Source of the DNA: an uncultured Christensenellaceae bacterium | GTDB taxonomy: Bacteria; Bacillota; Clostridia; Christensenellales; DTU072 | NCBI GenBank assembly: GCA_964480195.1 | Contig: CAYZOJ010000002.1 | Span: forward strand, 1 to 58,667 | DNA length: 58,667 nt | Direction: 5' to 3' | Part shown: piece by piece, positions 1 through 58,667 of the stretch | Layout of the letters: the number at the start of each line of letters is the position of its first letter | How positions within the stretch are numbered: the stretch's first letter is position 1 | Made by a program: the position numbers and the translations under genes | Notes under the pieces: model-generated | The model's input: only the letters and a program-made list of their open reading frames with translations | Database searches by the model: none | What the model was told of the DNA's origin: nothing

Positions 1-170
1 GCTATCGCAGATGAAATTTTCACTCCGTGAAAGTTGTGGTTTTTAAGAGTAGAAAAACCAAGCTTTTACGGTTACATCTTATTTTTATTCCCCGTTAGTT
101 TTATGATTGTGGCAATTTGGTTTCGTGGTTTGTGGGCAACTTTTGTTGTATATTGATTCGGCTTTGTTGG

Positions 171-1052
171 TTAAGAAAGCTTGCGCGTGGCGTGCCGATA
201 CTCGGTCGGGCTCTTTTTGTAGCGTTTCCGAAAGGCTTCGGCATAGTAGCTGGCTCCGTTAAATCCGATTTCTCGGGCTATGGCGGTAACGGTCAAGTCG
301 GTTTCTTTAAGATAGCGGGTGCTTTCGTCGAGGCGTACACGATTCAAATAGGCGTTCGGCGTTTGTCCCGTATACTTTGCAAACAGTTTGCAACATTTGC
401 TTTGTCCGACGTTCCCGGCAGTGGCAATATCGCCGAGTTTAATTTCGCTCTTATAATGTTTCATTATGAATTCAAGCATATTCTTTATGCTTATTCCGTC
501 CGGACTCAACGCCGTTTTAGTATCGCCCAAGTCCATACTTTCATATATGAGTGCCCATATCAAACCGAAGTAGCTTTGTATCAAAAGCGGTGCGGTTTTT
601 TGGTCTTTGACATCGTATATCTGACGTATGAGTTTTAGTATTTCGCCTTGTCGCGTGTCGACATCGGTGAGCTTGATGTAAGGGAGCCCCTCGGCTTTTA
701 GAATCGGCTGAATAAAATCGCGTTCGGTCGACGGCAGTGAGCAAAGTAAAACCGGATGTAGCAATATACAGATAAAGTCGCATTCGGCGTCCGAAACCGA
801 GTAACCGTAATGCAAATGTTTGGAGTTTACGATTACGCCGTCGCCTGCTTCAAGTTCGATGATTTCACCGGCGACGTTATAGTTCATTCTACCCGAGATT
901 ATCGCTATGAGCTCTATATCGTCGTGCCAGTGGGCAGGGGCTTTGCCGTCGGGATAGAGAGATAGCAGTCCGCGCCTTGCGTAAACAGGGTAATCGTCGA
1001 ACGTATATTTGACTTTTTCGGATTTGTCGCGGTTGAGTTCCATTCCAATCAT
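171..1052 (-). CDS. AraC/XylS-family transcriptional regulator (N-terminal cupin domain plus C-terminal double HTH)
   Basis: Track ORF 171..1109(-). Cupin-like HWHDDIELIAIISG and AraC HTH (LGDIATAGNVGQSKCCKLFAKYTGQTPNAYLNRVRL...IAREIGFNGASYYAEAFRKRYKKSPTEYR). Start trimmed to ATG 1052 (MIGMELN), which has GAGG about 7 nt upstream. Confidence 0.85.
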   Translation of the reverse strand: MIGMELNRDKSEKVKYTFDDYPVYARRGLLSLYPDGKAPAHWHDDIELIAIISGRMNYNVAGEIIELEAGDGVIVNSKHLHYGYSVSDAECDFICILLHPVLLCSLPSTERDFIQPILKAEGLPYIKLTDVDTRQGEILKLIRQIYDVKDQKTAPLLIQSYFGLIWALIYESMDLGDTKTALSPDGISIKNMLEFIMKHYKSEIKLGDIATAGNVGQSKCCKLFAKYTGQTPNAYLNRVRLDESTRYLKETDLTVTAIAREIGFNGASYYAEAFRKRYKKSPTEYRHATRKLS

Positions 1053-1162
1053 AATCGTGCCTCGCGCAGGATTGTTATAAAAGTAGCCACAAAAGCTATA
1101 GACTGACACTATATGTGAATGATATAATTATAATATCGTACAGAGGAGTTGTCAACGAGAAG

Positions 1163-2530
1163 ATGGATAAAAAAGAACGTTCGGAATTTGTAAAAAAGCT
1201 TTTCGCGCTCGTTTTACCCATAGCGTTCCAGCAATTTATGTTGGCTCTCGTAAACGCTTCGGACGCACTTATGCTCGGGGCACTCGACCAAAATTCGATG
1301 TCGGCGGTTTCGCTTGCGGGGCAAGTAGCGTTTGTCGAAAACTTGTTTTTTGCGACGATGACCATAGGACTTTCGATGATAGCCGCGCAGTATTGGGGCA
1401 AGGGGGATAAAACGTCGGTCGAAAAGATTTTTGCATATGTTTTCGGCGTTACGCTCATTGTGTCGCTTGCCTTTTTCGTCGCGACGGTAAGCGTCCCCGA
1501 ACACATTATGAAGATATTTACAAAGGATTCGAGCCTTATCGAGGGCGGAAGAATTTATCTTAGAAGCGTGTCGCTTTCGTTTTTGTTGACGGGAATATCT
1601 CAAATATATCTGTGCGCTATAAAAAATACGGGTAAAGCAGGGCTTGCGAATCTGATAAGTTCCGTAAGCGTTGTGATAAATATCGTGCTCAATGCGATTT
1701 TTATTTTTGGTTTGTTCGGGTGTCCCTCTATGGAAATCGCAGGCGCCGCTTATGCAACCGTTATAGCAAGAGCAGTCGAAGTAATATGGTGCGTGGCGGT
1801 TACCTTATGTAAAAATTCAGTTAAATTACGGTTCGGGTATATCGTTCGCGCCGATAAGACATTGACAAAATTGTTTTGGAAACATACTCTTCCCGTTTTG
1901 GGCAACGAGGCGGTATGGGGGCTCGGTTTTACTTCGTATTCCGTCATAATAGGACATCTCGGCGGGGATGCCGTTGCCGCAAATTCCGTTGCAAGTATCG
2001 CGCGAAACCTTATTGTGTGTTTTAGTATGGGACTTGCAAGCGGCGGCGGAATTATGGTAGGAAACGAACTCGGCGCGGGCAGAACGGAGAAAGCAAAAGC
2101 GTACGGCAGTAAATTAACTCGTATGGCAATAGTCGCGGGAGTGATATCGGGGGCAGTGCTCCTTGCCTTGAGTCCGTTGATAATTAAGGTCGTCGCTCTC
2201 GACGAAACGGCCACCGAGTACCTCAAAGGAATGCTTATAATGTGTTCGTACTATGTGGTTGGTCAATCCGTAAATATGACGACGATATCGGGTATATTCT
2301 GTGCCGGCGGAGATTCGCGATTCGGACTTGTATGCGACGCGATAACGTTATGGGTCTTCGTTATACCCGCGGCGTCGCTTACGGCATTTGTTTTTGAAGC
2401 CCCAGTACTTTTGGTATATTTTATAATATGCCTTGACGAAATCGTAAAACTGCCGGCAGTGTATCGGCATTATAAAAAATATCTATGGGTTAAAGATTTA
2501 ACCGTAAAACAGGAGGACGTCTTGAAATGA
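1163..2530 (+). CDS. MATE-family multidrug/toxin efflux transporter
   Basis: Track ORF 1115..2530(+). About 12 hydrophobic segments. The N-terminus FVKKLFALVLPIAFQQFMLALVNASDALMLG is typical of MATE/NorM-like proteins. Start placed at MDKKERSEF (1163); the exact start is uncertain (1115 is also possible). Confidence 0.8.
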   Translation: MDKKERSEFVKKLFALVLPIAFQQFMLALVNASDALMLGALDQNSMSAVSLAGQVAFVENLFFATMTIGLSMIAAQYWGKGDKTSVEKIFAYVFGVTLIVSLAFFVATVSVPEHIMKIFTKDSSLIEGGRIYLRSVSLSFLLTGISQIYLCAIKNTGKAGLANLISSVSVVINIVLNAIFIFGLFGCPSMEIAGAAYATVIARAVEVIWCVAVTLCKNSVKLRFGYIVRADKTLTKLFWKHTLPVLGNEAVWGLGFTSYSVIIGHLGGDAVAANSVASIARNLIVCFSMGLASGGGIMVGNELGAGRTEKAKAYGSKLTRMAIVAGVISGAVLLALSPLIIKVVALDETATEYLKGMLIMCSYYVVGQSVNMTTISGIFCAGGDSRFGLVCDAITLWVFVIPAASLTAFVFEAPVLLVYFIICLDEIVKLPAVYRHYKKYLWVKDLTVKQEDVLK

Positions 2531-3219
2531 AAGAAAAAACACAAAGAATCAGCGATTGGGACCGTATGGTGTCAGGTAAACTCTACAACTCGTCGAGTAA
2601 AGACTTGTTGGTTCCGCATGCACTCGGACTTATGCGTTGCGACAGATTTAATAAAATCGCGATGTGGCGTTTTTTTACAAAGCAACGCGCGTTAAAAAAG
2701 CTTATTCCGTCTGCTAAAAACGGGCTTGCGGTATTTGCGCCGTTCTATTGCGAGTACGGAGTTAATATTCACGTCGGCAAAGGGTGTTTTGTCAATTATA
2801 ATTGCACTTTCCTCGACGTCGCGCCCATTACCCTCGGCGACGGCGTATGGATAGGCGCGAACGTAACTCTTGCGACGCCCAACCATCCGTTTATCGCAGA
2901 AGAAAGACTCGTCGCGGATTATCCCGACGGCAAACACGATTTGGAGTACTCCGCGCCGATAACGATAAAAGACGGTTGTTGGATATGTTCGTCCGCGACT
3001 GTATGCGGTGGGGTAACGATAGGCGAAAGAAGTATTGTCGCGGCGGGTGCCGTTGTTACGCGCGACGTGCCTCCGGACAGCATTGTTGCAGGCGTTCCCG
3101 CAAAAGTGATTAGAAAAATCGACGAAGGCGATCGTATGAACGTATGGGAAACATATGTGAAAAACGAAATGCCCAAAAGTCAATCTCGGAAATTGAAAGA
3201 ATTGTCCGAGTCGGAATAA
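2527..3219 (+). CDS. Maltose/galactoside O-acetyltransferase-like hexapeptide-repeat acetyltransferase
   Basis: Left-handed beta-helix hexapeptide repeats (IGANVTLATPNHP...ITIKDGCWICSSATVCGGVTIGERSIVAAGAVVTRDVPPDSIVAGVPAKVIRKI) and a Maa-like N-terminus (MVSGKLYNSSSKDL). The ATG overlaps the MATE stop (ATGA), which suggests translational coupling. Confidence 0.85.
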   Translation: MKEKTQRISDWDRMVSGKLYNSSSKDLLVPHALGLMRCDRFNKIAMWRFFTKQRALKKLIPSAKNGLAVFAPFYCEYGVNIHVGKGCFVNYNCTFLDVAPITLGDGVWIGANVTLATPNHPFIAEERLVADYPDGKHDLEYSAPITIKDGCWICSSATVCGGVTIGERSIVAAGAVVTRDVPPDSIVAGVPAKVIRKIDEGDRMNVWETYVKNEMPKSQSRKLKELSESE

Positions 3220-3270
3220 GCCGTGTCGCGATATCGTTTGTCGTGCATACTTAATTTGATTTAGTGTCGT

Positions 3271-3297
3271 GCACGCGCCGTCGGCGCGTGCTTTTCT
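3271..3297 (+). terminator. Rho-independent terminator after the acetyltransferase gene
   Basis: GC-rich inverted repeat GCACGCGCCG-TC-GGCGCGTGC followed by a T-rich run. Confidence 0.6.
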
Positions 3298-3398
3298 TTA
3301 TGTGGCATATCGGAGTAACTAAATTTTATCGTAAGCATTGAACTCTTTTTAAGCGTATGATACAATAAATATAGACTTATAGGGGGACGGGAGGCGTT

Positions 3399-4928
3399 AT
3401 GGAACGTAAAAGCGTATTGGGCGTGGAACTCGGTTCGACGCGCATTAAAGCGGTTGTTGTAGACGGCGACAGTAAGCCCGTTTCGGCGGGTGATTATACG
3501 TGGCGCAGTAAATTCGAAAACGGCATTTGGACGTACGACCTCGACGAGGTCTGGACGGGCTTGAAATCGGCAATCGGAAGAGCCGGGGACTTAAGCTTCG
3601 TGGCGTCGGCGGGCATATCCGCAATGATGCACGGATACCTTGCGTTCGATAAGGATTGGAATTTGCTTGTGCCGTTCCGCACTTGGCAAAATACTATTAC
3701 GGCAAAAGCTTCGAGCGAGCTAACTCATGAGTTCGGATTCAATATTCCTCAACGCTGGAGCATAGCGCACTTGTATCAAGCTATATTGAACGGCGAAGAA
3801 CACGTCGGACGTATTGCCCATATAACCACGCTTGCCGGGTACGTTCATTATTCGCTTACGGGCGTGAACGCGGTAGGTATAGGCGAAGCTTCCGGAATGT
3901 TCCCCGTCGACGAAAAGACAAAAGACTACGACGCCGAAATGCTTAAGAAGTTCGATTCTTTAATTCGTGATCGCAAACTCCCGTGGCAACTCAGAGATAT
4001 TTTACCCGATGTTTTGTGCGCAGGCGAGTGTGCGGGAACCCTCACGGAAGAAGGTGCCCTGAAGCTCGGCGGACTATTGCCCGCAGGCATTCCGTTTGCG
4101 CCTCCCGAGGGCGACGCGGGCACGGGAATGGTCGCAACGAACTCGGTTTCGCCTCGGACGGGTAACGTATCTGCCGGCACTTCGATTTTTTCGATGGTCG
4201 TACTCGAACAAAACTTAAAGTCCGTACACGAGGCAATAGACGTTGTGGCAACGCCGGAGGGCGCTCCCGTCGCTATGGTCCACTGCAATAATTGTACCAA
4301 CGATTTTAACGCTTGGGTAGATGTTTTTAAGGAAGTCGCGGAACTCCTTGGCAAAGAGCTTTCGGACGAAATATTTGAGAAACTGTACCTAAAATCGCTT
4401 GAAGGGGAACCCGATTGCGGGGGAACGCTCGTTTGTAACTATATGGCAGGCGAAAGCGTAACGGGACTCGATTCGGGTCGACCGCTCATTACAAGAAACG
4501 TAGGAAGTAACTTTACTCTTGCGAATTTACTTCGTGCGTCGCTCTATTCGGCGCTCGTAACGCTTAGGATCGGTATGGACGAACTTAAAAAGGAAGACGT
4601 TGCGATAGACTCGTTGGTCGGGCACGGCGGATTCTTTAAGACGCCGGGCGTCGGACAGCGTTATCTTTCGGCAGCGTGCAACGCGCCCGTTACTTGCCTC
4701 GAAACCGCGGGCGAGGGCGGTCCTTACGGAATGGCTCTGTTGGCGTCTTTTATGATAAACCGTTCGGGGGATGAAACGCTCGGCGATTTCTTAAAGAGGA
4801 CGGCGTTTTCGGACGTGCACGGCGTAACGATTACGGCGGAGCAATCCGATATACAAGGGTTTAATTCTTATCTCGACAAATTCAAACGACTTTTGGTTGC
4901 GGAAAAAATCGCGACGGAAGTTTTATAA
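3399..4928 (+). CDS. FGGY-family carbohydrate kinase, probably the L-ribulokinase of this ara operon (clostridial AraK-type rather than AraB-type)
   Basis: N-terminal ASKHA phosphate-1 motif LGVELGSTRIKAVVVD. 509 aa. Strong SD (GGGGGACGGGAGG). It lies immediately upstream of araA and araD. The substrate assignment rests on context only. Confidence 0.8.
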   Translation: MERKSVLGVELGSTRIKAVVVDGDSKPVSAGDYTWRSKFENGIWTYDLDEVWTGLKSAIGRAGDLSFVASAGISAMMHGYLAFDKDWNLLVPFRTWQNTITAKASSELTHEFGFNIPQRWSIAHLYQAILNGEEHVGRIAHITTLAGYVHYSLTGVNAVGIGEASGMFPVDEKTKDYDAEMLKKFDSLIRDRKLPWQLRDILPDVLCAGECAGTLTEEGALKLGGLLPAGIPFAPPEGDAGTGMVATNSVSPRTGNVSAGTSIFSMVVLEQNLKSVHEAIDVVATPEGAPVAMVHCNNCTNDFNAWVDVFKEVAELLGKELSDEIFEKLYLKSLEGEPDCGGTLVCNYMAGESVTGLDSGRPLITRNVGSNFTLANLLRASLYSALVTLRIGMDELKKEDVAIDSLVGHGGFFKTPGVGQRYLSAACNAPVTCLETAGEGGPYGMALLASFMINRSGDETLGDFLKRTAFSDVHGVTITAEQSDIQGFNSYLDKFKRLLVAEKIATEVL

Positions 4929-4937
4929 GGAGAACGT

Positions 4938-6407
4938 ATGGAATACAAATTTTGGTTTTTGGTAGGCTCCCAGACTTTATACGGACCCGAAGTGCTCGAA
5001 ACGGTAGCGCGTCGCGCGCAAGAAATGGCGGAAGCGATGAGCTTATCTCTCCCGTATCCGCTTGTTTACAAGGCGACAGCCATAAGCAACGAGCAAATAG
5101 CAAGTGTAATAAAGGAAGCAAATTACGACGACTCTTGCGCGGGAATCGTAACGTGGTGCCATACGTTCAGCCCGTCCAAGATGTGGATAAACGGTTTGAC
5201 GGCGTTACAAAAGCCGTGGTGCCATTTTGCCACCCAATACAATAAAGAAATCCCGAACGACGAAATAGATATGGATTTTATGAACCTCAATCAAGCGGCG
5301 CACGGCGACAGAGAACACGGGTTCATAGGCGCAAGGTTGCGTTCCGCGCGTAAAATCATAGCGGGATATTGGAAAAATCCCGACGTCTTAAAGCGTATGG
5401 GCGACTGGATGAAATCCGCTGTCGGCGTGGCGGTATCTAAGGGGATAAAAGTTGTTCGTTTCGGGGACAATATGCGCGAAGTCGCCGTTACGGAAGGCGA
5501 TAAAGTCGAGGTTCAGGCAAAACTCGGCTGGCAGGTAAATACTTGGGCGGTAGGCGATCTCGTCAAAGAAATGGACGCGGTTACGGAAGAAGAAATCGAC
5601 AAACTCGTTTCGGAATACACCTCGAAGTACACCGTCGCGACGGACGATACGGAAGCTATACGCTATCAGGCAAAAGAAGAGATAGCCATTAGAAAAATGC
5701 TCGACAGAGAGGGTGCCCGCGCGTTTACGAATACTTTCCAAGATTTATACGGAATGGACCAACTCCCCGGGATTGCCACTCAGCACTTGATGTCCGAAGG
5801 ATACGGCTACGGCGGAGAGGGCGACTGGAAGGTGGCGGCGCTCACCGCGATTCTCAAAGCAATGGGCGAGAACGGCAACGGAGCTTCCGCGTTTATGGAA
5901 GACTATACGTATCACCTTGTAGAGGGTGCGGAGTACAGCCTCGGCGCGCATATGCTCGAAGTCTGCCCGAGTCTTGCGGACCCCGATGTGCGCCCGCGTA
6001 TCGAAACGCATCCTTTGCATATCGGAATGAACAAAAACGACCCTGCGCGTTTGGTATTCGAGGGTAAAGCCGGCGACGCGATAGTGGCGTCTTTAATAGA
6101 TATGGGAGGCAGGCTCCGTCTGGTCGTGCAAGACGTCAAATGCGTAAAGCCGATAATGCCGATGCCCAATCTTCCCGTCGCTCGCGTAATGTGGACGGCG
6201 ACGCCGAACCTCACAGAGGGCGTAGAATGCTGGATAACGGCGGGAGGCGCACACCACACGGTACTCTCGTATGACGTTACCGCATCGCAACTTAAAGATT
6301 TTGCGTTAATTGCGGATATCGAATTCGTGCATATTGACAAGGATACCACCGTCGAATCTTTGGAACGTGAATTGTTCCTAAACGACCTTGCTTGGAAACT
6401 TAAATAA
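4938..6407 (+). CDS. araA: L-arabinose isomerase
   Basis: 489 aa. N-terminus FWFLVGSQTLYGPEVLETV and the motifs NLNQAAHGDREHGF and GYGGEGDWK are characteristic of AraA. SD is AAGGAG. Confidence 0.95.
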   Translation: MEYKFWFLVGSQTLYGPEVLETVARRAQEMAEAMSLSLPYPLVYKATAISNEQIASVIKEANYDDSCAGIVTWCHTFSPSKMWINGLTALQKPWCHFATQYNKEIPNDEIDMDFMNLNQAAHGDREHGFIGARLRSARKIIAGYWKNPDVLKRMGDWMKSAVGVAVSKGIKVVRFGDNMREVAVTEGDKVEVQAKLGWQVNTWAVGDLVKEMDAVTEEEIDKLVSEYTSKYTVATDDTEAIRYQAKEEIAIRKMLDREGARAFTNTFQDLYGMDQLPGIATQHLMSEGYGYGGEGDWKVAALTAILKAMGENGNGASAFMEDYTYHLVEGAEYSLGAHMLEVCPSLADPDVRPRIETHPLHIGMNKNDPARLVFEGKAGDAIVASLIDMGGRLRLVVQDVKCVKPIMPMPNLPVARVMWTATPNLTEGVECWITAGGAHHTVLSYDVTASQLKDFALIADIEFVHIDKDTTVESLERELFLNDLAWKLK

Positions 6408-6412
6408 ATATT

Positions 6413-7108
6413 ATGTTGGAAGCGTTAAAAGAAAAAGTTTATAAGGCAAATCTCGAGCTCGTCAAAAACGGTCTTGTGCTGTTTACTTGGGGTAACGTGT
6501 CCGCAATAGACAGGGAAAGCGGACTCGTCGCCATTAAACCGAGCGGAGTGAAGTATGAGGATATGCGTGCGGACGATATCGTCATAGTCGATTTGGACGG
6601 AAACGTCGTCGAGGGCACGTTGAACCCGTCTTCCGATACGCCCACTCATCTCGAACTCTATAAGGCGCACGGCGAAATAGGCGGAATTGCCCATACTCAT
6701 TCGACTTTTGCCACGGCGTTCGCGCAGGCGGGACGGGAAATAAAGGCATACGGCACTACTCACGCGGACTATTTTTACGGCGATATACCGTGTTCGCGTT
6801 CGCTTGACGAGTCCGAAACCGAGCATTACGAAAGGGATACCGGGCGAGTTATAAACGAAACGTTCGAGGGAAAAAGCGTAACCGCCATTCCCGCGTGTCT
6901 TGTAAAGAATCACGGAGTGTTCGCTTGGGGTAAGGACGCAAGCGAAGCCGTTTATCACGCCACCGTAACGGAAGAGGTTGCCAAAATGGCTTACATTACG
7001 GAAACCCTCGGCGGAACCGAACGGTTGCCTTCGCATATAGCGGATAAGCACTACAACCGCAAGCACGGCAAAAACGCCTATTACGGACAAAAGATGCGGA
7101 ATAAATAA
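6413..7108 (+). CDS. araD: L-ribulose-5-phosphate 4-epimerase (class II aldolase fold)
   Basis: 231 aa. Motifs GNVSAIDRESGLVAIKPSGV, DTPTHLELYK, IAHTHSTFATAFAQ and KNHGVFAWG match AraD/class II aldolase. Directly follows araA. Confidence 0.9.
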   Translation: MLEALKEKVYKANLELVKNGLVLFTWGNVSAIDRESGLVAIKPSGVKYEDMRADDIVIVDLDGNVVEGTLNPSSDTPTHLELYKAHGEIGGIAHTHSTFATAFAQAGREIKAYGTTHADYFYGDIPCSRSLDESETEHYERDTGRVINETFEGKSVTAIPACLVKNHGVFAWGKDASEAVYHATVTEEVAKMAYITETLGGTERLPSHIADKHYNRKHGKNAYYGQKMRNK

Positions 7109-7983
7109 TGGAGCTTTTGCAAGAATACAAAAACGGCAATTACACCGTAAAAATTTATTCCGACGGCACAAAAGAGCTTGTTACGGACGACGACGAGTTC
7201 GTTGCCGATTTCCCCGACAGTATCGACCTCAAAATAACTAACAAGTGCGATTTGATGTGTCCGATGTGCCACGAGGCGTCATCACCGGAAGGCGCGCATG
7301 CCGTACTCGACGCAGATTTTTTGAAGGCACTCCACGCCGGTACCGAACTCGCGATAGGCGGGGGGAACCCTCTTTCACACCCCGATCTCACGGCGTTTTT
7401 GGAGCGACTTAAAAGTCGCGGTGTGATTGCAAACATCACCGTCAACGAAAAACATCTTAGAGTTTATCGTGAATTTATCGAGCGTCTTTTGGCTGAAAAA
7501 CTCGTTTACGGGTTAGGTATTTCCGTATCCGAATTTAAGGACGAAACTTTCGAGTTTGCTAAAACTCACCCGAACGCGGTACTACACGTAATTGCGGGAA
7601 TAACCGACCCGGACGAATTGTTAAAGCGGGCTTCTACGGATCTCAAGCTTCTCGTTCTCGGCTATAAAAGACACGGCAGAGGCGAAGATTATTTTAGCTC
7701 CGATACGGCAAAAAGGATAGTAGAGTTCGGTCGTCGTCTTAATTACATTATGTGCGGATACGGAGTGGTCAGTTTTGATAATCTTGCGCTTAGGCAACTG
7801 AGAGTTAAATATCGGGTACCCAAATGCGTGTGGAATAAGCGGTATATGGGCGATGACGGACAAAATACGATGTATGTCGATTTGGTAAAGAGGGAGTTTG
7901 GGGAAAGCTCGGTTTCGGATATCAGATATCCGATTTTACCTACGGCGGAAGAAATGCTTGCCGTGATAAAATCCGAAAAATAA
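7108..7983 (+). CDS. Radical SAM domain protein, specific function unknown
   Basis: CX3CX2C cluster motif in KITNKCDLMCPMCHE. 291 aa. The ATG sits directly after the araD TAA stop (TAATG). Confidence 0.75.
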   Translation: MELLQEYKNGNYTVKIYSDGTKELVTDDDEFVADFPDSIDLKITNKCDLMCPMCHEASSPEGAHAVLDADFLKALHAGTELAIGGGNPLSHPDLTAFLERLKSRGVIANITVNEKHLRVYREFIERLLAEKLVYGLGISVSEFKDETFEFAKTHPNAVLHVIAGITDPDELLKRASTDLKLLVLGYKRHGRGEDYFSSDTAKRIVEFGRRLNYIMCGYGVVSFDNLALRQLRVKYRVPKCVWNKRYMGDDGQNTMYVDLVKREFGESSVSDIRYPILPTAEEMLAVIKSEK

Positions 7984-8043
7984 CATATAATTTAGGCGTG
8001 TATTTCAATTATCACGCCGTCAACTTAAAGAGGATAAAGTCGG

Positions 8044-8090
8044 GCGAACTCGTCGGGATTGCGGAAAGCGATAAAGACGAGTTCGCTTTT
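8044..8090 (+). terminator. Terminator of the ara/radical-SAM transcription unit
   Basis: 11-bp stem GCGAACTCGTC...GACGAGTTCGC (long loop) followed by TTTT. Confidence 0.5.
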
Positions 8091-8263
8091 GTATTGATTT
8101 TTTCGGCTTACCCGTATACGCGCCCCATACGTCATAAGTCGGCATATATTTATGCTTTTTTATTTGAAGACGATTAGCATTAGACTTTTTCCGAGCCTCA
8201 CTAAAAATTTATAACGTCGTGCATAGTTTTTCAACGTCGCCACATACTGTAGGCGGTGAAATT

Positions 8264-9022
8264 ATGAAAAAACTCAAAACATTTTTAGTAGTAGCAATCG
8301 TATTATGTTTTGCAATGGCGCTTTGCGTCGGTTGTAAACAAGAAGAGGAGCAACCGCCCGCGATAACCGATCCCGACGGAAATCCCGACGACAACTCGGG
8401 AAACAATCAGGGAGGCAATCAAGGCGGAAACCAGACCGACGGTTCCGTCAAGACTCTCGATGAGTTCATGACGGCGATAGCTGAACGCGATACCGTAACT
8501 CTCGGCGAAAACATAGCTCTCACGGATCAAATAACCGTAAATCGTAAAGTTACCATCGAACTTAACGGCAAAGAGCTTAGTTCGCCCAAGAGCGTAATCG
8601 TTGTCGAAGACGGCGGTGATCTCACCATAAACGGCGAGGGTAACGTTATCGGCGGAAGAGGCGGTGATTATACGGCGATAACCGTGCGCGGAGCCAACGC
8701 GAAAGCAACGTTGAACGGCGGTAACTATACCGTAGGAAGCGACGCGGAAGAAAAGGGTAACAGCTGTATTTACGCGCTCGGCGGAGGACACGTTTATATA
8801 ACGGGCGGGAAGTATTCGACCGAAGCCAAGTACAACGACCGTTATTACGTTCTCAATATAGCCAACGGTTCGGGCTCCGTAATCGAGGTCAGCGGAGGCA
8901 GTTTTGTAGGACAAAATCCCGCTGACGGCGACGACAAGGACGGAGGTACGTTCCTTAAAAGCGGATACGTTTCGACGGAGGATAACGGAATGTATACCGT
9001 TTCCGCAATGAGCGAAGACTAA
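8264..9022 (+). CDS. Small secreted lipoprotein with a Gly/Asn/Gln-rich linker and a beta-helix-like repeat body
   Basis: Track ORF 8219..9022 trimmed to MKKLKTFLVVAIVLCFAMALCVGC (signal peptide plus lipobox LCVGC). Followed by GNNQGGNQGGNQ low complexity, then repeated x-V-x-I-x-G-G-type strands (LTINGEGNVIGG, ATLNGGNYTV, HVYITGGKYS, VIEVSGGSFVG). Confidence 0.75.
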   Translation: MKKLKTFLVVAIVLCFAMALCVGCKQEEEQPPAITDPDGNPDDNSGNNQGGNQGGNQTDGSVKTLDEFMTAIAERDTVTLGENIALTDQITVNRKVTIELNGKELSSPKSVIVVEDGGDLTINGEGNVIGGRGGDYTAITVRGANAKATLNGGNYTVGSDAEEKGNSCIYALGGGHVYITGGKYSTEAKYNDRYYVLNIANGSGSVIEVSGGSFVGQNPADGDDKDGGTFLKSGYVSTEDNGMYTVSAMSED

Positions 9023-9030
9023 GTCGCTCT

Positions 9031-9066
9031 AAAAAAAGCGCGATACCGAGGTATCGCGCTTTTTTA
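9031..9066. terminator. Bidirectional terminator between convergent genes
   Basis: AAAAAAA-GCGCGATACC-GAG-GTATCGCGC-TTTTTT: a perfect stem flanked by an A-run and a T-run. Confidence 0.75.
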
Positions 9067-9080
9067 TCGTTTTTTTTTAC

Positions 9081-9644
9081 TTAATACAGACGTTTTATTT
9101 TGCCGTCGAAAGTGATTTCATATTTCCTATCCATATAGTCGTAGGCGATGATTTTGTCATCGGAAATAATAAAGTCGCGTTCGCGATCGGGATTTACGAA
9201 TACATCGTCGCCGGTTACGGACCAAAGTTCGTTAAAGTCATTATCGAAGAGGGAGATTCTATTTTCGCCGTGCAAAAGATAATTATCGTTTAAGCGGTAA
9301 ATCTCGAAGTATTCGGCATAGTCCCCGTCGCTGATATTATAAGCGTGTACGAGCTTTCTTTCGGTAACGGACAGCACGATTACGCGCGAATTTTGTACGA
9401 CGGTAAGCCTGTTACCCTCGAGAAGGGCAACGTGATTTCCTAAAAAAGCGCACTCGTCGCCGATAAGAGCTACCGAATAACTGCCGTTTCCGATAGCGAT
9501 ATCAATCCCGAACACGGAGTATTCGGGTAGTTCCTCTTTAGGCTTTATAATGAGGTCGTATGTGCGCGCGTTGTATTGAGAGCCCAACACGTAGCCGATA
9601 TCTTCAAACAATTTGATTTTACAAATATCATTTTCGAGTTTCAT
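9081..9644 (-). CDS. Hypothetical protein (beta-rich, no recognised domain)
   Basis: Track ORF 9081..9689(-). Start tentatively placed at MKLENDICK (9644). No clear SD at either candidate start. Confidence 0.5.
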   Translation of the reverse strand: MKLENDICKIKLFEDIGYVLGSQYNARTYDLIIKPKEELPEYSVFGIDIAIGNGSYSVALIGDECAFLGNHVALLEGNRLTVVQNSRVIVLSVTERKLVHAYNISDGDYAEYFEIYRLNDNYLLHGENRISLFDNDFNELWSVTGDDVFVNPDRERDFIISDDKIIAYDYMDRKYEITFDGKIKRLY

Positions 9645-9691
9645 AATACAATTATATCTCAAAATTTTGAAACACGCAATAGGTTGCATTT

Positions 9692-9930
9692 AGATGAAAT
9701 TAAATCCGTCACATCTAACCTGCCGAAAGGAATGGCGTAAAATAAGTAGTCATGCAAGAATGAAATCCAAGCGAGCTTGGATGAAATCCGCGACAAGGAG
9801 CCGCGGATGAAATCTTTGGTTACACCTCAGATGAAATTAAATCCGCCTCATCTAACCTGCCGACAGGCAGATTTCATCGCGAAGCGATTTCATCCACGGA
9901 GTGGATTTATTCCGGCGAAGGCGGATTTAG
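9692..9930. repeat. Cluster of short hairpins punctuated by a GATGAAAT(C) / GATTTCATC motif, including a 39-nt direct repeat
   Basis: Forward motif copies at 9693, 9759, 9779, 9805 and 9829. Reverse copies at 9870 and 9886, plus degenerate GGATTTAT/GGATTTAG at 9903 and 9923. The 39-mer at 9692..9730 is repeated at 9829..9867 with 3 mismatches. Small stems lie between motif copies (TCCAAGC/GCTTGGA, TCCGCG/CGCGGA, CTGCC/GGCAG, ATCCAC/GTGGAT). A further CAGATGAAATT copy lies at 8..18. Confidence 0.65.
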
Positions 9931-9966
9931 TTAAAAAACACCTGAGAGTAATCTCAGGTGTTTTTT
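9931..9966 (-). terminator. Terminator immediately downstream of the tRNA (usable in both directions)
   Basis: CACCTGAGA-GTAA-TCTCAGGTG stem (9939..9960) flanked by an A-run (9933..9938) and a T-run (9961..9967). Confidence 0.75.
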
Positions 9967-10043
<77 letters not shown>

Positions 10044-10060
10044 ATATTTAGTTCTCATAT

Positions 10061-10089
10061 ATAATATCAAAGCGCGGAATGTTTGTCAA
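10061..10089 (-). promoter_or_regulatory. Sigma-A type promoter for the tRNA
   Basis: On the minus strand: TTGACA, 17 nt, TATTAT, ending 17 nt before the tRNA 5' end. Confidence 0.55.
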
Positions 10090-10247
10090 CTGTTTCCACA
10101 CACTAATATAATACGCCGACCAACTTGTTAAATTCCTTATATTTACAAAAACTTTTTTGGGTTTGTAAGAAATTTGTAAGAATTGTTTCATAAGGTTGTC
10201 AAAATCGTTTGGTAAGATATTGTCGAAAACAAAAGGAGATATGATTT

Positions 10248-11822
10248 ATGGAAAAAAAGTTTATTGCGCTGACGGGTGCCAGCGGTAATATGGGGGTAGC
10301 AACGGTTAAGGCGCTTATGGGAAGCGATAGCGTCGGAAAGGTAAGAGCTCTTCTTCTCGACGAGCCTCGCGAAAGACGTCTTGCTCACGTATGGAAGCGC
10401 GATTACGGCGATAAAATCGAAGTCGTTTTCGGCGACTTGTATAACTACGACGATTGCGCAAGTTTCGTCGTCGGCGCCGATTACGTATTCAATCTTGCGG
10501 CGGTCATTCCGCCGTCGTCGGATAAGAACCCCGAACTTGCCAAAAGATGTAACATCGACGGCGTAAGAAACCTTGTAAAGGCAATAGAAAGTCAAAAAAA
10601 CGAGCCGAAGTTCGTGCACGTTTCGTCCGTTGCCGTGTACGGCAACCGTAACTATTTGCACCCGTGGGGTAGAGTGGGCGATCCGCTTATGCCGAGCGTT
10701 TACGACGACTATGCTCTCTCTAAAACCATCGGCGAAAGGTTCGTTCTCGATTCCGAGATAAAGAACTGGGCGATACTCCGTCAAACGGCAATGCTCCATT
10801 CGAGAATGCTAACCGACAATATCAGCGACGGCTTGATGTTCCATACCTGCTTTAACGCGCCCCTCGAATGGGTTACGGCAGAGGACTCGGGACGTCTTAT
10901 CGCAAGGATTGTCGAGCGCGACGCAAAAGGCGAAGTCGACGGTTTTTGGAAGAGAGTATACAACATCGGCGGAGGTGCTTCGAACCGTAAAACGGGCTTT
11001 GAAACCTTTGATGAGGGCTTCAAAATAATAGGCGGGTCTGCCGAAAGTTTTTTGGAGCCTAAATGGAACGGTATACGCAACTTCCACGGTATGTGGTTTG
11101 CCGATTCCGACGAGCTCAACGATATGTTCGATTACCAAAAAGAAACGGTATCCGACTATTGGCAGGGGATACTTAAGAGCCATCCGTACTATAAAGCAGG
11201 CAGTATACTACCGACGGCACTATTAAAATTTATAATCTTCAAGCCTCTTCTTTACAACTACAACGCACCCGCGAAATGGATGCGCGACGGAAACGAAGGC
11301 AAGGTAAAAGCGTACTTCGGGAGCCTTGAAAATGCAGAATGTTTACCCAAAACGTGGGAAAGCTTCCCGCTTCTCTGCAAGGGCGCAATCGAAACGGGAA
11401 ACATAAATTACGAGGAACTTCGTTCGTCCGATAAGCTTAGAGAAAGAGGACTTTTGCTCCCGCACGGTTATGACGAATCCAAGCCCGACTCTGAACTCGA
11501 TATCGAAGATATGCGTAAAGTCGCCGAATTCCGCGGAGGAAAGTGCTTGTCCGAAAGTATGGTCAAAGGCGATCTTTATACCAAACTTTTATGGGAATGC
11601 GCGGACGGACATCAATTTTATATGAGTCCGTATGCGGTTCTTAAGGCTGGACATTGGTGCGATAAGTGCCTTGTCGAAGACAAATGGGATTACGACAGAC
11701 AGGCAAAGAAAAACAAGTTCTATGCAAGCGTCTGGTACGATTCTCACGCACGTAACGAAAACCGCGTTTACACTTATGATAGTAACCACAACGCCGTTTG
11801 CTTAAAGCTTAAGGAGGCTTAA
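10248..11822 (+). CDS. NAD(P)-dependent epimerase/dehydratase-family (extended SDR) protein with a long C-terminal extension carrying a Cys-rich zinc-ribbon-like motif
   Basis: Rossmann motif LTGASGNMG at the N-terminus and catalytic-type YALSK. The extra roughly 200 aa C-terminus contains WECADGHQFYMSPYAVLKAGHWCDKC. Strong SD (AAAGGAG). Confidence 0.85.
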   Translation: MEKKFIALTGASGNMGVATVKALMGSDSVGKVRALLLDEPRERRLAHVWKRDYGDKIEVVFGDLYNYDDCASFVVGADYVFNLAAVIPPSSDKNPELAKRCNIDGVRNLVKAIESQKNEPKFVHVSSVAVYGNRNYLHPWGRVGDPLMPSVYDDYALSKTIGERFVLDSEIKNWAILRQTAMLHSRMLTDNISDGLMFHTCFNAPLEWVTAEDSGRLIARIVERDAKGEVDGFWKRVYNIGGGASNRKTGFETFDEGFKIIGGSAESFLEPKWNGIRNFHGMWFADSDELNDMFDYQKETVSDYWQGILKSHPYYKAGSILPTALLKFIIFKPLLYNYNAPAKWMRDGNEGKVKAYFGSLENAECLPKTWESFPLLCKGAIETGNINYEELRSSDKLRERGLLLPHGYDESKPDSELDIEDMRKVAEFRGGKCLSESMVKGDLYTKLLWECADGHQFYMSPYAVLKAGHWCDKCLVEDKWDYDRQAKKNKFYASVWYDSHARNENRVYTYDSNHNAVCLKLKEA

Positions 11823-12668
11823 ATGAAAGCTCAATTATACGTTTTTTCCGGGACGGGAAACACTCTTAAATGCGCGAACCTGTTCAAATCGGAGTTCGAG
11901 AAAAACGGTATAGAAACTTTAATTTACGAGATAACTTCGACCCTTACAGAGCTTCCCGATCCGCGTGGAGCGGACTATGTAGGGATAGGTTTTCCCGTTC
12001 ACGGGTTCAATGCTCCGAGCATAATGAACGACTTTATTTCGGCGCTTCCCCAAGCGGACGGCAAGGAGTATTTTTTCTTTAGGACTTCCGGCGAGCCGTT
12101 GCATTTGAACGACGGAGCGTCGGCTTTTATCGAAGGACGACTTAAACGCAAAGGCTACAAAAAAGTCGGCGAGTACGGATACGTAATGCCGTACAATATG
12201 ATTTTCCGTCACGAGGACGGAATGGCAAGCTTGATGTATGCCGAAATGAAAAAACGCGTGCCGAAAGCGGTGAACGAGTTACTCGTAGGCACTCCGAGTG
12301 CGCCCGACAGACCTATTGGCGGAAAGGCGTTATCGGCGGTACTTTTAATAGAGCACCCCGCGATGAAAGTAAACGGCAGAATGTTCCGCGTGAACAAAGA
12401 AAAATGCGTCGGATGTATGAAATGCGTAAGGAATTGCCCGACGTCGAATATCAAATACAAGAACGGCAAATTCGTATTCGGCGGGGACTGTTTGATGTGC
12501 ACGCGTTGTTCGTTTAACTGCCCGACGGACGCGTTTAACATAGCTATGCTCAACGGTTGGCGCGTCAACGGAAAATATAATTTCGAGGCGGAGCCTTGTC
12601 GTCAGCAAGGCGCGTTCGCGTGGTATTGTAGAGGTGCGTACGACAGGTATTTTTCGGAAGAAAAATAG
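11823..12668 (+). CDS. Flavodoxin-like domain fused to a 2x[4Fe-4S] ferredoxin domain (EFR1-type ferredoxin)
   Basis: N-terminus YVFSGTGNTLK (flavodoxin-like) and two cluster motifs, CVGCMKCVRNCP and CLMCTRCSFNCP. The ATG directly abuts the stop of the upstream gene (TAAATG). Confidence 0.85.
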   Translation: MKAQLYVFSGTGNTLKCANLFKSEFEKNGIETLIYEITSTLTELPDPRGADYVGIGFPVHGFNAPSIMNDFISALPQADGKEYFFFRTSGEPLHLNDGASAFIEGRLKRKGYKKVGEYGYVMPYNMIFRHEDGMASLMYAEMKKRVPKAVNELLVGTPSAPDRPIGGKALSAVLLIEHPAMKVNGRMFRVNKEKCVGCMKCVRNCPTSNIKYKNGKFVFGGDCLMCTRCSFNCPTDAFNIAMLNGWRVNGKYNFEAEPCRQQGAFAWYCRGAYDRYFSEEK

Positions 12669-12722
12669 CACGCGACTTGCAAAATTCCTGCGATAATATA
12701 TAATATTGTATAGGAGTTTACT

Positions 12723-13418
12723 ATGCGAAAAATACTTATAGCGGAAGACAATATAGAGATATCGGACATAATGCGCAACTTTTTGAGGCAAGCCGGGCAC
12801 TCCGTCTACCAAGCGTTCGACGGAGGCGAGGCGATAAACCTTGTGCGCAAGCTTTCCCCCGACCTTGTTTTACTTGACATAATGATGCCGGTAAAGGACG
12901 GTTTTACCGTATGTTGCGAAATTCGCGAGATGAGCAAGATACCGATTATCGTAATTTCCGCCAAGGTCAGCGAGGACGATAAAGTCAAAATGCTGGAAGC
13001 TGGAGCCGACGACTATATGACCAAACCGTTTTCGTATAAAGAAATGGTGTATCGCGTAAACGCACAGCTCCGTCGGTTTTACGAGTTCGGAACGGGTACG
13101 AACGTTTACAAAAAGCGTGTTTACGGAGCCCTCGAGATAGATACGGAGTCGTGCGAAGCCAGTGCGAACGGCAAAAAAATAGCGTTGACGGCAAAGGAAT
13201 ACAAACTTCTCGATTTTCTTTCGGCAAACGAGGGAAAACTTTTCGGCAAGCAGAAGCTTATCGACGAAGTATGGGGAATGGATGAGTATATCGACGAAAA
13301 TACGGTTGCCGTAACGGTTGCAAGACTACGCGCAAAACTCGAATCCGCGGGAGTAAACCGTATCGCGACAGTATGGGGAATGGGATATAAGTGGCTTGCG
13401 GAGGATGTGAATGAATAA
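12723..13418 (+). CDS. OmpR/PhoB-family response regulator
   Basis: Receiver domain (ILIAEDN...DLVLLDIMMP...KPF) and winged-helix output (LTAKEYKLLDFL...VWG...TVAVTVARLRAKLE...IATVWGMGYKW). Confidence 0.9.
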   Translation: MRKILIAEDNIEISDIMRNFLRQAGHSVYQAFDGGEAINLVRKLSPDLVLLDIMMPVKDGFTVCCEIREMSKIPIIVISAKVSEDDKVKMLEAGADDYMTKPFSYKEMVYRVNAQLRRFYEFGTGTNVYKKRVYGALEIDTESCEASANGKKIALTAKEYKLLDFLSANEGKLFGKQKLIDEVWGMDEYIDENTVAVTVARLRAKLESAGVNRIATVWGMGYKWLAEDVNE

Positions 13419-14469
13419 GGATAAGCGCGTAATAAACGAAGCGATAGACAATCTTTTGGAAGGCAAAGTCAACGTTCCCATACCGACCAAAGGGAACGAG
13501 CACCTTACTCTCGAAAAATTGGAAAAGCTCCGCATACAAATGCGCGATTACCGTGACGAAGCGCTACAAAGAAAAGAGCATTTCGAATCGGATATGGCGG
13601 GAGTAGCGCACGATCTCAAAACGCCTCTTGCGGTAATTTCGGGCTATGCCGAGTGCATTTCGGCGGGAATGGACGATAAAGATTACCCGACGCTGATTAT
13701 GGAAAAGGCGTCGCAGATGAACGAACGCATATTGAGCATAGTGGAAGCCAACCGCAAAAGCCGAGAGGAAAAACCCGTTTACGAAAAGATAAACGTACGC
13801 ACGTTTTTTTATGACGAGTTTGAAAAACTCGCTTCCACCGCGTCCGCAAAGCACATTACTTATAAGATAGGCAAAATCCCCGACGTCGTAATATACGGCG
13901 AACGTATCGCGCTTTCGCGAATAGTGCAGAATTTGATAAGCAATGCGGTAAAGTATACTCCGTCGGGCGGTAAAATCAAGGTTAAATTCTCAAGGCAGAA
14001 TTCCACGTTTGTGTTCAAGGTTCAAGATAACGGTATCGGCATTTCGCAAGAAGATCTCCCTCGGATATTCGATAAATATTATCGTGCCGATAAATCGAGA
14101 ACGGACGGCGAGAGCAACGGACTCGGTTTGAGCGTCGCAAAAGACCTTGTCGAAGCCCACGGAGGGACGATAAAAGCGGTAAGTAAGCCCGGAAAGGGCA
14201 CGACGTTTACGGTAAGAATACCTCTCGAACCCGAATATATGCGCGGAACCGCCAAGATAGACGTCTCTCCGAGAGCCGTAAAACTCGTGCTGTTCATCGT
14301 GCCTGCTTGGGTAATGACGTTTGTTTATAGGTTTATGAAGTTTGCCGAAACCGGCAAAGTTACCAATCTCGTAGCGTTTTTGTTGTTGTCGCCGTTTTTC
14401 ATATTCATATGGATATTCGACATCGTAGATATCGCGCTCAACAATAAAATATCGTTTTTGGTGGAATAA
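13411..14469 (+). CDS. Histidine kinase with a cytoplasmic N-terminal core and two C-terminal transmembrane helices
   Basis: H-box AGVAHDLKTPLAVISGYAE and N/G boxes (ISNAVKYTPSGG, DNGIGI, GLGLSVAKDLVEAHGG). There is no N-terminal hydrophobic segment. VKLVLFIVPAWVMTFVYRF and LVAFLLLSPFFIFIWIFDIV lie at the C-terminus. Overlaps the regulator gene by 8 nt. Confidence 0.9.
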   Translation: MNKDKRVINEAIDNLLEGKVNVPIPTKGNEHLTLEKLEKLRIQMRDYRDEALQRKEHFESDMAGVAHDLKTPLAVISGYAECISAGMDDKDYPTLIMEKASQMNERILSIVEANRKSREEKPVYEKINVRTFFYDEFEKLASTASAKHITYKIGKIPDVVIYGERIALSRIVQNLISNAVKYTPSGGKIKVKFSRQNSTFVFKVQDNGIGISQEDLPRIFDKYYRADKSRTDGESNGLGLSVAKDLVEAHGGTIKAVSKPGKGTTFTVRIPLEPEYMRGTAKIDVSPRAVKLVLFIVPAWVMTFVYRFMKFAETGKVTNLVAFLLLSPFFIFIWIFDIVDIALNNKISFLVE

Positions 14470-14501
14470 TCACACTTTTTTTATAAACTCGGACCGGGCG
14501 A

Positions 14502-14530
14502 TTGTAATTCGCTCGGTTTTGTTATATAAT
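14502..14530 (+). promoter_or_regulatory. Candidate promoter that would give a leaderless ABC-F mRNA
   Basis: TTGTAA (14502..14507), 17 nt, TATAAT (14525..14530). The ATG at 14537 lies 7 nt after the -10 element, and no SD precedes it. Confidence 0.45.
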
Positions 14531-14536
14531 GCGGTT

Positions 14537-16438
14537 ATGCAGTTCAAAATTACCAACGGGTCGGTGTCATACGGCGCGGATACCGTTTTGTCAAACGTCA
14601 ATTTCGAAATTCGCGACAGAGAAAAGATAGCCGTGGTAGGTCGCAACGGTTGCGGTAAGACAACCCTTCTTCGTGCCGTCATCGGCGACGTGCTTCTCGA
14701 AGAGGGCACGGGCGAAGAGGGCTTTAGCGTAACTAAAACGTCGGGAATTACCGTCGGATACTTAAAGCAGAACGCGTTTTCGGACGACGGCGTTACGATG
14801 GAAGAAGAAATCCTTCGCGTTTTTAAGCCTATAACCGATCTCGAAGCCAAAATGGAAAGGCTGGTTTCGGAAATGGAAAAAGGTTCTTCCGACGAGCTTG
14901 TCAGGGAATACGCCAAGGCTCAGGAACGATATGAGTTTTTGGGCGGTTATACGTATTTTAAGGAGTATTCGACTGTTGTAAACAAGTTCGGCTTTACGGA
15001 GTCTGACAAACGCAAAAAGCTCAATGAATTTTCCGGCGGACAGCGTACAAAAATCTCGTTTATAAAACTGTTGCTTTCTAAACCCGATATACTCCTCCTC
15101 GACGAACCCACGAACCATTTGGACATTACCGCGGTGGAGTGGCTCGAAAGCTATTTGAGGAGTTATCCCTCTGCTGTCGTCATCGTTGCGCACGACCGTA
15201 TGTTCCTCAATAAAATCGTCGATAAAGTATACGAAATCGAATACGGCGAAACCAAATGTTATCCCGGCAACTATTCCGATTTCGAACGCAGAAAAAAAGA
15301 GAACTACATCAAACAGCGCAAAGATTACGAGTATCAGCAAGCCGAAATCAAGAGGTTGACCGCACTCGTGGAGCGTTTCCGCTATAAAGCGACAAAAGCT
15401 TCTATGGCGCAATCGAAGCTCAAACAAATAGAGCGTATCCGCACTCTCGAAGAGCCCGACAGATACGATATGCGTACTTTCCACGCAAGTTTCGAGCCGG
15501 ATACTCAGAGTTCGCTTAATACTTTGCTTGTAAAAAATCTCGTCATCGGCTATTCGGCGGACAAACCGCTTACGGAAGTGGATTTTGAACTCGAACGCGG
15601 ACAGCGACTCGGCATAATCGGCGCGAACGGAATAGGAAAGTCGACCCTTCTCAAGACGCTCATAGGCGCGGTGCCCGCGTTAAAAGGCTATTTTATGTTC
15701 GGCGCGAATGTAAAAATAGGGTACTTCGACCAGCAGAGCGCCGAAACGCACGGCAGTAAAACCGTGTACGACAGCTTTTACGACGAATTTCCGTTTATGA
15801 ACACGACCGAAGTGCGCTCCGCTCTCGGCGCATTCCTTTTTACGGGAGAAGACGTATTTAAGACGGTCGATAATCTTTCCGGCGGTGAAAAAGTAAGACT
15901 TGCGCTCTGTAAAATATTTAAGCGTAAACCTAACGTTTTGATACTCGACGAGCCCACGAACCATATGGATATTGTCGGAAAGGAAACTCTCGAGAATATG
16001 CTATCAGAGTTCAAAGGCACTGTGATATGCGTGTCGCACGACAGATACTTTATAAACAAAGTGGCGGACAGGCTCCTCGTGTTTGACCGTAATAAGTGCG
16101 CGTTTTATCCTATGGGATACTCGGAATACGAAGAGCGCGTACTCGCGTCCGCAGAGCCGGAGGAGATTGCTCCTAAAACCGATAAGAAACAAAACGGCAA
16201 GAAAGGGTTCCTGACTCCCCTAAAAGAGTTATCCATAAAGACAAAAAGGATTGCAAAACTCGAAGCGTTGATAGAAGAAACCGAAAAAGAAATCGCAACG
16301 CGAAAAGCTCTTCTCGAAACGCCCGAAGTCTACTCCGACTATGTGCGTATTACGGAGCTCCAGTCCGAAATCGAAGAGCTCGATAATAAACTTACCGAGT
16401 ACACGATAGAGTGGAGCGACCTTCAAGAATCCTTATAA
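14537..16438 (+). CDS. ABC-F family ATPase (two ABC cassettes, no membrane domain, C-terminal coiled coil)
   Basis: Walker A GRNGCGKTT and GANGIGKST. Signatures LSGGQRTK and LSGGEKVR. Walker B LLLDEPTNHLD and LILDEPTNHMD. The track start at 14519 is a TTG inside the -10 box; ATG 14537 (MQFKITNG) is preferred. Confidence 0.9.
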   Translation: MQFKITNGSVSYGADTVLSNVNFEIRDREKIAVVGRNGCGKTTLLRAVIGDVLLEEGTGEEGFSVTKTSGITVGYLKQNAFSDDGVTMEEEILRVFKPITDLEAKMERLVSEMEKGSSDELVREYAKAQERYEFLGGYTYFKEYSTVVNKFGFTESDKRKKLNEFSGGQRTKISFIKLLLSKPDILLLDEPTNHLDITAVEWLESYLRSYPSAVVIVAHDRMFLNKIVDKVYEIEYGETKCYPGNYSDFERRKKENYIKQRKDYEYQQAEIKRLTALVERFRYKATKASMAQSKLKQIERIRTLEEPDRYDMRTFHASFEPDTQSSLNTLLVKNLVIGYSADKPLTEVDFELERGQRLGIIGANGIGKSTLLKTLIGAVPALKGYFMFGANVKIGYFDQQSAETHGSKTVYDSFYDEFPFMNTTEVRSALGAFLFTGEDVFKTVDNLSGGEKVRLALCKIFKRKPNVLILDEPTNHMDIVGKETLENMLSEFKGTVICVSHDRYFINKVADRLLVFDRNKCAFYPMGYSEYEERVLASAEPEEIAPKTDKKQNGKKGFLTPLKELSIKTKRIAKLEALIEETEKEIATRKALLETPEVYSDYVRITELQSEIEELDNKLTEYTIEWSDLQESL

Positions 16439-16462
16439 AAAAACGGCTCGTTGAGCCGTTTT
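16437..16462. terminator. Bidirectional terminator between convergent genes
   Basis: AAAAAAA-CGGCTC-GTT-GAGCCG-TTTT. Confidence 0.7.
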
Positions 16463-16467
16463 AATTT

Positions 16468-18192
16468 TTACAAGCGGGTTAAGAATTTTTCGACGTTCAA
16501 GTAACATATGCCGTCGACTTTTGTATCGGCACCGCGGTATAGAACGCATTTTTCAGTAATCTTGCCGTACTTGCTTTCGATTAGTTTGCATTTATCGTTG
16601 TCGCGCAAATGACGAGTTTGCCCTTCGGATATTTTTGTACTGTGCTTAACTTCGTAAACCTTACAAGTGTAGTTGCTTTTATCATAAACGACCATATCGA
16701 ATTCCCCGCCGAGGTCGAATTTAAATTTGAAGGCTTCCTTGTTCTTCGGTAGTGTTTTACAAACTTCGAGCAGTACGATATCTTCGAGCATTCTGCCCTT
16801 TACGTCTTCGAGAATTTTTGCAATTACGTAATCTTTGTCCTGCTCCGAAACCGACTTAAAGTATTCGTCTTGCATTATCGAATACACCAATGCTTTGGCA
16901 ATCGAGTAGCGCATGCCCGGTTGAGAAAAAACGTAATAGTCATCAATCTTTCCGCTTTCGTACCGAACGGGGCAGTTTACGATAAGATCGAGGAGTTCCA
17001 AATACTTTTTAATCTTTTCAATGTGGTAGTCTGTGATTTTTACTTTTGTTTCGTCTTTTTCTTTTACGTCGATTAAGTTTTTAAGAGTGCTTACGATTTT
17101 TTGAGTGTCGACTGAACTTAATACGAATGCGCGTTCAAGCGGGGCTTCGTGCAGAAGAAGATTTTTGGCAGAACCTAAATCGTGAGATTTGAACTTTTCT
17201 TCGACAACGCTAAGTAAAAAACGATGGCTCATATTTTCGACGATGCGGTTAATTACGTTTGTCAATTCTCCGTTGTCGTAAAGCTCTCTGAGTTCGTTAA
17301 AATACTCGCCGAAGTTATCGTTTTTTAAGGTGTGCTGGATATTTCTGCTTATGGCGGTATCTATATATTTTCGGGTGCTTTCGTCATCTCTGAACGATAC
17401 CTCGTCAAGGGCGAAGTCAGGATCGTCAAAACTCATATTTTCCATTTTAAGGGTCCCGCCATATTCGATATAGGTATCCACTGAATGAATATCGAGAAGC
17501 TTGACGTACTCTTTAAAAGGGATAAACGAGGTATGAATCATGACGTTTCTATTGTACAACTCGTCCCTGTTTGCCATGGCAAATCCTAGTGAGTCGGTCC
17601 CTGAAACGACTATCTTCATTCCCATCATGCCGAATACGTCGGATAATACCGCTGCCGTATTTATAAAGTCGTCCAAGAGGGTGATTTCGTCGATAAAGAC
17701 ATACTTATACCCGCGACTACGAAGCGTGTTCAAATCCTTTGTCAGCTCGGACATCGTATCGGTTGTTTGGGCTTTGATGTAAGCCGTTTGCGCTATAGGT
17801 AATTCTCCGAGTAGTTGGAATATGAGTGTGGTTTTACCCGTTCTTCTAAGTCCGTAAAGTATACAGATTTTACCGACATAATCACCGAATAGGAATTTTT
17901 TAATGAGTTCGTAGCAATCTCTCTTTTCGTATGCGGAAACTGCGTCGTAAAGGGAGTTGAGAGCGGTGCCCGTTACGACGTTTGTGCGGAACTCGGTAGG
18001 CAAACTCGACGGATTAAAATTTCCGTCGGAAGAGTAACTTTCCAGTTGTTTATAGATGGCGTTAAAGCGTGCGGAGTTTGTATTGGCTTTGCCGTTTTCG
18101 TAGTTTTGATAATTCCTCACGGTCATACCGAGGATTTTTGCACATTCGGTTTGAGTTAAACCTTTTTGGATTCTCAATTCTTTAAGCGTCAT
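16468..18192 (-). CDS. XRE-type HTH fused to a P-loop ATPase (AAA_14/COG1373-like) and a C-terminal PD-(D/E)xK-like nuclease-fold domain (DUF4143-like)
   Basis: HTH LRIQKGLTQTECAKILGMTVRNYQNYENG. Walker A GLRRTGKTT. Walker B YVFIDEIT. C-terminal GGEFDMVV...KVYEVKHS resembles a D...E-x-K nuclease motif. Start set to ATG 18192 (MTLKELR), which has GAGGT upstream. Confidence 0.85.
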   Translation of the reverse strand: MTLKELRIQKGLTQTECAKILGMTVRNYQNYENGKANTNSARFNAIYKQLESYSSDGNFNPSSLPTEFRTNVVTGTALNSLYDAVSAYEKRDCYELIKKFLFGDYVGKICILYGLRRTGKTTLIFQLLGELPIAQTAYIKAQTTDTMSELTKDLNTLRSRGYKYVFIDEITLLDDFINTAAVLSDVFGMMGMKIVVSGTDSLGFAMANRDELYNRNVMIHTSFIPFKEYVKLLDIHSVDTYIEYGGTLKMENMSFDDPDFALDEVSFRDDESTRKYIDTAISRNIQHTLKNDNFGEYFNELRELYDNGELTNVINRIVENMSHRFLLSVVEEKFKSHDLGSAKNLLLHEAPLERAFVLSSVDTQKIVSTLKNLIDVKEKDETKVKITDYHIEKIKKYLELLDLIVNCPVRYESGKIDDYYVFSQPGMRYSIAKALVYSIMQDEYFKSVSEQDKDYVIAKILEDVKGRMLEDIVLLEVCKTLPKNKEAFKFKFDLGGEFDMVVYDKSNYTCKVYEVKHSTKISEGQTRHLRDNDKCKLIESKYGKITEKCVLYRGADTKVDGICYLNVEKFLTRL

Positions 18193-18210
18193 AAGCGTTA
18201 CCTCGAACAT

Positions 18211-18239
18211 ATTATAACACGTACATAGGAATAATACAA
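18211..18239 (-). promoter_or_regulatory. Candidate promoter of the HTH-ATPase gene
   Basis: On the minus strand: TTGTAT, 17 nt, TATAAT (with TG at the extended -10 position). Confidence 0.5.
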
Positions 18240-18246
18240 TTGCTAT

Positions 18247-18310
18247 TTCGTGTTTTCTTCGTGTTTTCTTCGTGTTTCTTTCGTGTTTTCTTCGTCTTTT
18301 TTTTCGTGTC
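18247..18310. repeat. Tandem repeat of about 11 bp, TTCGTGTTTTC (6 copies, minus-strand GAAAACACGAA), directly upstream of the -35 box
   Basis: Units at 18247, 18258, 18269 (10 nt), 18279 (12 nt), 18291 (degenerate) and 18303 (partial). Confidence 0.8.
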
Positions 18311-18333
18311 GGGTGGGATTTATGTGATTGGAG

Positions 18334-18363
18334 GCACAAAAAAGAGCTCGGAAACGAGCTCTT
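18334..18363 (-). terminator. Terminator of the esterase gene
   Basis: AAGAGCTCG-GAAA-CGAGCTCTT stem, followed on the minus strand by a T-run. Confidence 0.7.
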
Positions 18364-18392
18364 TAATTTACGACGGGTAACGGTTGAGAGTG

Positions 18393-19295
18393 TTATTCTT
18401 CGACGATCGCGTTATGAATAAACTCTTTGGATTCTTTAAGGCAGTTTTGAGCTTCTTTCATATAAATCAAGAGGAAGAAGCAATGGAAACAGTTAAAGAA
18501 CGAAGTCGCGTGGTAGTGTTTGTGTTTGATTCCGAGCTCTTTGAGTCTTGCGAGCATTTGAGGGTGCTGGGTGCTTGTGAAGAAGTCGAGAGCGCCGGAT
18601 ATAACCATCGTTTCGGGGAAGTCCGAAGTCATGTAAGGCATCGGATTGAGATACTTATAATAGGGTGACGCGTTTACGTCTTTTAAGCGTTTACTGCCGG
18701 TGAGCTGTTTAATCATTACGTCGGCAACGGGAATGCGCAAGATGAATGCGTCGAAATCGTATACACCGCTGTAAAGGAGAGCTGCGCGGAATTTTATCGG
18801 AAGTTCGCCAAGTCCCAAAGCTTCGCGGAGCTCGTCCGACACGGTAGCCGTTGCGATAAGAGAGGCAAGGTGTGCGCCTGCAGAGTCGCCGGAAACGAAG
18901 ACGTTATTCAAATCGAGGTTGTATTTTTCGGCATTTGCGTAAATCCAGCGCACGCACTCGGCAACGTCGCGAATGCAATCGGGGTAGACGTAATCGGGAG
19001 CGAGGGAGTAGTCGGGGTTGACGACAAAAAGACCGGCGTCCGCCATTTGGAGAGCGTATCCGCGACGGAAGCGTTTGTCGCCGACAATCCAACCGCCGCC
19101 GTGAATGTTGAGGAGGACGGGATATTTTTTATCCGAGTATTTTTTGTCGTAATAAACGTCGAGTTTGGTGACATCGGGTTTGGCGTCCGCAAAAATTATA
19201 TCCGTTTCAACGGTTACTTCCGGGTAGTCGAGCATATTGCATCTACGGTTTTTGAGAACGTCGTCGAGATAAAATACTTTACCGAGCAGTGACAT
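18393..19295 (-). CDS. Alpha/beta-hydrolase esterase/lipase (hormone-sensitive-lipase-like family)
   Basis: Oxyanion motif HGGGW and nucleophile elbow GDSAGA. 300 aa. SD is AGGAG. Confidence 0.85.
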   Translation of the reverse strand: MSLLGKVFYLDDVLKNRRCNMLDYPEVTVETDIIFADAKPDVTKLDVYYDKKYSDKKYPVLLNIHGGGWIVGDKRFRRGYALQMADAGLFVVNPDYSLAPDYVYPDCIRDVAECVRWIYANAEKYNLDLNNVFVSGDSAGAHLASLIATATVSDELREALGLGELPIKFRAALLYSGVYDFDAFILRIPVADVMIKQLTGSKRLKDVNASPYYKYLNPMPYMTSDFPETMVISGALDFFTSTQHPQMLARLKELGIKHKHYHATSFFNCFHCFFLLIYMKEAQNCLKESKEFIHNAIVEE

Positions 19296-19372
19296 GGTTA
19301 TCTCCTGTAAGTTTTATTGACTATACTATTATACTCCGTATGCGAACGAGTTTCAAGAGTGATTTGGAATTT

Positions 19373-20170
19373 TTAGCCGAGAGCCATATCGAGAACCATC
19401 ATAAGCGCGAATCCGAGAGCCACGCCGATAGTGCCGATGTTACTGTGTTCGCCTTCTTGCGCGTCGGGGATGAGCTCTTCGACTACGACGTATATCATAG
19501 CGCCCGCCGCAAACGAGAGTATGTAGGGGAGCACGGGCGTAACGAGAGCGGTAAGGAAAATGGTTATAAGCGCGGCGATGGGTTCGACAATGCCCGAAAG
19601 CATACCGTAGAGGAAGGCTTTGGGCTTATTCACGCCTTGGGTTACGAGAGGCGCGGAAACCGTTGCGCCCTCGGGGAAGTTTTGAACCGCGATACCGATT
19701 GCAAGAGATAATGCGCCGGCGGCGGTGATTACGGAGCTTCCTTCGAGCATGCCTGCGAGAACGACGCCGACAGCCATACCTTCGGGGATGTTGTGGAGGG
19801 TTACCGCAAGCACGAGCATAAGCGACTTGGTAAGCCCGGTGCGTTCTTTGGGAATGCCTTCGGGTTTGGTGGCGGTAACGTGAAGATGGGGGATTATCGT
19901 GTCGAGTAGCAGTAAGAAAGCTATACCCGCAAGGAATCCGACCAACGCGGGCACCCATTCGATTGTGCCTTGGGCTTTAGCCATTTCGATGGACGGGAGT
20001 ATCAGCGACCAAATCGAAGCCGCCATCATAACGCCCGCGGCAAAACCTATAAGCGCACGTTGGAACTTGCGGTTCATTTGGTCTTTTACAAAGAATACGG
20101 TTACCGCGCCGAGCGTGGTCCCGAGAAATGGTATCGAAAGGCACAAAGCCACTTTTGCAATATCTGACAT
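19373..20170 (-). CDS. ZIP-family divalent metal transporter (ZupT-like)
   Basis: Eight hydrophobic segments. Conserved HNIPEGMAVG and QNFPEGATV motifs. 265 aa. Confidence 0.9.
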   Translation of the reverse strand: MSDIAKVALCLSIPFLGTTLGAVTVFFVKDQMNRKFQRALIGFAAGVMMAASIWSLILPSIEMAKAQGTIEWVPALVGFLAGIAFLLLLDTIIPHLHVTATKPEGIPKERTGLTKSLMLVLAVTLHNIPEGMAVGVVLAGMLEGSSVITAAGALSLAIGIAVQNFPEGATVSAPLVTQGVNKPKAFLYGMLSGIVEPIAALITIFLTALVTPVLPYILSFAAGAMIYVVVEELIPDAQEGEHSNIGTIGVALGFALMMVLDMALG

Positions 20171-20254
20171 AGCAACTTCTCTTTATTGTATATTCCGCAT
20201 TCGCGGTAACTATGATAAGATACCACAATATACTGAGAAATACAATAGTATTTA

Positions 20255-20282
20255 ATAAAAAAAGACGTCCTTTCGGACGTCT
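20255..20282 (-). terminator. Rho-independent terminator, 224 nt downstream of the 20507..20992 gene and 85 nt upstream of the ZIP transporter start
   Basis: On the minus strand: AGACGTCC-GAAA-GGACGTCT followed by TTTTTTT. Confidence 0.75.
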
Positions 20283-20506
20283 ACCGGTAACCTTATACCT
20301 CCGGATTACGATATGGTTTTAACTCTCCGACGAAAAATTATAATGATTACTCATTCCCTAAGAACAATAACATACCCTTAACCGTAAGTCATAATAGAAA
20401 AACGTTAACCTTTAACCTATAAAACCGATATACAGTAACGTGCTCTTTTAACTACTTTTAGCTATGTCTGCCGAAGGCAAACTTAATGTCGGAGAGAGGA
20501 ACGACG

Positions 20507-20992
20507 TTAAACGTCGATTTTGTGCGTGAGGTTAGCGCGATCTATTGCCATTTGAAGCGCCGAGATTTTGGTTTCGAGAGCTTTGGCGTCGCGGAGTGCT
20601 TCTTTTACGTCGTAAGTGCACTCGGTATATTCGAGTACTCCGTTATACGTGATTTTTCTGGACTTTTGTTTTTCGCTTGCCATTTCGGAAAGAGTTTCCC
20701 AAGAGCGTTGGAGCTGGGCGAGATAAATAAGCCCTTCTGCGAGCGTCATATCGAAGCCGTCGAGCTTGGTGTTCGTGTTGGCTTTAGCGAGCAAAAAGCG
20801 AAGTCTACGGATTTCGTCATCGAGTTCATTTATTCGGTTGCGAGTTTCCGCATAATCGTATTCTACGCGTTCGGGCTCCTCATCTTCCTTGTATGAGATA
20901 CCGGAGTTCTCTCTTTCGAATCTTAATACACGAGATTTTTCGTTTTCGAGTTCTTTGATTTTTTTCATTACTTCCACATTAAAAAGTTTCAT
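20507..20992 (-). CDS. Small coiled-coil protein; from memory it resembles the DIP1984/septicolysin-like family (unverified)
   Basis: 161 aa with a strong SD (AAAGGAGG). Helical heptad-like sequence with central NTNTKLDGFDMTLAEGLIYL and C-terminal KISALQMAIDRANLT. Confidence 0.7.
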   Translation of the reverse strand: MKLFNVEVMKKIKELENEKSRVLRFERENSGISYKEDEEPERVEYDYAETRNRINELDDEIRRLRFLLAKANTNTKLDGFDMTLAEGLIYLAQLQRSWETLSEMASEKQKSRKITYNGVLEYTECTYDVKEALRDAKALETKISALQMAIDRANLTHKIDV

Positions 20993-21086
20993 ATGTGCCT
21001 CCTTTAATCGTGTTGTTCCTTAAAAATTACGTTGCGTACCGAGCTATGTCCTTATTTGGCGTAAGAGTTGATTTTAGATATATCCG

Positions 21087-21115
21087 TTGACAAGGAACGG
21101 GTTTATATGTATACT
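21087..21115 (+). promoter_or_regulatory. Candidate promoter of the ABC exporter pair
   Basis: TTGACA, 17 nt, TATACT, about 90 nt upstream of ATG 21203. Confidence 0.55.
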
Positions 21116-21202
21116 TTTAGTGTTCGACTATAACGAAAGCCTCGATTCCCGTTGCGGAGGGATAGAGGGGCGGGGGTTAAGAGCGAACAAAGAGGTTCCG
21201 TT

Positions 21203-22948
21203 ATGGAACGCAAATTCGGATATTTACAACGGTTGTCGGGCTTATTGCGCCCGGACGGCAAAACGCTTTTACTGTTGGTCGGTCTATATGCATTGCAAAC
21301 GCTATGCTCTCTTTTTATGCCTTACGTCATGAGCAGTATCGTCGAGGAAGGCATCAGGAACTCCGATTTAAATTACGTTCTTATAAGTTGCGCTATAATG
21401 TGCGCGCTCTCTTTGGTCGCGCTCGCGCTTGCGCTTATCATAAATAAGATTTCTTCGGGTTGGACGGCGAGATTTACCGTTTCTTTCCGTCGTCGCATAT
21501 TCGAAAAGGTCAATACTTTTTCGTCCGAGCAGTTTTCGGCTATAGGAACAGGCGGACTTATCACGCGTTCGACAGAGGACGCAAGCTGGATAGAGGATAC
21601 CGTGGGAATGCTTGTGCCGGTTCTCGGCGGTGTGCCCGTAATTATGATAGGCGGAGTCGTGCTGGCGATGCTTTCCGACCTTATTCTTCCTCTCATCATC
21701 ATAGGAGTAACGGTACCGGTTTTGGCGATTACGATTTTGATTGTTTCCAAGATGAGTACGCTTTGGGATAAATCCGAAAAATACGTCGACGAGCAGAACA
21801 GAATAATGCGCGAACGTTTTTCGGGCGTCAGAGTGATTAGGGCTTTCGACAGGGAAGCATACGAGCACGAGCGCACCAAAACTGCAACTCTCAATATGTG
21901 CAGAAGCTTTATAAAAGCCAACGTTCTCGGCGGTATGATACAGCCCATAGCGGAGCTTATACTTAATCTTGCGACCGTCGCGGTAATTTACGTGGGTGCG
22001 GTAAGACTCGAATCGAGCGACGCGCTCCGAGTGGGCGATGTCGTTGCGACGATACAGTACATTGCCCTCATTATAAACGCGATACTTACGATTTCCTGGA
22101 CGATTTCGCTTATTCCTCGCGACAAAATATGTTTAAGGCGCATATTCGAGATTTTGGATACGCCGACGAATCCCGACGAAGCTCTGTCCGACGGTAGGAA
22201 GCTTAAAGGCGCACTCTGTATGAAGAACGTTTCGTTCAGATACCCGGGAGCTCAGGCGAACGCCATCGAGGCGGTTGATTTAGATATTGCGGACGGCGAA
22301 ATCGTGGGCATTATCGGCGGAATAGGTAGCGGAAAAACCACTCTTGCCAAGCTTATACTCGATTTTTACAAGCCGACGGAAGGCAGTATTTCTTTGGGCG
22401 GTGAGGATTATTCGGATATCCCCGCCGGGACTGTCAGAGAGAATGTCGCGATAGCCCTACAAAAGAGTATGATATTTGAAGGCAGTGTAAAAGAAAACGT
22501 GCTTATGGGCAACAAAGACGCAACCGATGAGGAAGTGTTCAACGCCATCGACGTTGCTCAAATGAGCGGATTTTTGGCGTCGCACCCCGAGGGCGCGGAC
22601 TATATGCTAAAACAAGCCGGCACGAACATAAGCGGTGGACAGAAACAACGTCTTAACATAGCGCGTACGATGTTGAAGCCTGCGTCGGTCTATATTTTCG
22701 ACGACAGTTTTTCGGCTCTCGACTATATGACGGAAAGCGCGCTGAGAAAAGCCTTGAACGCGTATCTGAAAGGAAAAACGCAGATAATAATCACTCAACG
22801 TTCGGCAACGGCGATGCGTTGCGACAAAGTTTACGTAATGGACGGCGGAAGAGTGGCGGGAGCCGGAACGCACGAAGAACTTTTACGGACGTGCGCGGTT
22901 TACAGAGAGATTTACGAGTCCCAACTCGGAGGTAACGGTAATGTGTAA
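21203..22948 (+). CDS. ABC exporter, fused permease-ATPase (type I exporter half-transporter), subunit 1
   Basis: Six N-terminal TM segments, Walker A GGIGSGKTT, signature ISGGQKQR and Walker B IFDDSFSALD. The track start 21152 is a TTG; ATG 21203 (MERKFGYLQRL) has AAAGAGG upstream. Confidence 0.9.
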   Translation: MERKFGYLQRLSGLLRPDGKTLLLLVGLYALQTLCSLFMPYVMSSIVEEGIRNSDLNYVLISCAIMCALSLVALALALIINKISSGWTARFTVSFRRRIFEKVNTFSSEQFSAIGTGGLITRSTEDASWIEDTVGMLVPVLGGVPVIMIGGVVLAMLSDLILPLIIIGVTVPVLAITILIVSKMSTLWDKSEKYVDEQNRIMRERFSGVRVIRAFDREAYEHERTKTATLNMCRSFIKANVLGGMIQPIAELILNLATVAVIYVGAVRLESSDALRVGDVVATIQYIALIINAILTISWTISLIPRDKICLRRIFEILDTPTNPDEALSDGRKLKGALCMKNVSFRYPGAQANAIEAVDLDIADGEIVGIIGGIGSGKTTLAKLILDFYKPTEGSISLGGEDYSDIPAGTVRENVAIALQKSMIFEGSVKENVLMGNKDATDEEVFNAIDVAQMSGFLASHPEGADYMLKQAGTNISGGQKQRLNIARTMLKPASVYIFDDSFSALDYMTESALRKALNAYLKGKTQIIITQRSATAMRCDKVYVMDGGRVAGAGTHEELLRTCAVYREIYESQLGGNGNV

Positions 22949-24719
22949 GAAGAATAAAGAAAAAAGAGATTATTCCGTTCCCGAAACCGTTTTGCGACTT
23001 GTCAAGGACCTCAAACCGATAAGCGGATACCTTGTGTTTATATCGTTCGCGTGCGCTTTATCGGTAGCTCTCGGAGTGCTTGCGCCAAAGTATGTCGGAG
23101 ATATGACGGACGTTATGTACGCATACGGAACAAGCGGATTTATGGATTTCGGATTCTTGTCGGAAACAGCCGTAAAGCTTGTGATAGTGTACGTGTTGTC
23201 TGCAATTCTTTCGACGGTAACGGTTGCGGTAATGCAACACATAGGCTCGCGTTACTATACTTACGAAATGCGTTCGAGAATCAGCGCAAAGCTAATTAGG
23301 TTACCCGTAAGCTATATTGACGGTACCGCAAACGGCGAATTGCTGTCGAGGATGATGGACGACGTTTCAGGGATGAGCGGTTCGATAAGCGTAATAATCG
23401 AAACGGTGATAAACGGAGTTTTGCGCATAATAGCAATATCCGTCGCGTTGTTTTTGATACACCCCGCGATGGCGATTGCGGTAATAGCGTTCGTGCCGAT
23501 ATCGGTAATTCTTTCTGCGATTATTTCAAAAAAGAGCGAAGACAGTTGGCACGCGTTCAGAGAAGCGAACGGTAAATTCAAAGCGTTTGTCGAAGAGGAT
23601 TACTCGGGATTCGATACCGTCAAAGCGTTCAATATGGAAGAACGTCAAAAGAAAATCGGCAGGGAGCTTACCGACGTCTATGCCGAAAAACAACGTAAGA
23701 GCTCGTATCTTTCGGGACTGGTACAGCCGATTATAGCGTTTACGGACAACATTGCGTACGTACTCGTTTGCGTACTCGGCGGGTTGTTCGCCATTCGCGG
23801 AGAGATAAGCGTCGGTATGGTGATAGAGGTAATACTTTACGCAAAAATGTTTGCGGGACCTCTCGAGAGTATCGCGTCCGGCATGAGTATGGTGCAGGAC
23901 ACATTGGTATGCGCTTCGAGAGTATATAAACTGCTCGATTCCGAAGAAATGTCGGAGCCCGAAGAACGGCTCGAACCCGTCGGCAAAGGCGACGTCGAAC
24001 TCACGAACGTTTGCTTTTCCTACGATAAGGACAAGCCTCTCATTAAGAATTTGAACGTCAAGGTCAAGGCGGGACAGAAAGTCGCCATAGTCGGACCGAC
24101 AGGCGGAGGAAAAACGACGATAGTCAATCTTCTGATGAGGTTTTACGATATAGATTCGGGCACTATAACCATAGACGGCACGGATATCTATAAGATGGAT
24201 CGCGCGAGGCTGAGATCGGAATTCGCGATGGTGTTACAGGATACTTGGCTTTTTAACGGCACCGTATTCCAAAACATCGCGTACGGCAAGGACGGAGCCA
24301 CTCTCGAAGAAGTCAAAGAAGCCACGCGCAAGGCGCGTATCGACGGCTTTATAGAGGCTCTTCCCGACGGGTACGACACCGTCATAAACGAGGAAAGTAC
24401 CAACATCAGCGGAGGGCAGAAGCAACTTTTGACTATTGCGAGGAGTTTTCTTGCCGACCGCAAGATGCTCATTCTCGACGAAGCGACGAGTAATGTCGAT
24501 ACGCGAACCGAACTTCTGATCCAAAAGAGTATGGACGAACTTTTAGAGGGTAGAACGTCGTTTGTCATAGCGCACAGGCTTTCCACAATCGTCAATGCCG
24601 ACGTCATACTCGTAGTCAATGACGGTGAAATCGTCGAGCAGGGTACTCATTCCGAATTGATGGGCAGAGATTCGTTCTATAAAAAGATATATCGTAGCCA
24701 GTACGACGTTTTGGCGTAG
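22941..24719 (+). CDS. ABC exporter, fused permease-ATPase, subunit 2 (likely heterodimer partner)
   Basis: Walker A GPTGGGKTT, signature ISGGQKQL, Walker B LILDEATSNVD and H-loop IAHRLST. Overlaps the upstream gene by 8 nt. Confidence 0.9.
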   Translation: MCKKNKEKRDYSVPETVLRLVKDLKPISGYLVFISFACALSVALGVLAPKYVGDMTDVMYAYGTSGFMDFGFLSETAVKLVIVYVLSAILSTVTVAVMQHIGSRYYTYEMRSRISAKLIRLPVSYIDGTANGELLSRMMDDVSGMSGSISVIIETVINGVLRIIAISVALFLIHPAMAIAVIAFVPISVILSAIISKKSEDSWHAFREANGKFKAFVEEDYSGFDTVKAFNMEERQKKIGRELTDVYAEKQRKSSYLSGLVQPIIAFTDNIAYVLVCVLGGLFAIRGEISVGMVIEVILYAKMFAGPLESIASGMSMVQDTLVCASRVYKLLDSEEMSEPEERLEPVGKGDVELTNVCFSYDKDKPLIKNLNVKVKAGQKVAIVGPTGGGKTTIVNLLMRFYDIDSGTITIDGTDIYKMDRARLRSEFAMVLQDTWLFNGTVFQNIAYGKDGATLEEVKEATRKARIDGFIEALPDGYDTVINEESTNISGGQKQLLTIARSFLADRKMLILDEATSNVDTRTELLIQKSMDELLEGRTSFVIAHRLSTIVNADVILVVNDGEIVEQGTHSELMGRDSFYKKIYRSQYDVLA

Positions 24720-24752
24720 TCTTCAAAAAGAGTACCGTTTTTCTAAAGCGGG

Positions 24753-24781
24753 TTTACAAAAGCCTGCTTATAATGTATAAT
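24753..24781 (+). promoter_or_regulatory. Candidate promoter
   Basis: TTTACA, 17 nt, TATAAT, about 40 nt upstream of ATG 24821. Confidence 0.55.
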
Positions 24782-24820
24782 ATAGCGTAGCAACATCAAT
24801 TGAGCGGAGGTTATATAACA

Positions 24821-25291
24821 ATGGCAGAACAAAAAAACGTATATAAAGCATATCAAGCCTTCAAAAAATACTTGGACAGCATTGACTGGGAATACTATTC
24901 GAAAGAAGACAACGACGAAAGATACACCATCGAAACGGCAACGAAAGGCGACGATTTTGCTATCCATCTTTTCTTTAACTTTATTGTAAAACCCGAGGTT
25001 ATATACGTTTCATCCCCGATGCCGTATAAAATTCCCGCCGAGAAACGTGCGGAAATAGCTATCGCCGTAAACATTGCAAACTACAAGCTCAGAGAGGGAT
25101 GTTTCGACTATAATATCGAGAACGGCGCGATTTCTTTCCGGCTCACGCAAAGCATTAGGGGCGGAGCCACAATAAACAAAGAGATTTGCGAAAGCCTTTT
25201 GGGATTGGTGGTATCGACCGTTGAGAATTATGACGATAAATTCGATATGATATCCAAGGGCAAGATGACACTTAAAGAACTCAAGGATTAG
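24821..25291 (+). CDS. YbjN-like (type III secretion chaperone-like fold) small cytoplasmic protein
   Basis: 156 aa starting MAEQKNVYKAYQAFKKYLDSIDWEY. The pattern F..HLFF...(V/I)Y.....P..IP...R.......N and its size are typical of YbjN-domain proteins. Assigned by eye only. Confidence 0.6.
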   Translation: MAEQKNVYKAYQAFKKYLDSIDWEYYSKEDNDERYTIETATKGDDFAIHLFFNFIVKPEVIYVSSPMPYKIPAEKRAEIAIAVNIANYKLREGCFDYNIENGAISFRLTQSIRGGATINKEICESLLGLVVSTVENYDDKFDMISKGKMTLKELKD

Positions 25292-25304
25292 TAAATACCG
25301 ATAA

Positions 25305-25339
25305 TAAAAACGCGCAACCGATGAGTTGCGCGTTTTTTT
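25305..25339. terminator. Bidirectional terminator between convergent genes
   Basis: AAAAA-CGCGCAAC-CGATGA-GTTGCGCG-TTTTTTT. Confidence 0.8.
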
Positions 25340-25350
25340 GTCGTAAAATT

Positions 25351-26037
25351 TTAGGTATGTAGGTTTCGTTTGAGCTCGGAAAGCAGTGGCTTCGAGTAGA
25401 ATATTACAGTCGAAACGAATACCGATCCGCCGGCTATTGCCGTTATCAAAGCAAAAACGCGAGATTCGGTATCGGCGATTGCGGTAATCACGTAGGGCAA
25501 TACCGAAAGTAGCGCGATACTTATAAGGTTCAAAATGAATTTATTCGGTTTTTTGTAATTGATGAGTAGGAATACGCCTATCATCAGCGTTGATACGAGA
25601 TAAATCGTCGGAAGAATGTATTCCACTATAATGCGAGGCTCGGGGAGCACCGTGCGAGTAGTGAAAAACACTACCGTCAATAAAAGTGCCTGTCCCGTTA
25701 CTTTTTGCGGGAAATACTCGTTCTTTTTGATTGTTACTTTCAAGAAAACGTAAAAATAGAGAAGCAGTGCCGAGATTATCCAAGCGATTTTTACGTGTCC
25801 GTTGATAATCAATTCCGTGGCGACGGACGCGACGATGACGTTTAACGCGACTATAATATATATTATGTCAAACAAGCTGGTCCTAAGCGGTTGTAACTTG
25901 GCGCGCTTGGGGAAAGCCGGTTCCATTTTCTTTATTTGCGCAGGCGACGTGCCCGCCGCGATTAAATCGGTATGACACAGCGGGCAGACGGTAGTCTTGG
26001 TCGAGATATTGACTTTGCAATAGGGACACCTGAGCAT
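25351..26037 (-). CDS. Membrane protein with an N-terminal zinc ribbon (CPYC...CPLC) and about 6 TM helices
   Basis: MLRCPYCKVNISTKTTVCPLCHTDL followed by multiple hydrophobic helices. Its start lies 1 nt after the cysS stop. Confidence 0.75.
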   Translation of the reverse strand: MLRCPYCKVNISTKTTVCPLCHTDLIAAGTSPAQIKKMEPAFPKRAKLQPLRTSLFDIIYIIVALNVIVASVATELIINGHVKIAWIISALLLYFYVFLKVTIKKNEYFPQKVTGQALLLTVVFFTTRTVLPEPRIIVEYILPTIYLVSTLMIGVFLLINYKKPNKFILNLISIALLSVLPYVITAIADTESRVFALITAIAGGSVFVSTVIFYSKPLLSELKRNLHT

Positions 26038-26038
26038 T

Positions 26039-27436
26039 TTATTTGTTAGGCACCGCTTTTGCGCCGTCTTTGGTGTCGATGACGTTAAAGCCGAGAGAAG
26101 CGATTTTAGCGCGGATTTGGTCGGCGAGAGCGAAGTTTCTGGCGCGTTTTGCCTCGGCGCGTTCTTCGATTAAAGCCTTGACTTCCTCGGGTACTTCGAC
26201 TTCGGGTTCGGAAGATTTGAGTTCGGGCGTTTTGGCGAGGTCGAGTCCGAATACCTTGTCGAAATAGACGGCGAGTTCGTAAATATCCTTGGATTTAGGT
26301 TCCTTAATTGCGGTAAAGAGAATCCCTAACGCGAGAGGAACGTTAATATCGTCCTCGATTGCTTCGATAAACTCCGCCTTGTAAGCGTCGAGTTTTTCTT
26401 TGGAAGTAGCGGTGTTCGACGCACGATGTTGCGCAAGCGCTTCCATAAGACGGGCACGCGATGTTTTGGCACCTTCTATTCCCGGGAAGGTGAAATTGAG
26501 TTTCTTACGGTAGTGGGTGTTAAGGCAGAAGAAACGGAAGTCGAGAGCGGAATATCCCTTTTGTTCGAGGTCGGCTATAGTGTAGGTGTTTCCGAGGCTC
26601 TTGCTCATTTTTCCGCCGTCGACCATCATAAATTCGCCGTGCATCCAGTAGTTGACGCTCTGCTTTCCGGTGAGAGCTTCGTTCTGCGCGATTTCGTTTT
26701 CGTGGTGAATCGGAATGTGGTCCACACCGCCGGTGTGTATGTCGAATACTTTACCGAGGTACTTTTGGCTCATTGCCGAGCACTCGATATGCCAGCCGGG
26801 GTATCCCATGCCCCACGGGCTTTCCCATTGCATTATGTGTAGGGGATCTGCCTTTTTCCAAAGAGCGAAGTCGGCGGGATGACGCTTTTCGCTATTGACT
26901 TCGACGCGCGCGCCTGCAAGCTGATCGTCGAGGTTGGCGCGAGAAAGGCAACCGTAGCGGGGGAATTTGCTTATATCGAAATAAATGCCGTCCGACGTTT
27001 CGTAGCTGTAACCCGCCGATTCGAGAGCCAATACGTACTTAATCATATCGTCGATGTGGTCGGTGGCTTTTGCGATGATTTCGGGCTTGCCGATGTTGAG
27101 TTTTGCGAGGTCTGTAAAGAATATATCGGAATAGAATTTGGCTATTTCCCAAGGCGTTTTGTTTTGTTCTCTGCTTGCGACAGCCATTTTGTCTTCGCCG
27201 TCGTCAGAGTCCGCCATGAGATGTCCGACGTCCGTAATGTTCATTGCGCCTTTGATTTTGTAGCCTTCGAGTTTGAGGGTACGGCGTACGAGATCCATAA
27301 ATACATACGTGCGGAGATTGCCTATATGAGCATAGTTATAGACGGTGGGTCCGCAAGAGTACATTGTTACGAGGTTTTCGCGAATGGGCTTAAAATCTTC
27401 TTTTGTTCTTGTTAACGTATTGTAAAAACGTAACAT
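26039..27436 (-). CDS. cysS: Cysteine--tRNA ligase
   Basis: Class I signatures HIGN (YNYAHIGNLR) and KMSKS (GGKMSKSLGN). 465 aa. Confidence 0.95.
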   Translation of the reverse strand: MLRFYNTLTRTKEDFKPIRENLVTMYSCGPTVYNYAHIGNLRTYVFMDLVRRTLKLEGYKIKGAMNITDVGHLMADSDDGEDKMAVASREQNKTPWEIAKFYSDIFFTDLAKLNIGKPEIIAKATDHIDDMIKYVLALESAGYSYETSDGIYFDISKFPRYGCLSRANLDDQLAGARVEVNSEKRHPADFALWKKADPLHIMQWESPWGMGYPGWHIECSAMSQKYLGKVFDIHTGGVDHIPIHHENEIAQNEALTGKQSVNYWMHGEFMMVDGGKMSKSLGNTYTIADLEQKGYSALDFRFFCLNTHYRKKLNFTFPGIEGAKTSRARLMEALAQHRASNTATSKEKLDAYKAEFIEAIEDDINVPLALGILFTAIKEPKSKDIYELAVYFDKVFGLDLAKTPELKSSEPEVEVPEEVKALIEERAEAKRARNFALADQIRAKIASLGFNVIDTKDGAKAVPNK

Positions 27437-27485
27437 TAGTCATCGTTCTCCTTTGAGTAGAGTGTCGTTTTGGCTCTTTTGCTCC

Positions 27486-28028
27486 CTAACGGTAGAGAGC
27501 GTCATATTTTTTTCCGAATCTACGGACTATTTTACCCGGGATACCTACGATGGTGCAGTCGGAGGGCACGTCTTTTAGGACGACGGAGCCTGCGCCGATT
27601 TTGACGTTGTCGCCGATTTTTACGGGTCCGAGTATCTTGGCTCCCGCCGATATCATGACGTTGTTTCCGACAGTCGGGTGGCGTTTTCCGGTTTCTTTGC
27701 CGGTGCCTCCGAGGGTTACTCCTTGATATATAACCACGTCGTTGCCTATTTCGGCGGTTTCTCCGATGACGACTCCTGCGCCGTGGTCGATAAAAAGCCC
27801 CGAGCCTATTTTTGCCCCGGGGTGGATTTCTATACCCGTTTTATGCCTTGCACGTTGGCTTATGACGCGCGCGATAAGATATAATCCGTGTTCGTACAAT
27901 CTGTGTGCGATACGGTAACAAAACAGAGCTCTTATGCCCGGGTAAGTCAGCAGGATTTCAAGAGTACTACGGGCGGCGGGGTCCTTTTGACGGCACGCCC
28001 GCACGTCCGATTTGAGATTGTCAAGCAT
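27486..28028 (-). CDS. cysE: Serine O-acetyltransferase (short form)
   Basis: [46 protein letters not shown] and [10 protein letters not shown] are typical of CysE. Located directly upstream of cysS. Confidence 0.9.
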
Positions 28029-28037
28029 ATATAATAT

Positions 28038-28072
28038 TTATGCGGGGACTGAGAGTTTTGCCCCCGCATAAA
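28038..28072 (-). terminator. Hairpin between the membrane-protein gene and cysE (weak terminator or processing site)
   Basis: TTTATGCGGGG...CCCCGCATAAA stem. The downstream tract on the minus strand is only TATTATAT, so termination is probably partial. Confidence 0.35.
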
Positions 28073-29488
28073 TTATCTTGCCGGATATTTCCCCGATGAA
28101 GGCGAGCGCGAACCCGCTTTGGCGATTTTGCCTTTGGTTTTCTTTTCCGCTCTGGGATCTCCGGGTTGACCCGCCTTGGTGGGCTTGCTGTTACCCGCAT
28201 AGGTATGAGGCTTGTTGCCCTTCGGAACGTAAGCGACGGTTTGAGCGGGACGGTTACGGAAGAAGAACGGAAGGAGGATCGTTACAAACGGGAGCACGAG
28301 AAGGATGGGGAACATCATATTGAATACGATGTTGATGCCTGCTCCGCCACGGAAGTCGGTAAAGCTCGTCGTAAAGTAATTGGAAAGAGCCGTCGAAACG
28401 CCTTCGCTCGAAAGTTCGGTAAGTTCAAGGAACGCGGGACACAGTAGCGTCAAAATACCGCATATCAATATGAACAAGGGAATGACGTGGACGCGCCTCG
28501 AAGTGTAGCTGAACAATCTGCCGATGTTGATGAGTATCTCGATTACGCAGAGGATTATGGTAAGGCAGAGGAAAACGATAGTGCCGTAAGTGGCTATATG
28601 TTTTACTATCTTCAATCCGTCGTAATCGCCGTTCTCGTCCTTTTCGATTTTGATATCGTCGGCGCGGTCGCGCATATAGCGGAGGTAATACCAGCTCTTG
28701 CCTTGCATCGCGTCGAGATTTTCGATGATGTCGATACGGTCTTCGCTGAGCATAGGCGTACGGAAGAGCGCTTTAACGACGTCAAACACGGTGATGTCGA
28801 TAGCCACCATTCCGAGGTCTTCGCAGAGCCAAACGCTTTCAGGCTCGGTGTAGTCGTCGTAATGGAACTTTTCGCCCTGAACGAGTTCGTATTCGACGTA
28901 GTCGTAAATACCCTTAGGCCAATCGCCGTCGTTGGGGACTTGGAAGTCCAGCACGCCTTTTTCCAGTTTGATGTAGCCGATGGAAGAAAGCGACATATAC
29001 GTGTCGTCGGTGCTGAGCGAAAGCTCGATGTTCGAGAGGGTGTCCGTCGAAATGAAAGCGGAGCTCAAAAGAACGCCGAGGAACGCGATGATAAGAATCA
29101 AAGAAATTATCGGACACAGCGCGCCGAAATAGCGCGTGCGAGAGAAGTAGGCGTCGAAGTCGAAGTTGACGTCGGCGTACGCGTCGGCGTATTTACCGAG
29201 TTTCTTTTCTCTTTTATTGCGTTCGGCGGTGTTGTAAAGACTATGCGACTTTAATTCCTGCGCGAGGATATTGGGGTCGTAGTCACTGCGCTCCACCTTG
29301 TCGAGAAGCTCTTTGTACTGTTTGCGTCTTGCTTTGAGCCTTGCGCGGGCATAGGGCGAATCGCATTCTTTGATGTCGTACCTGAGCTCTGCAATTTTGC
29401 GTTTGAGCAAGTCGATGAGGACGGCTTCGTCGTGCTCTGTCCAGCTTGCCGTAAACATTTTTGCCGTAGTTAAGGGTGCTTGTGCCAT
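28073..29488 (-). CDS. Hypothetical multi-pass membrane protein with a basic, Lys/Pro/Gly-rich C-terminal tail
   Basis: 471 aa. SD is AGGAGAG. It has a cytoplasmic helical N-terminus, a TM helix, a roughly 130-aa loop domain, at least 4 further TM helices, and the tail KGNKPHTYAGNSKPTKAGQPGDPRAEKKTKGKIAKAG. Confidence 0.75.
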   Translation of the reverse strand: MAQAPLTTAKMFTASWTEHDEAVLIDLLKRKIAELRYDIKECDSPYARARLKARRKQYKELLDKVERSDYDPNILAQELKSHSLYNTAERNKREKKLGKYADAYADVNFDFDAYFSRTRYFGALCPIISLILIIAFLGVLLSSAFISTDTLSNIELSLSTDDTYMSLSSIGYIKLEKGVLDFQVPNDGDWPKGIYDYVEYELVQGEKFHYDDYTEPESVWLCEDLGMVAIDITVFDVVKALFRTPMLSEDRIDIIENLDAMQGKSWYYLRYMRDRADDIKIEKDENGDYDGLKIVKHIATYGTIVFLCLTIILCVIEILINIGRLFSYTSRRVHVIPLFILICGILTLLCPAFLELTELSSEGVSTALSNYFTTSFTDFRGGAGINIVFNMMFPILLVLPFVTILLPFFFRNRPAQTVAYVPKGNKPHTYAGNSKPTKAGQPGDPRAEKKTKGKIAKAGSRSPSSGKYPAR

Positions 29489-29646
29489 TTTACTCTCCTA
29501 TAGCGTGCGTACGTAAACGCGCGTACGCGGATACACTTATAAACAGTATACAATAACTTAAACGCTATTTCAAGACTATATCAAAAAATTTCAAAAATTT
29601 CCGTTAAATTTTCCGTCGAGTGTCGTGCGGAGTGCCTCCGTATAAA

Positions 29647-29675
29647 CTTAAGACCGCCTTTTCGGCGGTCTTAAG
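29647..29675 (-). terminator. Hairpin downstream of ychF
   Basis: CTTAAGACCGCC-TTTTC-GGCGGTCTTAAG perfect 12-bp stem. The T-tract on the minus strand is weak. Confidence 0.5.
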
Positions 29676-29682
29676 GGATTGC

Positions 29683-30768
29683 TTAGACGTTAAAGCGGAA
29701 CAAGACGACGTCGCCTTCGCGCATTACGTAGTCCTTGCCTTCGCTTCGGACCTTACCGCGTTCTTTTGCGACGTTGAACGAACCGCATTCCAAAAGCGTG
29801 TCGCAATCGACAATTTCCGCGCGAATGAAACCGCGTTCGAAATCGGTATGTATTTTGCCTGCCGCTTGCGGAGCTTTGGTGCCGACAGGTATCGTCCAGG
29901 CGCGGGTTTCTTTTTCGCCGGCGGTAAGGAAGCTCATAAGCCCCAAAAGACGATAGGAGCTCTTTATGAGTTGGTCAAGACCGGAGCAGGAAATGCCGAG
30001 TTCGGACATGAACAATTCGCGCTCGTCTTCGGGCATCGAACGGAGCTCGGCTTCGGTTTCGGCACAGAGCACGATGACCTCACTGCCTTCTTTTTCCGCG
30101 TGGGCTTTTACCTCTTTGACCATATCGTTGTCGGGGTCGTCGCCGTCCGAAACGTTCGCGCAGTAGATAACTTTTTTGGTTGTCAAAAGATAAAGGCTGT
30201 CGACGTATTCTTTTTCTTCGGGGGTGAGTTCGACCGTCCTTGCGCACTTGCCCGCGGACAGCGCGTCAAATACTTTTTGCTGTATTTCAAGCTCTGCAAG
30301 ATACTTTTTGTCCCCGCCTTTCATTGCCGTGCGAGTTTTGTCCATACGGCGAGTTAAGGTATCCAAATCCGAGAGTATGAGTTCCAAATCTATCGTTTCG
30401 ATGTCGCGAAGAGGAGATATGCTTCCGTCAACGTGAGTGATGTTTTCGTTTTGGAAACAGCGTACGACGTGTACGAGCGCGTCTACCTCTCTGATGTGGG
30501 AAAGGAACTTGTTGCCGAGTCCTTCGCCTTTGCTTGCGCCCTTGACGAGTCCCGCGATGTCCACGAATTCTATTGTCGTGTAAACTATGCGTTTGCAGTT
30601 GTAAAGAGATGCGAGTTTAGGCAGTCTTTCGTCCGGGACCTGAACTATTCCGACGTTCGGTTCGATCGTGCAGAAAGGGTAGTTTGCGACTTCCGCTTTT
30701 GCCGAAGTCAACGCGTTGAAGAGTGTGCTTTTGCCTACGTTTGGTAAGCCGAGAATACCGAGTTTCAT
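29683..30768 (-). CDS. ychF: Redox-regulated ribosome-binding ATPase YchF (OLA1 family)
   Basis: [50 protein letters not shown] and the C-terminal TGS-like FIRAE...GK.Y.V.DGDV motif. Confidence 0.95.
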
Positions 30769-30777
30769 TTTGCTCCT

Positions 30778-31404
30778 TTATTCGCCCTTTCGGGTTAAGT
30801 AGATCTTTTTAAGTTTGCTTTTTGCCGTCGTCAAGGCGTTGTCGACGGACTTGATGTTTATGCCGAGTTTTTCGGCTATCGCGGGATAGGGGTAGCCTTC
30901 GAGATAGAGTTCCAATACCGAGTACTGCTTTTTTGAGAGTACGGCGCGCGTTTGTTCGTAAAACTTGTTATCGTCGTCTTCGCTGATATAGGCGGCGAGG
31001 GGGTCGTTTGAGGCAAGTGCGTCGGCATATTTTTCTTCGGCGCTGTCGTCGAAAACTATCGAGTCGGCGGTGTTCAGTACGACGTTTTTATTGCTGTTGT
31101 ACGCGCGCATTACGTCTTTTACTTTGTTCGCGATGCAAGCCGTCGCAAAAACGATGAACGGTTTGCCTTTTTCGGTCGAGTAGCCGTATACCGCGTTGAT
31201 GAACCCGAGGGTGCCTTCTTGTATGAGGTCGTTGGAATCTCCTCCGCTACGGATTTGATATTTTAAGGACTGCTTGCGTATCAAACCGCGGTAACGCACG
31301 ATGAGAGCTTCCAGCGCGACGGAGTTCCCGTTTTTTGCAAGAGCGATGAGCTCGTCGTCGGACATTTCGCCAGTCGGACGGCTGTTTAGAGTTAATTCAG
31401 ACAT
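30778..31404 (-). CDS. sigH: Sigma-70 family sigma factor, SigH-like
   Basis: Region 2 (DLIQEGTLGFINAVYGY) and region 4 (LSKKQYSVLELYLEGYPYPAIAEKLGINIKSVDNALTTAKSKLKK) resemble Bacillus SigH. Its position downstream of mrnC-rlmB is the conserved Firmicutes context. Confidence 0.75.
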   Translation of the reverse strand: MSELTLNSRPTGEMSDDELIALAKNGNSVALEALIVRYRGLIRKQSLKYQIRSGGDSNDLIQEGTLGFINAVYGYSTEKGKPFIVFATACIANKVKDVMRAYNSNKNVVLNTADSIVFDDSAEEKYADALASNDPLAAYISEDDDNKFYEQTRAVLSKKQYSVLELYLEGYPYPAIAEKLGINIKSVDNALTTAKSKLKKIYLTRKGE

Positions 31405-31423
31405 AAATTCCTCCTTTGTAAAT

Positions 31424-32149
31424 TTATTTATTGCGTTGGCGCACGGCTTCGTAGGTAACTATTCCGCACGCAACGGACGCGTTGAGCGAGTTGACTTTAC
31501 CCAAAAGGGGTATCGAAATAACGCCGTCGCACAGTTTGCGAGTGAGTTCGTGTACGCCGAAGCCCTCGCTTCCTATGACGATTGCCACGTCGCCTTCGAG
31601 GTTGACCCTATACATAGGTTCTCCGTCCATATCCGCCGCGAAAACGAAAACGCCGACGCTCTTAAGATAACGTATCGCGTCGTTCATATTGCCGACTTTG
31701 GCGACTTTGACGTGGGCGGAAGCGCCCGCGCTTACTCTTACGACGGTATCCGATACGCCGACACCGCGACGTTTGGGGACGACTACGCCGGAAGCTCCGG
31801 CACAATCTGCAACGCGGATTACCGCGCCGAGGTTATGAGGATCTTCGACGCCGTCCAAAAGAATGAGCAGGAGGTCTTTGCCCTCCGCGCGAGTGTCGTT
31901 TACGATGTCTTCGAGTTCGAAGTATTTGTACTCCGTCGTAACAGCCAAAACGCCTTGATGTTTGCCGGTGGGGCTCATCTTGTCGAGGACCTCTTTTTCG
32001 GCAAAAGTAACCTTGACGCCGGACTTGCGCGCGGTGGCTACAATGCGATTGACGGGCTCGGAAAAGTCGCCCTTTCTTACGTATAAATTTTCGACCGTTG
32101 TTTCGGAAGAGAGTGCTTCCATTACGGCGTTTCTGCCTTCGATTATCAT
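31424..32149 (-). CDS. rlmB: 23S rRNA (guanosine-2'-O)-methyltransferase RlmB (SpoU/TrmH group 3)
   Basis: IEGRNAVMEAL N-terminal domain plus SPOUT motifs LLDGVEDPHNLGAVIRVA, IVIGSEGFGV and IPLLGKVNSLNASVACGI. Confidence 0.85.
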   Translation of the reverse strand: MIIEGRNAVMEALSSETTVENLYVRKGDFSEPVNRIVATARKSGVKVTFAEKEVLDKMSPTGKHQGVLAVTTEYKYFELEDIVNDTRAEGKDLLLILLDGVEDPHNLGAVIRVADCAGASGVVVPKRRGVGVSDTVVRVSAGASAHVKVAKVGNMNDAIRYLKSVGVFVFAADMDGEPMYRVNLEGDVAIVIGSEGFGVHELTRKLCDGVISIPLLGKVNSLNASVACGIVTYEAVRQRNK

Positions 32150-32197
32150 TTTTAATTCCTCTCAAATATATCGTTTCGGGTATCCGAATTGTGAGTT

Positions 32198-32623
32198 TCA
32201 GATACCGTCAGTGTGGTTATATGCATAGTCCAAAATTTCCTGCAATCGCTCCGAGCGACCGGTGAGATAGAGGTAACCGATGAGCCCCTCGAACCCCGAC
32301 GCGAGTTTGTAGTCGACGGCGGAAGCGTGTTTTGCCATGGTGTTTTGTCTTGCGTTGCGACAGCGTTTGAAGACGCTTTCCTCTTCTTCCGTAAATATCG
32401 GTTCGGCGTTTTTGACGGCTTGCGCTTGCGCCGAGGCGTTGACTTCTTTGGACGCGAGTACGTGGAGAAGTCCCGTTTTGGCGTCGGACTCTTCGGTAAG
32501 GCGGGTGCGAACGTAAAGCGTTTGCACCGCGTCGCCTATGAACGATAGCGCGGTGGGCGTCATCCTGCCTGCTTTTTCGGCGGATACGGCTTCGGGAATT
32601 ACGGGAACAGAGAATTTTTCCAT
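32198..32623 (-). CDS. mrnC: Mini-ribonuclease 3
   Basis: LSFIGDAVQTLYVR (RNase III signature-like). 141 aa. Located upstream of rlmB as in other Firmicutes. Confidence 0.85.
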   Translation of the reverse strand: MEKFSVPVIPEAVSAEKAGRMTPTALSFIGDAVQTLYVRTRLTEESDAKTGLLHVLASKEVNASAQAQAVKNAEPIFTEEEESVFKRCRNARQNTMAKHASAVDYKLASGFEGLIGYLYLTGRSERLQEILDYAYNHTDGI

Positions 32624-32725
32624 TCAATCATTATAGCACTTATCGCAAGCAAACACAAGGGAAATAAAAAAGACGTCGAATTTGACCGTTTTCGCGTAGC
32701 GCGCGGAATGCGCGCAAAATAAAAC

Positions 32726-32754
32726 TTGACAAATATATTAAAGCGGTGTATGCT
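32726..32754 (+). promoter_or_regulatory. Candidate promoter of the transglutaminase-lipoprotein operon
   Basis: TTGACA, 17 nt, TATGCT (preceded by TG), about 40 nt upstream of ATG 32794. Confidence 0.55.
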
Positions 32755-32793
32755 TTTTATAAGTATGCGCGTATGCGCTTTTAACGGAGTAAT

Positions 32794-35760
32794 ATGAAAA
32801 AGTTTCGCCTGACAATTTATCTGCTCGTATTAACGTTGCTCCTCACGGCAGGAGCTCTCATCGGTTGTACCTCGGACGGAGGAACTTCTTCCTCGGCAAA
32901 AGACGCCGCAACGTCGATACAGGTTGTCGAAACACACGTTTATCTTGCTCCGGAGGGCGATCCGAGCACGTATGCTTTGCAACCTACCGTTTTCCCGTTG
33001 GAAACGGCAAGTCAGGACGTTTACTACCGTTTGTCCGACTCCAAAGACAGAGAGTATCTCAACGTAAGCTCGGACGGTATTTTACAAGCAAAAAAACTCA
33101 AAACGGACGAAGAGGGTAACAACGTCGATATAGTCGTTCGCGTCATAAGCGCGGTTACTCCGTCCGTATACGTAGACGTTACGGTTACCATAGAAGTCGT
33201 GGCTGTCGAAAGAATTACTTTCTCTCCCCAAACCGTCATCGTCGAGTTGCAGTCCCCGGGCGTACAGCTTAGTCCCGTATTTTATCCGTCGCACGCGATT
33301 ACCGGACGTAACGTTTCGTACTCGTCGGACGACAGAAGCATCGCTACCGTAAACTCCTCCGGTTTCGTAACTCCTCGCGGTATAGGTAAAGTCGCGATTT
33401 GGGTCAAAACTCCCGTTCAGGAAGCTTTCGGCACGCCCGTTACCGGCGTCGTATACGTCGACGTCAGATACTCCGAACTCAATTACAGAATGGATCTTAC
33501 CTCGTCGCCGTCCACTCTCAATCAGATAGTCGGGCAAGCGGAAGAGATAAGCTTCGTTCTTAATAGGCTTAATTCGATTTGCGATCCTTCGCCGTCGATT
33601 ACTTGGTACGTCAATACGTCCACGATAAACGAAGTCGGCGTCAAGGACAGCAAGATTTTGAACTACACCCCCTCGACGCTCCCCGCGGGCGAGTATTATA
33701 TCAGGGCGGTGCTTTCCAACAACACTCAGCGCAAGGAACTCGTTTCCGATATGTTACGGATGTATAATCCCCTCGACGTCATAAACGCGGACATAATCAA
33801 CGAGGAAAGCGAGTTCGCGGTAGGCGATATTGCCAAGATACTGGTAACTTTCGGCAGCGATAAGTATCCGCCGGAAAGCTATCGTTGGACAATAAACCGT
33901 CCGGACGGCAAGACCGAGTCGATAGACAAAGAGCGCGCGGAGCAAAATTCGTCGCTCGGCGTAGTAGGCGATTTGAATTACGCGTTCGATATGGCGGGCG
34001 TTTATACGATCACCGCGGAAGCCGTCGTAAAGGGCGGACTTTCGGGAGTGAAGAGTTCTCCCATAACGGTTACCGTCGGCGAAGCACCCGAAATCGTCGA
34101 TTTATACAATCTCTACATTGACGGTATCGTTACCGACAACGGCTACGCGCCGACCGTCAACTGGGACGCTCTCCCGTACGCGACCGATTATTCCGTCGAG
34201 ATACGCGTTGGCGGAGAGGACGGCGTCGTTCATTCGCTCAATTCCGTCGCTCAGCCGACGTCTTTTGGTGCAAATTATGTGATTATTCCCTCCGAAATTG
34301 CGGATTTCGATACCGATTTTGAAGTTCGCGTCAAAACCTCGGGCTATGCTTGGACGGAGACAATTAAATACGAAGCAAGCTCGATTACCGCCGACGTTTA
34401 CGAATACTTTAACGTTTTAATAGGCGATTATAACGCGTACATCGCGAATGTCGAAGAACTCGGAACGCTATTGAACTATTTGTGCGTTTTCCGTCCCGAC
34501 GAGCTCAAAGCGCCCAAGTCGGAAGACACGTACGAATTTACCGTGTATATTCCGTTTGCGTACGAAGACTTGCCCGAGGGCGTATATCCGGTAAACGATA
34601 GCGACGTTCCCTCGAGAGATGAGGTCTCTTACGTCAACGCATACGATCTTGTTATCGCGTCTATGCGCGCTTATGCCGAATCTTCGGCGTTCTCGCTCGG
34701 GTTCTCGTCTGCGGAAGTGCGCGGAGCCACTAAAATACAGATTAGATTCAACACGGACGTCGAGCCGTCCGTTATCACCGAATACGATGCCGTCGCGGAC
34801 GCGGAATATAAATATTCAGACCCGGAATTTGCCGGAACCGCCGGCGGTACGGGCAGGGTAAGAGAACTTGCCGTGGACGCTTTGGAACGCGAAATTTCCG
34901 TAACGACAAGCAATCAATTATACTTTGCTATAGCCGAGGGCTACAAGCCCGTTCCCGTAGAGGGAAGCACTGCGGAACGCATATACGACAGCGCGCGCAA
35001 CGTTATTTACGGCGTAACGACGTCGGAGATGAGCGCGACCGACAAAGCTCTCAATTTATACAGATGGCTTTCGCTCAACGTCGTTTACGATTACAAGCTT
35101 TCGGCGAGCGATAAGACGGATTTGGGCGACAATGAAGCTTTCTATCTCGAAGGCGTATTCGATAACGGTCTTGCCGTTTGTGACGGTATTGCAAAGGCGT
35201 ACGCGATGTTACTGCGTATGGACGGCGTACCCGCTTACAAAGTGTGCGGAACAACGAACGACGGCATGGGACACGCTTGGAACAAAATGCTTATAGACGG
35301 CGGTTGGGTCGGCGCGGACGTTACTTGGAGCAATTACGGCGTTTCGATAGGCACCGACGTAGTCGAAAAATTAGAACTTTTAAGTTACGATTATTTTGCG
35401 GTTACTGACGAAGATCTCGATGTTTCGCATAACACCTACGGCATATATCCTTCCGCCGTAACGAGTGCCGGAAATTACGCTTACACTTTAAGTATCGGCA
35501 ACGGTTACGACCTTATAACCGATTCCGACGCCGAACTCGAATACCAAGTATGCACCTACCTTAAAAAGTATGCGGAAGAGAACGGCGACGCGTGGATCGG
35601 ACTGTCGGTTTCCGAAGACTATGTCGAGGCAAACGGCGGAGTACTCGGCGGTGCGTACGGTGAAATCAATAATAAAATCGCTTCGTATGCAATCGAAGGC
35701 TATGTCGCGGAAACATACAGAAACGGCAACATAATTTACGTAAGACTCAAAAGGAGCTGA
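32794..35760 (+). CDS. Large surface lipoprotein: Ig-like (Big_2-type) repeats plus a C-terminal transglutaminase-like cysteine protease core
   Basis: Signal peptide plus lipobox (LLTAGALIGC). Big_2-like segments (ITFSPQTVIVELQSPGVQLSPVFYP...VSYSSDDRSIATVNSSGFVTPRGIGKVAIWV). Transglutaminase core CDGIAKAYAMLLRMDGVPAYKVCG...GHAWNKMLIDGGWVGADVTW (Cys-His-Asp). Confidence 0.85.
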   Translation: MKKFRLTIYLLVLTLLLTAGALIGCTSDGGTSSSAKDAATSIQVVETHVYLAPEGDPSTYALQPTVFPLETASQDVYYRLSDSKDREYLNVSSDGILQAKKLKTDEEGNNVDIVVRVISAVTPSVYVDVTVTIEVVAVERITFSPQTVIVELQSPGVQLSPVFYPSHAITGRNVSYSSDDRSIATVNSSGFVTPRGIGKVAIWVKTPVQEAFGTPVTGVVYVDVRYSELNYRMDLTSSPSTLNQIVGQAEEISFVLNRLNSICDPSPSITWYVNTSTINEVGVKDSKILNYTPSTLPAGEYYIRAVLSNNTQRKELVSDMLRMYNPLDVINADIINEESEFAVGDIAKILVTFGSDKYPPESYRWTINRPDGKTESIDKERAEQNSSLGVVGDLNYAFDMAGVYTITAEAVVKGGLSGVKSSPITVTVGEAPEIVDLYNLYIDGIVTDNGYAPTVNWDALPYATDYSVEIRVGGEDGVVHSLNSVAQPTSFGANYVIIPSEIADFDTDFEVRVKTSGYAWTETIKYEASSITADVYEYFNVLIGDYNAYIANVEELGTLLNYLCVFRPDELKAPKSEDTYEFTVYIPFAYEDLPEGVYPVNDSDVPSRDEVSYVNAYDLVIASMRAYAESSAFSLGFSSAEVRGATKIQIRFNTDVEPSVITEYDAVADAEYKYSDPEFAGTAGGTGRVRELAVDALEREISVTTSNQLYFAIAEGYKPVPVEGSTAERIYDSARNVIYGVTTSEMSATDKALNLYRWLSLNVVYDYKLSASDKTDLGDNEAFYLEGVFDNGLAVCDGIAKAYAMLLRMDGVPAYKVCGTTNDGMGHAWNKMLIDGGWVGADVTWSNYGVSIGTDVVEKLELLSYDYFAVTDEDLDVSHNTYGIYPSAVTSAGNYAYTLSIGNGYDLITDSDAELEYQVCTYLKKYAEENGDAWIGLSVSEDYVEANGGVLGGAYGEINNKIASYAIEGYVAETYRNGNIIYVRLKRS

Positions 35761-35762
35761 AA

Positions 35763-36602
35763 ATGGAATACAAAATAGGCAGTTGTTTTTTAGGAAGAAC
35801 GCTCGAACTCACCGATGGTAAAATCGAAATCGGCGTAACGCTTGACGTCGGACCGAGAATTATCAAACTCAACAAAATCGGTTCGGAGTCGATTATGTAC
35901 GAAGACGTGGCGGAATCCGTTACGCGCGACGTTTCCGCAGAGTACGGAGAGGGCAAAATGTGGCGCATTTTCGGCGGGCACCGTATATGGTTGTCGCCCG
36001 AAGATAACACCACTTATTACCCCGATTGCACGCCCGTAGACTATGAAATTACGTCTGACGGCGCAATCTTTACCCCGAAAGCGTGGGAGGAAAGAGGCGT
36101 AGCGCCGAGTCTTGAAATAGTAATGCGCGGTAACGGCGAACTCGACGTCGTAATGCGTATGAAAAACATCGGCGGGGAAACGCGCAGACTTTGCGTGTGG
36201 GCGCTCACCGTCCTTAAAGTGGGAAGCGTGGTTACCGTGCCTCTCTCGACAGAGGATACGGGCTTCCTTGCCAACAGAAACATCGTACTTTGGCACTATA
36301 ACGACGTTCACGACGAGAGATTTACTCTCGACAACGACAAGTTCGTTTTGCGCGGTACGCCCGACGCGGAGGGTCCGTTCAAGGTCGGTACTTGGCTCAA
36401 ACACGTTAAGGCGGAGTACCGCTACAAGGATACTCTCTTTATAAAAGAAACGGAAGGACTCGCGGGGGACGCTCCCGACTTTTGTTGCAATATGGAAACT
36501 TACACCAACCGCTATATACACGAAGTCGAAACGCTTTCGCCCATACGCGACGTTGCGCCCGGTGAAACTCTCGTTCACGTCGAGAAGTGGACCGTAAGAT
36601 AG
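35763..36602 (+). CDS. Hypothetical beta-sandwich protein, aldose-epimerase/DUF4380-like (assigned by eye)
   Basis: 279 aa. It starts 2 nt after the upstream stop. The motif FGGHRIWLSPED is reminiscent of the DUF4380/mutarotase-like family. Confidence 0.7.
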   Translation: MEYKIGSCFLGRTLELTDGKIEIGVTLDVGPRIIKLNKIGSESIMYEDVAESVTRDVSAEYGEGKMWRIFGGHRIWLSPEDNTTYYPDCTPVDYEITSDGAIFTPKAWEERGVAPSLEIVMRGNGELDVVMRMKNIGGETRRLCVWALTVLKVGSVVTVPLSTEDTGFLANRNIVLWHYNDVHDERFTLDNDKFVLRGTPDAEGPFKVGTWLKHVKAEYRYKDTLFIKETEGLAGDAPDFCCNMETYTNRYIHEVETLSPIRDVAPGETLVHVEKWTVR

Positions 36603-36624
36603 TTTAATTTTGTTCGGAGGCTAT

Positions 36625-37953
36625 ATGCTGGACCGCGGATACGTACCGATGTATCTATATCAAAAACGTTTTTTAGAAGGTTTGTCGCATACCGCGCATA
36701 AACCTTTTGTTTTATCTCTCGAACGCGGAGAGGGCGAATACGAGAGATACGAAACCGCTCTTTACGCGGTCGGACACGAAGCCGAAAACCTCGAATATGC
36801 CGTTAAAATCGTCAAGACGATGCTCTGGGCATACGGCGGTTATAAGTTCTGTTTAGAGGGCGGAGAAGGCGTTTTAGAAGGGCTTAGAGAGATCTTTTCC
36901 GAGCACGGGGCACGGGCGTTCGATTATAACTTTATGCGCGACGTTTATCTTAAACCGCTTACGTTCGAAGTCGTCGGAGAGGGCGAAGCTCCGCTGACGG
37001 CGTGCAAGGCAAAACCGTCCGCACAAAACGCGACGGGCAGGAAAATCGGGTTCGACGCGGGTGGCTCGGATAGGAAGGTTACCGCGTGCATAAACGGCAG
37101 TTCGGTATACGAAAACGAGACAGTTTGGTTCCCCAAACTCAATAAAGACCCGTCTTATCACGAAGACGGTATTTGCGACAGCATAGACAAAGGGCTGGTT
37201 GCGTTGGGCGGAAAAGTAGACGCGATAGGAGTGTCTACCGCGGGCATTGTCGTAGACGGCGAAGTCAGGGTAGCATCCCTTTTCCGTCTTGTGCCGGACG
37301 AACTTCGCGAGAAGCGGATTCGCCCGATTTATCTTAATCTTTCAAAGAAATACGGGTGTCCCGTGGCTGTTGCCAACGACGGCGACGTAACGGCTCTTGC
37401 AGGTGCTCAGTCGCGCGGTCGCGGTAAGCTCATAGGCATGGCAATGGGCACGAGTCTTGCCGGCGGATACGTGGACGGAGATATGCGCATACGCGGTTGT
37501 CTTAACGAATTCGCGTTCGTGCCGGTGGACGCAAATCCCGAATCCGCGACGGACGAATGGAGCGGAGATAACGGCGTCGGAGTAATGTACCACTCTCAAG
37601 ACGGCGTTATAAAGCTTGCGACGGAAGCGGGTATAGATATGAGCGGAGCGGATTCGCCCGCCGAAAAATTAAAGGTAGTGCAGTCGCTTGCCGAAAAAGA
37701 AGACGAACGCGCGGTAGCGGTGTTCGAGCGTATGGGCGACTACTTCGGATACACCGTGCTTTGGCTCAAACAATTTTACGAAGCCGACGCGGTTATGATG
37801 CTCGGAAGAGTAGCTTCCGGCAGGGGTGGCGACATACTGTTTGCGAGAGCGACGGAAGTCATAAAATCAGAAAACGAAGACGTCGAAATCGTGCTTCCGG
37901 ACGAGATGTCCAGAAGGCTCGGTCAAAGCTATACGGCGTCCGGGTTAATATAA
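36625..37953 (+). CDS. ROK/ASKHA-type sugar kinase-like protein with an extra N-terminal domain of about 130 aa
   Basis: Phosphate-1-like IGFDAGGSDRKV and the ROK-like VANDGDVTALAG. GGAGG SD before ATG 36625 (the track start 36610 is a TTG). Confidence 0.75.
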   Translation: MLDRGYVPMYLYQKRFLEGLSHTAHKPFVLSLERGEGEYERYETALYAVGHEAENLEYAVKIVKTMLWAYGGYKFCLEGGEGVLEGLREIFSEHGARAFDYNFMRDVYLKPLTFEVVGEGEAPLTACKAKPSAQNATGRKIGFDAGGSDRKVTACINGSSVYENETVWFPKLNKDPSYHEDGICDSIDKGLVALGGKVDAIGVSTAGIVVDGEVRVASLFRLVPDELREKRIRPIYLNLSKKYGCPVAVANDGDVTALAGAQSRGRGKLIGMAMGTSLAGGYVDGDMRIRGCLNEFAFVPVDANPESATDEWSGDNGVGVMYHSQDGVIKLATEAGIDMSGADSPAEKLKVVQSLAEKEDERAVAVFERMGDYFGYTVLWLKQFYEADAVMMLGRVASGRGGDILFARATEVIKSENEDVEIVLPDEMSRRLGQSYTASGLI

Positions 37954-37963
37954 AGGAGAGCAT

Positions 37964-38770
37964 ATGAAACTCAATTCAAAAGCGGAAATCGTACACGGAA
38001 AAAAGCAAGTTTACACCGATTTGGTAGTATCTGCACATCAAGACGATATCGAGATTATGTGTCCCCAAGCGATAATTAAGGGATACCAAAGTGCGGAAAA
38101 CGGAATGGTTGCGGTCGTTTGCACTGACGGTGCGGGAAGTCCTCGCGCAGGCGAATTCGCAACGATGACGGACGAAGAAATGAAGCGTGTTCGCAGGGTA
38201 GAGCAGATACGCGCGGCGGAAGTCGGCGACTACTCCGAACTCGTAATGCTCAACTATACGTCGTCGGAAATGAAAGACAGGGGAAATCCTTCTCCCGCAA
38301 ACGACATCGCGGAAATTATCAAGGAATACCGTCCTCGCGTTATGCACATTCATAACCTTGCGGACAAGCACCCGACGCACGTCGGCACGGCGGTAAATTG
38401 CATTAAGGCAATACGTTCGCTCCCCAAAGAGCTTCGTCCCGAAAAGCTTTACGGTTGCGAAGTTTGGAGAGGTCTTGACTGGCTCGACGACGAAGAAAAA
38501 GTCGTATTCGACCTTACCGGATACGAAAAACTCATGCGCGAAGTGCTTGACGTTTACGTCAGCCAAATCGCGGGCGGAAAGGCGTATTGCACGGCGTCCA
38601 TAGGCAGAAGATTCGCAAACGCTACGTACTCCGCAAGCCACGGTGTGGACGTTTGTGAGCTTGCGTCTTACGCGATGGATCTCACTCCTCTAATTGAGGA
38701 CGACACCATAGATCCGCGCGAATTCATTCTTACAAAGATTCGCAAATTCGAGTCCGACCTCTTGATTTAG
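37964..38770 (+). CDS. PIG-L/LmbE-family N-acetylglucosaminyl deacetylase
   Basis: VVSAHQDDIEIMC (a variant of the PIG-L AHPDDE motif) and a downstream HxxH-type metal ligand (HNLADKHPTH). SD is AAGGAGAG. Confidence 0.8.
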   Translation: MKLNSKAEIVHGKKQVYTDLVVSAHQDDIEIMCPQAIIKGYQSAENGMVAVVCTDGAGSPRAGEFATMTDEEMKRVRRVEQIRAAEVGDYSELVMLNYTSSEMKDRGNPSPANDIAEIIKEYRPRVMHIHNLADKHPTHVGTAVNCIKAIRSLPKELRPEKLYGCEVWRGLDWLDDEEKVVFDLTGYEKLMREVLDVYVSQIAGGKAYCTASIGRRFANATYSASHGVDVCELASYAMDLTPLIEDDTIDPREFILTKIRKFESDLLI

Positions 38771-38820
38771 GGGCGGGTGCGAGGCGCGCGAAGGCGCCGA
38801 GCGGTTAAATAAAAGTAAAT

Positions 38821-38852
38821 AGTCGGCGTTTTCGGACGCCGACTTTATTTTT
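38821..38852 (+). terminator. Strong terminator closing the 4-gene operon, upstream of the giant gene
   Basis: AGTCGGCGT-TTTCGG-ACGCCGACT followed by TTATTTTTT. Confidence 0.8.
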
Positions 38853-39012
38853 TCACTTAAACTTCATAAAAATTTCTTTATACTTCACGGGGGAACGGGT
38901 TTCCACAACATATTGCGGTTTTCGGGTTCGAGGTACCCAATTTGTACCGCCCGATGTGTAGGTTGTGTGAACGTTACATTAAAATGCGCGTATAAAATAT
39001 TATAAAAGACTA

Positions 39013-39041
39013 TTGACAAAAAAATGCCGTCGTCGTAAAAT
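39013..39041 (+). promoter_or_regulatory. Candidate sigma-A promoter of the giant gene
   Basis: Consensus TTGACA (39013..39018), exactly 17 nt, TAAAAT (39036..39041). Lies about 115 nt upstream of the ATG. Confidence 0.6.
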
Positions 39042-39141
39042 AATTGCAGAGCGGAGCCGAGAAGTCGGTTCCGTTTTGAAATTTATTATTACGCGCGTAA
39101 TACGCCGACGCGTAAAACGCCCGTAAACTCCACCACCTCAC

Positions 39142-39147
39142 AAGGAG
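39142..39147 (+). promoter_or_regulatory. Shine-Dalgarno sequence of the giant gene
   Basis: AAGGAG, 7 nt before ATG 39155. Confidence 0.7.
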
Positions 39148-39154
39148 AAACACA

Positions 39155-39229
39155 ATGAAAAAAGGTTTGATTTACAAGCTGGTGCTAGTGATTTTGATAG
39201 CCTCGCTTGCTCTTGTTCTCTTCGCTTGC
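39155..39229 (+). other. Lipoprotein signal peptide with lipobox L-F-A-C (Cys25) of the giant protein
   Basis: MKKGLIYK (basic n-region), LVLVILIASLALVL (h-region), FAC (lipobox), followed by SPREESPTDSD. Confidence 0.8.
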
Positions 39230-42200
39230 TCGCCGAGAGAAGAAAGTCCGACCGATTCCGACGTCATAAGCGGTAACGATTCCGAAGTTGTCGAAGAAAC
39301 GCGCCTCAGGGAGCGTATCAAAGACGATGACGCGAACAAGCTTATACAGACGGGCGTTGACAACAACCTCGAATACTACTCCGCTTCCGATAATCCGGAA
39401 TGGTACATAATCGACATGACGATGGAGTATGAATCCGAGTATTTCTGGCTTGACTCCGAAGAGCTCGAAGACACGAGTTCGGCGTTCCAAATGGAACTCA
39501 AGGCGAATTTCAATCTTAAAGAGAATTCCAAGAGCCAGTTGTACTTGCAGGTTCGTAACGCGAACAGACAACCCGTATTCTGTGTTTACTACGCTTCCGG
39601 CTATACGTATGTAGTCGTCGGAACGCAAAAATACTATACGCCGGAACTCAACTTTACAGAGGTGGGTAAGTTGGTTTACGGAGCGTTGGCAGGTACCGAT
39701 CTCAATTTGGTACAAGCATTGGGCGGTCTTATGTCGGGCGGTTCGACCGGCCTCGAATCTCTCTTAGGTAGCTATGCGAGCTTGCTTACCTTTGTCCCGT
39801 CCCTTATTTACCCTACGGGCAAAACAAACTCTTATTCGACAGTTTACAATTACGACGCCGTATCCGGCAAATATCTCAACCAAGACGTAAGCAGAACGAT
39901 TAAACTCAACGACTTGCTCAATATGCTTTCGGGTAGCGGTATTTCCATTCCCGGCGTATTCTCGATATCTTTCGGAACGATCTGGGACCTTGTCGGACTC
40001 AACCTCGACCCCGTACTCGGACAGTTCCTCGGCTTCACTTTTGAAGATCTCGGCAACAAAGATTGGCCCAAGATGAACGCGTATCTTACCGCGCGCACGG
40101 AACTCGAAACCTTTACCAAGACGGACGACAACGGAATCGAATCCGTGGTTCAGGATTACGTTATGAAGGGTATCGGCATCGAGATCGGAACCACCGGCGA
40201 CGTCGAGCAAACGCGTGAAAAATACGCGGGCTACACGCCTTCCGATATGGCTTCGGGCGAAAAGGTTGAAGAATACAGCATCAATATCGGTCTTACCCCC
40301 ATAATGATGTATGCAAGCGACGAGCCTTTGAGTATCAACTTCGGCGGACTCGGACTTAACGAAAGCGGACGTAAAGACACTTATACCGAAGGCGGTCTCG
40401 GCAACATAGCTCTCGGAGCTACAATGTACGTCGAAAACGACGCCAACGGCAAGATAACCCTCAACTCTATTTTGGGCGAAGCATTCGATTTGAACCTCGG
40501 CGCTCTCGGCGATATGGCAATAGATTTCCCGTACGCCGCTCGTTACGCACTCGGTCTTGACGTAAAAGTCGCTCTCGACTTCTTCGACGCTCAAAAAACT
40601 CAACTCGAATTGACGATATCGTTTAACGATACGCCTCTCATCCGCGCGTTTATAGACGGCACCGACTTGTATCTCAACTTCGACGATATGCAAGCGTATT
40701 CGGGAGCCGTAATCCCCAAACTCAAACTCAGCGGTTTCAGCATAAACGGTATGCTCGGAGGCATACTCGAATCGGCAAGACCGTATCTCGACCCGAACTA
40801 TACTGCGTCTACAATTCAAAATATGTCTTCGTCCGCACGTAACGAAGAGGGCGACGGCACCGAAGAAGGCTCGTCCGTAGACGTCATGGCAATAATCAAG
40901 GTAGTCCTCGACAACCTCGTATTGCCGGGAAGAGGCGACTACCGCGTAGACGCAAACGGCGAAATCGAACGCGACGCGGACGGCAACCCCGTTCCCAACG
41001 ATTGGGTAATATCCCTTAATCTCGACAACAAAGCGTTGACCGAGATATTCGGCATGATTACTCCCGTAAACGGCGATTTGGGCGAAGATCTTTGCATAAA
41101 CCTCTCGTTCGTTCAACAGCTCGAGTTCCTCAGCACGATAGCGCTTAACGTCGATATAACCGATTCCGTAAGACTCGGACTTACGTTCGACAATATCTCC
41201 TACCTCAGCGAACCCGACTGGGATAACTACGAAATGATCGACACCGCGGAAAAACGCGAAGCGTACACCGATATGTCGATATTCAAGACCGGCGAAGACT
41301 ACACCTACGTCAACACCAAGTACAGCGTGTTTATGCAAGGTTCGGTAAATCTCGGTATGAACCAGTCTACCGAAGAGGGTATCGACCTCGGCGGACTCAT
41401 CGGACAGTTCATCGACGGATTGTTGCTTTCCATCAACATCGAAAGAGGCAAGGACCTCAAATTCGAGTACAGATTGGAAGCTAATACCAACCTCCTCGAC
41501 TTATCGACGACAACCCTCAAACTCAGCGTATTCCACACCGATCCTCTTACCAAGAAGGAAACCGTGTACATACGCATATTCTATATGGGCACGGACGATA
41601 CGTTATATATCGACCTCAAAGACCTCAAACTTCTTTCCGACCAAATCAACGGTTTGAGTTCGCTCGGCGACCTGCCTCGTCTTAAATACGAAAATCTCGG
41701 TTTGAAAGACATGCTCCAAGGTCTTGACATAGCCGGCGCGATAAGCGGAATCGTTACGAACGGCGGGCAAAACGCTCCGCGTTCTCTGACGGTTGACACG
41801 TCCGACCCCGATTTCTTGGCCAAAACGCGCGACTCCATAGTCGGATTGCTTTACGCATTCAATACGATTGGCGGTTACGAAGGATTCCTCGGCAATCCCG
41901 CCGAAAGCATCGTCAACGCGTTTAACGCGCTTTACGGCGAAGAGGGCGACGGTTCAGAGGGCGACGGCTCCGAAGGCACCGACGACGGCGGTATCGACAT
42001 TATGGCGATAGTGGCGGCGGCACTCGAAGGCGTTACGATAGACGATATAGCGGGAACACTCTCGATTAACGTCGCGGCGAACGTTTTGAGCGCGGTTATG
42101 ACCATTCTCCTCGCTCCCGTCGACGAGTTCGGTAATCCCGCGACAATAGATATGCCTCTCGTACACGCATATGTCCAACTCAAGTTCATCAATTTCGATT

Positions 42201-45200
42201 TCGATACCGAAGAGCTTCCCGAAGACGGCTATGCGACGATATTCCTTGCCATTCGCGACAGCGGTGACGAAAATCTCGACGCGGTTTACCTCAAAGTCGA
42301 TTTAATCAAGGACCTCGGCGTGCGCGTAGGACATCTCAACCTCTACTCCGACATTTCCGAAACGAACTATACCGGTTCGTTCGAAACGATACAGGAGTTC
42401 CTCGACGGTCTTACCATAGGTCTTCGTATGAAGGGTCATTTCGACTTGACCGTTCAAAACGAGCCTCAATATAAGGTAGACGACTCCGGCGAATACATCC
42501 TCGACGAAAACGGCAATAAGATACCTCTCCTCGACGAAGAGGGCAATATCATATACAAGAAAATCGAAGAGTATACCAACGATTATCTCAACGGAATGCT
42601 TTCGGGTCTTATTTCGGGACTCGGTCTCAAGATAAACACCGCGGACTTTGGCGTTGGCATAGGATTTGAACTCGTTGCCAAGATTTCTCTCGCGGGCGCA
42701 TTGAAGATAGACGGCTCCGAAGCGGCGGATCTCATGGAAGTCTTGCTCGGAAGCTCCGAAATAATGGTTCGTCTTTACGACAGCAGAGAAGAGGACAACC
42801 CCTCGATTGTAGCTATCTACCTTAAAGACGGCAACGTATACGTCGATCTTTCTTACTTCGAAATGCCCAGCATAGGCATAACGGACATTTCCAAGCTCAT
42901 CGACGATATCGGCGATCTTACCGGCTCGAACGCCGCCGACGCGGAAAAGGCTAAGACCGCTCCCGCAAACCTCCTCCACCTCGACAGAGTGGCTCAATAC
43001 GCCAACACCGCAAATCCCGAAGCCGTCGCATTGCAGTTGATGCTCTCGCCCGACGCTTTGACGATTAACCTTACCAAAGACGCGATAGCGAGCCTTATAG
43101 GCTTACTCTTGAATACCGAACTTCCGATTGAAATACAGGATACCAACCTCGAACTCGGATACGGCGACGACGGTATCACGCTCGAACTCGATACCGGTGT
43201 CGAAATATTCAACCTCTCTATGGGCGCAAACGACCTCTTCTTAGCCGTTACGCCCGAAGACCTTGAAAGCCTCGAATTCGAAGTGAACATTCCGTCCGAC
43301 GTAGACTTCTATATGACCGAAGACGGTATGCCGTTAAGCGTATACCTCGAACTCGGCGGTTACCTTGCGATATACAGCGAACCTCTCGAAGATCAAGACG
43401 CCAACATCATCGACTTGGCTCCGGCGCTCAGCGGTATTTTACCCGGTGTGGAACTCAGTGCGCTCATAGAGTTCTTGGGTCTTGTGGACAGCTCGCTGTT
43501 CTTCGATATACGCGCAAGCGTCAATATCAACGAAATAGTTAACATCGTCAATAACGGATTCGATTTTGCCGGAATCGAGCAGACGGCACTCGCAATAACC
43601 TTTAAGACTTACGCGAGCAACGACCCGGGCGATGTGGACGCCAACGGCGAACGCAACAAGAGAAACGTCATCGAACTCTATTATATCGACGGCGACATTT
43701 ACGCATATATGGATACGACGATGATAGAACTTCATCGTATCTACATCCCCGACGCCAACGAAATTCTTGCAGACCTCATCAAGAGCCTTACCGGCGACGA
43801 CGAAATCGTACCCGATGAAGGTCAATCCGAAAGTGACGAGTCCGAAAACGAAACCGCAGTGGCGGTAGAGTACTATCTCGATCTCGTTCTCGGCAAGAAC
43901 GGACTTGCAATCAACATCTCCAAAGCATTCCTTATCGGTGTATTGAACGTCCTCGGACTCGATATATCTTCTTATCTCCAAAGCCTCGACTTCGAAGCGA
44001 GCGTTTCTTTGGATACTCGTCCTCTCGGCGCGGATATCACCCTTAAACTCCGCGATATCGGCACTGACGGCGTAGATGATCCCGATACGGATAACCCCAA
44101 CGACGGCAACTTCGTAAGTATGTCTGTCGGCTTGAACAAGTTAAAGCTCATGCTCGACACCGTTATAACGCTTTCCGAAGAAGAACGCGCCAACTACAGC
44201 CAGGTTATGAATATCGACACGATAGGCGTATCCTTGGGCGGTGCCGCTAAATTCGAAATCGAAGTTCCCGCAGGCGAAGAGGGCGAAGTTTCCGACGAAG
44301 AAACGGGTGCCACCGGCAACGTCCGTTCGCTCACGTTCATAATCAACGAACTTAAAGACATTCTCAAAGAGAATGCGGAAAAAGAAAAGCTCACCTGGAT
44401 ACGCGACGCGTCCATCGGTAAATACGATACCGAAACGGTTAAGTATTCCGAAATGTCCGACGCGCGTCTAAGCGAAATTTACGATTCCGACGTAACCGTT
44501 AAAGACTATACTCAGCTCCTCAACTTCGGTCTTATTCTCGAAGTCATCGGCGATACTTTGGACGGCAAATCCAAGTTCGGCGGTGAAGTATTCTATGAGC
44601 TCGAAGCGATTTTGGATATAACCGACATCTCGAACCTCAAAGCGTCGTTGTTCTTAAGCTCTTCCCAAAAGGCAGAGGATAGGGGCGATATCCTTTGGGT
44701 AAGCATAATGGGCGTTTACGACGAAGTAACGGGCGAATACGACATCAACGTGTTTGCGGATCTTACCAAACTCTTTAACGAAGGTCTTGTAATCAACGAC
44801 GTCATTCGCGTGAACAACTTCTCCGCGTTCTCGGAATATATGGATAGATTTACGAAGGTTACCGCGGGCGCGCAAGCTTCCTATAACGCGAGTATGCCTT
44901 TGAACTCTACCAACAACCTCTTGGAGCTCCCGCACAACGAAGCGGGCGAAGTCGTTCCGAGCATACTTACCGGCGCAAGCATAGTATTGGCGATAACTTC
45001 CGACGCAAGCAAATACGGCGTTCCTTACGAGGCACCCATTGCGTTGGTAGCGCCTTCCGCGGCAATCTACTCTCTCGTAGACTCATTACTCGGCGGTAAC
45101 GACGCGTCTTACGAAGTAGCCGTTGACGAAGAAAAGATCAGCACTTACGTAAACGACGGCATATACTCCGCAGACGAGTATTATTACGCACTCCGCGGAA

Positions 45201-48200
45201 TTTACGCGACGCATATCGAAACGCTTGCGACCGCACGCGTCAACGGAGAAATATCCGAAGATACTTACGTTACTGTAAATCACCTCTGGTCCTCCAATGT
45301 TAAAGACGCTCTCGACGAGCTTTACGCAAAGGGCGACAGCGTAATAGCGCAGTACGACGCAACCGTCGCGACGTTTGTTAACGAATACGCAAAGATATTC
45401 ACCGACGCGGACGTTGCGGGAAGAATTCTCCCCAATGCGACGGAGGAAGAACTCAGCGTACTCGAAACCGCTTACAACGCGTTCGACGCGTTCTATACCG
45501 AAAAACTTAAACCCGCCGTTGCGGAACCCAAAGACCCCGACGACGAGCAAAAGACCAACCTTATTAAAGGTTTGCGCGCGATTCGTATAGAGGAAATCGA
45601 AAGTCAAAAAGACTCGATGTCGGTTGCCAATTACGAATATCTCCTCCACGGTATGCTTACCACCCTCGAGGGCGAGCAAGTCGATCCCGCGGATTACGGT
45701 AACATAGACGTTTCCACGTTCTTCGGCGTACACTCTCCGTCCTTACTCCTTGAAATCGGCGCGGCGTCGATTCCCAATGCGGACGGCGGTACTCGTTCGG
45801 CATTCCTCCTCGTCAATATGAGTCTTGCCGAACTCCTTACCGTTCAATTCGAAATAGGCAGTATCAACGTTACGATATCCCCCGACGATTCGTACTATAC
45901 CGGTACCGTTGACGAATACGGCACGTTGCAAGGCGGATTGCTCAACAACAAGAACTATTACTGGCTCAATCCCGACAAGATGGCGGATCAGCACATAGTC
46001 ATTTCGTTGAACGGCGAACTCGACTTCGATGCGGAAGACACCTCCGACGGCTCCGATACGGAAGCCAAGACGGCAATCGACCTTACCGAAATCATACAAA
46101 CGCTCTTGACGGAAGCAGACTTCGGCGCGATGATTCGCAACGCGGGTCTTAATCCCACAAAGCTGACATATGAATTGAGCGTCAACGTCAACTTGCACGA
46201 TATTCTCAAAACGATAGCGACGGGCGACATTTACTGGTTGCTCGTAAGAAGCGAACTGTTGCTCTCTCTCGGATTCAGCGGTGAACGCGAATATTACGAC
46301 GAAGAAACGGGCGCATATCTCGGCACTCACGACAGCACCGAATATATATCCTTATATTACGTAGACGGCGACGCCTATATCGACGGCTCCGTAATCGGCG
46401 TACAGCGCGTTAGAGTAAACACCGCGCTTGCAAACCTCTTCGACTTTATCGGAATGGGCGACATCCGCGATTACTACAAGCCCACCCCCGAAGAATACGA
46501 GAAGACAGACGCGTCGTTCGACCCGCAAAATTACCCGCTCAACGCGCCTTTGACGGGTACGGAATTGTTACCGTACGTACGTCTTGCAATGGGCAATCAG
46601 ACGGGTATCGTTCTCGATATAATGAGCGAAGTTATATTCTGCGTGCTCTCCGGTCTTGACCTCGGCGAAAGCTTCCCCGTCGAAGACCTCGGCGAAACGG
46701 TAAGAAATACCCTTAACGGAGATCTTAACTTCCAACTCGGAATAATGTCTAAACTCGGCTTGCTTGCGGATAAGTGGCCGTCAGAGAACAGAGATATCCT
46801 CGCGCTTGCGTTGAACGTAGGTAACTACACGTTGGGCATGAGGCTCTCCGAGCTCAGCCTCGACCTTATGGACGAAACGGAAACGGCTACCGTATCCCTT
46901 AAACCCAAAGAAATGAACCTCGACAGTTACGAGCTCAGCGAAAACCTCGATAACGTTTACGCTGAACTCTCTCTCGACTTCAATCTCGACGGCACCAACG
47001 GCACCAAGTTCAACTTGGACGAAACCGTAGACGGCATACTCTCCCGCTTCGGAATCAACGACGACGGCTCCGTTAATAGCACGGTAGAAACCATAAGAGG
47101 ACTCGGACTGGAACCCATAATCCAGCTTTTGAGTACCCTAAGTAACCATTACACGCTCGAAATCAAAGGTAACATCAACCTTTCGGAAATCATCGACGAA
47201 AACACCTTCTACGATACGAACTTCTCGGTATATCTCCGTGACAGAGATACCCTCATCGACTATAGCGACGGTAACGGCGAAGTCTACAAGGAAGTATTCT
47301 CCGCTCACTATATCGACCGTGCGCTCTATATCAACGCCGAGTGCTTCAACATTCAGGCTGTACGTATAGACACGTTCTGGGATTTCGTAATGCACGACCT
47401 TAAAGACATCTACTTCCCCGAAACCGACGAAGAACCCGAAGAGGGCGACGGCGACGAAACGGAGGAAGTACAAAACGCCACGGGATTTGCCGGATACGAA
47501 AGCAAATCGGGATTCGATCCGCTTTCGCTCTTGCGTCAAGTCGCGAGCGGTGAAGCGAATAAGGTTGCCGCATACATCAATATTACGGCAAGCCCCGAAG
47601 GCTTTGCGCTAAGCATCGGAACCACGGTGTTGTTCGCGGTACTCCGCGCAATCGGCGGTGAGGCAATGGACTTCTCGAGCTATGTCGAGCCGATAGGCGA
47701 ACTTACCGTCGAAGCAGTACTCTTCGGACCCGAAGAGCTCTTAGGCTTGGGACTTACGTTCGAAGGATACGCGTTCAGCGGTGACGAAAGAATCAATACC
47801 GGTACCGAGGAAGAACCCGTTTATCAAAAAGACGGCAGTAACATTTCGATAAGCTTCGGTATCAGAAACGACTTCAAGGTTGCGTTCAACAACACTTGGC
47901 TTGCGGATAAATACTATATTAACCGCGACAAGTTCTACACGGGCGAATTTACGTCCGACGACGTAACCGTAAGCCACGTAACCGTAGATAACACGATTAG
48001 CGCGCCCGCATACGCGTATATCGACGACGGCAACGGCGGTTACGAAGCGATAGACTACACCGCAGTCGACCTTACCAACCCCGTAATAGGTCTTGAAACG
48101 GTAATTTACATCGACCTCGGCGCGGGCAAGATAACGGGCGACGGCGTAACCGGAACCGTCAGCAGAGAATATGACGAGAACGGCGAATTGTCGGGTATCC

Positions 48201-51200
48201 ATTACAGTGGTTACGATCTCAACAAAGAGCCTTTAACGTCGCTTCTCGCGGGCATACTCGACGCAACTCTCGCTATACTTTTGGAAATTGATTCGAATCA
48301 GTCCGTAACGTACGAACTCGAACTTTTGGTCAACTTCCCGCTCCGCAACTTCAGAGGTATCGAAGTACAGCTCACGTTGAGCGGTCTTTACAACGAGAAG
48401 TATTATCGTCAGTTGTTCAGAGCAAACCTCCACAACTCCAACCTCTACGTCGACCTCACCGCGCTCAACGGACCCAAGTTCTCCGTAGAAGCGGTTCTCG
48501 AAACGATTCTCGGCGAAAAGGAATTTGAAGACGACGTCATTTCGGGTCTTATCGACAGCATATTCGGCGGTGGATCGAGTGACGAGGAAACTCCGCAAAA
48601 CGCGTCAGGCGCACAAAACGCGTCTTCCGCAAAGACTGATACTCCCATCAATATAGATTTGGGCGTCGAAAGACTCATAAGAGGCGTGATGACCCACGGT
48701 CTTGCACTCTATGTAACGGAAGCGGCGGTAAACTCCATACTCCGTATGTTCTCGATGTCCGACCTCGAAATATTCGAAACGCTTTTGGTGGAAATCGGTC
48801 TTGCCGCCAAGAAGAACAGCTTCATATTCGCATTGGATCTCGAAGCGACGGCGGAATACTATGACGAAAACAACACCAGTCAATCGAGTAAAGTTATCGA
48901 CTTGGGACTCGGTATCGACGGATTGCGCCTGAATTTCGAAGGCTTCCCGAACACCGAACTCCTGTTACCGCAGACGGCTAACTATATGCGCGCGGCGGAA
49001 GTCAATACGCTTACTTTGAGCACTGCAATCGAAATCGAAGTAGGGGTAAACGGCGGAACGCTCAATCTTAACGGACTGTATCAAGAAGTCTTGCGCGAAG
49101 ACGGCGCGATAGCCGGTCTTCTCGGCGACGACGACTCGTTCGATTCGCTCTTCGGCAACAACGGCTTGATGACGGCTCTTCCGCAACTCGTAATGCTCGG
49201 CGACGTCGGCGACACGTTGGTATTCCAAATCGACGGTATGGTCTACATCAAGGGCGGACTCGAAGGCATAATCGACAATTTGCAGTTGCGCCTCGAAATC
49301 TACTCCAAGAAGTGCAGAGAAAAGTTCGACATCGTATTTACCTATTATAAGAACCAGCTTTACGGCGACTTCTCTTCGATAGGAATGGGTAAAGTCTTCA
49401 TTGACGACGTCAACTTCTTGCTCGATTGGTTCGGCGGTCTCGGCGGTAGCGACGAAGAAACCGAAGCTCAATCCGCTTCTTTGACCGAAACCGAACGCGT
49501 GGCAAACGCATTCGCAAAACAGTTCCCGACTTGGGCACAGGCACTCGGACTCAATAACGCAAGCTCGGACGAAAATCTCGTAGGTATCGTCAAGATACTC
49601 CTCGGCAACGACGACGGCTTGCTCATCACCGTAACGTTTGAAATGATAGACGTCATACTCAAGATGGTCGGATTGGACATCGGACTCGAAGACTATCTTG
49701 CGGGCGTTCTCAACCCGAGCGCGACGGTAGGCGTAATACCCGGTCCCGCATACGAAATCGGTATACATCTCGACACCGCGTCGAGCACCATACCCAACTG
49801 GAGCTGGGACGAGGAAGCTCAAGAGTATCGTCAAGACAGCGAGCCCAAGAAAGACGAAAACGGTGAATATGTCGAAAACAACGGCGGTTTGGATCTCGCT
49901 CTCCGTTTGATGGGCGGAGATACCTCGATAGGCATCGAAAACGAATCTCTCGTCTACACGCCTTACGGCATACAATCCACTCTTACCCCGCTCATTTCCG
50001 AAGAAGAGAGAAGCGCGTACAAGATGTTCAACGAAGTAGCGTTGACGTTAGGAACCAACTTCGCTCTCCAATTCGACCTCTCCGACGGTAAGATTCAGCT
50101 CAACGCATTACTCGATACCATATTCACGATTCTCGGTATGGAGATGCCCGAGGACTACGAAACCAACATCATATTCAACGGCGGTAACGAAACGTTGTAT
50201 TGCGAAATCAACCTTAGAGTAGGTTTGGATCTTGCAAAACTTCTTTCCGCAAACTCCGAAGACATCACTCACGCCATAACCTTAGAGCTCATCGTTCAGT
50301 ACACGATTATAGATAACGTTACCGACGAAGTCTATATGAACCAAAAACTCATCGAGCTCTATATGTTCGACGACATAATTTACGCTGGACTTAACATAAT
50401 GGATACCGAACTCGGCGTAAAGGTACCCGATATGGGACTTTCCGCAACCCTCCGCGGACTTATGGAGAAACTCTTCATAGTCGATAAGGTCGAAGACGAC
50501 GTTACTACCGGCGGTGGCGAAGAAGGCGGTAATCCTCAAAACGCGTCCTCCAACCCGATTAAGGATATGTACGAGTCGACTAAGGACACCGTCGGCGATA
50601 CGCCGGTAGGCAACCTTATGACTCCTATGATTTACTTGAACTCCCAAGGCTTTGCGTTGATGCTTACCAAGACCCTCCTTATCGAGTGTATCGACGCGGT
50701 TATAGATATAGCCGGCGGTGCGATAGGTACGCAGGACGGCGAACCCATAATCCTTGACCGTGAACAACTCGAGTTCATTGCGGAACAGATTCTCGACTAC
50801 GTAACACTCGGCTTCTATTTCGACCCGGACGAAGAGGGCAATATGAGCATTAAGCTCAACCTCACCAAGGAAGCGGGCGAAGAGCAAATCGAAGAAACCA
50901 AGGAGTGGTACGATTCCGTCGGTTACAGCATAACGCTTTCGCTGTTCCACGACAGTATCATGACCGTCAGCACCGAAACTTACGACGAGCGTCTAGATTA
51001 TCTCCGTTACGACGAAGAGCACGTAAGATATTACGATAACTGCCTCGACACCCGTAACATCGCGTGGCGCGTAAACCTCGGTATCGACCTTTCGATAGGT
51101 ACGGACATTCAACAATACATATTGAACTGGAGCTCGCTCTTCCAAAACGAAATGGACGAGGACGGCAACGTCACGGGCGCCGCGTTCTATATTCAAGCGC

Positions 51201-54200
51201 TCCAAGACAACATCGGAGAGCTTACCTTGCGTATCAAAGCCGACGTAACTCTTACAGCACTTGACGAGTGGAGCATTAACGCGATGATCCAACTCGTAAG
51301 GCTCAAAGAGGACGGCACATATGAAAACGGCGACGACGTCGACGAAGAAGTATTCGCGCTTTACGTACTCGGCTCTTTGAACAACGCTACGGGCTATGCC
51401 GAAAACGGGCTCCAAGTCTATATGACCATGAGCTCGATGGAGCAATACGGCTTGACGGGCATAATCCTCGACTCCTCGGTATTCGAGAAGTTCTTCAACC
51501 TGAACTTGAACGCCGTACTCGAGTCGTTAGGCGGAACGCTCGCCACGACGATGGACGGCTCCATTATCGCGATGCTCAACAGCCTCATGCAATCGGTAAA
51601 CGGTATTATCGGAAGCATCGGCGGTGACGCGTCGGAAGAAACCGATCCCGAAGGACCCAAGAGTGAAGCAAGCGTTTCGACAGGCGAGGGCACTTCGACC
51701 GAAGGCACCGAAGAAGAGAATCCCTACGCGCCCGACGACGGCGAAGGCGACGAAGACAACGTTGCGTGGTATGCGGGACTCTTTGACAGTATCCAATTCA
51801 CCAAGGGCGCGATTTCGATAGTCATAGCGCAGACGGCTGTACAGACGATACTCGACGAGTTGTTGACCTTCCCGTTCGACGAAAAACTCGGCGAACTCTC
51901 CTTCACGCTCGACAACTACGATAACTCTTTGAAACTCTCGTTCGGTACCGACTATCAAGAGCCTGTCGACATCAGCGACATCGACCTCGATAAGCTCAAG
52001 ATTACCGTCGGCGAAGACGCTGTCGTAAACGACGTCAATAACTACATCGAAGCTCTCGAACGCGACATATTGAAGGTAGCGTCGCCGTTCTTCCTTAGCG
52101 GTGTTACCGTCCAATACGATAACTATAGCGGAATGCTCAACGCAAGTTCGGCATACGTCGGCGACGTCAACAACGCCCAAGTTCTCGGCATTTCCGATAG
52201 CTACGTAAGATACCTCGTTTATGACGCCGAAACGATATTCGGTTCTACCGTAACGAGCCAATCCGAATTGACGCGCAAGCAATACGCGCTCGCGATAATT
52301 GAGGCGATTAACACCCGTCTTAAAGACAGATATACGCTTGTATCTTCCGATTCCGTCAACGGCATTTACGGATTCGAGAATCAAACGTTAAGAGCAAAAG
52401 TCGCGGTTAAACTCTCTGACGAAGACATCAACGTCGAGGGCAATCCTTATAAACAATATAAAGTAATAGTGGCTGTCGCATACGAAAGCTCGAAGCTCGA
52501 TTTGAGCACGGTAGAAGCCGACGTATTCGGCGGTAAACAAGTAAGCCTTACCACCGAAGAAATCGCCACCAACGAAATCAGAGAGCAATACGACGACGAC
52601 TTCCTCGAAGGCATCACCGTACCCGTCGACGACGGCAAGTCCGTTGCGCTCAAGGCGGAAAGCGTTTACGTACAGAAGTTCAAGCTTTATGCGGGACAAG
52701 AGTACGAAGTCGAAAATCCCGGCACGCGTAACGTCTTCTATTACGTATACAACCCGCTCGATTTCTACGATTACGAAGAAACCGGCGACAGATACTCCGA
52801 AATCGCGCTCAAAGAGAAGAAAGCTCTTGCGGAAAAACTCTTATTGGTTATCTCCGACTACTTCCACGAGGGCGAATACACCTGGTCCAAGAGCGCGGAC
52901 GGCGTACACGAACTCTATAAGAGCGACACGCGCTTCAACGTCGCTATCAAGGTTGTAGAAGAGAAGGAAGTCATCGGCGGAACCGAAAGGACTGTCGGTT
53001 ACAAGGTAATAATGGGCACTTCGAGCGACAAGAGTATGTTCAACGTGTATGTCAAGATACACGGACTCGACATCGGTCTCGGCGAAGGCAACATCTTCCA
53101 AGAAATGCCTCTCGGCGGAAAGCTCCGCGACGGCAAGACGGAATACACTATTATTAACGAAGCCGGTGAAGAAGAGATCGTCAAATACGATTATCTCGAC
53201 TACTTCGCAACTCAGTTCATGCCTCTTTCGGACTACAAGTGGGAGTTCGAACTCTACTCCGAACTCACCATCGACGATACCGTAGGCGGAATATTCGATA
53301 TGTCCGACCTTATGGTATTGGTAGGCGGGCTCATAGGCGGGGACATCGGCAATTCGATATCTCAAATCAACTTCGCGTTGCAACCGATAGACGACGTGGC
53401 AATCACGTTCGGTATCGCGGTTCGCGCGTACATTGACTTTGGCGACTTCACTCCCATGCGCTTCCAAGTTGAGCTCACCAACCAAGGTAAGACCGTACTC
53501 CTTCTTACCTACGTAGGCGGTTACGACGTTGACGAAAACGGCATTTACGAAAACAGCAAGCTCTATGTAGACCTCAGCGGTCTCGGATTCCCCTCGGTCA
53601 AACTCGAGCACATCCAGCTTGCCAAGATAGTTAAAGACCTTATGGGCGGTCTCAGCGGAGAAACCGAAGAGAACAAGCCCGAAAACGGCGCAGACAATGG
53701 CGAATCGGGAACCGTAAACGGCAATTCGGGAACCTCTACTCCCGCAAACGCCTCCGCTTCCGACGAACCCGAAAGAATTTACTTAAGCGATAAAGACATC
53801 GACTTCAAGATGTTGCTCTTGACGTTCGGCGAAGAGAATACGAGTATTGCGATAACCGGTGCTCTTCTCTGCTCGCTCATAGGCGCAATCGGTCAGAACG
53901 AAGTCATCTCTTCCGCTCTCGGCGGACTCGACATCGACATCCCGATGTTCCGTAACCTCCAAATCGGTTACTCCAAAGAAGACGGACTCGCGGGTATCAT
54001 CTTACGCCTTACCGACGACACGCCTTACGAAAAGGCAATGCGCATAGGCTTCAACTTCCGCAACGTAAGCGAAAGACCCGACGGATACGGTTCTTACACC
54101 AAGTTCTGGACGGGCGACGAGTCGTCGACCTCGATTGACCCGAGAGAAAATGTCGAAGGCGAAGTCGAAGACGGAATCGCTTACGAGAACATCGACGTTA

Positions 54201-57200
54201 TCACCCAAGTAGGTCTCGGACTCGAAGTCGAAGTTCGCGTACGTACCAAGGACACCGAAAAGTCTTCACAGCTTCTCGCACTCGAAACGTTACTCCAAAA
54301 ACTCCTCGCAAGCTCGGGAATGCTCCCGGACAGCGAAGGCGTCATCAACCTCGATGTACAGAACACAATGCTCGTGTTCACATTGGGACTTAACGTATAT
54401 ACCGACCTTTCCGACCTCACCAAGACCACGCTTGCGTTGAACTTGGGACTCTCCGGCGAAGATCTCCTTGCGATATACTTCCTCGGAAGCACCAACACCG
54501 TATACGCGGATCTCAGCGGACTCGGATTCTTCAAGGCGGCGATAAACGGTATTGACCTTATAGGCATACTCAACACCTTCCTTGGCGGATTCTTGGGCGA
54601 CGAGGGCTTGGAAGTCGGCAAGATGCTTGCAGGTCTTGTATCCGGCATAACGGGCGCTTCTCAAGCGTCGGTCAACGCGACGAGCACCAATTACGTATCG
54701 ACGTCCGAAACCGTCGAAGCTCCGCGTAACGCCGCAATCGACCTCGTAACGTCGACGGATAACCCGCTCCTCAAGATACTCATATCCAACGAAGAACTCA
54801 TCATCAACCCGAACGTGGCAATCCTTTCGAGCCTGCTCGGCGATTCGATGACTCTTCCCAAGATAACGGATATGCGTCTCGGCATCAACCTCTATCAAGG
54901 TTTCAACAACCTCAACATCAAGGTAAAACTCGACCACAAGGGCAACTATCTCAATATGGCTGTTCCGGAAGGCGGGTTGCAAATCGAAATAGGCAAGACC
55001 GCGGAACGCCTTAAACTCTACACCATAGGCGACGAATCCACTTACGGCGGTATCGTAGGTATCTCGATGGGTCTTGACTCGGCGGGATCGCTCTCCGCGG
55101 GTATTGACGCATTGACGCTCGCGCAGGGCATTTTGGACGTCATCGACCTTAAGAACTTTGCGATTTACCTCGAAAAGCGTAACGACTACTTCTTCATTCG
55201 TAACCTTGCTTACAAGGTAACGACGGGTAACTTCTCGTTCGACTATTTCGGAACCTCTTACAGCACCGGTCCTACCGTATTCTCGACTCAGTTCGATAAC
55301 AGATTCATCAACTCCAAGACCGGACTCGATCCGTACGACGACGCGTACGTATCCACCGGACAGCTCTTCAGCTTGTCGATAGGTTCTTGGGACGTAGGTC
55401 AATACGCAAAAGCGTACGAGCCGATATTCTTCGACAACGCGTACAGAAGACTTGCAATCTACGCGACCAAGGACGTTCGCAACGTAACCGACCTCGAGAT
55501 AAGACAGCTTACGCAAGTAGGTAACGTCGAGTCTTACGCAGATCAGACAGACTGGGAGCCGATGGGTCTTAACGCGTACATTAAAGACAACGTCTTGAAG
55601 CTCTCGCTTGACAACATCGTCGTCATCGACTTGAGCGGACTTATTCAGCAGATTTTGAGTTGGATTATTTCCGCTGTCGGTAACGCTATCGGCGGTGGCG
55701 TCGCGGGAACCATAATCAATGCTGTTTGGGGCGTTGCGGGCGACGCTGTATCCACGTGGATTGCAGACCTCCTCGGCGACTTCAGCATAACGATAGGCGG
55801 TGTCGAATACGGACACTACGGCAACCCGCTCAAAGTAGGTAAGCTCGTCACCGACATACTCTCGGGCGGAGATCCGACATACGGCTTCGGCGTTGTAAAT
55901 ATGTATCTCCCGGAATTCCTGCCTTCGCTCATTTCGAGCCTCAGGGCAAGTTCGTTCGAAGATACCAACAGCTACGGCTCTATGTACGGTAACGTCAACC
56001 ACTACAACAAGGCGACCGGCGAGTACGAACCCGTCGCGGGCGCTAAGGTTGTTCTCGGAAACGACCAATACGTAACGTACACCGACTCGGACGGCGATTA
56101 CAGCTTCATCAACGTTGCAATCGGCACGTACAACGTAAAGATTACTTGCGACGGATACAACACCTTACCGAGAGTCGGTCAGGCAAGCCCGCAAGCGACC
56201 GTTTACGCGTACTACGACAAGCCCGCAATGGAAGCGAACTACACCCTCGAAGAGTACGAAACCGGCACTTGGACAAACGTAACCCTCAAGGGTCAAGTCA
56301 AGTACGAGTCCTCTAAGGGCGTATACACGATTCTCAAGGGCGTGGATGTCGAAATCGAGAACCACGGTGTTTGGATTACAGTCGGAACCACCGATTCCGA
56401 AGGTAACTATTCGGGAACGCTTACGACCAACCTCGTAGGTTCCTACCACAATATGAGAGTTGCAAGCGGTATCGCTCACATCGGAACGATAACTTCGTCG
56501 GTGACCCTCAAATACACCGCGGACGGTTTGTCGATGGTAAAAGACTACACCGTCAACATTACCTATAACATTCCGTCGCCCGACGCTACGGTAACCGCAA
56601 CGCTCAAGACGTTGGATCTTACCGAAACGCTTCTCAACGGACAAGCGTCGACCGTATACAATAACTACGCGCGTCGCGATACCGAAGATACGTCTTTCGA
56701 CTCCACAGCCGTTTACAGTTATCAGAACGCCGGCACCATCGTCGGTAGCAAGGTAGACAAAGACCTCGTTCAAAACAAACTCGGCGGAACGGCAGTCGCC
56801 GCATACACCGAAAACGATACCGTTTACAACGTATACGAGTTCGAAACGGTAGCCGCGATGAAGAGCGGTATCTCCGCATTCGTAACCGCGATTAAGGAAT
56901 TGTCCTACACCCAAAACGAGACAAAATACGCGCTCTACGACGTAACCGAAGAAATCGGCTCGCTCTACTACCGCGCGACTTCTTATCAAGAACGCAACAT
57001 TACCGAAATTCGCGGATTCGCGTCGCAATACAAAGACGGCAAGTTCTGCTATCGCGTAATCGTTGCTCGCAGACAAGCGACTCTCGTCGCGGTCGACTTC
57101 TCCGCACTCGAAGTATGGCTCGAAAGGGACGGCAGAACGATACGTAATTCCGACTCGTTCTCGGGAACCAACCTCAACGTCATCAGCATCTACAAGGACG

Positions 57201-58667
57201 ACGCAGTCGAAGAAACTCGTACCGCATACGCTCAACAAACGGCGAGAAACTACTTAACCACCGTCATCGGCGCAAGCGATAACGAAGTTCAGGGCGGTGA
57301 AGCGTACAACGCCAACACAGGTAAGATAACCATAACCAAGCTTGCAAAAGCCGATTACATCGTAAAGGTTCGCGCAACGGGTTATGAAAACGTAGAAATC
57401 GGCACGGCGAAGATTACCGATAAGGATTACTACTGGGATCTCGGCGAAATCATTCTCGAACCCAAGCGCGTACCCGCGTGGATAGCCGAAGAAAACGAGG
57501 GCACCAAGATGCTCCAAGGCTTGCGCGTACGTTTGGGCGCAGACATCCTCGACGAGTCCAGTACCGGTCATAACTCCGCGGAAGACGCGGGCTACACTGA
57601 GGACGGCGTACCGCTCAGCAAGTACTCCTTCTTGACGAGCCTCGGCGAAGGCACTCTTAACGCACTTCTCCATACCGCTACCGGTCAGGCGAGCAGTGCG
57701 ATAGGTAACGCTATAGGTAACGCGATAGGCGGTACCATCGGAAGCCTCGTAGGCAGTGCGGCAAGCAGTATACTCGGAAGCTTGTTCGGTAACATCGGCG
57801 GTGTGGACAGCACTTCGCAGTTTCTCGACGCAACCGGCAAACCGATATTCGTTCCGTGGACCAACTACGTCAACGGATACGAAGAGGGCGATAAGAACTC
57901 CTCCGACACCGTAACGTATATCGAAGCGTGGATTTCTTCCGACCTTATCAGCGATATAGTATTCTTAATCAACAACCTCCTTATGGACTACACCGGTTAC
58001 GGCAAAGTTTCTAAGGATCAGCGTTACACCTCGGCAGACCTCTCCAAGATACCCGACGGCACGGATGACGACGATGTATTGAAGCTCAACTTCAAGGGCG
58101 AATTCAGCGAAGAGCTCGATCACCTCTGGGGTAACTACATCTACGATACCCAATCCGACTACACCGAAATCTTGTACGAATCCGGCGGTAGATTCATAGG
58201 CAATATAGTATCGTTCTTGCTCGGCTCCTTCATATCCCTCTCCGATACGTGGATGAACATCATCCAGATGGTTCTCTACGAAATCGACGCGGTTATGGAT
58301 ATTCTCGACCAAGTAACCAGACTCCTTTCGCACATCTTCCCGTTCACCACGGGCTACTCGATGATTATTGATAAGGATCTCCCGGGCAGCCCGCTCGCAC
58401 AACAGACGGTCTACTCGACGGTTTGGGAACACGAAACGCAGTACGGCTATATGGATATGGAAAAGAAGACCGTTCGTCCCAACGCCATAACCAGCTCGTC
58501 GCGCGAATTGTACGAACCCAAGTTTGACGAAAGCATACTCGGCACCGTCAATGCGGGTCAAAGCCAATATAACTATAAGATTAACGACGTAACCGTTTCG
58601 TCCGATAACCCGCTCGGCAAGATAGTCGGACAGCGCTCGACCGACGTCAAAGACCTCGTACAAAACG
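39155..58667 (+). CDS. Giant open reading frame, 3'-partial: at least 6,504 codons, running off the window end. Acidic, modular, lipobox-anchored surface protein of unrecognised family
   Basis: Not in the supplied ORF track. I read the frame (pos-39155) mod 3 = 0 codon by codon from ATG 39155 to 58667 and met no TAA/TAG/TGA. The length is 19,513 nt, i.e. 6,504 codons plus 1 nt. The track lists no plus-strand ORF in this frame anywhere in 19.5 kb, which is what a finder that needs a closing stop would produce. All long minus-strand ORFs here share the exact mirror frame, meaning (end-39155) mod 3 = 2 for 39764..41338, 42302..42997, 45086..45733, 48965..49975, 52841..53611, 54290..56068, 56165..57238 and 57965..58663. 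The N-terminus is MKKGLIYKLVLVILIASLALVLFAC. Confidence 0.92.
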   Translation, partial: MKKGLIYKLVLVILIASLALVLFACSPREESPTDSDVISGNDSEVVEETRLRERIKDDDANKLIQTGVDNNLEYYSASDNPEWYIIDMTMEYESEYFWLDSEELEDTSSAFQMELKANFNLKENSKSQLYLQVRNANRQPVFCVYYASGYTYVVVGTQKYYTPELNFTEVGKLVYGALAGTDLNLVQALGGLMSGGSTGLESLLGSYASLLTFVPSLIYPTGKTNSYSTVYNYDAVSGKYLNQDVSRTIKLNDLLNMLSGSGISIPGVFSISFGTIWDLVGLNLDPVLGQFLGFTFEDLGNKDWPKMNAYLTARTELETFTKTDDNGIESVVQDYVMKGIGIEIGTTGDVEQTREKYAGYTPSDMASGEKVEEYSINIGLTPIMMYASDEPLSINFGGLGLNESGRKDTYTEGGLGNIALGATMYVENDANGKITLNSILGEAFDLNLGALGDMAIDFPYAARYALGLDVKVALDFFDAQKTQLELTISFNDTPLIRAFIDGTDLYLNFDDMQAYSGAVIPKLKLSGFSINGMLGGILESARPYLDPNYTASTIQNMSSSARNEEGDGTEEGSSVDVMAIIKVVLDNLVLPGRGDYRVDANGEIERDADGNPVPNDWVISLNLDNKALTEIFGMITPVNGDLGEDLCINLSFVQQLEFLSTIALNVDITDSVRLGLTFDNISYLSEPDWDNYEMIDTAEKREAYTDMSIFKTGEDYTYVNTKYSVFMQGSVNLGMNQSTEEGIDLGGLIGQFIDGLLLSINIERGKDLKFEYRLEANTNLLDLSTTTLKLSVFHTDPLTKKETVYIRIFYMGTDDTLYIDLKDLKLLSDQINGLSSLGDLPRLKYENLGLKDMLQGLDIAGAISGIVTNGGQNAPRSLTVDTSDPDFLAKTRDSIVGLLYAFNTIGGYEGFLGNPAESIVNAFNALYGEEGDGSEGDGSEGTDDGGIDIMAIVAAALEGVTIDDIAGTLSINVAANVLSAVMTILLAPVDEFGNPATIDMPLVHAYVQLKFINFDFDTEELPEDGYATIFLAIRDSGDENLDAVYLKVDLIKDLGVRVGHLNLYSDISETNYTGSFETIQEFLDGLTIGLRMKGHFDLTVQNEPQYKVDDSGEYILDENGNKIPLLDEEGNIIYKKIEEYTNDYLNGMLSGLISGLGLKINTADFGVGIGFELVAKISLAGALKIDGSEAADLMEVLLGSSEIMVRLYDSREEDNPSIVAIYLKDGNVYVDLSYFEMPSIGITDISKLIDDIGDLTGSNAADAEKAKTAPANLLHLDRVAQYANTANPEAVALQLMLSPDALTINLTKDAIASLIGLLLNTELPIEIQDTNLELGYGDDGITLELDTGVEIFNLSMGANDLFLAVTPEDLESLEFEVNIPSDVDFYMTEDGMPLSVYLELGGYLAIYSEPLEDQDANIIDLAPALSGILPGVELSALIEFLGLVDSSLFFDIRASVNINEIVNIVNNGFDFAGIEQTALAITFKTYASNDPGDVDANGERNKRNVIELYYIDGDIYAYMDTTMIELHRIYIPDANEILADLIKSLTGDDEIVPDEGQSESDESENETAVAVEYYLDLVLGKNGLAINISKAFLIGVLNVLGLDISSYLQSLDFEASVSLDTRPLGADITLKLRDIGTDGVDDPDTDNPNDGNFVSMSVGLNKLKLMLDTVITLSEEERANYSQVMNIDTIGVSLGGAAKFEIEVPAGEEGEVSDEETGATGNVRSLTFIINELKDILKENAEKEKLTWIRDASIGKYDTETVKYSEMSDARLSEIYDSDVTVKDYTQLLNFGLILEVIGDTLDGKSKFGGEVFYELEAILDITDISNLKASLFLSSSQKAEDRGDILWVSIMGVYDEVTGEYDINVFADLTKLFNEGLVINDVIRVNNFSAFSEYMDRFTKVTAGAQASYNASMPLNSTNNLLELPHNEAGEVVPSILTGASIVLAITSDASKYGVPYEAPIALVAPSAAIYSLVDSLLGGNDASYEVAVDEEKISTYVNDGIYSADEYYYALRGIYATHIETLATARVNGEISEDTYVTVNHLWSSNVKDALDELYAKGDSVIAQYDATVATFVNEYAKIFTDADVAGRILPNATEEELSVLETAYNAFDAFYTEKLKPAVAEPKDPDDEQKTNLIKGLRAIRIEEIESQKDSMSVANYEYLLHGMLTTLEGEQVDPADYGNIDVSTFFGVHSPSLLLEIGAASIPNADGGTRSAFLLVNMSLAELLTVQFEIGSINVTISPDDSYYTGTVDEYGTLQGGLLNNKNYYWLNPDKMADQHIVISLNGELDFDAEDTSDGSDTEAKTAIDLTEIIQTLLTEADFGAMIRNAGLNPTKLTYELSVNVNLHDILKTIATGDIYWLLVRSELLLSLGFSGEREYYDEETGAYLGTHDSTEYISLYYVDGDAYIDGSVIGVQRVRVNTALANLFDFIGMGDIRDYYKPTPEEYEKTDASFDPQNYPLNAPLTGTELLPYVRLAMGNQTGIVLDIMSEVIFCVLSGLDLGESFPVEDLGETVRNTLNGDLNFQLGIMSKLGLLADKWPSENRDILALALNVGNYTLGMRLSELSLDLMDETETATVSLKPKEMNLDSYELSENLDNVYAELSLDFNLDGTNGTKFNLDETVDGILSRFGINDDGSVNSTVETIRGLGLEPIIQLLSTLSNHYTLEIKGNINLSEIIDENTFYDTNFSVYLRDRDTLIDYSDGNGEVYKEVFSAHYIDRALYINAECFNIQAVRIDTFWDFVMHDLKDIYFPETDEEPEEGDGDETEEVQNATGFAGYESKSGFDPLSLLRQVASGEANKVAAYINITASPEGFALSIGTTVLFAVLRAIGGEAMDFSSYVEPIGELTVEAVLFGPEELLGLGLTFEGYAFSGDERINTGTEEEPVYQKDGSNISISFGIRNDFKVAFNNTWLADKYYINRDKFYTGEFTSDDVTVSHVTVDNTISAPAYAYIDDGNGGYEAIDYTAVDLTNPVIGLETVIYIDLGAGKITGDGVTGTVSREYDENGELSGIHYSGYDLNKEPLTSLLAGILDATLAILLEIDSNQSVTYELELLVNFPLRNFRGIEVQLTLSGLYNEKYYRQLFRANLHNSNLYVDLTALNGPKFSVEAVLETILGEKEFEDDVISGLIDSIFGGGSSDEETPQNASGAQNASSAKTDTPINIDLGVERLIRGVMTHGLALYVTEAAVNSILRMFSMSDLEIFETLLVEIGLAAKKNSFIFALDLEATAEYYDENNTSQSSKVIDLGLGIDGLRLNFEGFPNTELLLPQTANYMRAAEVNTLTLSTAIEIEVGVNGGTLNLNGLYQEVLREDGAIAGLLGDDDSFDSLFGNNGLMTALPQLVMLGDVGDTLVFQIDGMVYIKGGLEGIIDNLQLRLEIYSKKCREKFDIVFTYYKNQLYGDFSSIGMGKVFIDDVNFLLDWFGGLGGSDEETEAQSASLTETERVANAFAKQFPTWAQALGLNNASSDENLVGIVKILLGNDDGLLITVTFEMIDVILKMVGLDIGLEDYLAGVLNPSATVGVIPGPAYEIGIHLDTASSTIPNWSWDEEAQEYRQDSEPKKDENGEYVENNGGLDLALRLMGGDTSIGIENESLVYTPYGIQSTLTPLISEEERSAYKMFNEVALTLGTNFALQFDLSDGKIQLNALLDTIFTILGMEMPEDYETNIIFNGGNETLYCEINLRVGLDLAKLLSANSEDITHAITLELIVQYTIIDNVTDEVYMNQKLIELYMFDDIIYAGLNIMDTELGVKVPDMGLSATLRGLMEKLFIVDKVEDDVTTGGGEEGGNPQNASSNPIKDMYESTKDTVGDTPVGNLMTPMIYLNSQGFALMLTKTLLIECIDAVIDIAGGAIGTQDGEPIILDREQLEFIAEQILDYVTLGFYFDPDEEGNMSIKLNLTKEAGEEQIEETKEWYDSVGYSITLSLFHDSIMTVSTETYDERLDYLRYDEEHVRYYDNCLDTRNIAWRVNLGIDLSIGTDIQQYILNWSSLFQNEMDEDGNVTGAAFYIQALQDNIGELTLRIKADVTLTALDEWSINAMIQLVRLKEDGTYENGDDVDEEVFALYVLGSLNNATGYAENGLQVYMTMSSMEQYGLTGIILDSSVFEKFFNLNLNAVLESLGGTLATTMDGSIIAMLNSLMQSVNGIIGSIGGDASEETDPEGPKSEASVSTGEGTSTEGTEEENPYAPDDGEGDEDNVAWYAGLFDSIQFTKGAISIVIAQTAVQTILDELLTFPFDEKLGELSFTLDNYDNSLKLSFGTDYQEPVDISDIDLDKLKITVGEDAVVNDVNNYIEALERDILKVASPFFLSGVTVQYDNYSGMLNASSAYVGDVNNAQVLGISDSYVRYLVYDAETIFGSTVTSQSELTRKQYALAIIEAINTRLKDRYTLVSSDSVNGIYGFENQTLRAKVAVKLSDEDINVEGNPYKQYKVIVAVAYESSKLDLSTVEADVFGGKQVSLTTEEIATNEIREQYDDDFLEGITVPVDDGKSVALKAESVYVQKFKLYAGQEYEVENPGTRNVFYYVYNPLDFYDYEETGDRYSEIALKEKKALAEKLLLVISDYFHEGEYTWSKSADGVHELYKSDTRFNVAIKVVEEKEVIGGTERTVGYKVIMGTSSDKSMFNVYVKIHGLDIGLGEGNIFQEMPLGGKLRDGKTEYTIINEAGEEEIVKYDYLDYFATQFMPLSDYKWEFELYSELTIDDTVGGIFDMSDLMVLVGGLIGGDIGNSISQINFALQPIDDVAITFGIAVRAYIDFGDFTPMRFQVELTNQGKTVLLLTYVGGYDVDENGIYENSKLYVDLSGLGFPSVKLEHIQLAKIVKDLMGGLSGETEENKPENGADNGESGTVNGNSGTSTPANASASDEPERIYLSDKDIDFKMLLLTFGEENTSIAITGALLCSLIGAIGQNEVISSALGGLDIDIPMFRNLQIGYSKEDGLAGIILRLTDDTPYEKAMRIGFNFRNVSERPDGYGSYTKFWTGDESSTSIDPRENVEGEVEDGIAYENIDVITQVGLGLEVEVRVRTKDTEKSSQLLALETLLQKLLASSGMLPDSEGVINLDVQNTMLVFTLGLNVYTDLSDLTKTTLALNLGLSGEDLLAIYFLGSTNTVYADLSGLGFFKAAINGIDLIGILNTFLGGFLGDEGLEVGKMLAGLVSGITGASQASVNATSTNYVSTSETVEAPRNAAIDLVTSTDNPLLKILISNEELIINPNVAILSSLLGDSMTLPKITDMRLGINLYQGFNNLNIKVKLDHKGNYLNMAVPEGGLQIEIGKTAERLKLYTIGDESTYGGIVGISMGLDSAGSLSAGIDALTLAQGILDVIDLKNFAIYLEKRNDYFFIRNLAYKVTTGNFSFDYFGTSYSTGPTVFSTQFDNRFINSKTGLDPYDDAYVSTGQLFSLSIGSWDVGQYAKAYEPIFFDNAYRRLAIYATKDVRNVTDLEIRQLTQVGNVESYADQTDWEPMGLNAYIKDNVLKLSLDNIVVIDLSGLIQQILSWIISAVGNAIGGGVAGTIINAVWGVAGDAVSTWIADLLGDFSITIGGVEYGHYGNPLKVGKLVTDILSGGDPTYGFGVVNMYLPEFLPSLISSLRASSFEDTNSYGSMYGNVNHYNKATGEYEPVAGAKVVLGNDQYVTYTDSDGDYSFINVAIGTYNVKITCDGYNTLPRVGQASPQATVYAYYDKPAMEANYTLEEYETGTWTNVTLKGQVKYESSKGVYTILKGVDVEIENHGVWITVGTTDSEGNYSGTLTTNLVGSYHNMRVASGIAHIGTITSSVTLKYTADGLSMVKDYTVNITYNIPSPDATVTATLKTLDLTETLLNGQASTVYNNYARRDTEDTSFDSTAVYSYQNAGTIVGSKVDKDLVQNKLGGTAVAAYTENDTVYNVYEFETVAAMKSGISAFVTAIKELSYTQNETKYALYDVTEEIGSLYYRATSYQERNITEIRGFASQYKDGKFCYRVIVARRQATLVAVDFSALEVWLERDGRTIRNSDSFSGTNLNVISIYKDDAVEETRTAYAQQTARNYLTTVIGASDNEVQGGEAYNANTGKITITKLAKADYIVKVRATGYENVEIGTAKITDKDYYWDLGEIILEPKRVPAWIAEENEGTKMLQGLRVRLGADILDESSTGHNSAEDAGYTEDGVPLSKYSFLTSLGEGTLNALLHTATGQASSAIGNAIGNAIGGTIGSLVGSAASSILGSLFGNIGGVDSTSQFLDATGKPIFVPWTNYVNGYEEGDKNSSDTVTYIEAWISSDLISDIVFLINNLLMDYTGYGKVSKDQRYTSADLSKIPDGTDDDDVLKLNFKGEFSEELDHLWGNYIYDTQSDYTEILYESGGRFIGNIVSFLLGSFISLSDTWMNIIQMVLYEIDAVMDILDQVTRLLSHIFPFTTGYSMIIDKDLPGSPLAQQTVYSTVWEHETQYGYMDMEKKTVRPNAITSSSRELYEPKFDESILGTVNAGQSQYNYKINDVTVSSDNPLGKIVGQRSTDVKDLVQN
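40637..54529 (+). repeat. About 13 divergent protein-level modules (300-400 aa each) inside the giant ORF, each ending in a conserved two-strand hairpin motif of the type [hydrophobic]-x-(L/I/F)-Y-(Y/F/I/V)-x-(D/G)-(G/D/N)-x-(L/V/I)-Y-(V/I/A)-(D/G)-(L/F)
   Basis: Motif instances: 40637..40684 LIRAFIDGTDLYLNFD; 41564..41617 VYIRIFYMGTDDTLYIDL; 42806..42850 IVAIYLKDGNVYVDL; 43667..43714 VIELYYIDGDIYAYMD; 44690..44764 ILWVSIMGVYDEVTGEYDINVFADL; 46343..46387 YISLYYVDGDAYIDG; 47294..47341 VFSAHYIDRALYINAE; 48413..48457 LFRANLHNSNLYVDL; 49331..49372 IVFTYYKNQLYGDF; 50348..50395 LIELYMFDDIIYAGLN; 51350..51430 VFALYVLGSLNNATGYAENGLQVYMTM; 53495..53590 VLLLTYVGGYDVDENGIYENSKLYVDLSGLGF; 54464..54529 LLAIYFLGSTNTVYADLSGLGF. 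There is no nucleotide-level repeat identity. Confidence 0.65.
55658..55780 (+). other. Glycine-zipper-like hydrophobic segment 1 in the giant protein
   Basis: SWIISAVGNAIGGGVAGTIINAVWGVAGDAVSTWIADLLGD: small-xxx-small periodicity, Gly/Ala-rich and otherwise apolar. Confidence 0.45.
55982..56161 (+). other. CarboxypepD_reg-like (prealbumin-fold) domain 1 in the giant protein
   Basis: MYGNVNHYNKATGEYEPVAGAKVVLGNDQYVTYTDSDGDYSFINVAIGTYNVKITCDGYN fits the classic pattern G.V......P..GA.V.L.....T.TD.DG.Y.F.....G.Y.....GY. Confidence 0.7.
56285..56425 (+). other. CarboxypepD_reg-like domain 2 (weaker)
   Basis: LKGQVKYESSKGVYTILKGVDVEIENHGVWITVGTTDSEGNYSGTLT. Confidence 0.45.
57263..57463 (+). 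other. CarboxypepD_reg-like domain 3 (weaker)
   Basis: VIGASDNEVQGGEAYNANTGKITITKLAKADYIVKVRATGYENVEIGTAKITDKDYYWDLGEIILEP. Confidence 0.45.
57683..57802 (+). other. Glycine-zipper-like segment 2 in the giant protein
   Basis: GQASSAIGNAIGNAIGGTIGSLVGSAASSILGSLFGNIGG: repeated (A/G)IGN and GxxxG/S spacing. Confidence 0.5.

Follow-up and report, generated by a model that had tools for sequence, protein, structure and literature searches.

The window analysed here, a stretch of 58,667 nucleotides, contains a plus-strand frame that starts at ATG 39155 and is still open at the last base. This raises the question of whether the frame is a gene, and what kind of protein such a gene would encode.

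The open frame and its start region

The frame and the signals around its start are located as follows.

38821..38844, + strand: terminator-like hairpin ending the upstream unit (10-bp stem with 6 G-C pairs, then a T run)
39013..39041, + strand: sigma-70-type promoter TTGACA-17-TAAAAT of the giant gene (11 of 12 positions match)
39047..39078, + strand: 14-bp GC-rich hairpin at the 5' end of the leader, between promoter and ATG
39142..39147, + strand: ribosome-binding site AAGGAG, 7 nt 5' of the ATG
39155..58667, + strand: 5' part of the giant gene (6,504 codons, open at the window end)
39155..39229, + strand: lipoprotein signal peptide (MKKG...LVLFA then C; Cys25), conserved in all orthologues

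The giant gene is a real gene, and the initial annotation was confirmed on this point. Translation of 39155-58666 gave no in-frame stop in 6,504 codons; a single TAA, TAG or TGA, named in that annotation as evidence against the gene, was searched for codon by codon and none was found. The closest in-frame stop on the 5' side of the ATG is a TAA at 39113. Over the same stretch the two other plus-strand frames contain 327 and 213 stops, and the probability of 6,504 stop-free codons, calculated from base composition, is about 1e-130. The proposal that codon usage is native agrees with the relative synonymous codon usage, which correlates with that of 14 other genes of the window at r=0.89 (0.27 and -0.21 for the off-frames). 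Uncultured Clostridia of at least nine lineages carry orthologues, in which the frame is open and colinear at 25-50% identity, and in five MAG loci it is open over 5,800-5,900 codons at 41-50% identity. Among orthologues dN/dS is 0.13-0.15 and even along the gene (5,800 codons).

The gene had been suspected of being repeat-rich and therefore prone to assembly collapse. This concern was not borne out: no DNA repeat within the 19.5 kb exceeds 37 nt, so that collapse is unlikely. A Logan contig (SRR10277277) that takes in the first 3.5 kb of the gene is 100% identical across 14,685 bp. The gene is missing from the mechanical ORF list because that list drops ORFs running off the source, in line with the earlier explanation that a closing stop was wanting. 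In its place the list shows long 'shadow' ORFs on the antisense strand, which reach 592 aa.

A non-functional frame, i.e., a chance ORF, a chimeric assembly or a decaying pseudogene, would fit the facts that no stop codon falls within the window and that the gene is often broken in public assemblies. These breaks are contradicted by six intact copies, and the negligible chance of such an open frame, the low dN/dS, the nine colinear lineages, the native codon usage and the lack of DNA repeats all argue against this explanation, which is effectively refuted.

The start region contains each of the signals that had been proposed for it, including the terminator closing the upstream operon, which lies 3' of the PIG-L gene. 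Six orthologous loci keep the promoter in place as TTGACA ... TA[GA]AAT. The leader hairpin had escaped the initial description. The leader folds at -43.6 kcal/mol (z -6.5), and three other loci (L002, L007 and L009) have hairpin-forming stretches at the equivalent position that differ in sequence. An Rfam search of the leader gave no credible match; the hairpin may be an mRNA stabiliser or attenuator.

The signal sequence, MKKGLIYKLVLVILIASLALVLFA-C, fits a positively charged n-region, a hydrophobic h-region and a lipobox of the form [LVIM]-x-[GAS]-C. These elements are conserved in orthologues and divergent members, with the Cys invariant in a four-sequence alignment and lipobox variants LFAC, IVAC, IAAC, LLSC, LVGC, MFAC, VVAC and LIGC. 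The lipoprotein call was made by reading the motif; the lipobox Cys is present in all members, and the earlier assignment stands. A hydropathy scan showed no transmembrane-like segment besides the signal peptide. The strongly acidic, Cys-poor protein is thus predicted to be exported by the Sec/SPII route and tethered via its N-terminal lipobox Cys.

Architecture of the encoded protein

The following parts of the protein were delimited.

39464..55354, + strand: body of 14 diverged alpha/beta super-repeat units (hhalign tile against tile; iterated module HMM)
42608..43810, + strand: unit 4 and the next core module, aa 1152-1552, the segment modelled with AlphaFold2
51980..53368, + strand: insertion in unit 12, a duplicated domain at aa ~4276-4451 and ~4446-4738 (HMM)
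56027..56167, + strand: best CarboxypepD_reg (prealbumin-like beta-sandwich) match, aa 5625-5671 (Pfam PF13620)
57449..58411, + strand: family-specific 'junction' domain, aa 6099-6419 (eight-lineage alignment with invariant residues)
57680..57799, + strand: glycine-zipper-like hydrophobic insertion in the junction domain, aa 6176-6215 (some lineages only)

Most of the protein could be placed in no known family. Divided into eight 650-aa tiles, aa 1-5200 matched no Pfam family at E<0.03, and NCBIfam gave none for the body. Known adhesin repeats (Big_1-4, Cadherin-like, FIVAR, Rib, SdrD_B, LRR) do not build aa 1-5200, and neither do RCC1, dockerin, YG or Listeria-Bacteroides repeats. Adhesin, lectin, enzyme and toxin domains were not identified in the giant protein, nor were helicase or SecA matches. 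Sequence and profile searches of the PDB with the whole protein, aa 5000-5780 and the junction domain yielded a beta-sandwich match only. In all, about 85% of the window part, and most of the full-length relatives too, has no known family or solved fold. The claim that the bulk of the protein belongs to no nameable family thus holds, with Pfam, NCBIfam and PDB matching small beta-sandwich domains only. Full-length homology to a characterised giant adhesin family, which had been named as evidence against novelty, was looked for and not found.

The repeats of the body are visible only by profile-profile comparison and with an iterated HMM; self-BLASTP of the window protein detected no internal repeats. 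The ~110-aa core modules begin at aa 104, 455, 758, 1163, 1437, 1802 and 2335 (modules 1-7) and at aa 2656, 3041, 3345, 3681, 4012, 4741 and 5064 (modules 8-14). The module HMM matches the window protein 13-14 times and each of seven full-length relatives exactly 14 times; unit length ranges from ~235 to 730 aa while unit number stays constant. A core module consists of about five predicted strands followed by a helix, with alternating hydrophobic positions, and modules are spaced ~250-350 aa apart with helix-rich segments between them. The alignment of units is well occupied along its entire length, and secondary structure is continuous from unit to unit. Unit 12 is the longest and most variable of the family; an HMM seeded on aa 4400-4738 retrieves the second copy of its insertion at aa 4276-4451. 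At the protein level, the gene product is a tandem array of 14 ancient, strongly diverged units.

For structure prediction, alignments of a unit plus the next module were poor when long-insert units were included, and restriction to compact units solved this. AlphaFold2, given 73 aligned sequences of paralogous and orthologous units, modelled aa 1152-1552 as mixed strands and helices (pLDDT 78.4, pTM 0.60). A model of aa 27-1150 based on a six-row alignment had a pLDDT of 36 and was discarded. Foldseek searches with the modelled unit gave no match at E<=1e-3 in PDB or BFVD.

The units contain exposed loops at a fixed place that are enriched about 4-fold in the dipeptides AP, AA, QN and NA. The motif P-x-N-A occurs five times in the window protein (0.8 expected) and nine times in the orthologue P0039 (1.3 expected), and 13 of these 14 occurrences fall 105-142 aa past a module start. 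In the modelled unit, the loop matching the P-x-N-A site has a pLDDT below 50. Strict P-x-N-A was rejected as a universal feature: it is lineage-specific and nearly absent from P0070, P0076 and P0078. A role of the loops as N-glycosylation sequons was also rejected, with N-A-S/T found in the window lineage only and N-A-P/E/G in P0039.

Domains that can be recognised lie solely near the distal end, as was initially noted. Hmmscan found three CarboxypepD_reg stretches in aa 5401-6504, of which the one at aa 5625-5671 is the strongest (E 1e-11; 45.4 bits against a gathering cut-off of 32.3). The distal beta-sandwiches also include Big_1 and Big_4 matches, and a profile of the CarboxypepD_reg region matches a cellulosomal scaffoldin chain in the PDB (E 6e-5). 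The junction domain that follows carries the motifs R-I/V-R-L-G-A-D, Y-I-E-A-W and LDQVTRLLSHIFPF. It had no match in the PDB, and its profile retrieved only two further fragments from 5.8 billion proteins, both of the same family. Its glycine-zipper insertion has a weak Pfam Gly-zipper_Omp match (E 0.27) and is absent from P0070, P0074, P0076 and P0078. Beyond the position of the window end, relatives carry another 2,300-3,100 aa made up of cryptic repeats about as long as an Ig domain (70-100 aa). Family members align colinearly over this C-terminal third (28-36% identity), and their last residues look alike by eye.

Full length and distribution of the family

The window protein aligns with residues 2-6578 of P0039, which belongs to the closest fully recovered lineage (~38% identity) and has a corrected length of 9,596 aa. 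The P0039 entry itself has 7,835 aa; six other assemblies show it joined by a 32-aa linker to the ORF that follows, and the composite has 9,596 aa. The stop after residue 7,835 was therefore rejected as a frameshift artefact of one public assembly, and the apparent 1,749-aa downstream gene as a part of the same ORF. By this comparison, ~3,000 codons (~9 kb) of the giant gene probably lie beyond the window, which would hold an estimated ~68% of a CDS of ~9,500 codons in a gene of ~28-29 kb. Divergent full-length relatives have 7,125-7,879 aa and a C-terminal motif that is similar as judged by eye (...V-x-[LIV]-x-[IV]-V...). Scans of genome contigs with the last 1,200 aa of the window protein and of metagenome contigs with a profile of aa 5000-5780 gave no match by which the contig could be extended.

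Defined by a lipobox, 14 core modules, CarboxypepD_reg and the junction domain (RIRLGAD ... YIEAW ... SHxxPF), the family comprises 47 detectable proteins, mostly fragments, among 1.84 billion cluster representatives; searches with queries of 1,500 and 3,000 aa found only five cluster representatives. The window protein has all four elements within its 6,504 residues. All carriers are uncultured, mostly gut-derived Clostridia, the one named source being a chicken-faeces MAG, and the label in NCBI is 'hypothetical protein, partial'. Literature searches found no account of a 14-unit giant lipoprotein family. These proteins of Clostridia form a new, rare and previously undescribed family.

Gene neighbourhood and possible function

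The genes of the upstream unit bear on the possible function of the giant protein.

32794..35760, + strand: transglutaminase-like lipoprotein, 988 aa (Pfam Transglut_core E 5e-12, Big_2 E 2e-5)
35763..36602, + strand: 279-aa cytoplasmic mutarotase-like protein (NCBIfam NF052227 E 3.8e-53, below the equivalog cut-off)
36610..37953, + strand: ROK-family sugar-kinase-like protein (Pfam ROK E 3.6e-6; position kept in seven related loci)
37964..38770, + strand: PIG-L/LmbE-family deacetylase, the last gene of the upstream unit (Pfam PIG-L E 1e-18)

The 988-aa lipoprotein, the first gene product of this conserved block, has its own lipobox (LIGC), a Big_2 Ig domain and a C-terminal Transglut_core; its match to the NCBIfam MAG6410-family transglutaminase-related lipoprotein is weak, partial and far below cut-off. 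A transglutaminase-like gene lies upstream of the giant gene in L009, L010, L011, L013, L014, L015 and L017; L012, whose contig ends within the gene call, probably has it too. The mutarotase-like protein is a relative of the TTE1925 family with a weak Pfam DUF4380 match (E 2e-4), and a ~280-aa gene occupies the same position in L009, L010, L011, L012, L013, L014 and L017. The PIG-L protein has weak BshB1/BshB2 matches, far below cut-off. The block is directly upstream in eight of nine lineages despite differing outer flanks. Because L016 lacks it, the link to the giant gene may be mere genome colinearity. Furthermore, the giant gene has its own promoter and is set apart from the block by the terminator of the upstream unit.

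On balance, we slightly favour the view that the window holds two-thirds of a gene for a lipoprotein of ~9,500 aa that forms a lipid-anchored surface fibre of fixed length, acting as an adhesin or spacer. The giant chain would cross the cell wall from its N-terminal lipid anchor and hold the distal binding array off the cell, and trimming, release or cross-linking of the fibre may be the task of the extracellular transglutaminase-like lipoprotein conserved along with it. The term fibre rests on tandem-repeat logic and not on a multi-unit model, since the fold of the unit had no match. In favour of a fibre are the constancy of unit number against varying unit length, the mixed alpha/beta model of the unit and the acidic, Cys-poor composition, and in favour of a distal array the beta-sandwich matches and the cryptic C-terminal repeats. 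Adhesin stalks normally vary in repeat number, so that the fixed number found here counts against the fibre reading.

Several other functions were considered. An envelope scaffold or molecular ruler, in which the protein, by itself or after cross-linking through the adjacent transglutaminase-like lipoprotein, makes an S-layer- or sheath-like layer or spacer of defined thickness outside the membrane, would account for the 14 units kept in all eight full-length lineages despite their low identity and large length differences. The evenness of purifying selection over the whole length, the co-conservation of the lipoprotein and the composition of the exposed loops also point this way. However, Pfam searches found no SLH, CWB or other wall-binding domains, the distal third resembles an array of beta-sandwiches, an arrangement that suits binding more than lattice formation, and the loop motif varies at its Gln; we consider a scaffold rather unlikely. 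The loops could instead be cleavage sites of a polyprotein precursor, cut at A-P-x-N-A-type sequences into unit-sized pieces that act apart or assemble, with the neighbouring transglutaminase-like protein possibly serving as the cutting cysteine protease. The excess of P-x-N-A in two lineages, its placement after module starts, the low confidence of the modelled loop and the conserved papain-like (Transglut_core) lipoprotein gene next door fit such processing. The near absence of the strict motif from three relatives does not, nor does the continuous secondary structure between units, and the strictly conserved order and number of units fit a single covalent chain better, making a polyprotein improbable.

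The strand-helix core with its alternating hydrophobic positions, recurring cryptically over thousands of residues, recalls repeating beta-groove proteins such as VPS13, AsmA and TamB, and hence a bridge-like conduit for lipids or other hydrophobic cargo. This is very improbable. AsmA, AsmA_2, TamB (DUF490) and Chorein_N had no sequence match in the giant protein, the fold test covering the PDB with one modelled unit. Pfam searches over 73 units gave no recurrent match to AsmA, TamB, Chorein or any other family, no lipid-transfer protein is among the best 50 of the 474 weak PDB matches from Foldseek, and helix-rich segments separate the widely spaced modules. Moreover, the gene order cysS, mini-RNase III, rlmB and then a sigma factor, which occurs in the window, is typical of Firmicutes, and the host is presumably monoderm, so that a second membrane to be bridged would be lacking. 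A protein that delivers toxins or effectors on cell contact, like polymorphic toxins, is hardly credible: a giant secreted protein with a glycine-zipper-like segment (aa 6180-6215) and a weak DUF637-like match (E 0.034, near aa 5500-5550) would suit it, but the colinear C-terminal third is not polymorphic, no Rhs/YD, FHA, pre-toxin, other toxin or immunity-gene signature rose above noise, and half of the lineages lack the zipper.

Several known proteins offer a comparison. Staphylococcus aureus Ebh (~10,000 aa) is a giant fibrillar surface protein of Gram-positives; stalks of its type have many near-identical short repeats in variable number and a C-terminal membrane-segment anchor. The present protein resembles Ebh in being a very acidic, membrane-tethered, secreted Firmicute protein of ~1 MDa that is probably rod- or fibre-like and made of tandem modules, but it differs in its 14 ancient, position-specific units of 250-700 aa, its N-terminal lipid anchor and the lack of repeats at the DNA level. 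The Pfam and NCBIfam searches of the giant protein gave no relation to Ebh. In Pseudomonas, the giant adhesin LapA is controlled by the transglutaminase-like cysteine protease LapG, which cleaves it at a defined N-terminal site. Here too, a giant surface protein is paired, by gene neighbourhood, with an extracytoplasmic protein of the transglutaminase-like superfamily, and by analogy the release or processing of the giant protein could fall to this lipoprotein. On the other hand, LapA leaves its diderm host through a type I system and has Ig-like repeats, and LapG belongs to a different transglutaminase-like subfamily from the 988-aa lipoprotein with its Big_2 and Transglut_core domains. AsmA-like bridge proteins (VPS13, ATG2, TamB, YhdP) share great length, repeats seen only with profiles, and about five strands plus a helix; the units here are ~3 times longer, contain several helices and have no recurrent Pfam match (73 units searched). 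With CarboxypepD_reg/SdrD-B/SpaA surface proteins there is true Pfam membership at aa 5625-5671 and neighbouring stretches, but such domains make up <5% of the giant protein and indicate merely an extracellular beta-sandwich.

Metagenomic proteins of >30,000 aa, up to 85,804 aa, have been reported (bioRxiv 10.1101/2023.11.21.568195), so that ranking the present protein among the largest of bacteria was an overstatement. The giant genes of West-Roberts et al., from Omnitrophota and others, encode many transmembrane segments and often SecA-DEAD-like domains, and those of gut Clostridia encode RCC1, Listeria-Bacteroides repeat, YG-repeat or dockerin domains (bioRxiv 10.1101/2023.11.21.568195). 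Like the Omnitrophota-type genes, the gene described here is metagenome-derived, mostly unannotated, fragmented in assemblies and proposed to act at the cell surface; unlike them, its product has a signal peptide as the sole transmembrane-like segment and lacks the domains listed above.

The locus shows that one gene of ~29 kb is held by purifying selection across lineages that are only 25-50% identical. ORF callers that require a stop miss it and list antisense shadow ORFs in its place, and frameshift splits in public assemblies cause the size and prevalence of the family to be underestimated. A bolder reading, possible but not probable, is that the body is both a new fold and an extracellular ruler whose unit number sets a distance or layer thickness, a single chain of ~1 MDa that would be matured by the transglutaminase-like lipoprotein through cleavage or isopeptide cross-linking at the A-P-x-N-A loops. 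If true, this would be an envelope organelle without a described counterpart, rather than another adhesin. The giant protein probably shapes the contact of these cells with their surroundings.

The open frame and its expression signals

Translation of the plus strand confirmed the unbroken frame that the initial annotation had proposed from ATG 39155: positions 39155-58666 can be read as 6,504 sense codons without interruption, while the remaining two plus-strand frames contain 327 and 213 stops over this stretch. Given the base composition, a run of 6,504 codons would lack a stop by chance with a probability of about 1e-130. The closest in-frame stop upstream lies at 39113. As pointed out previously, the gene is absent from the ORF list, which omits ORFs running off the source. 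The list includes many long antisense ORFs inside the giant gene (39185-58663, minus strand), which are most likely shadow ORFs, among them the following.

54290-56068, minus strand: antisense ORF of 592 aa, the longest listed for the giant-gene stretch
39764-41338, minus strand: antisense ORF of 524 aa
56165-57238, minus strand: antisense ORF of 357 aa

If a gene caller left out the open-ended giant frame, it would annotate these shadow ORFs instead. The three expression signals noticed earlier were all located.

38821-38844: terminator-like hairpin, 3' of the gene upstream of the giant gene
39013-39041, plus strand: promoter TTGACA-17-TAAAAT, conserved in orthologous loci
7 nt 5' of ATG 39155, plus strand: AAGGAG ribosome-binding site

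The giant gene is probably transcribed independently. Its 5' leader (39042-39160) begins with a 14-bp GC-rich hairpin (39047-39078), after which comes a U-rich stretch; the leader as a whole is far more stable than shuffled sequences (-43.6 kcal/mol, z -6.5). In the leaders of three related loci (L002, L007 and L009), a hairpin of different sequence occupies the same position past the conserved promoter. The hairpin could be a 5' stabiliser of the ~29-kb mRNA or an attenuator.

Codon usage, claimed to be native, indeed matches that of 14 other window genes (RSCU r = 0.89; 0.27 and -0.21 for the off-frames). The 19.5 kb are free of DNA repeats above 37 nt in length, so that repeat collapse in the assembly, the earlier worry, is unlikely; with such corrections, the interpretation given in the initial annotation is supported overall. 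Over 14,685 bp, the window is matched without any difference by a Logan contig (run SRR10277277), which stops inside the giant gene at codon 1,164.

Conservation and full length of the family

With the first 1,500 aa of the window protein as query, only three homologues, all fragmentary, were found among 5.8 billion proteins. Scanning the GTDB representative genomes with a profile gave seven loci, every one in uncultured Clostridia/Eubacteriales MAGs. Five of the loci had enough DNA for the frame to be followed, and in all of them it continues without a stop up to where the retrieved sequence ends (5,800-5,900 codons); their products align colinearly with the window protein over 5,800 residues, with 41-50% identity. 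The two closest orthologue pairs have dN/dS values of 0.13 and 0.15, with 0.07 to 0.25 in all 500-codon bins, and therefore purifying selection acts along the whole length. The giant gene is conserved and native.

When 1.84 billion cluster representatives were searched exhaustively with HMMER, using an N-terminal profile, no more than 47 proteins were returned, six of which are divergent full-length members of 7,125-7,879 aa, each with a lipobox at its start. No relatives were detectable outside this small family; the sole extra-family match in the exhaustive search (P0105, 1,671 aa, E 7e-6) arose because of the acidic D-x-[DN]-G-x-x-[IV]-P type repeats of which that protein is full. Short repeats of this type occur in the window protein at aa 1098-1140 (~nt 42446-42574) and aa 590-615 ('LDENGNKIPLLDEEGNIIY', 'DANGEIERDADGNPVPND'), and their sequence resembles calcium-binding loops. 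NCBI labels the family only as hypothetical protein, and we found no paper describing it. Giant bacterial cell-surface proteins are a known category; the family itself is new.

The full length was deduced from P0039, an orthologue from the closest fully recovered lineage, which was found among cluster members of the first matches. P0039 has 7,835 aa on a 146-kb contig, and a 1,749-aa ORF starts 40 nt further on; the two frames overlap by ~60 nt (locus L011, 33440-33560). Six further assemblies from its 90% cluster read through without a break from P0039 residue 7,827 via a 32-aa linker into the 1,749-aa ORF. The stop in the P0039 contig is therefore a frameshift artefact, the composite protein has 9,596 aa, and termination after residue 7,835 with a separate 1,749-aa gene is contradicted by the six continuous copies. 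By eye, the last residues of the six divergent members are similar to the end of the 1,749-aa ORF. In the alignment with P0039, the window protein covers residues 2-6578, so that ~3,000 codons are expected past the window, and by this alignment the full protein should have ~9,500 aa, encoded by 28-29 kb of DNA with the stop beyond the window.

Public assemblies also break the giant gene elsewhere through apparent frameshifts. Two frames overlap by ~60 nt in locus L001 (7573-7634), as in the P0039 contig, and in the related locus L004 the frame is open well beyond the equivalent point. Many cluster members are pieces of 1-3 kaa although their contigs exceed 100 kb.

Architecture of the giant protein

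The ~9,500-aa product starts with a lipoprotein signal and further comprises 14 alpha/beta units in tandem, domains of beta-sandwich type and a distal region that is conserved. The following features lie in the window protein.

aa 1-25: lipoprotein signal peptide, Cys kept in every family member
aa 104, 455, 758, 1163, 1437, 1802, 2335: starts of modules 1-7
aa 2656, 3041, 3345, 3681, 4012, 4741, 5064: starts of modules 8-14
Unit 12: lineage-variable insertion holding an internally duplicated domain
~aa 5625-5800 and further downstream: CarboxypepD_reg (prealbumin-like) beta-sandwiches
aa 6099-6419: family-specific junction domain with invariant RxRxGAD and YxExW and hydrophobic helices

Self-BLAST detected no internal repeats in the window protein; they were revealed by profile-profile comparison of 250-aa tiles, and an iterated HMM of a ~110-aa module matches 14 times. 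The module is predicted to contain about five strands and then a helix, with the consensus ...LSLELELEIEANLDL...ELQLTLN...ILSVYYVDGTLYLDLS.LGLPKIKI.... All seven other full-length proteins tested gave exactly 14 matches, with unit lengths from about 235 up to 730 aa in full-length relatives. Whole-unit alignment showed that the 150-200 aa between modules are likewise homologous, and the body thus consists of 14 ancient, position-specific super-repeats.

AlphaFold modeling of aa 27-1150 with six sequences gave a pLDDT of 36. For a unit model (window aa 1152-1552), 73 'unit plus next module' segments, paralogous and orthologous, from eight lineages were aligned, giving a mean pLDDT of 78.4 and a pTM of 0.60, with 308 of 401 residues at a pLDDT of at least 70. 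The predicted fold is mixed alpha/beta, with antiparallel strand groups and helices after each; the loops that come after the modules were modeled with low confidence. In Foldseek searches, neither PDB nor BFVD gave a match at E <= 1e-3; the top PDB match had an E of 0.056 and a TM of about 0.1, and the weak matches were unrelated alpha/beta proteins (hot-dog dehydratases, PCNA, MHC II, Pur-alpha). The bulk had been described as matching no nameable family; no Pfam match recurred among the 73 units and NCBIfam and PDB sequence searches were empty. Compared with solved structures and viral models only, the modeled fold has no known match and is possibly new.

In the window protein, AP, AA, QN and NA dipeptides are enriched ~4-fold in low-confidence exposed loops ~90-150 aa past module starts, e.g., 'EETPQNASGAQNASS' at aa 3140-3160 and 'TPANASAS' at aa 4860-4870. 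P-x-N-A motifs number five in the window protein (0.8 expected) and nine in P0039 (1.3 expected); 13 of the 14 lie 105-142 aa past a module start, and three divergent lineages have almost none. They are candidate sites for processing or cross-linking.

Both the signal peptide and the recognisable distal domains had been read correctly beforehand, the CarboxypepD_reg beta-sandwiches being the sole parts of the window protein above a Pfam threshold. A hydropathy scan showed no further transmembrane-like segment. The protein is very acidic (D+E 15.7%, K+R 6.4%) and has 12 Cys per 6,504 residues. A glycine-zipper-like insertion in the junction domain occurs in only half of the lineages. Past the window, the C-terminal third of relatives comprises 2,300-3,100 residues that are colinear across the family and not polymorphic; these residues contain cryptic repeats of 70-100 aa and match Big_1 and Big_4 here and there, a pattern that fits an array of diverged beta-sandwich domains.

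Gene neighbourhood and proposed function

A four-gene block (32794-38770) lies immediately upstream of the giant gene.

Transglutaminase-like protein: 988 aa, own lipobox, Big_2 domain
Mutarotase-like protein: 279 aa
ROK-family protein
PIG-L deacetylase

Of nine lineages examined, eight have this block (transglutaminase-like, ~280-aa, ROK and, in most cases, PIG-L genes) in front of the giant gene and one lacks it. It is kept in members only about 25-35% identical and at loci with different outer flanks. Because the giant gene has its own promoter and a terminator intervenes, the link is a conserved neighbourhood, not a shown operon. The block is an odd mix of an extracellular lipoprotein and three cytoplasmic sugar-metabolism-like proteins. 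Farther upstream (26039-32623, minus strand) are cysS, mini-RNase III, a SpoU/RlmB-type methylase, a sigma-70-family factor and YchF, also found beside the cluster in L009, L013 and L015. We take the cysS/mini-RNase III/SpoU methylase/sigma-factor order to be a typical Firmicutes arrangement; this block helps to place the organism and is otherwise ordinary. Immediately downstream of the giant gene, two divergent lineages (L013, 32004-38144; L015, 33726-39866) encode a protein of 2,046 aa that combines RCC1/WD40_RLD with Big_2/Big_3 domains. Downstream in L014 are unannotated genes of 516 aa and 2,140 aa. Such neighbours suggest a surface-protein island.

The chain would be Sec-exported and lipidated and would remain anchored on the outside of the membrane; its 14 units would build a long stalk of constant length across the wall, and the distal beta-sandwich array would serve to bind some component of the gut environment. 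LapG acts on LapA, and by analogy the transglutaminase-like lipoprotein may trim, release or cross-link the giant protein. Such a fibre, serving as adhesin or spacer, is the reading we lean toward, with somewhat better than even confidence. An envelope scaffold or ruler is rather unlikely, kept alive by the constant unit number, the oddest feature of the family; a more unusual reading, an envelope 'ruler' of set length matured by an enzyme of its own, is likewise unlikely. We regard a processed polyprotein as improbable and a bridge-like conduit as quite improbable, whereas a toxin-delivery protein seems highly improbable and a gene without function hardly credible.

Unlike Ebh-type and LapA-type adhesins, the giant protein has an N-terminal lipid anchor, large non-identical units of fixed number and no recognisable stalk repeat. 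It also differs from the Omnitrophota-type giant proteins and from the Clostridia ones described in West-Roberts et al. (bioRxiv 10.1101/2023.11.21.568195), which carry RCC1, dockerin or other known repeats, or many transmembrane segments, in having neither. With a function that we infer from architecture alone, the giant gene represents a large, conserved and uncharacterised family that possibly has a new fold.

Follow-up and report, generated by a model that had tools for sequence, protein, structure and literature searches.

The minus-strand open reading frames (ORFs) at 39-58 kb of the analysed DNA, a stretch of 58,667 nt that we call the window, are almost certainly statistical shadows of one real plus-strand gene and not genes of their own. 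The real gene is a giant one. Its plus frame, beginning with the ATG at 39155, has no stop through 39155..58666 (6,504 codons) and runs out of the window at its end. The first-pass annotation had already read the minus-strand ORFs as mirror images of this gene, and that interpretation is supported by the phase of the ORFs, the codon usage of the sense frame, shuffled null models, coding potential and comparison with orthologues. We infer that the minus-strand ORFs are not expressed as protein. This kind of artefact of codon bias has been known since the 1990s, and the case described here is an ordinary one.

The giant gene and its relatives

The giant protein starts with MKK followed by a hydrophobic run and then by L-F-A-C25, the features by which a lipoprotein is recognized (by inspection only), and the string 'ALFACSPR' at this signal is kept in 10 of 10 orthologues. 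The product is a predicted cell-surface lipoprotein of 9,519 residues, very large, acidic and poor in Cys, with the predicted lipoprotein signal at its N-terminus. CarboxypepD_reg was the sole Pfam match above cut-off in the window part of the protein, and in the part past the window Big_4 was matched below threshold only. No match to the giant protein was found by a PDB sequence search, and an Atlas feature search gave a top score of 0.83, which is under any useful level. For about 9,000 residues outside CarboxypepD_reg, neither Pfam nor the PDB sequences nor the Atlas gave a match. Residues 830-1270 were modelled with AlphaFold2 from an alignment of 10 orthologues, but at a mean pLDDT of 41.5 the model was unusable, and a regular-expression search of the protein for a module-end hairpin gave 6 sites only. 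Rfam at gathering thresholds detected zero RNA families on both strands of 38700..58667, and a tandem-repeat scan found a single 32-nt array. The protein resembles giant surface lipoproteins and adhesin-like proteins of gut Clostridia in its lipoprotein signal, its size, its acidic and Cys-poor composition and its CarboxypepD_reg/Ig-like domain, and differs from them in the long part that has no further match.

The sense frame has a GC content of 0.54, 0.36 and 0.63 at codon positions 1, 2 and 3, while the remaining plus frames contain 213-327 stops each. An off-frame ORF of 104 aa on the same strand (52644..52958) lies within the giant gene and is presumably a chance ORF. The constant phase of the minus-strand ORFs had been taken as an argument against frameshifts in the giant gene, and within the window this holds: the frame is open for all 6,504 codons, and the gene continues past the window end.

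A scaffold gap of 100 N follows directly after the window (contig G000:C2:58668-58767), and the sequence resumes at 58768-67869 of the 68,027-nt contig. Both flanks of the gap carry an identical overlap of 55 nt. The overlap looks like an assembler k-mer overlap, and the gap is spurious. Joining the flanks at the overlap preserved the frame and gave a gene of 9,519 codons with its stop within the contig. The joined gene is collinear with the orthologue of 9,409 aa in genome G014, with no indel at the join. Past the gap, seven of the eight minus-strand ORFs of at least 100 aa are again in register with the sense frame, the longest being 680 aa.

Whole-genome searches detected the giant gene, with intact frames of 9,409-9,688 aa, in 19 of the 21 genomes of its genus. 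Relatives that match more weakly (7,047-8,488 aa, at about 30% identity) are present in three other genera of the family, and none was found by the same kind of search in 16 other families of the order. The relatives are animal-gut metagenome-assembled genomes titled Candidatus Stercoripulliclostridium sp. or Clostridia bacterium. These searches show a giant gene conserved within one genus of gut Clostridia with small genomes. Four genes upstream of it (window 32794..38770), encoding a 988-aa transglutaminase-core protein, a DUF4380-like protein, a ROK protein and a PIG-L protein, are arranged in the same order, with unchanged sizes, in a relative whose giant gene is 45% identical (L001 3085..9178).

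The closest relative is G014, with 61-62% identity in the giant gene. Its contig (G014:C3; L019, CAVIFU010000003.1) carries the public title 'Ruminococcus bicirculans', while the genome search puts G014 in the same genus as the genome studied here. Given this placement and the genus-restricted giant gene, the title is probably a mislabel. ORFs of 1,800 aa or more number 14 in the genome of the window (G000, 1.63 Mb) and add up to 46,216 codons or about 8.5% of the assembly, among them C44:267-12626, C1:16951-28383, C26:253-11604, C17:19852-30624 and C9:17826-26936.

Antisense ORFs and the codon usage of the sense strand

From 39155 to the window end there are 20 minus-strand ORFs of at least 100 aa (Table 1), and 19 of them are codon-aligned antisense to the giant gene, with (end-39155) mod 3 = 2. 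The chance of at least 19 of 20 ORFs in one given phase is P = 1.2e-8. The first-pass annotation had stated this alignment for every long minus-strand ORF, which is right except for 54181..54648, an out-of-phase ORF. The four ORFs that it gave as examples (524, 592, 357 and 336 aa) are all present with those lengths. Its count of about 40 fake genes agrees with the 41 minus-strand ORFs of at least 60 aa, but only 23 of the 41 are codon-aligned, 17 being in phase 1 and one in phase 0. The aligned shadows of at least 100 aa amount to 4,600 aa and lie over 71% of the 6,504 sense codons, compared with 31% of sense codons genome-wide.

Table 1. Features of the giant gene and the minus-strand ORFs of at least 100 aa opposite to it (positions in the window)
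Feature	Position	Strand	Remark or evidence
Shine-Dalgarno-like AAGGAG	39142..39147	+	7 nt 5' of giant-gene ATG; read from sequence
Giant gene, window part	39155..58667	+	6,504 codons of a 9,519-codon (predicted) lipoprotein gene
Lipoprotein-type signal peptide (putative), lipobox L-F-A-C (Cys25)	39155..39229	+	translation, by inspection only
Sense Leu TTA	39764..39766	+	reverse complement TAA terminates the 524-aa shadow; one of 39 mirror-stop codons
CarboxypepD_reg (PF13620) domain	56027..56167	+	residues 5625-5671; 41.4 bits against cut-off of 32.3
Shadow, 176 aa, codon-aligned	39185..39715	-	LLR -0.13 against sense 0.58
Shadow, 524 aa, codon-aligned	39764..41338	-	7-36 antisense stops in orthologues; no Pfam above cut-off; in public collection
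Shadow, 231 aa, codon-aligned	42302..42997	-	ORF scan, orthologue stops, hexamer score
Shadow, 180 aa, codon-aligned	43439..43981	-	ORF scan, orthologue stops, hexamer score, G014 comparison
Shadow, 215 aa, codon-aligned	45086..45733	-	sole shadow with SD-like motif upstream
Shadow, 195 aa, codon-aligned	45743..46330	-	ORF scan, orthologue stops, hexamer score
Shadow, 133 aa, codon-aligned	47138..47539	-	ORF scan, orthologue stops, hexamer score
Shadow, 153 aa, codon-aligned	47741..48202	-	ORF scan, hexamer score
Shadow, 121 aa, codon-aligned	48233..48598	-	ORF scan, hexamer score
Shadow, 336 aa, codon-aligned	48965..49975	-	ORF scan, Pfam, hexamer score; in public collection
Shadow, 222 aa, codon-aligned	50282..50950	-	ORF scan, Pfam, hexamer score
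Shadow, 150 aa, codon-aligned	50993..51445	-	ORF scan, hexamer score
Shadow, 285 aa, codon-aligned	51527..52384	-	ORF scan, Pfam, hexamer score; in public collection
Shadow, 103 aa, codon-aligned	52388..52699	-	ORF scan, hexamer score
Shadow, 256 aa, codon-aligned	52841..53611	-	ORF scan, Pfam, hexamer score; in public collection
Out-of-phase antisense ORF, 155 aa, phase 1	54181..54648	-	LLR -0.49; no Pfam match; non-coding
Shadow, 592 aa, codon-aligned, longest in window	54290..56068	-	exhaustive phmmer: 3 matches, all miscalled shadows; in public collection
Shadow, 357 aa, codon-aligned	56165..57238	-	ORF scan, Pfam, hexamer score; in public collection
Shadow, 139 aa, codon-aligned	57254..57673	-	ORF scan, hexamer score
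Shadow, 232 aa, codon-aligned, open at window end	57965..58663	-	ORF scan, Pfam, hexamer score

A stop in the codon-aligned antisense frame requires TTA, CTA or TCA on the sense strand, and the sense frame is almost free of these mirror-stop codons, as had been noted before: there are 29 TTA, 5 CTA and 5 TCA, that is 39 of 6,504 codons, against 64, 60 and 44 predicted by position-specific base composition. Leu is mostly encoded by CTC (377), CTT (158) and TTG (131), and Ser by AGC (132), TCC (131) and TCG (121), again in agreement with the first reading of the sequence. A detail of that reading was wrong: the TTA that ends the 524-aa ORF had been placed at 39761..39763, where the codon is CTC, and the true TTA is the next codon (Table 1). 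The relative synonymous codon usage (RSCU) of TTA, CTA and TCA is 0.64, 0.23 and 0.26 in the genome and 0.24, 0.05 and 0.05 in the giant gene. The genome disfavours the three codons and the giant gene does so more strongly, which makes antisense stops rare and leaves long runs open. The codon-aligned antisense runs are open for up to 624 codons, with about one stop per 167 codons. High GC is not the cause, since the genome has just 47% GC; the effect arises from particular codon preferences. The 28.6-kb length of the host gene explains why the shadows are so numerous (19 of at least 100 aa, and seven more past the gap).

The starts and the composition of the shadows can be read from the sense codons as well. 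Possible antisense starts come from 102 CAA, 31 CAC and 9 CAT codons. The 19 aligned shadows start with TTG (13), GTG (4) or ATG (2), the predominance of TTG being due to CAA outnumbering CAC and CAT together. V (1.9x), R (2.0x), F (1.6x) and E (1.3x) are over-represented in the antisense translations, and M, W, P and K are scarce. The translations had also been described as rich in Y and G, which are not enriched (1.1x and 1.0x). The composition mirrors the top sense codons, GAC, AAC and TAC giving Val, CTC and TTC giving Glu, GAA giving Phe and NCG giving Arg, and the shadows have no Trp because CCA is absent from the sense frame.

Ordinary genes of this genome are shadowed in the same way. 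Upstream of the giant gene, the minus-strand ORF 35790..36578 covers the plus-strand gene 35763..36602 in register almost from end to end, and a second gene, 37964..38770 (plus strand), has a near full-length in-register shadow at 37976..38641 (minus strand). These examples indicate that this genome is prone to the artefact in general. Elsewhere in it, the longest shadow has 970 aa and lies within a 1,265-aa gene on contig C28.

Per 1,000 codons, the genome has 14.8 mirror-stop codons, the giant gene 5.0 and its window part 6.0. With 17% of the genes in the genome at or under its density, the giant gene is no outlier. Over a genome-wide proxy gene set, the density per 1,000 drops with gene length, from 18.1 (150-300 aa) to 7.8 (2,000-5,000 aa), the GC content of third codon positions (GC3) climbs with gene length, and codon bias is stronger in longer genes.

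One could instead suppose that selection acts directly against antisense stops, for instance on behalf of an antisense function, and that the open frame is no by-product of codon preference: the giant gene has TTA, CTA and TCA 2.5 times less often than the genome average and far less often than positional base composition predicts. We considered this explanation and rejected it as hardly credible. Codons without any antisense-stop meaning are shunned equally in the giant gene (RSCU of CCA 0.0, CGA 0.02 and ACA 0.23), 17% of the genes in the genome have a density as low or lower, and the density declines smoothly with gene length and rising GC3 across the genome. Congeners of lower GC3 retain the gene and lose the open antisense frame.

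A comparison with the orthologues L003-L011 over the first ~3,000 codons of the giant gene shows a large split in codon usage within the genus: GC3 is 0.61-0.65 for this genome and G014, and 0.39-0.49 for eight congeners. TTA and CTA together encode 5-8% of Leu in this genome and G014 and 21-47% in the eight congeners. The antisense openness is lineage-specific, and the congeners of low GC3 have no long shadows.

Tests for coding in the antisense frame

Codon usage of the sense frame accounts for the number and length of the shadows. When the order of the sense codons was shuffled, 16.5 +/- 2.3 aligned ORFs of at least 100 aa were obtained (observed 19), the longest aligned ORF was 650 +/- 172 aa (observed 592), and the aligned ORFs covered 4,318 +/- 320 aa (observed 4,600). 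Synonymous resampling gave 11.2 aligned ORFs of at least 100 aa with genome-wide usage and 0.9 with uniform usage. The shuffles also yielded 4.4 +/- 1.8 ORFs like the out-of-phase one, the longest being 156 +/- 34 aa.

Coding potential was compared on both strands, as the first-pass annotation had proposed, with a hexamer model whose training set was 800 other long ORFs from the genome. The sense frame scored 0.82 bits/codon, against 0.44 +/- 0.24 for held-out genes, and the aligned antisense frame scored -0.08. The sense score was higher than the antisense score in 20 of 20 ORF spans, by at least 0.64 bits/codon in each.

For conservation, the first ~3,000 codons were aligned with nine orthologues. 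At the same columns, identity to the orthologues was 49-63% in the sense frame and 26-40% in the antisense frame. The differences fell on the third sense position at 0.55-0.65, on the first at 0.30-0.41 and on the second at 0.17-0.28. Antisense stops per 1,000 codons numbered 38-61 in eight congeners, 9.4 in G014 and 7.3 in this genome (aligned part). The columns of the 524-aa shadow contain 7-36 antisense stops in nine of nine orthologues. Against G014, sense identity exceeded antisense identity in each shadow span, and the stop counts fit the background rate. The spans 39185..39715 and 43439..43981 are stop-free in G014 too, with 1.7 stops expected in each.

The shadows had been described as having no domain and no SD sequence. 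None of 10 antisense ORFs searched against Pfam had a match above cut-off, the best being DUF7789 with 20.1 bits against 25, and an SD-like motif precedes 1 of 18 shadows compared with 61% of ATG-start genes. No conserved protein matches had been expected either. An exhaustive phmmer search of the 592-aa shadow against 1.8 billion representatives returned three (E = 1e-45, 3e-14 and 9e-7), all of which are themselves miscalled shadows and do not refute the interpretation. Each lies on an ENA metagenome scaffold and is codon-aligned opposite a fragment of a giant-gene homologue, and the frames opposite to them are 33-47% identical to the giant sense protein; as evidence of coding they were rejected. 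This search found no homologue of the 592-aa shadow that is independent of sense mirror images.

Truly translated genes embedded antisense in other genes have been published. They include two long overlapping genes in Pseudomonas aeruginosa (PMC8850804) and three in E. coli O157:H7 (PMC9927249), resting on ribosome profiling and evidence of purifying selection. The ORFs studied here are similar to those in being long and antisense within an annotated gene, and differ in that the antisense frame shows no constraint and is closed in orthologues. With such precedents, and with ORF lengths of up to 592 aa, two ORFs open also in the closest relative and an SD-like motif before 45086..45733, one or a few of the antisense ORFs might be thought to be young lineage-specific overlapping genes. 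This is very improbable. Sense codon usage fully accounts for the number and length of the ORFs, the antisense frame is less conserved than the sense frame in every span, and stops occur in G014 at the background rate and in other congeners at 2-36 per span. The hexamer score is about zero or lower, Pfam gave no family above cut-off, and 17 of the 19 starts are TTG or GTG. There is at most a very slight chance that 39185..39715 or 43439..43981 (open in G014), or 45086..45733 (with the SD-like motif), is a very young antisense gene restricted to the high-GC3 sub-lineage. Such a gene would have arisen on a frame opened by codon bias.

The shadow interpretation also agrees with Mir et al. (2012, PLoS One 7:e45103, PMC3454372), who explain long ORFs in frame -1 by codon bias with reference to Merino 1994 and Silke 1997. 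As in that account, the ORFs are codon-aligned to a real gene with stops only at sense TTA, CTA and TCA, and their lengths are reproduced by codon usage without conservation or coding signals. Compared with this description nothing essential differs here, though the numbers are large (19 + 7).

Shadows in public protein collections

The first-pass annotation had warned that fake genes could be called in place of the real one, and this has happened. A public collection of 15 billion proteins contains exact translations of six of the seven shadows tested (marked in Table 1), attributed to an NCBI contig of 68,027 nt, the length of this contig. A protein search over lengths of 3,577-11,382 aa found two foreign homologues of the giant gene only and no match to the giant protein itself. 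Ten other genes of this genome, five very long (2,588-4,119 aa) and five mid-size, served as a comparison, and none of their longest shadows (0 of 10) was in the collection. Compared with six of seven for the giant gene, it means that the calling of shadows is specific to the giant gene, for which its extreme length and the N gap are candidate causes.

The presence of these six minus-strand translations in the collection, together with the missing self-match of the giant protein, would fit the opposite reading, that the minus-strand ORFs are real and the long plus frame is accidental. The probability of this reading is negligible. An unbroken frame of 9,519 codons cannot be an accident where the other plus frames have hundreds of stops (213-327), the plus frame has an SD motif, an ATG start, a lipoprotein signal and a Pfam domain, and its coding potential is far higher. 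It is kept at full length across the genus and the minus-strand ORFs are not, and by this conservation pattern, seen in sequence comparison, we regard the reading as already refuted.

The same situation was observed on three metagenome scaffolds from ENA that carry homologues of the giant gene with GC3 of 0.65-0.68 (L012 2108..10210, L013 2076..9284 and L014 881..20292). The homologues on these scaffolds are overlapping open frames, which looks like frameshifts. Frames of 1,831-4,766 aa are uncalled there, and shorter pieces (681-1,217 aa) are called correctly. Over the uncalled frames 22 'genes' are annotated instead, and every one is a shadow in register.

The value of the finding is practical, for annotation hygiene, and it tells nothing new about coding. 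It means that giant genes in lineages with such codon bias can be replaced in databases by spurious hypothetical proteins, and that these shadow entries hide some of the largest bacterial proteins and seed fake 'families'.

Follow-up and report, generated by a model that had tools for sequence, protein, structure and literature searches.

A single open frame on the plus strand of the 58,667-nt stretch of DNA analysed here (the window) raises the question of what kind of giant protein it encodes and how that protein is built. The frame runs from 39116 to 58666 without a stop codon and is open past the window end; it encodes at least 6,504 aa within the window, and we estimate the full protein at ~9,000 aa. 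The initial annotation had described the body as about 13 highly diverged modules of 300–400 aa, each ending in a two-strand motif. All 13 quoted motif sites lie inside this one frame, and all translate to the strand–turn–strand element that had been described and, after it, a hydrophobic helix with GG at its end. The ATG at 39155 is preceded by an AAGGAGA ribosome-binding site. The protein is strongly acidic (1,024 D+E versus 414 K+R), and its N-terminus combines a basic n-region, a hydrophobic h-region and a lipobox with Cys, so that Cys25 is the predicted lipidation site (Lgt/Lsp substrate). Coordinates are collected in the table.

Table. Features in and around the giant gene; scores are those of the leave-one-out and family HMMs.
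Feature	Position	Strand	Evidence
Intrinsic-terminator-like hairpin	38821..38844	+	10-pair stem, 6 G-C pairs, then T-run
Sigma-70-type promoter-like site, giant gene	39013..39041	+	TTGACA, 17 nt, TAAAAT; 11/12, consensus match alone
Start codon and lipoprotein signal peptide MKKGLIYKLVLVILIASLALVLFAC	39155..39229	+	lipobox L-F-A-C, Cys25
M0, N-terminal half-module (C-terminal meander only)	39443..39760	+	HMM 223-307, 30.5 bits, E 1.9e-9
M0 motif VFCVYYASGYTYVVVG	39575-39622	+	
M1, motif 40637	39767..40804	+	leave-one-out 17.0, family HMM 76.6 bits
M2, motif 41564	40790..41785	+	leave-one-out 24.0, family HMM 104.2 bits
M3, motif 42806	41912..42964	+	leave-one-out 25.0, family HMM 78.5 bits
M4, motif 43667	42932..43831	+	leave-one-out 25.0, family HMM 116.4 bits
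M5, motif 44690	43811..44896	+	leave-one-out 12.7, family HMM 49.7 bits
M6, motif 46343	44957..46510	+	leave-one-out 38.5, family HMM 73.6 bits
M6 insert	45122-45799		helix-rich, ~225 aa
M7, motif 47294	46451..47458	+	leave-one-out 8.4 (marginal), family HMM 88.6 bits
M8, motif 48413	47453..48607	+	leave-one-out 21.0, family HMM 89.7 bits
M9, motif 49331	48584..49483	+	leave-one-out 12.9, family HMM 87.1 bits
M10, motif 50348	49487..50524	+	leave-one-out 1.5 (not significant), family HMM 83.2 bits
M11, motif 51350	50534..51655	+	leave-one-out 15.5, family HMM 50.7 bits
M12, motif 53495	51785..53701	+	HMM 1-196 (48.0 bits) and 129-310 (82.5 bits)
M12 insert, splitting the module	52022-53074		alpha+beta, ~350 aa
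M13, motif 54464 (module modelled)	53693..54622	+	leave-one-out 26.3, family HMM 103.6 bits
M14, degenerate 15th module	54620..55759	+	family HMM 20.6 bits, E 1.8e-6
M14 motif and end, NAYIKDNVLKLSLDNIVVIDLSGL	55571-55642		terminates the expanded C-terminal half
Zipper-like segment 1, Gly/Ala/Ser-rich	55631-55804		11.6 bits to segment 2
Non-module C-terminal region, start	55760..58666	+	ORF open past window
CarboxypepD_reg beta-sandwich domain(s), best stretch	56027-56167		PF13620, E 7e-12, 3 stretches
Zipper-like segment 2, Gly/Ala/Ser-rich	57656-57805		11.6 bits to segment 1

The internal repeat signal was borne out by self-comparison. Pairwise phmmer of 250-aa chunks gave off-diagonal scores of 30.9 (M4 against M6), 25.5, 20.5, 18.8 and 16.2 bits versus at most 8.8 bits in locally shuffled controls (n = 3). 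Leave-one-out HMMs recovered 11 of the 13 copies at 12.7–38.5 bits; the maximum for those copies in 100 shuffles each was 9.2 bits. The copy at 47294 was marginal (8.4 versus 6.8 bits in shuffles) and that at 50348 was not recovered from its paralogues (1.5 bits). Both were rescued, at 88.6 and 83.2 bits, by a family-wide HMM of 318 positions, which we built in the present analysis and use as the operational definition of the module family. This HMM found 650 module instances across 99 proteins. Its 16 matches in the window protein (E 1.8e-6 to 1.3e-35) represent 15 modules, which occupy the first 5,535 residues. Thus, the 13 reported copies are real, but the total is 15, since two more have to be added: a half-module at the N-terminus and a 15th module that is degenerate and whose N-terminal half matches the HMM. 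The module length is likewise corrected to ~300 aa (family median 298). Motif spacings of 551 and 715 aa arise because domains are inserted in modules 6 and 12. Paralogous modules are 14–25% identical, in keeping with the high divergence noted before. The repeats are visible at the protein level only: no module-size tandem array was present in the DNA, where the longest direct repeat families were 18–37 nt with 62–95% identity.

Together with the helix behind it, the motif closes an α/β module of ~300 aa, in which it forms the final hairpin of an antiparallel β-meander. Each module opens with an acidic linker rich in Ala, Gly and Ser. A short hairpin and a hydrophobic helix come next, and after them three strands that are followed by a variable loop. 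One long strand and one amphipathic helix then lead into a five-strand antiparallel meander (consensus LGiYYvgGtLYlDLSgLGlpKiKI) and a helix ending LLggL. An AlphaFold model of M13, obtained from a 50-sequence alignment, had a mean pLDDT of 71.8 and a pTM of 0.58, with 87–95 in the hairpin block, and the module fold is accordingly put forward as a medium-confidence prediction. The model contains 11–12 strands broken by loops and helices, and residues 111–150 are disordered. From the secondary structure and from weak Foldseek matches to sheet-plus-helix platforms we infer that the helices would pack on the sheet. The two-strand hairpin itself was supported by modelled strands at residues 242–250 and 255–259 (pLDDT ~90) and by a single coupled pair (265:278, HMM positions) in a mean-field DCA of 480 module instances. 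Flanking strand pairs were also supported, by antiparallel ladders at HMM positions 231–240/246–255, 249–252/266–269 and 276–279/285–286, and all DCA pairs were in register with the AlphaFold model. The linkers between modules are acidic and of low complexity, with a median length of 33 aa.

Is this a known domain? Neither Pfam nor NCBIfam gave a match in the body (aa 1–5,535), and a PDB sequence search gave none to the module. A Foldseek search of the single-module model against PDB likewise gave no convincing match, with a best E of 0.17 (TM 0.12) and TM at most 0.20 among the matches listed. The repeat unit had no Pfam match to the standard adhesin repeats (Big_1–Big_15, cadherin, RTX/HemolysinCabind, FIVAR, Rib, Cna-B and MucBP), which agrees with the earlier view that it is not one of them. 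The sole Pfam matches lie C-terminal to the body: CarboxypepD_reg and, in the orthologue L003, Big_4. By these sequence searches, the module is a domain family previously uncatalogued.

The initial annotation had also suggested checking for a lipid-transfer fold, in which case the modules of a bridge-like protein of the AsmA/TamB/YhdP/VPS13 kind would join into a long hydrophobic groove. The giant is indeed very long, membrane-tethered and β-rich, with amphipathic strands and repeated strand-rich units with loops, and its 11–12 strands per module, interrupted by loops and helices, are loosely like β-groove units. However, the Pfam profiles AsmA, AsmA_2, TamB/DUF490, DUF748, DUF3971 and Chorein_N matched neither the whole protein (E ≤ 1) nor the 15 window modules (E ≤ 10) nor 50 family modules (E ≤ 1), and the Foldseek matches listed contained no TamB, VPS13 or ATG2 chain. 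The giant also differs in its discrete helix-bearing modules, in the acidic low-complexity linkers that separate them and in its anchor, which is a lipobox and not an N-terminal transmembrane helix. Finally, the host belongs to the Clostridia, which are generally monoderm, and there would therefore be no second membrane to bridge. We consider a lipid-transfer role very improbable.

An exhaustive profile search of 1.84 billion representative proteins yielded only 96 clusters that match at E < 1e-3, all of them fragments or giants of 5.6–7.9 kaa with 8–16 modules (8–15 stretches matched in this search); most full-length members have 13–16. The giant gene is carried by 26 GTDB species genomes, with each locus stop-free over 8–21 kb. 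Ca. Stercoripulliclostridium, Christensenellaceae and Clostridia MAGs appear in their titles, and most of the samples are of gut or faecal origin (sheep, goat, roe-deer, chicken and others). As far as these searches reach, the family occurs only in a small set of giant lipoproteins from uncultured, mostly gut Christensenellales-like Clostridia. Module i of the window protein corresponds to module i in P0003, P0004, P0007 and P0010 with hardly an exception, and in P0006 and P0011 in most cases. Orthologous modules scored ~24–207 bits, versus 28 bits or less for the best paralogue within the protein. M10 and M14 are orthologous to module 10 (158 bits) and the last module (110 bits) of P0003. Identity to the closest orthologue, L003, is 64% across 4,972 columns, and dN/dS between the two is ~0.17. 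Since species share the modules as one-to-one, collinear orthologues, the array is ancient and fixed; judged from these comparisons, all 15 modules were present in the common ancestor of the subfamily and have been maintained by purifying selection. The ancient duplication under selection that had been proposed is thus upheld.

These data also bear on a trivial explanation, namely that the repeats are an artefact: a short hydrophobic motif recurring by chance in an ORF of biased composition, or a frame that is misassembled or does not code for protein. The motif is short, the paralogues have little identity and the copy at 50348 goes undetected by the leave-one-out HMM. Against this, the similarity spans 200–300 aa per module, far above shuffles, and the 650 family-HMM instances, the coevolving strand pairs, the orthologues in 26 species that contain no stop over as much as 21 kb and the low dN/dS together refute the artefact, to which we give next to no credence.

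The lipoprotein is probably located at the cell surface. Among homologues of >5,000 aa that include the N-terminus, all but a few begin with a signal peptide and a lipobox Cys; because a C-terminal anchor was not found in the homologue P0003, we take the giant to be tethered at its N-terminus. A surface-protein architecture is further suggested by its composition, the acidic linkers, CarboxypepD_reg, Big_4 in L003 and the neighbouring genes, which encode secreted lipoproteins with Big_2 and Transglut_core domains. Our preferred reading, with a probability of about 0.55, is that the giant is a lineage-specific adhesin or surface fibril with a stalk of a new repeat domain. The most likely role would be that of a fixed-length acidic stalk that projects the C-terminal β-sandwich domains. 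The protein would be exported and lipidated at Cys25, and thereby tethered to the cytoplasmic membrane on its outer side; the 15 modules and their negatively charged, probably flexible linkers would make up a long stalk whose length is fixed. This stalk would carry the C-terminal β-sandwich region (CarboxypepD_reg; Big_4 in orthologues) across the cell wall and past it, to a binding partner that might, for example, be host mucus or glycans, a food particle or another microbe. In the distal region, no ligand-binding or enzymatic domain was identified besides generic β-sandwiches. L003 extends at least 3,333 aa beyond M13, including its Big_4.

Giant repeat-stalk adhesins of monoderm bacteria include Ebh/Embp (FIVAR-GA modules), SasG and Rib/alpha-like proteins. 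The giant resembles them in its great size, acidity, secretion and tether at one end, in a long series of modules with β-sandwich domains after or before it and in the presumed projection of a binding region off the wall. In contrast, its module matches none of these families, is mixed α/β and of ~300 aa rather than 70–130 aa, and is separated from the next by acidic disordered linkers, and the anchor is an N-terminal lipid instead of LPXTG or a C-terminal transmembrane segment. The 'Periscope' proteins of Whelan et al. (2021) are reportedly surface stalks of near-identical tandem repeats whose number is varied by recombination. Like them, the giant has a repetitive stalk that connects a functional end domain to an anchor on the cell. 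However, high-identity DNA tandem repeats of variable copy number were not found in the giant: its modules are diverged, with no DNA repeats >37 nt, and are orthologous one-to-one across species in nearly fixed number. Stalk length is therefore hard-wired and not variable.

The gene order Big_2 plus Transglut_core lipoprotein(s), 280-aa protein, (ROK), PIG-L and giant is found in the window and in L001, L029 and L030. This raises an alternative that we regard as unlikely, in which the giant is a structural component of the envelope or coat that self-associates to give a surface layer or matrix, and the Transglut_core lipoproteins cross-link it covalently or cut its Q-N-A / S-E-A-V linkers. The gene order is kept although the N-terminal region of the giant in L029 and L030, which likewise begins with a signal peptide and lipobox Cys, is only 26–28% identical to the window protein. 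Consistent with a linker substrate, the linkers are ~10-fold enriched for QNA and also enriched for PSNA, SEAV and EAVT; the window protein contains 11 copies of NA[ST] versus 3.6 ± 1.9 expected, and 8 of the 11 fall in linkers. Such enrichment in low-complexity linkers can, however, be compositional, and the common position beside rlmB/sigH may be no more than synteny conserved across a single order. Many Transglut_core proteins are proteases or have no assigned function. In addition, the giant gene has its own promoter-like site and is separated by the terminator-like hairpin from the upstream genes (Transglut_core, 279-aa protein, ROK and PIG-L), whose operon the hairpin closes. More speculative still is a combined reading, in which the module is a new fold and the giant and the Transglut_core lipoproteins form a surface-assembly system with linkers cross-linked (Gln donor) or cleaved at Q-N-A / S-E-A-V. 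If true, gut Christensenellales-like cells would carry a covalently stabilised or processed fibrillar coat.

In public records, homologues are named only 'carboxypeptidase-like regulatory domain-containing protein', a name that covers one small C-terminal domain and leaves the modular body of ~5,000 aa unannotated. Among them is MCL2629995.1 (6,732 aa, Bacillota MAG). It belongs to the P0009 cluster, for which 10 modules were matched and the N-terminus lacks a lipobox. MFA5448907.1 (P0004; 7,809 aa, Clostridia bacterium MAG) is like the window protein in having a lipobox, 15 modules and a CarboxypepD_reg region, and the two align collinearly at 27–32% identity.

The stop-free frame at 39116–58666 on the + strand is open at the 3′ end of the window. 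The giant gene within it starts with an ATG at 39155, preceded by an AAGGAGA ribosome-binding site. Its product begins with MKKGLIYKLVLVILIASLALVLFAC, a lipoprotein signal peptide with the lipobox L-F-A-C (predicted lipidation at Cys25). The 6,504 visible residues are highly acidic (1,024 D+E versus 414 K+R) and nearly devoid of Cys; the coding sequence exceeds 19.5 kb. Using the closest orthologue, L003, which extends at least 3,333 aa past module M13, and the alignment to the homologous protein P0003, we estimate a full length of ≈ 9,000 aa, of which ≈ 2,500 aa would lie beyond the window. A 14-pair hairpin with an A/T-rich tract after it (39047–39078) lies in the leader of ≈ 110 nt that separates the start codon from the promoter-like site. 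This hairpin was without an Rfam match, the sole match of the Rfam scan being a tRNA at 9970–10043; it could serve as an attenuator or stabilise the mRNA.

Features of the giant gene and its surroundings
Feature	Position	Strand	Remark
Intrinsic-terminator-like hairpin	38821–38844		end of upstream operon
Near-consensus promoter-like site	39013–39041		TTGACA, 17 nt, TAAAAT; upstream of giant gene
N-terminal half-module (motif)	39575–39622	+	family HMM
M6 insert	45122–45799		helix-rich, ~225 aa
M12 insert	52022–53074		~350 aa; resembles two similar alpha+beta sub-segments
Degenerate 15th module	54620–55759	+	family HMM
988-aa lipoprotein	upstream of giant gene	same	Big_2 + Transglut_core
279-aa protein	upstream of giant gene	same	weak DUF4380 match
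ROK protein	upstream of giant gene	same
PIG-L deacetylase	upstream of giant gene	same
rlmB, sigH-like sigma factor, ychF, cysS	farther upstream	opposite

The initial annotation had described a recurring LYY-DG-x-LYVDL-type hairpin, and 13/13 of its motif coordinates translate to the described motif. BLAST of the whole protein against itself returned the identity HSP alone. Pairwise comparison of 250-aa pieces by phmmer gave off-diagonal matches of 30.9, 25.5, 20.5, 18.8 and 16.2 bits, well above the maximum of 8.8 bits in three local shuffles. An HMM iterated from one seed module halted at two copies, after which we aligned the copies on the motif and left each one out in turn. With HMMs of the other 12 copies, 11 of the 13 held-out copies scored 12.7–38.5 bits (shuffle maximum 9.2); the copy at 47294 was marginal and that at 50348 failed. 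A family-wide HMM of 318 positions, iterated over the window protein and 98 relatives, lifted both weak copies to > 80 bits. Chance or low complexity as the source of the repeats was rejected, and it is scarcely conceivable that they are an artefact.

The family-wide HMM made 16 matches to the window protein, corresponding to 15 modules (M0 to M14) that account for ≈ 85% of its visible part. The 'about 13 modules' counted earlier are all among them, but the total is 15, since an N-terminal half-module (M0) and a degenerate 15th module have to be added. The proposed module size of 300–400 aa holds at its low end, the family median being 298 aa. Inserts in M6 and M12, neither of which matched Pfam, account for the two long spacings between motifs (551 and 715 aa). 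The repeats exist at the protein level only, as had been claimed: the DNA contains low-identity matches of 18–37 nt at most and no tandem array. A recently expanded tandem repeat was rejected. Several modules contain short D-E/A-N/D-G turns (GEYILDENGNKIPLLDEEGN, VDANGEIERDADGN, DVDENGIYEN) in their variable loops (40934–40985, 42488–42553 and 53516–53558). These turns, which may be calcium-binding, are the sole feature detectable as weak DNA repeats (family D1).

In the family consensus, a module starts with an Ala/Gly/Ser/Glu/Asp-rich linker (median 33 aa), followed by a short helix or hairpin and a hydrophobic helix (gLslaltkalLaaLLglLgg). The middle consists of several strands and a variable loop, after which come a long strand and then an amphipathic helix; the C-terminal part reads sldLtLdLkAnLDLaDllnseLaLELyn...vlLGiYYvgGtLYlDLSgLGlpKiKIegidLsedLgdLLggLlgg. 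AlphaFold2 modelled M4 poorly from 15 paralogues alone (pLDDT 53). With an alignment of 50 orthologous and paralogous modules, M13 (aa 4861–5159) reached a mean pLDDT of 71.8 (pTM 0.58), with 87–95 in the C-terminal block. The M13 model places the motif in strands 242–250 and 255–259, the final hairpin predicted in an antiparallel meander of five strands; a predicted strand (267–271) and helix (275–283) come after it. Independently of the model, mean-field DCA of 480 module instances yielded antiparallel ladders pairing HMM positions 231–240 with 246–255, 249–252 with 266–269, and 276–279 with 285–286. One coupled pair, 265:278, spans the motif hairpin. The ladders and the model share the same register, which bears out the reading of the motif as a two-strand hairpin; however, the hairpin is not isolated but belongs to a larger sheet.

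The repeat had not been recognised as Ig-like, cadherin, RTX, FIVAR, Rib or another standard giant-adhesin repeat, and this was borne out by a whole-protein scan, in which the body of the protein matched no Pfam/NCBIfam family. The 15 separate modules (E ≤ 10) and 50 modules from the family were also without a match. An RTX/cadherin/Ig-type stalk was rejected. Profile searches of PDB sequences returned one spurious match for profile A1 (OSCP, E 0.018) and none for profile A3. Foldseek with the M13 model gave best E-values of 0.17 (PDB) and 0.02 (BFVD), TM-scores of 0.21 or less and no match at E < 0.01. The weak matches (MHC-like platforms, EPCR, p32 and IMPase) are treated as describing a predicted sheet backed by helices, not homology. 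The repeat unit represents a large alpha/beta domain family that is new and lacks any catalogued relative. The initial annotation had also proposed a comparison with lipid-transfer (AsmA/TamB/VPS13-like) folds; this yielded no support for them, as no TamB, VPS13, ATG2 or solenoid chain was among the Foldseek matches listed for the single-module M13 model. Sequence, linker and host evidence, together with the fold, disfavours a bridge-like lipid-transfer protein, which we regard as very improbable.

Word-indexed searches found few relatives: two orthologous fragments with 49–50% identity to the window protein (BLASTP) and, with a 50-sequence module profile, the homologue P0052 alone. Exhaustive searching of 1.84 billion representative proteins with a profile yielded 96 proteins at E < 1e-3 (58 at E < 1e-10), each either a giant of 5,046–7,924 aa with 8–15 matched stretches or a fragment. 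Altogether, the collected sequences contain ≈ 650 module instances. The only public name among the homologues, 'carboxypeptidase-like regulatory domain-containing protein', comes from Clostridia/Bacillota MAGs. A signal peptide and lipobox Cys open nearly all long members that include the N-terminus; in P0003, a recognisable C-terminal anchor was not found. The pattern-based locus search worked with an alignment of four orthologues; one of nine was too diverse. The M13 orthologue was present in 26 GTDB species genomes (35–77% identity), and the reading frame was uninterrupted over the retrieved 8–21 kb in all 26. By record title, the carriers are Ca. Stercoripulliclostridium, Christensenellaceae, Christensenella sp. 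UBA3944 and other Clostridia MAGs, several of them from gut samples of sheep, goats, roe deer and chickens. L003 and the window protein share 64% identity across 4,972 aligned residues, with dN/dS ≈ 0.17 and dS near saturation. A search of viral contigs found no relatives; phage origin was rejected.

For nearly every module of the window protein, the best match in the homologues P0003, P0004 (MFA5448907.1), P0007 and P0010 was the module of the same number; in P0006 and P0011 this held for most modules. Orthologous modules scored ≈ 24–207 bits, versus 28 bits or less for the best paralogue within the protein, and most full-length members have 13–16 modules. This collinear 1:1 orthology implies that the duplications are older than the divergence of the subfamily, since when the array has been frozen. 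The earlier suggestion of ancient duplication with little recombinational instability therefore fits these data. A frozen 15-fold repeat without DNA identity is the opposite of the recombining, variable-length repeat adhesins.

The window protein is a lipobox-bearing, acidic, modular giant with C-terminal beta-sandwich domains; CarboxypepD_reg matched three stretches, and Big_4 was found in the C-terminal part of L003. Giant surface proteins with repeat stalks are an already known kind. We propose that the protein would be exported and then lipidated at Cys25, and that its 15 modules and flexible acidic linkers would form a stalk of fixed length. The stalk would hold the C-terminal region well away from the membrane, and there it would function as an adhesin or surface fibril. 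We assign this reading as a whole a probability of about 0.55.

The upstream region bears on an alternative. In the window (32794–38770) and in the loci L001 (1537–7438), L029 (1479–9744) and L030 (5510–9719) of relatives, the giant gene comes after, in this order, the Transglut_core lipoprotein(s), the 280-aa protein and, in some of them, ROK and PIG-L. There are one or two lipoproteins per locus (≈ 1,000 aa, Big_2 + Transglut_core); PIG-L deacetylase is missing from the L030 stretch, and the 280-aa protein was without a firm Pfam match. In L029 and L030, which are much more distant, the N-terminal region of the giant is only 26–28% identical and the 280-aa protein 39–48% identical. This conservation may reflect a functional link or plain order-level synteny. 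The giant might instead be an envelope or coat scaffold, cross-linked or processed by the neighbouring transglutaminase-like lipoproteins, which we consider rather unlikely. Across 447 linkers of the family, QNA was ≈ 10-fold enriched, and PSNA, SEAV and EAVT were enriched too. NA[ST] occurs 11 times in the window protein (3.6 ± 1.9 expected). The recurring linker motif could be a site of processing, cross-linking or glycosylation. In the window, the acidic inter-module linkers at 47453–54700 repeat PQNAS, AQNAS, VQNAT and PANAS (e.g., 48599–48625, 50534–50548 and 53747–53758).

In the literature searched on giant bacterial proteins and Christensenellales, we found no description of this giant-lipoprotein family, which is, within that scope, undescribed. 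The module constitutes a large domain family outside every curated library. The HMM and module boundaries can be converted directly into a Pfam/InterPro entry, which would re-annotate proteins currently named for one 80-aa C-terminal domain. A conserved stalk, possibly at least 100 nm long, is an obvious candidate for the contacts that the uncultured, mostly gut-derived Christensenellales-like Clostridia make with the host, with food particles or with partner microbes, and the giant lipoprotein is plausibly a key surface structure of this understudied gut lineage.

Two Gly/Ala/Ser-rich, glycine-zipper-like hydrophobic segments lie at 55631–55804 (…IISAVGNAIGGGVAGTIINAVWGVAGDAV…) and 57656–57805 (…SSAIGNAIGNAIGGTIGSLVGSAASSILGSLFGNIGG…). 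They are similar to each other (11.6 bits, chunked phmmer), the second has a sub-threshold match to Gly-zipper_Omp (E 0.5), and they might serve in membrane insertion or self-association. Finally, the closest genomic relative, L003 (CAVIFU010000003.1; 77% identity in M13), was deposited as Ruminococcus bicirculans, whereas the other carriers are Christensenellales-like Clostridia MAGs; its species label probably results from an error in binning or labelling.
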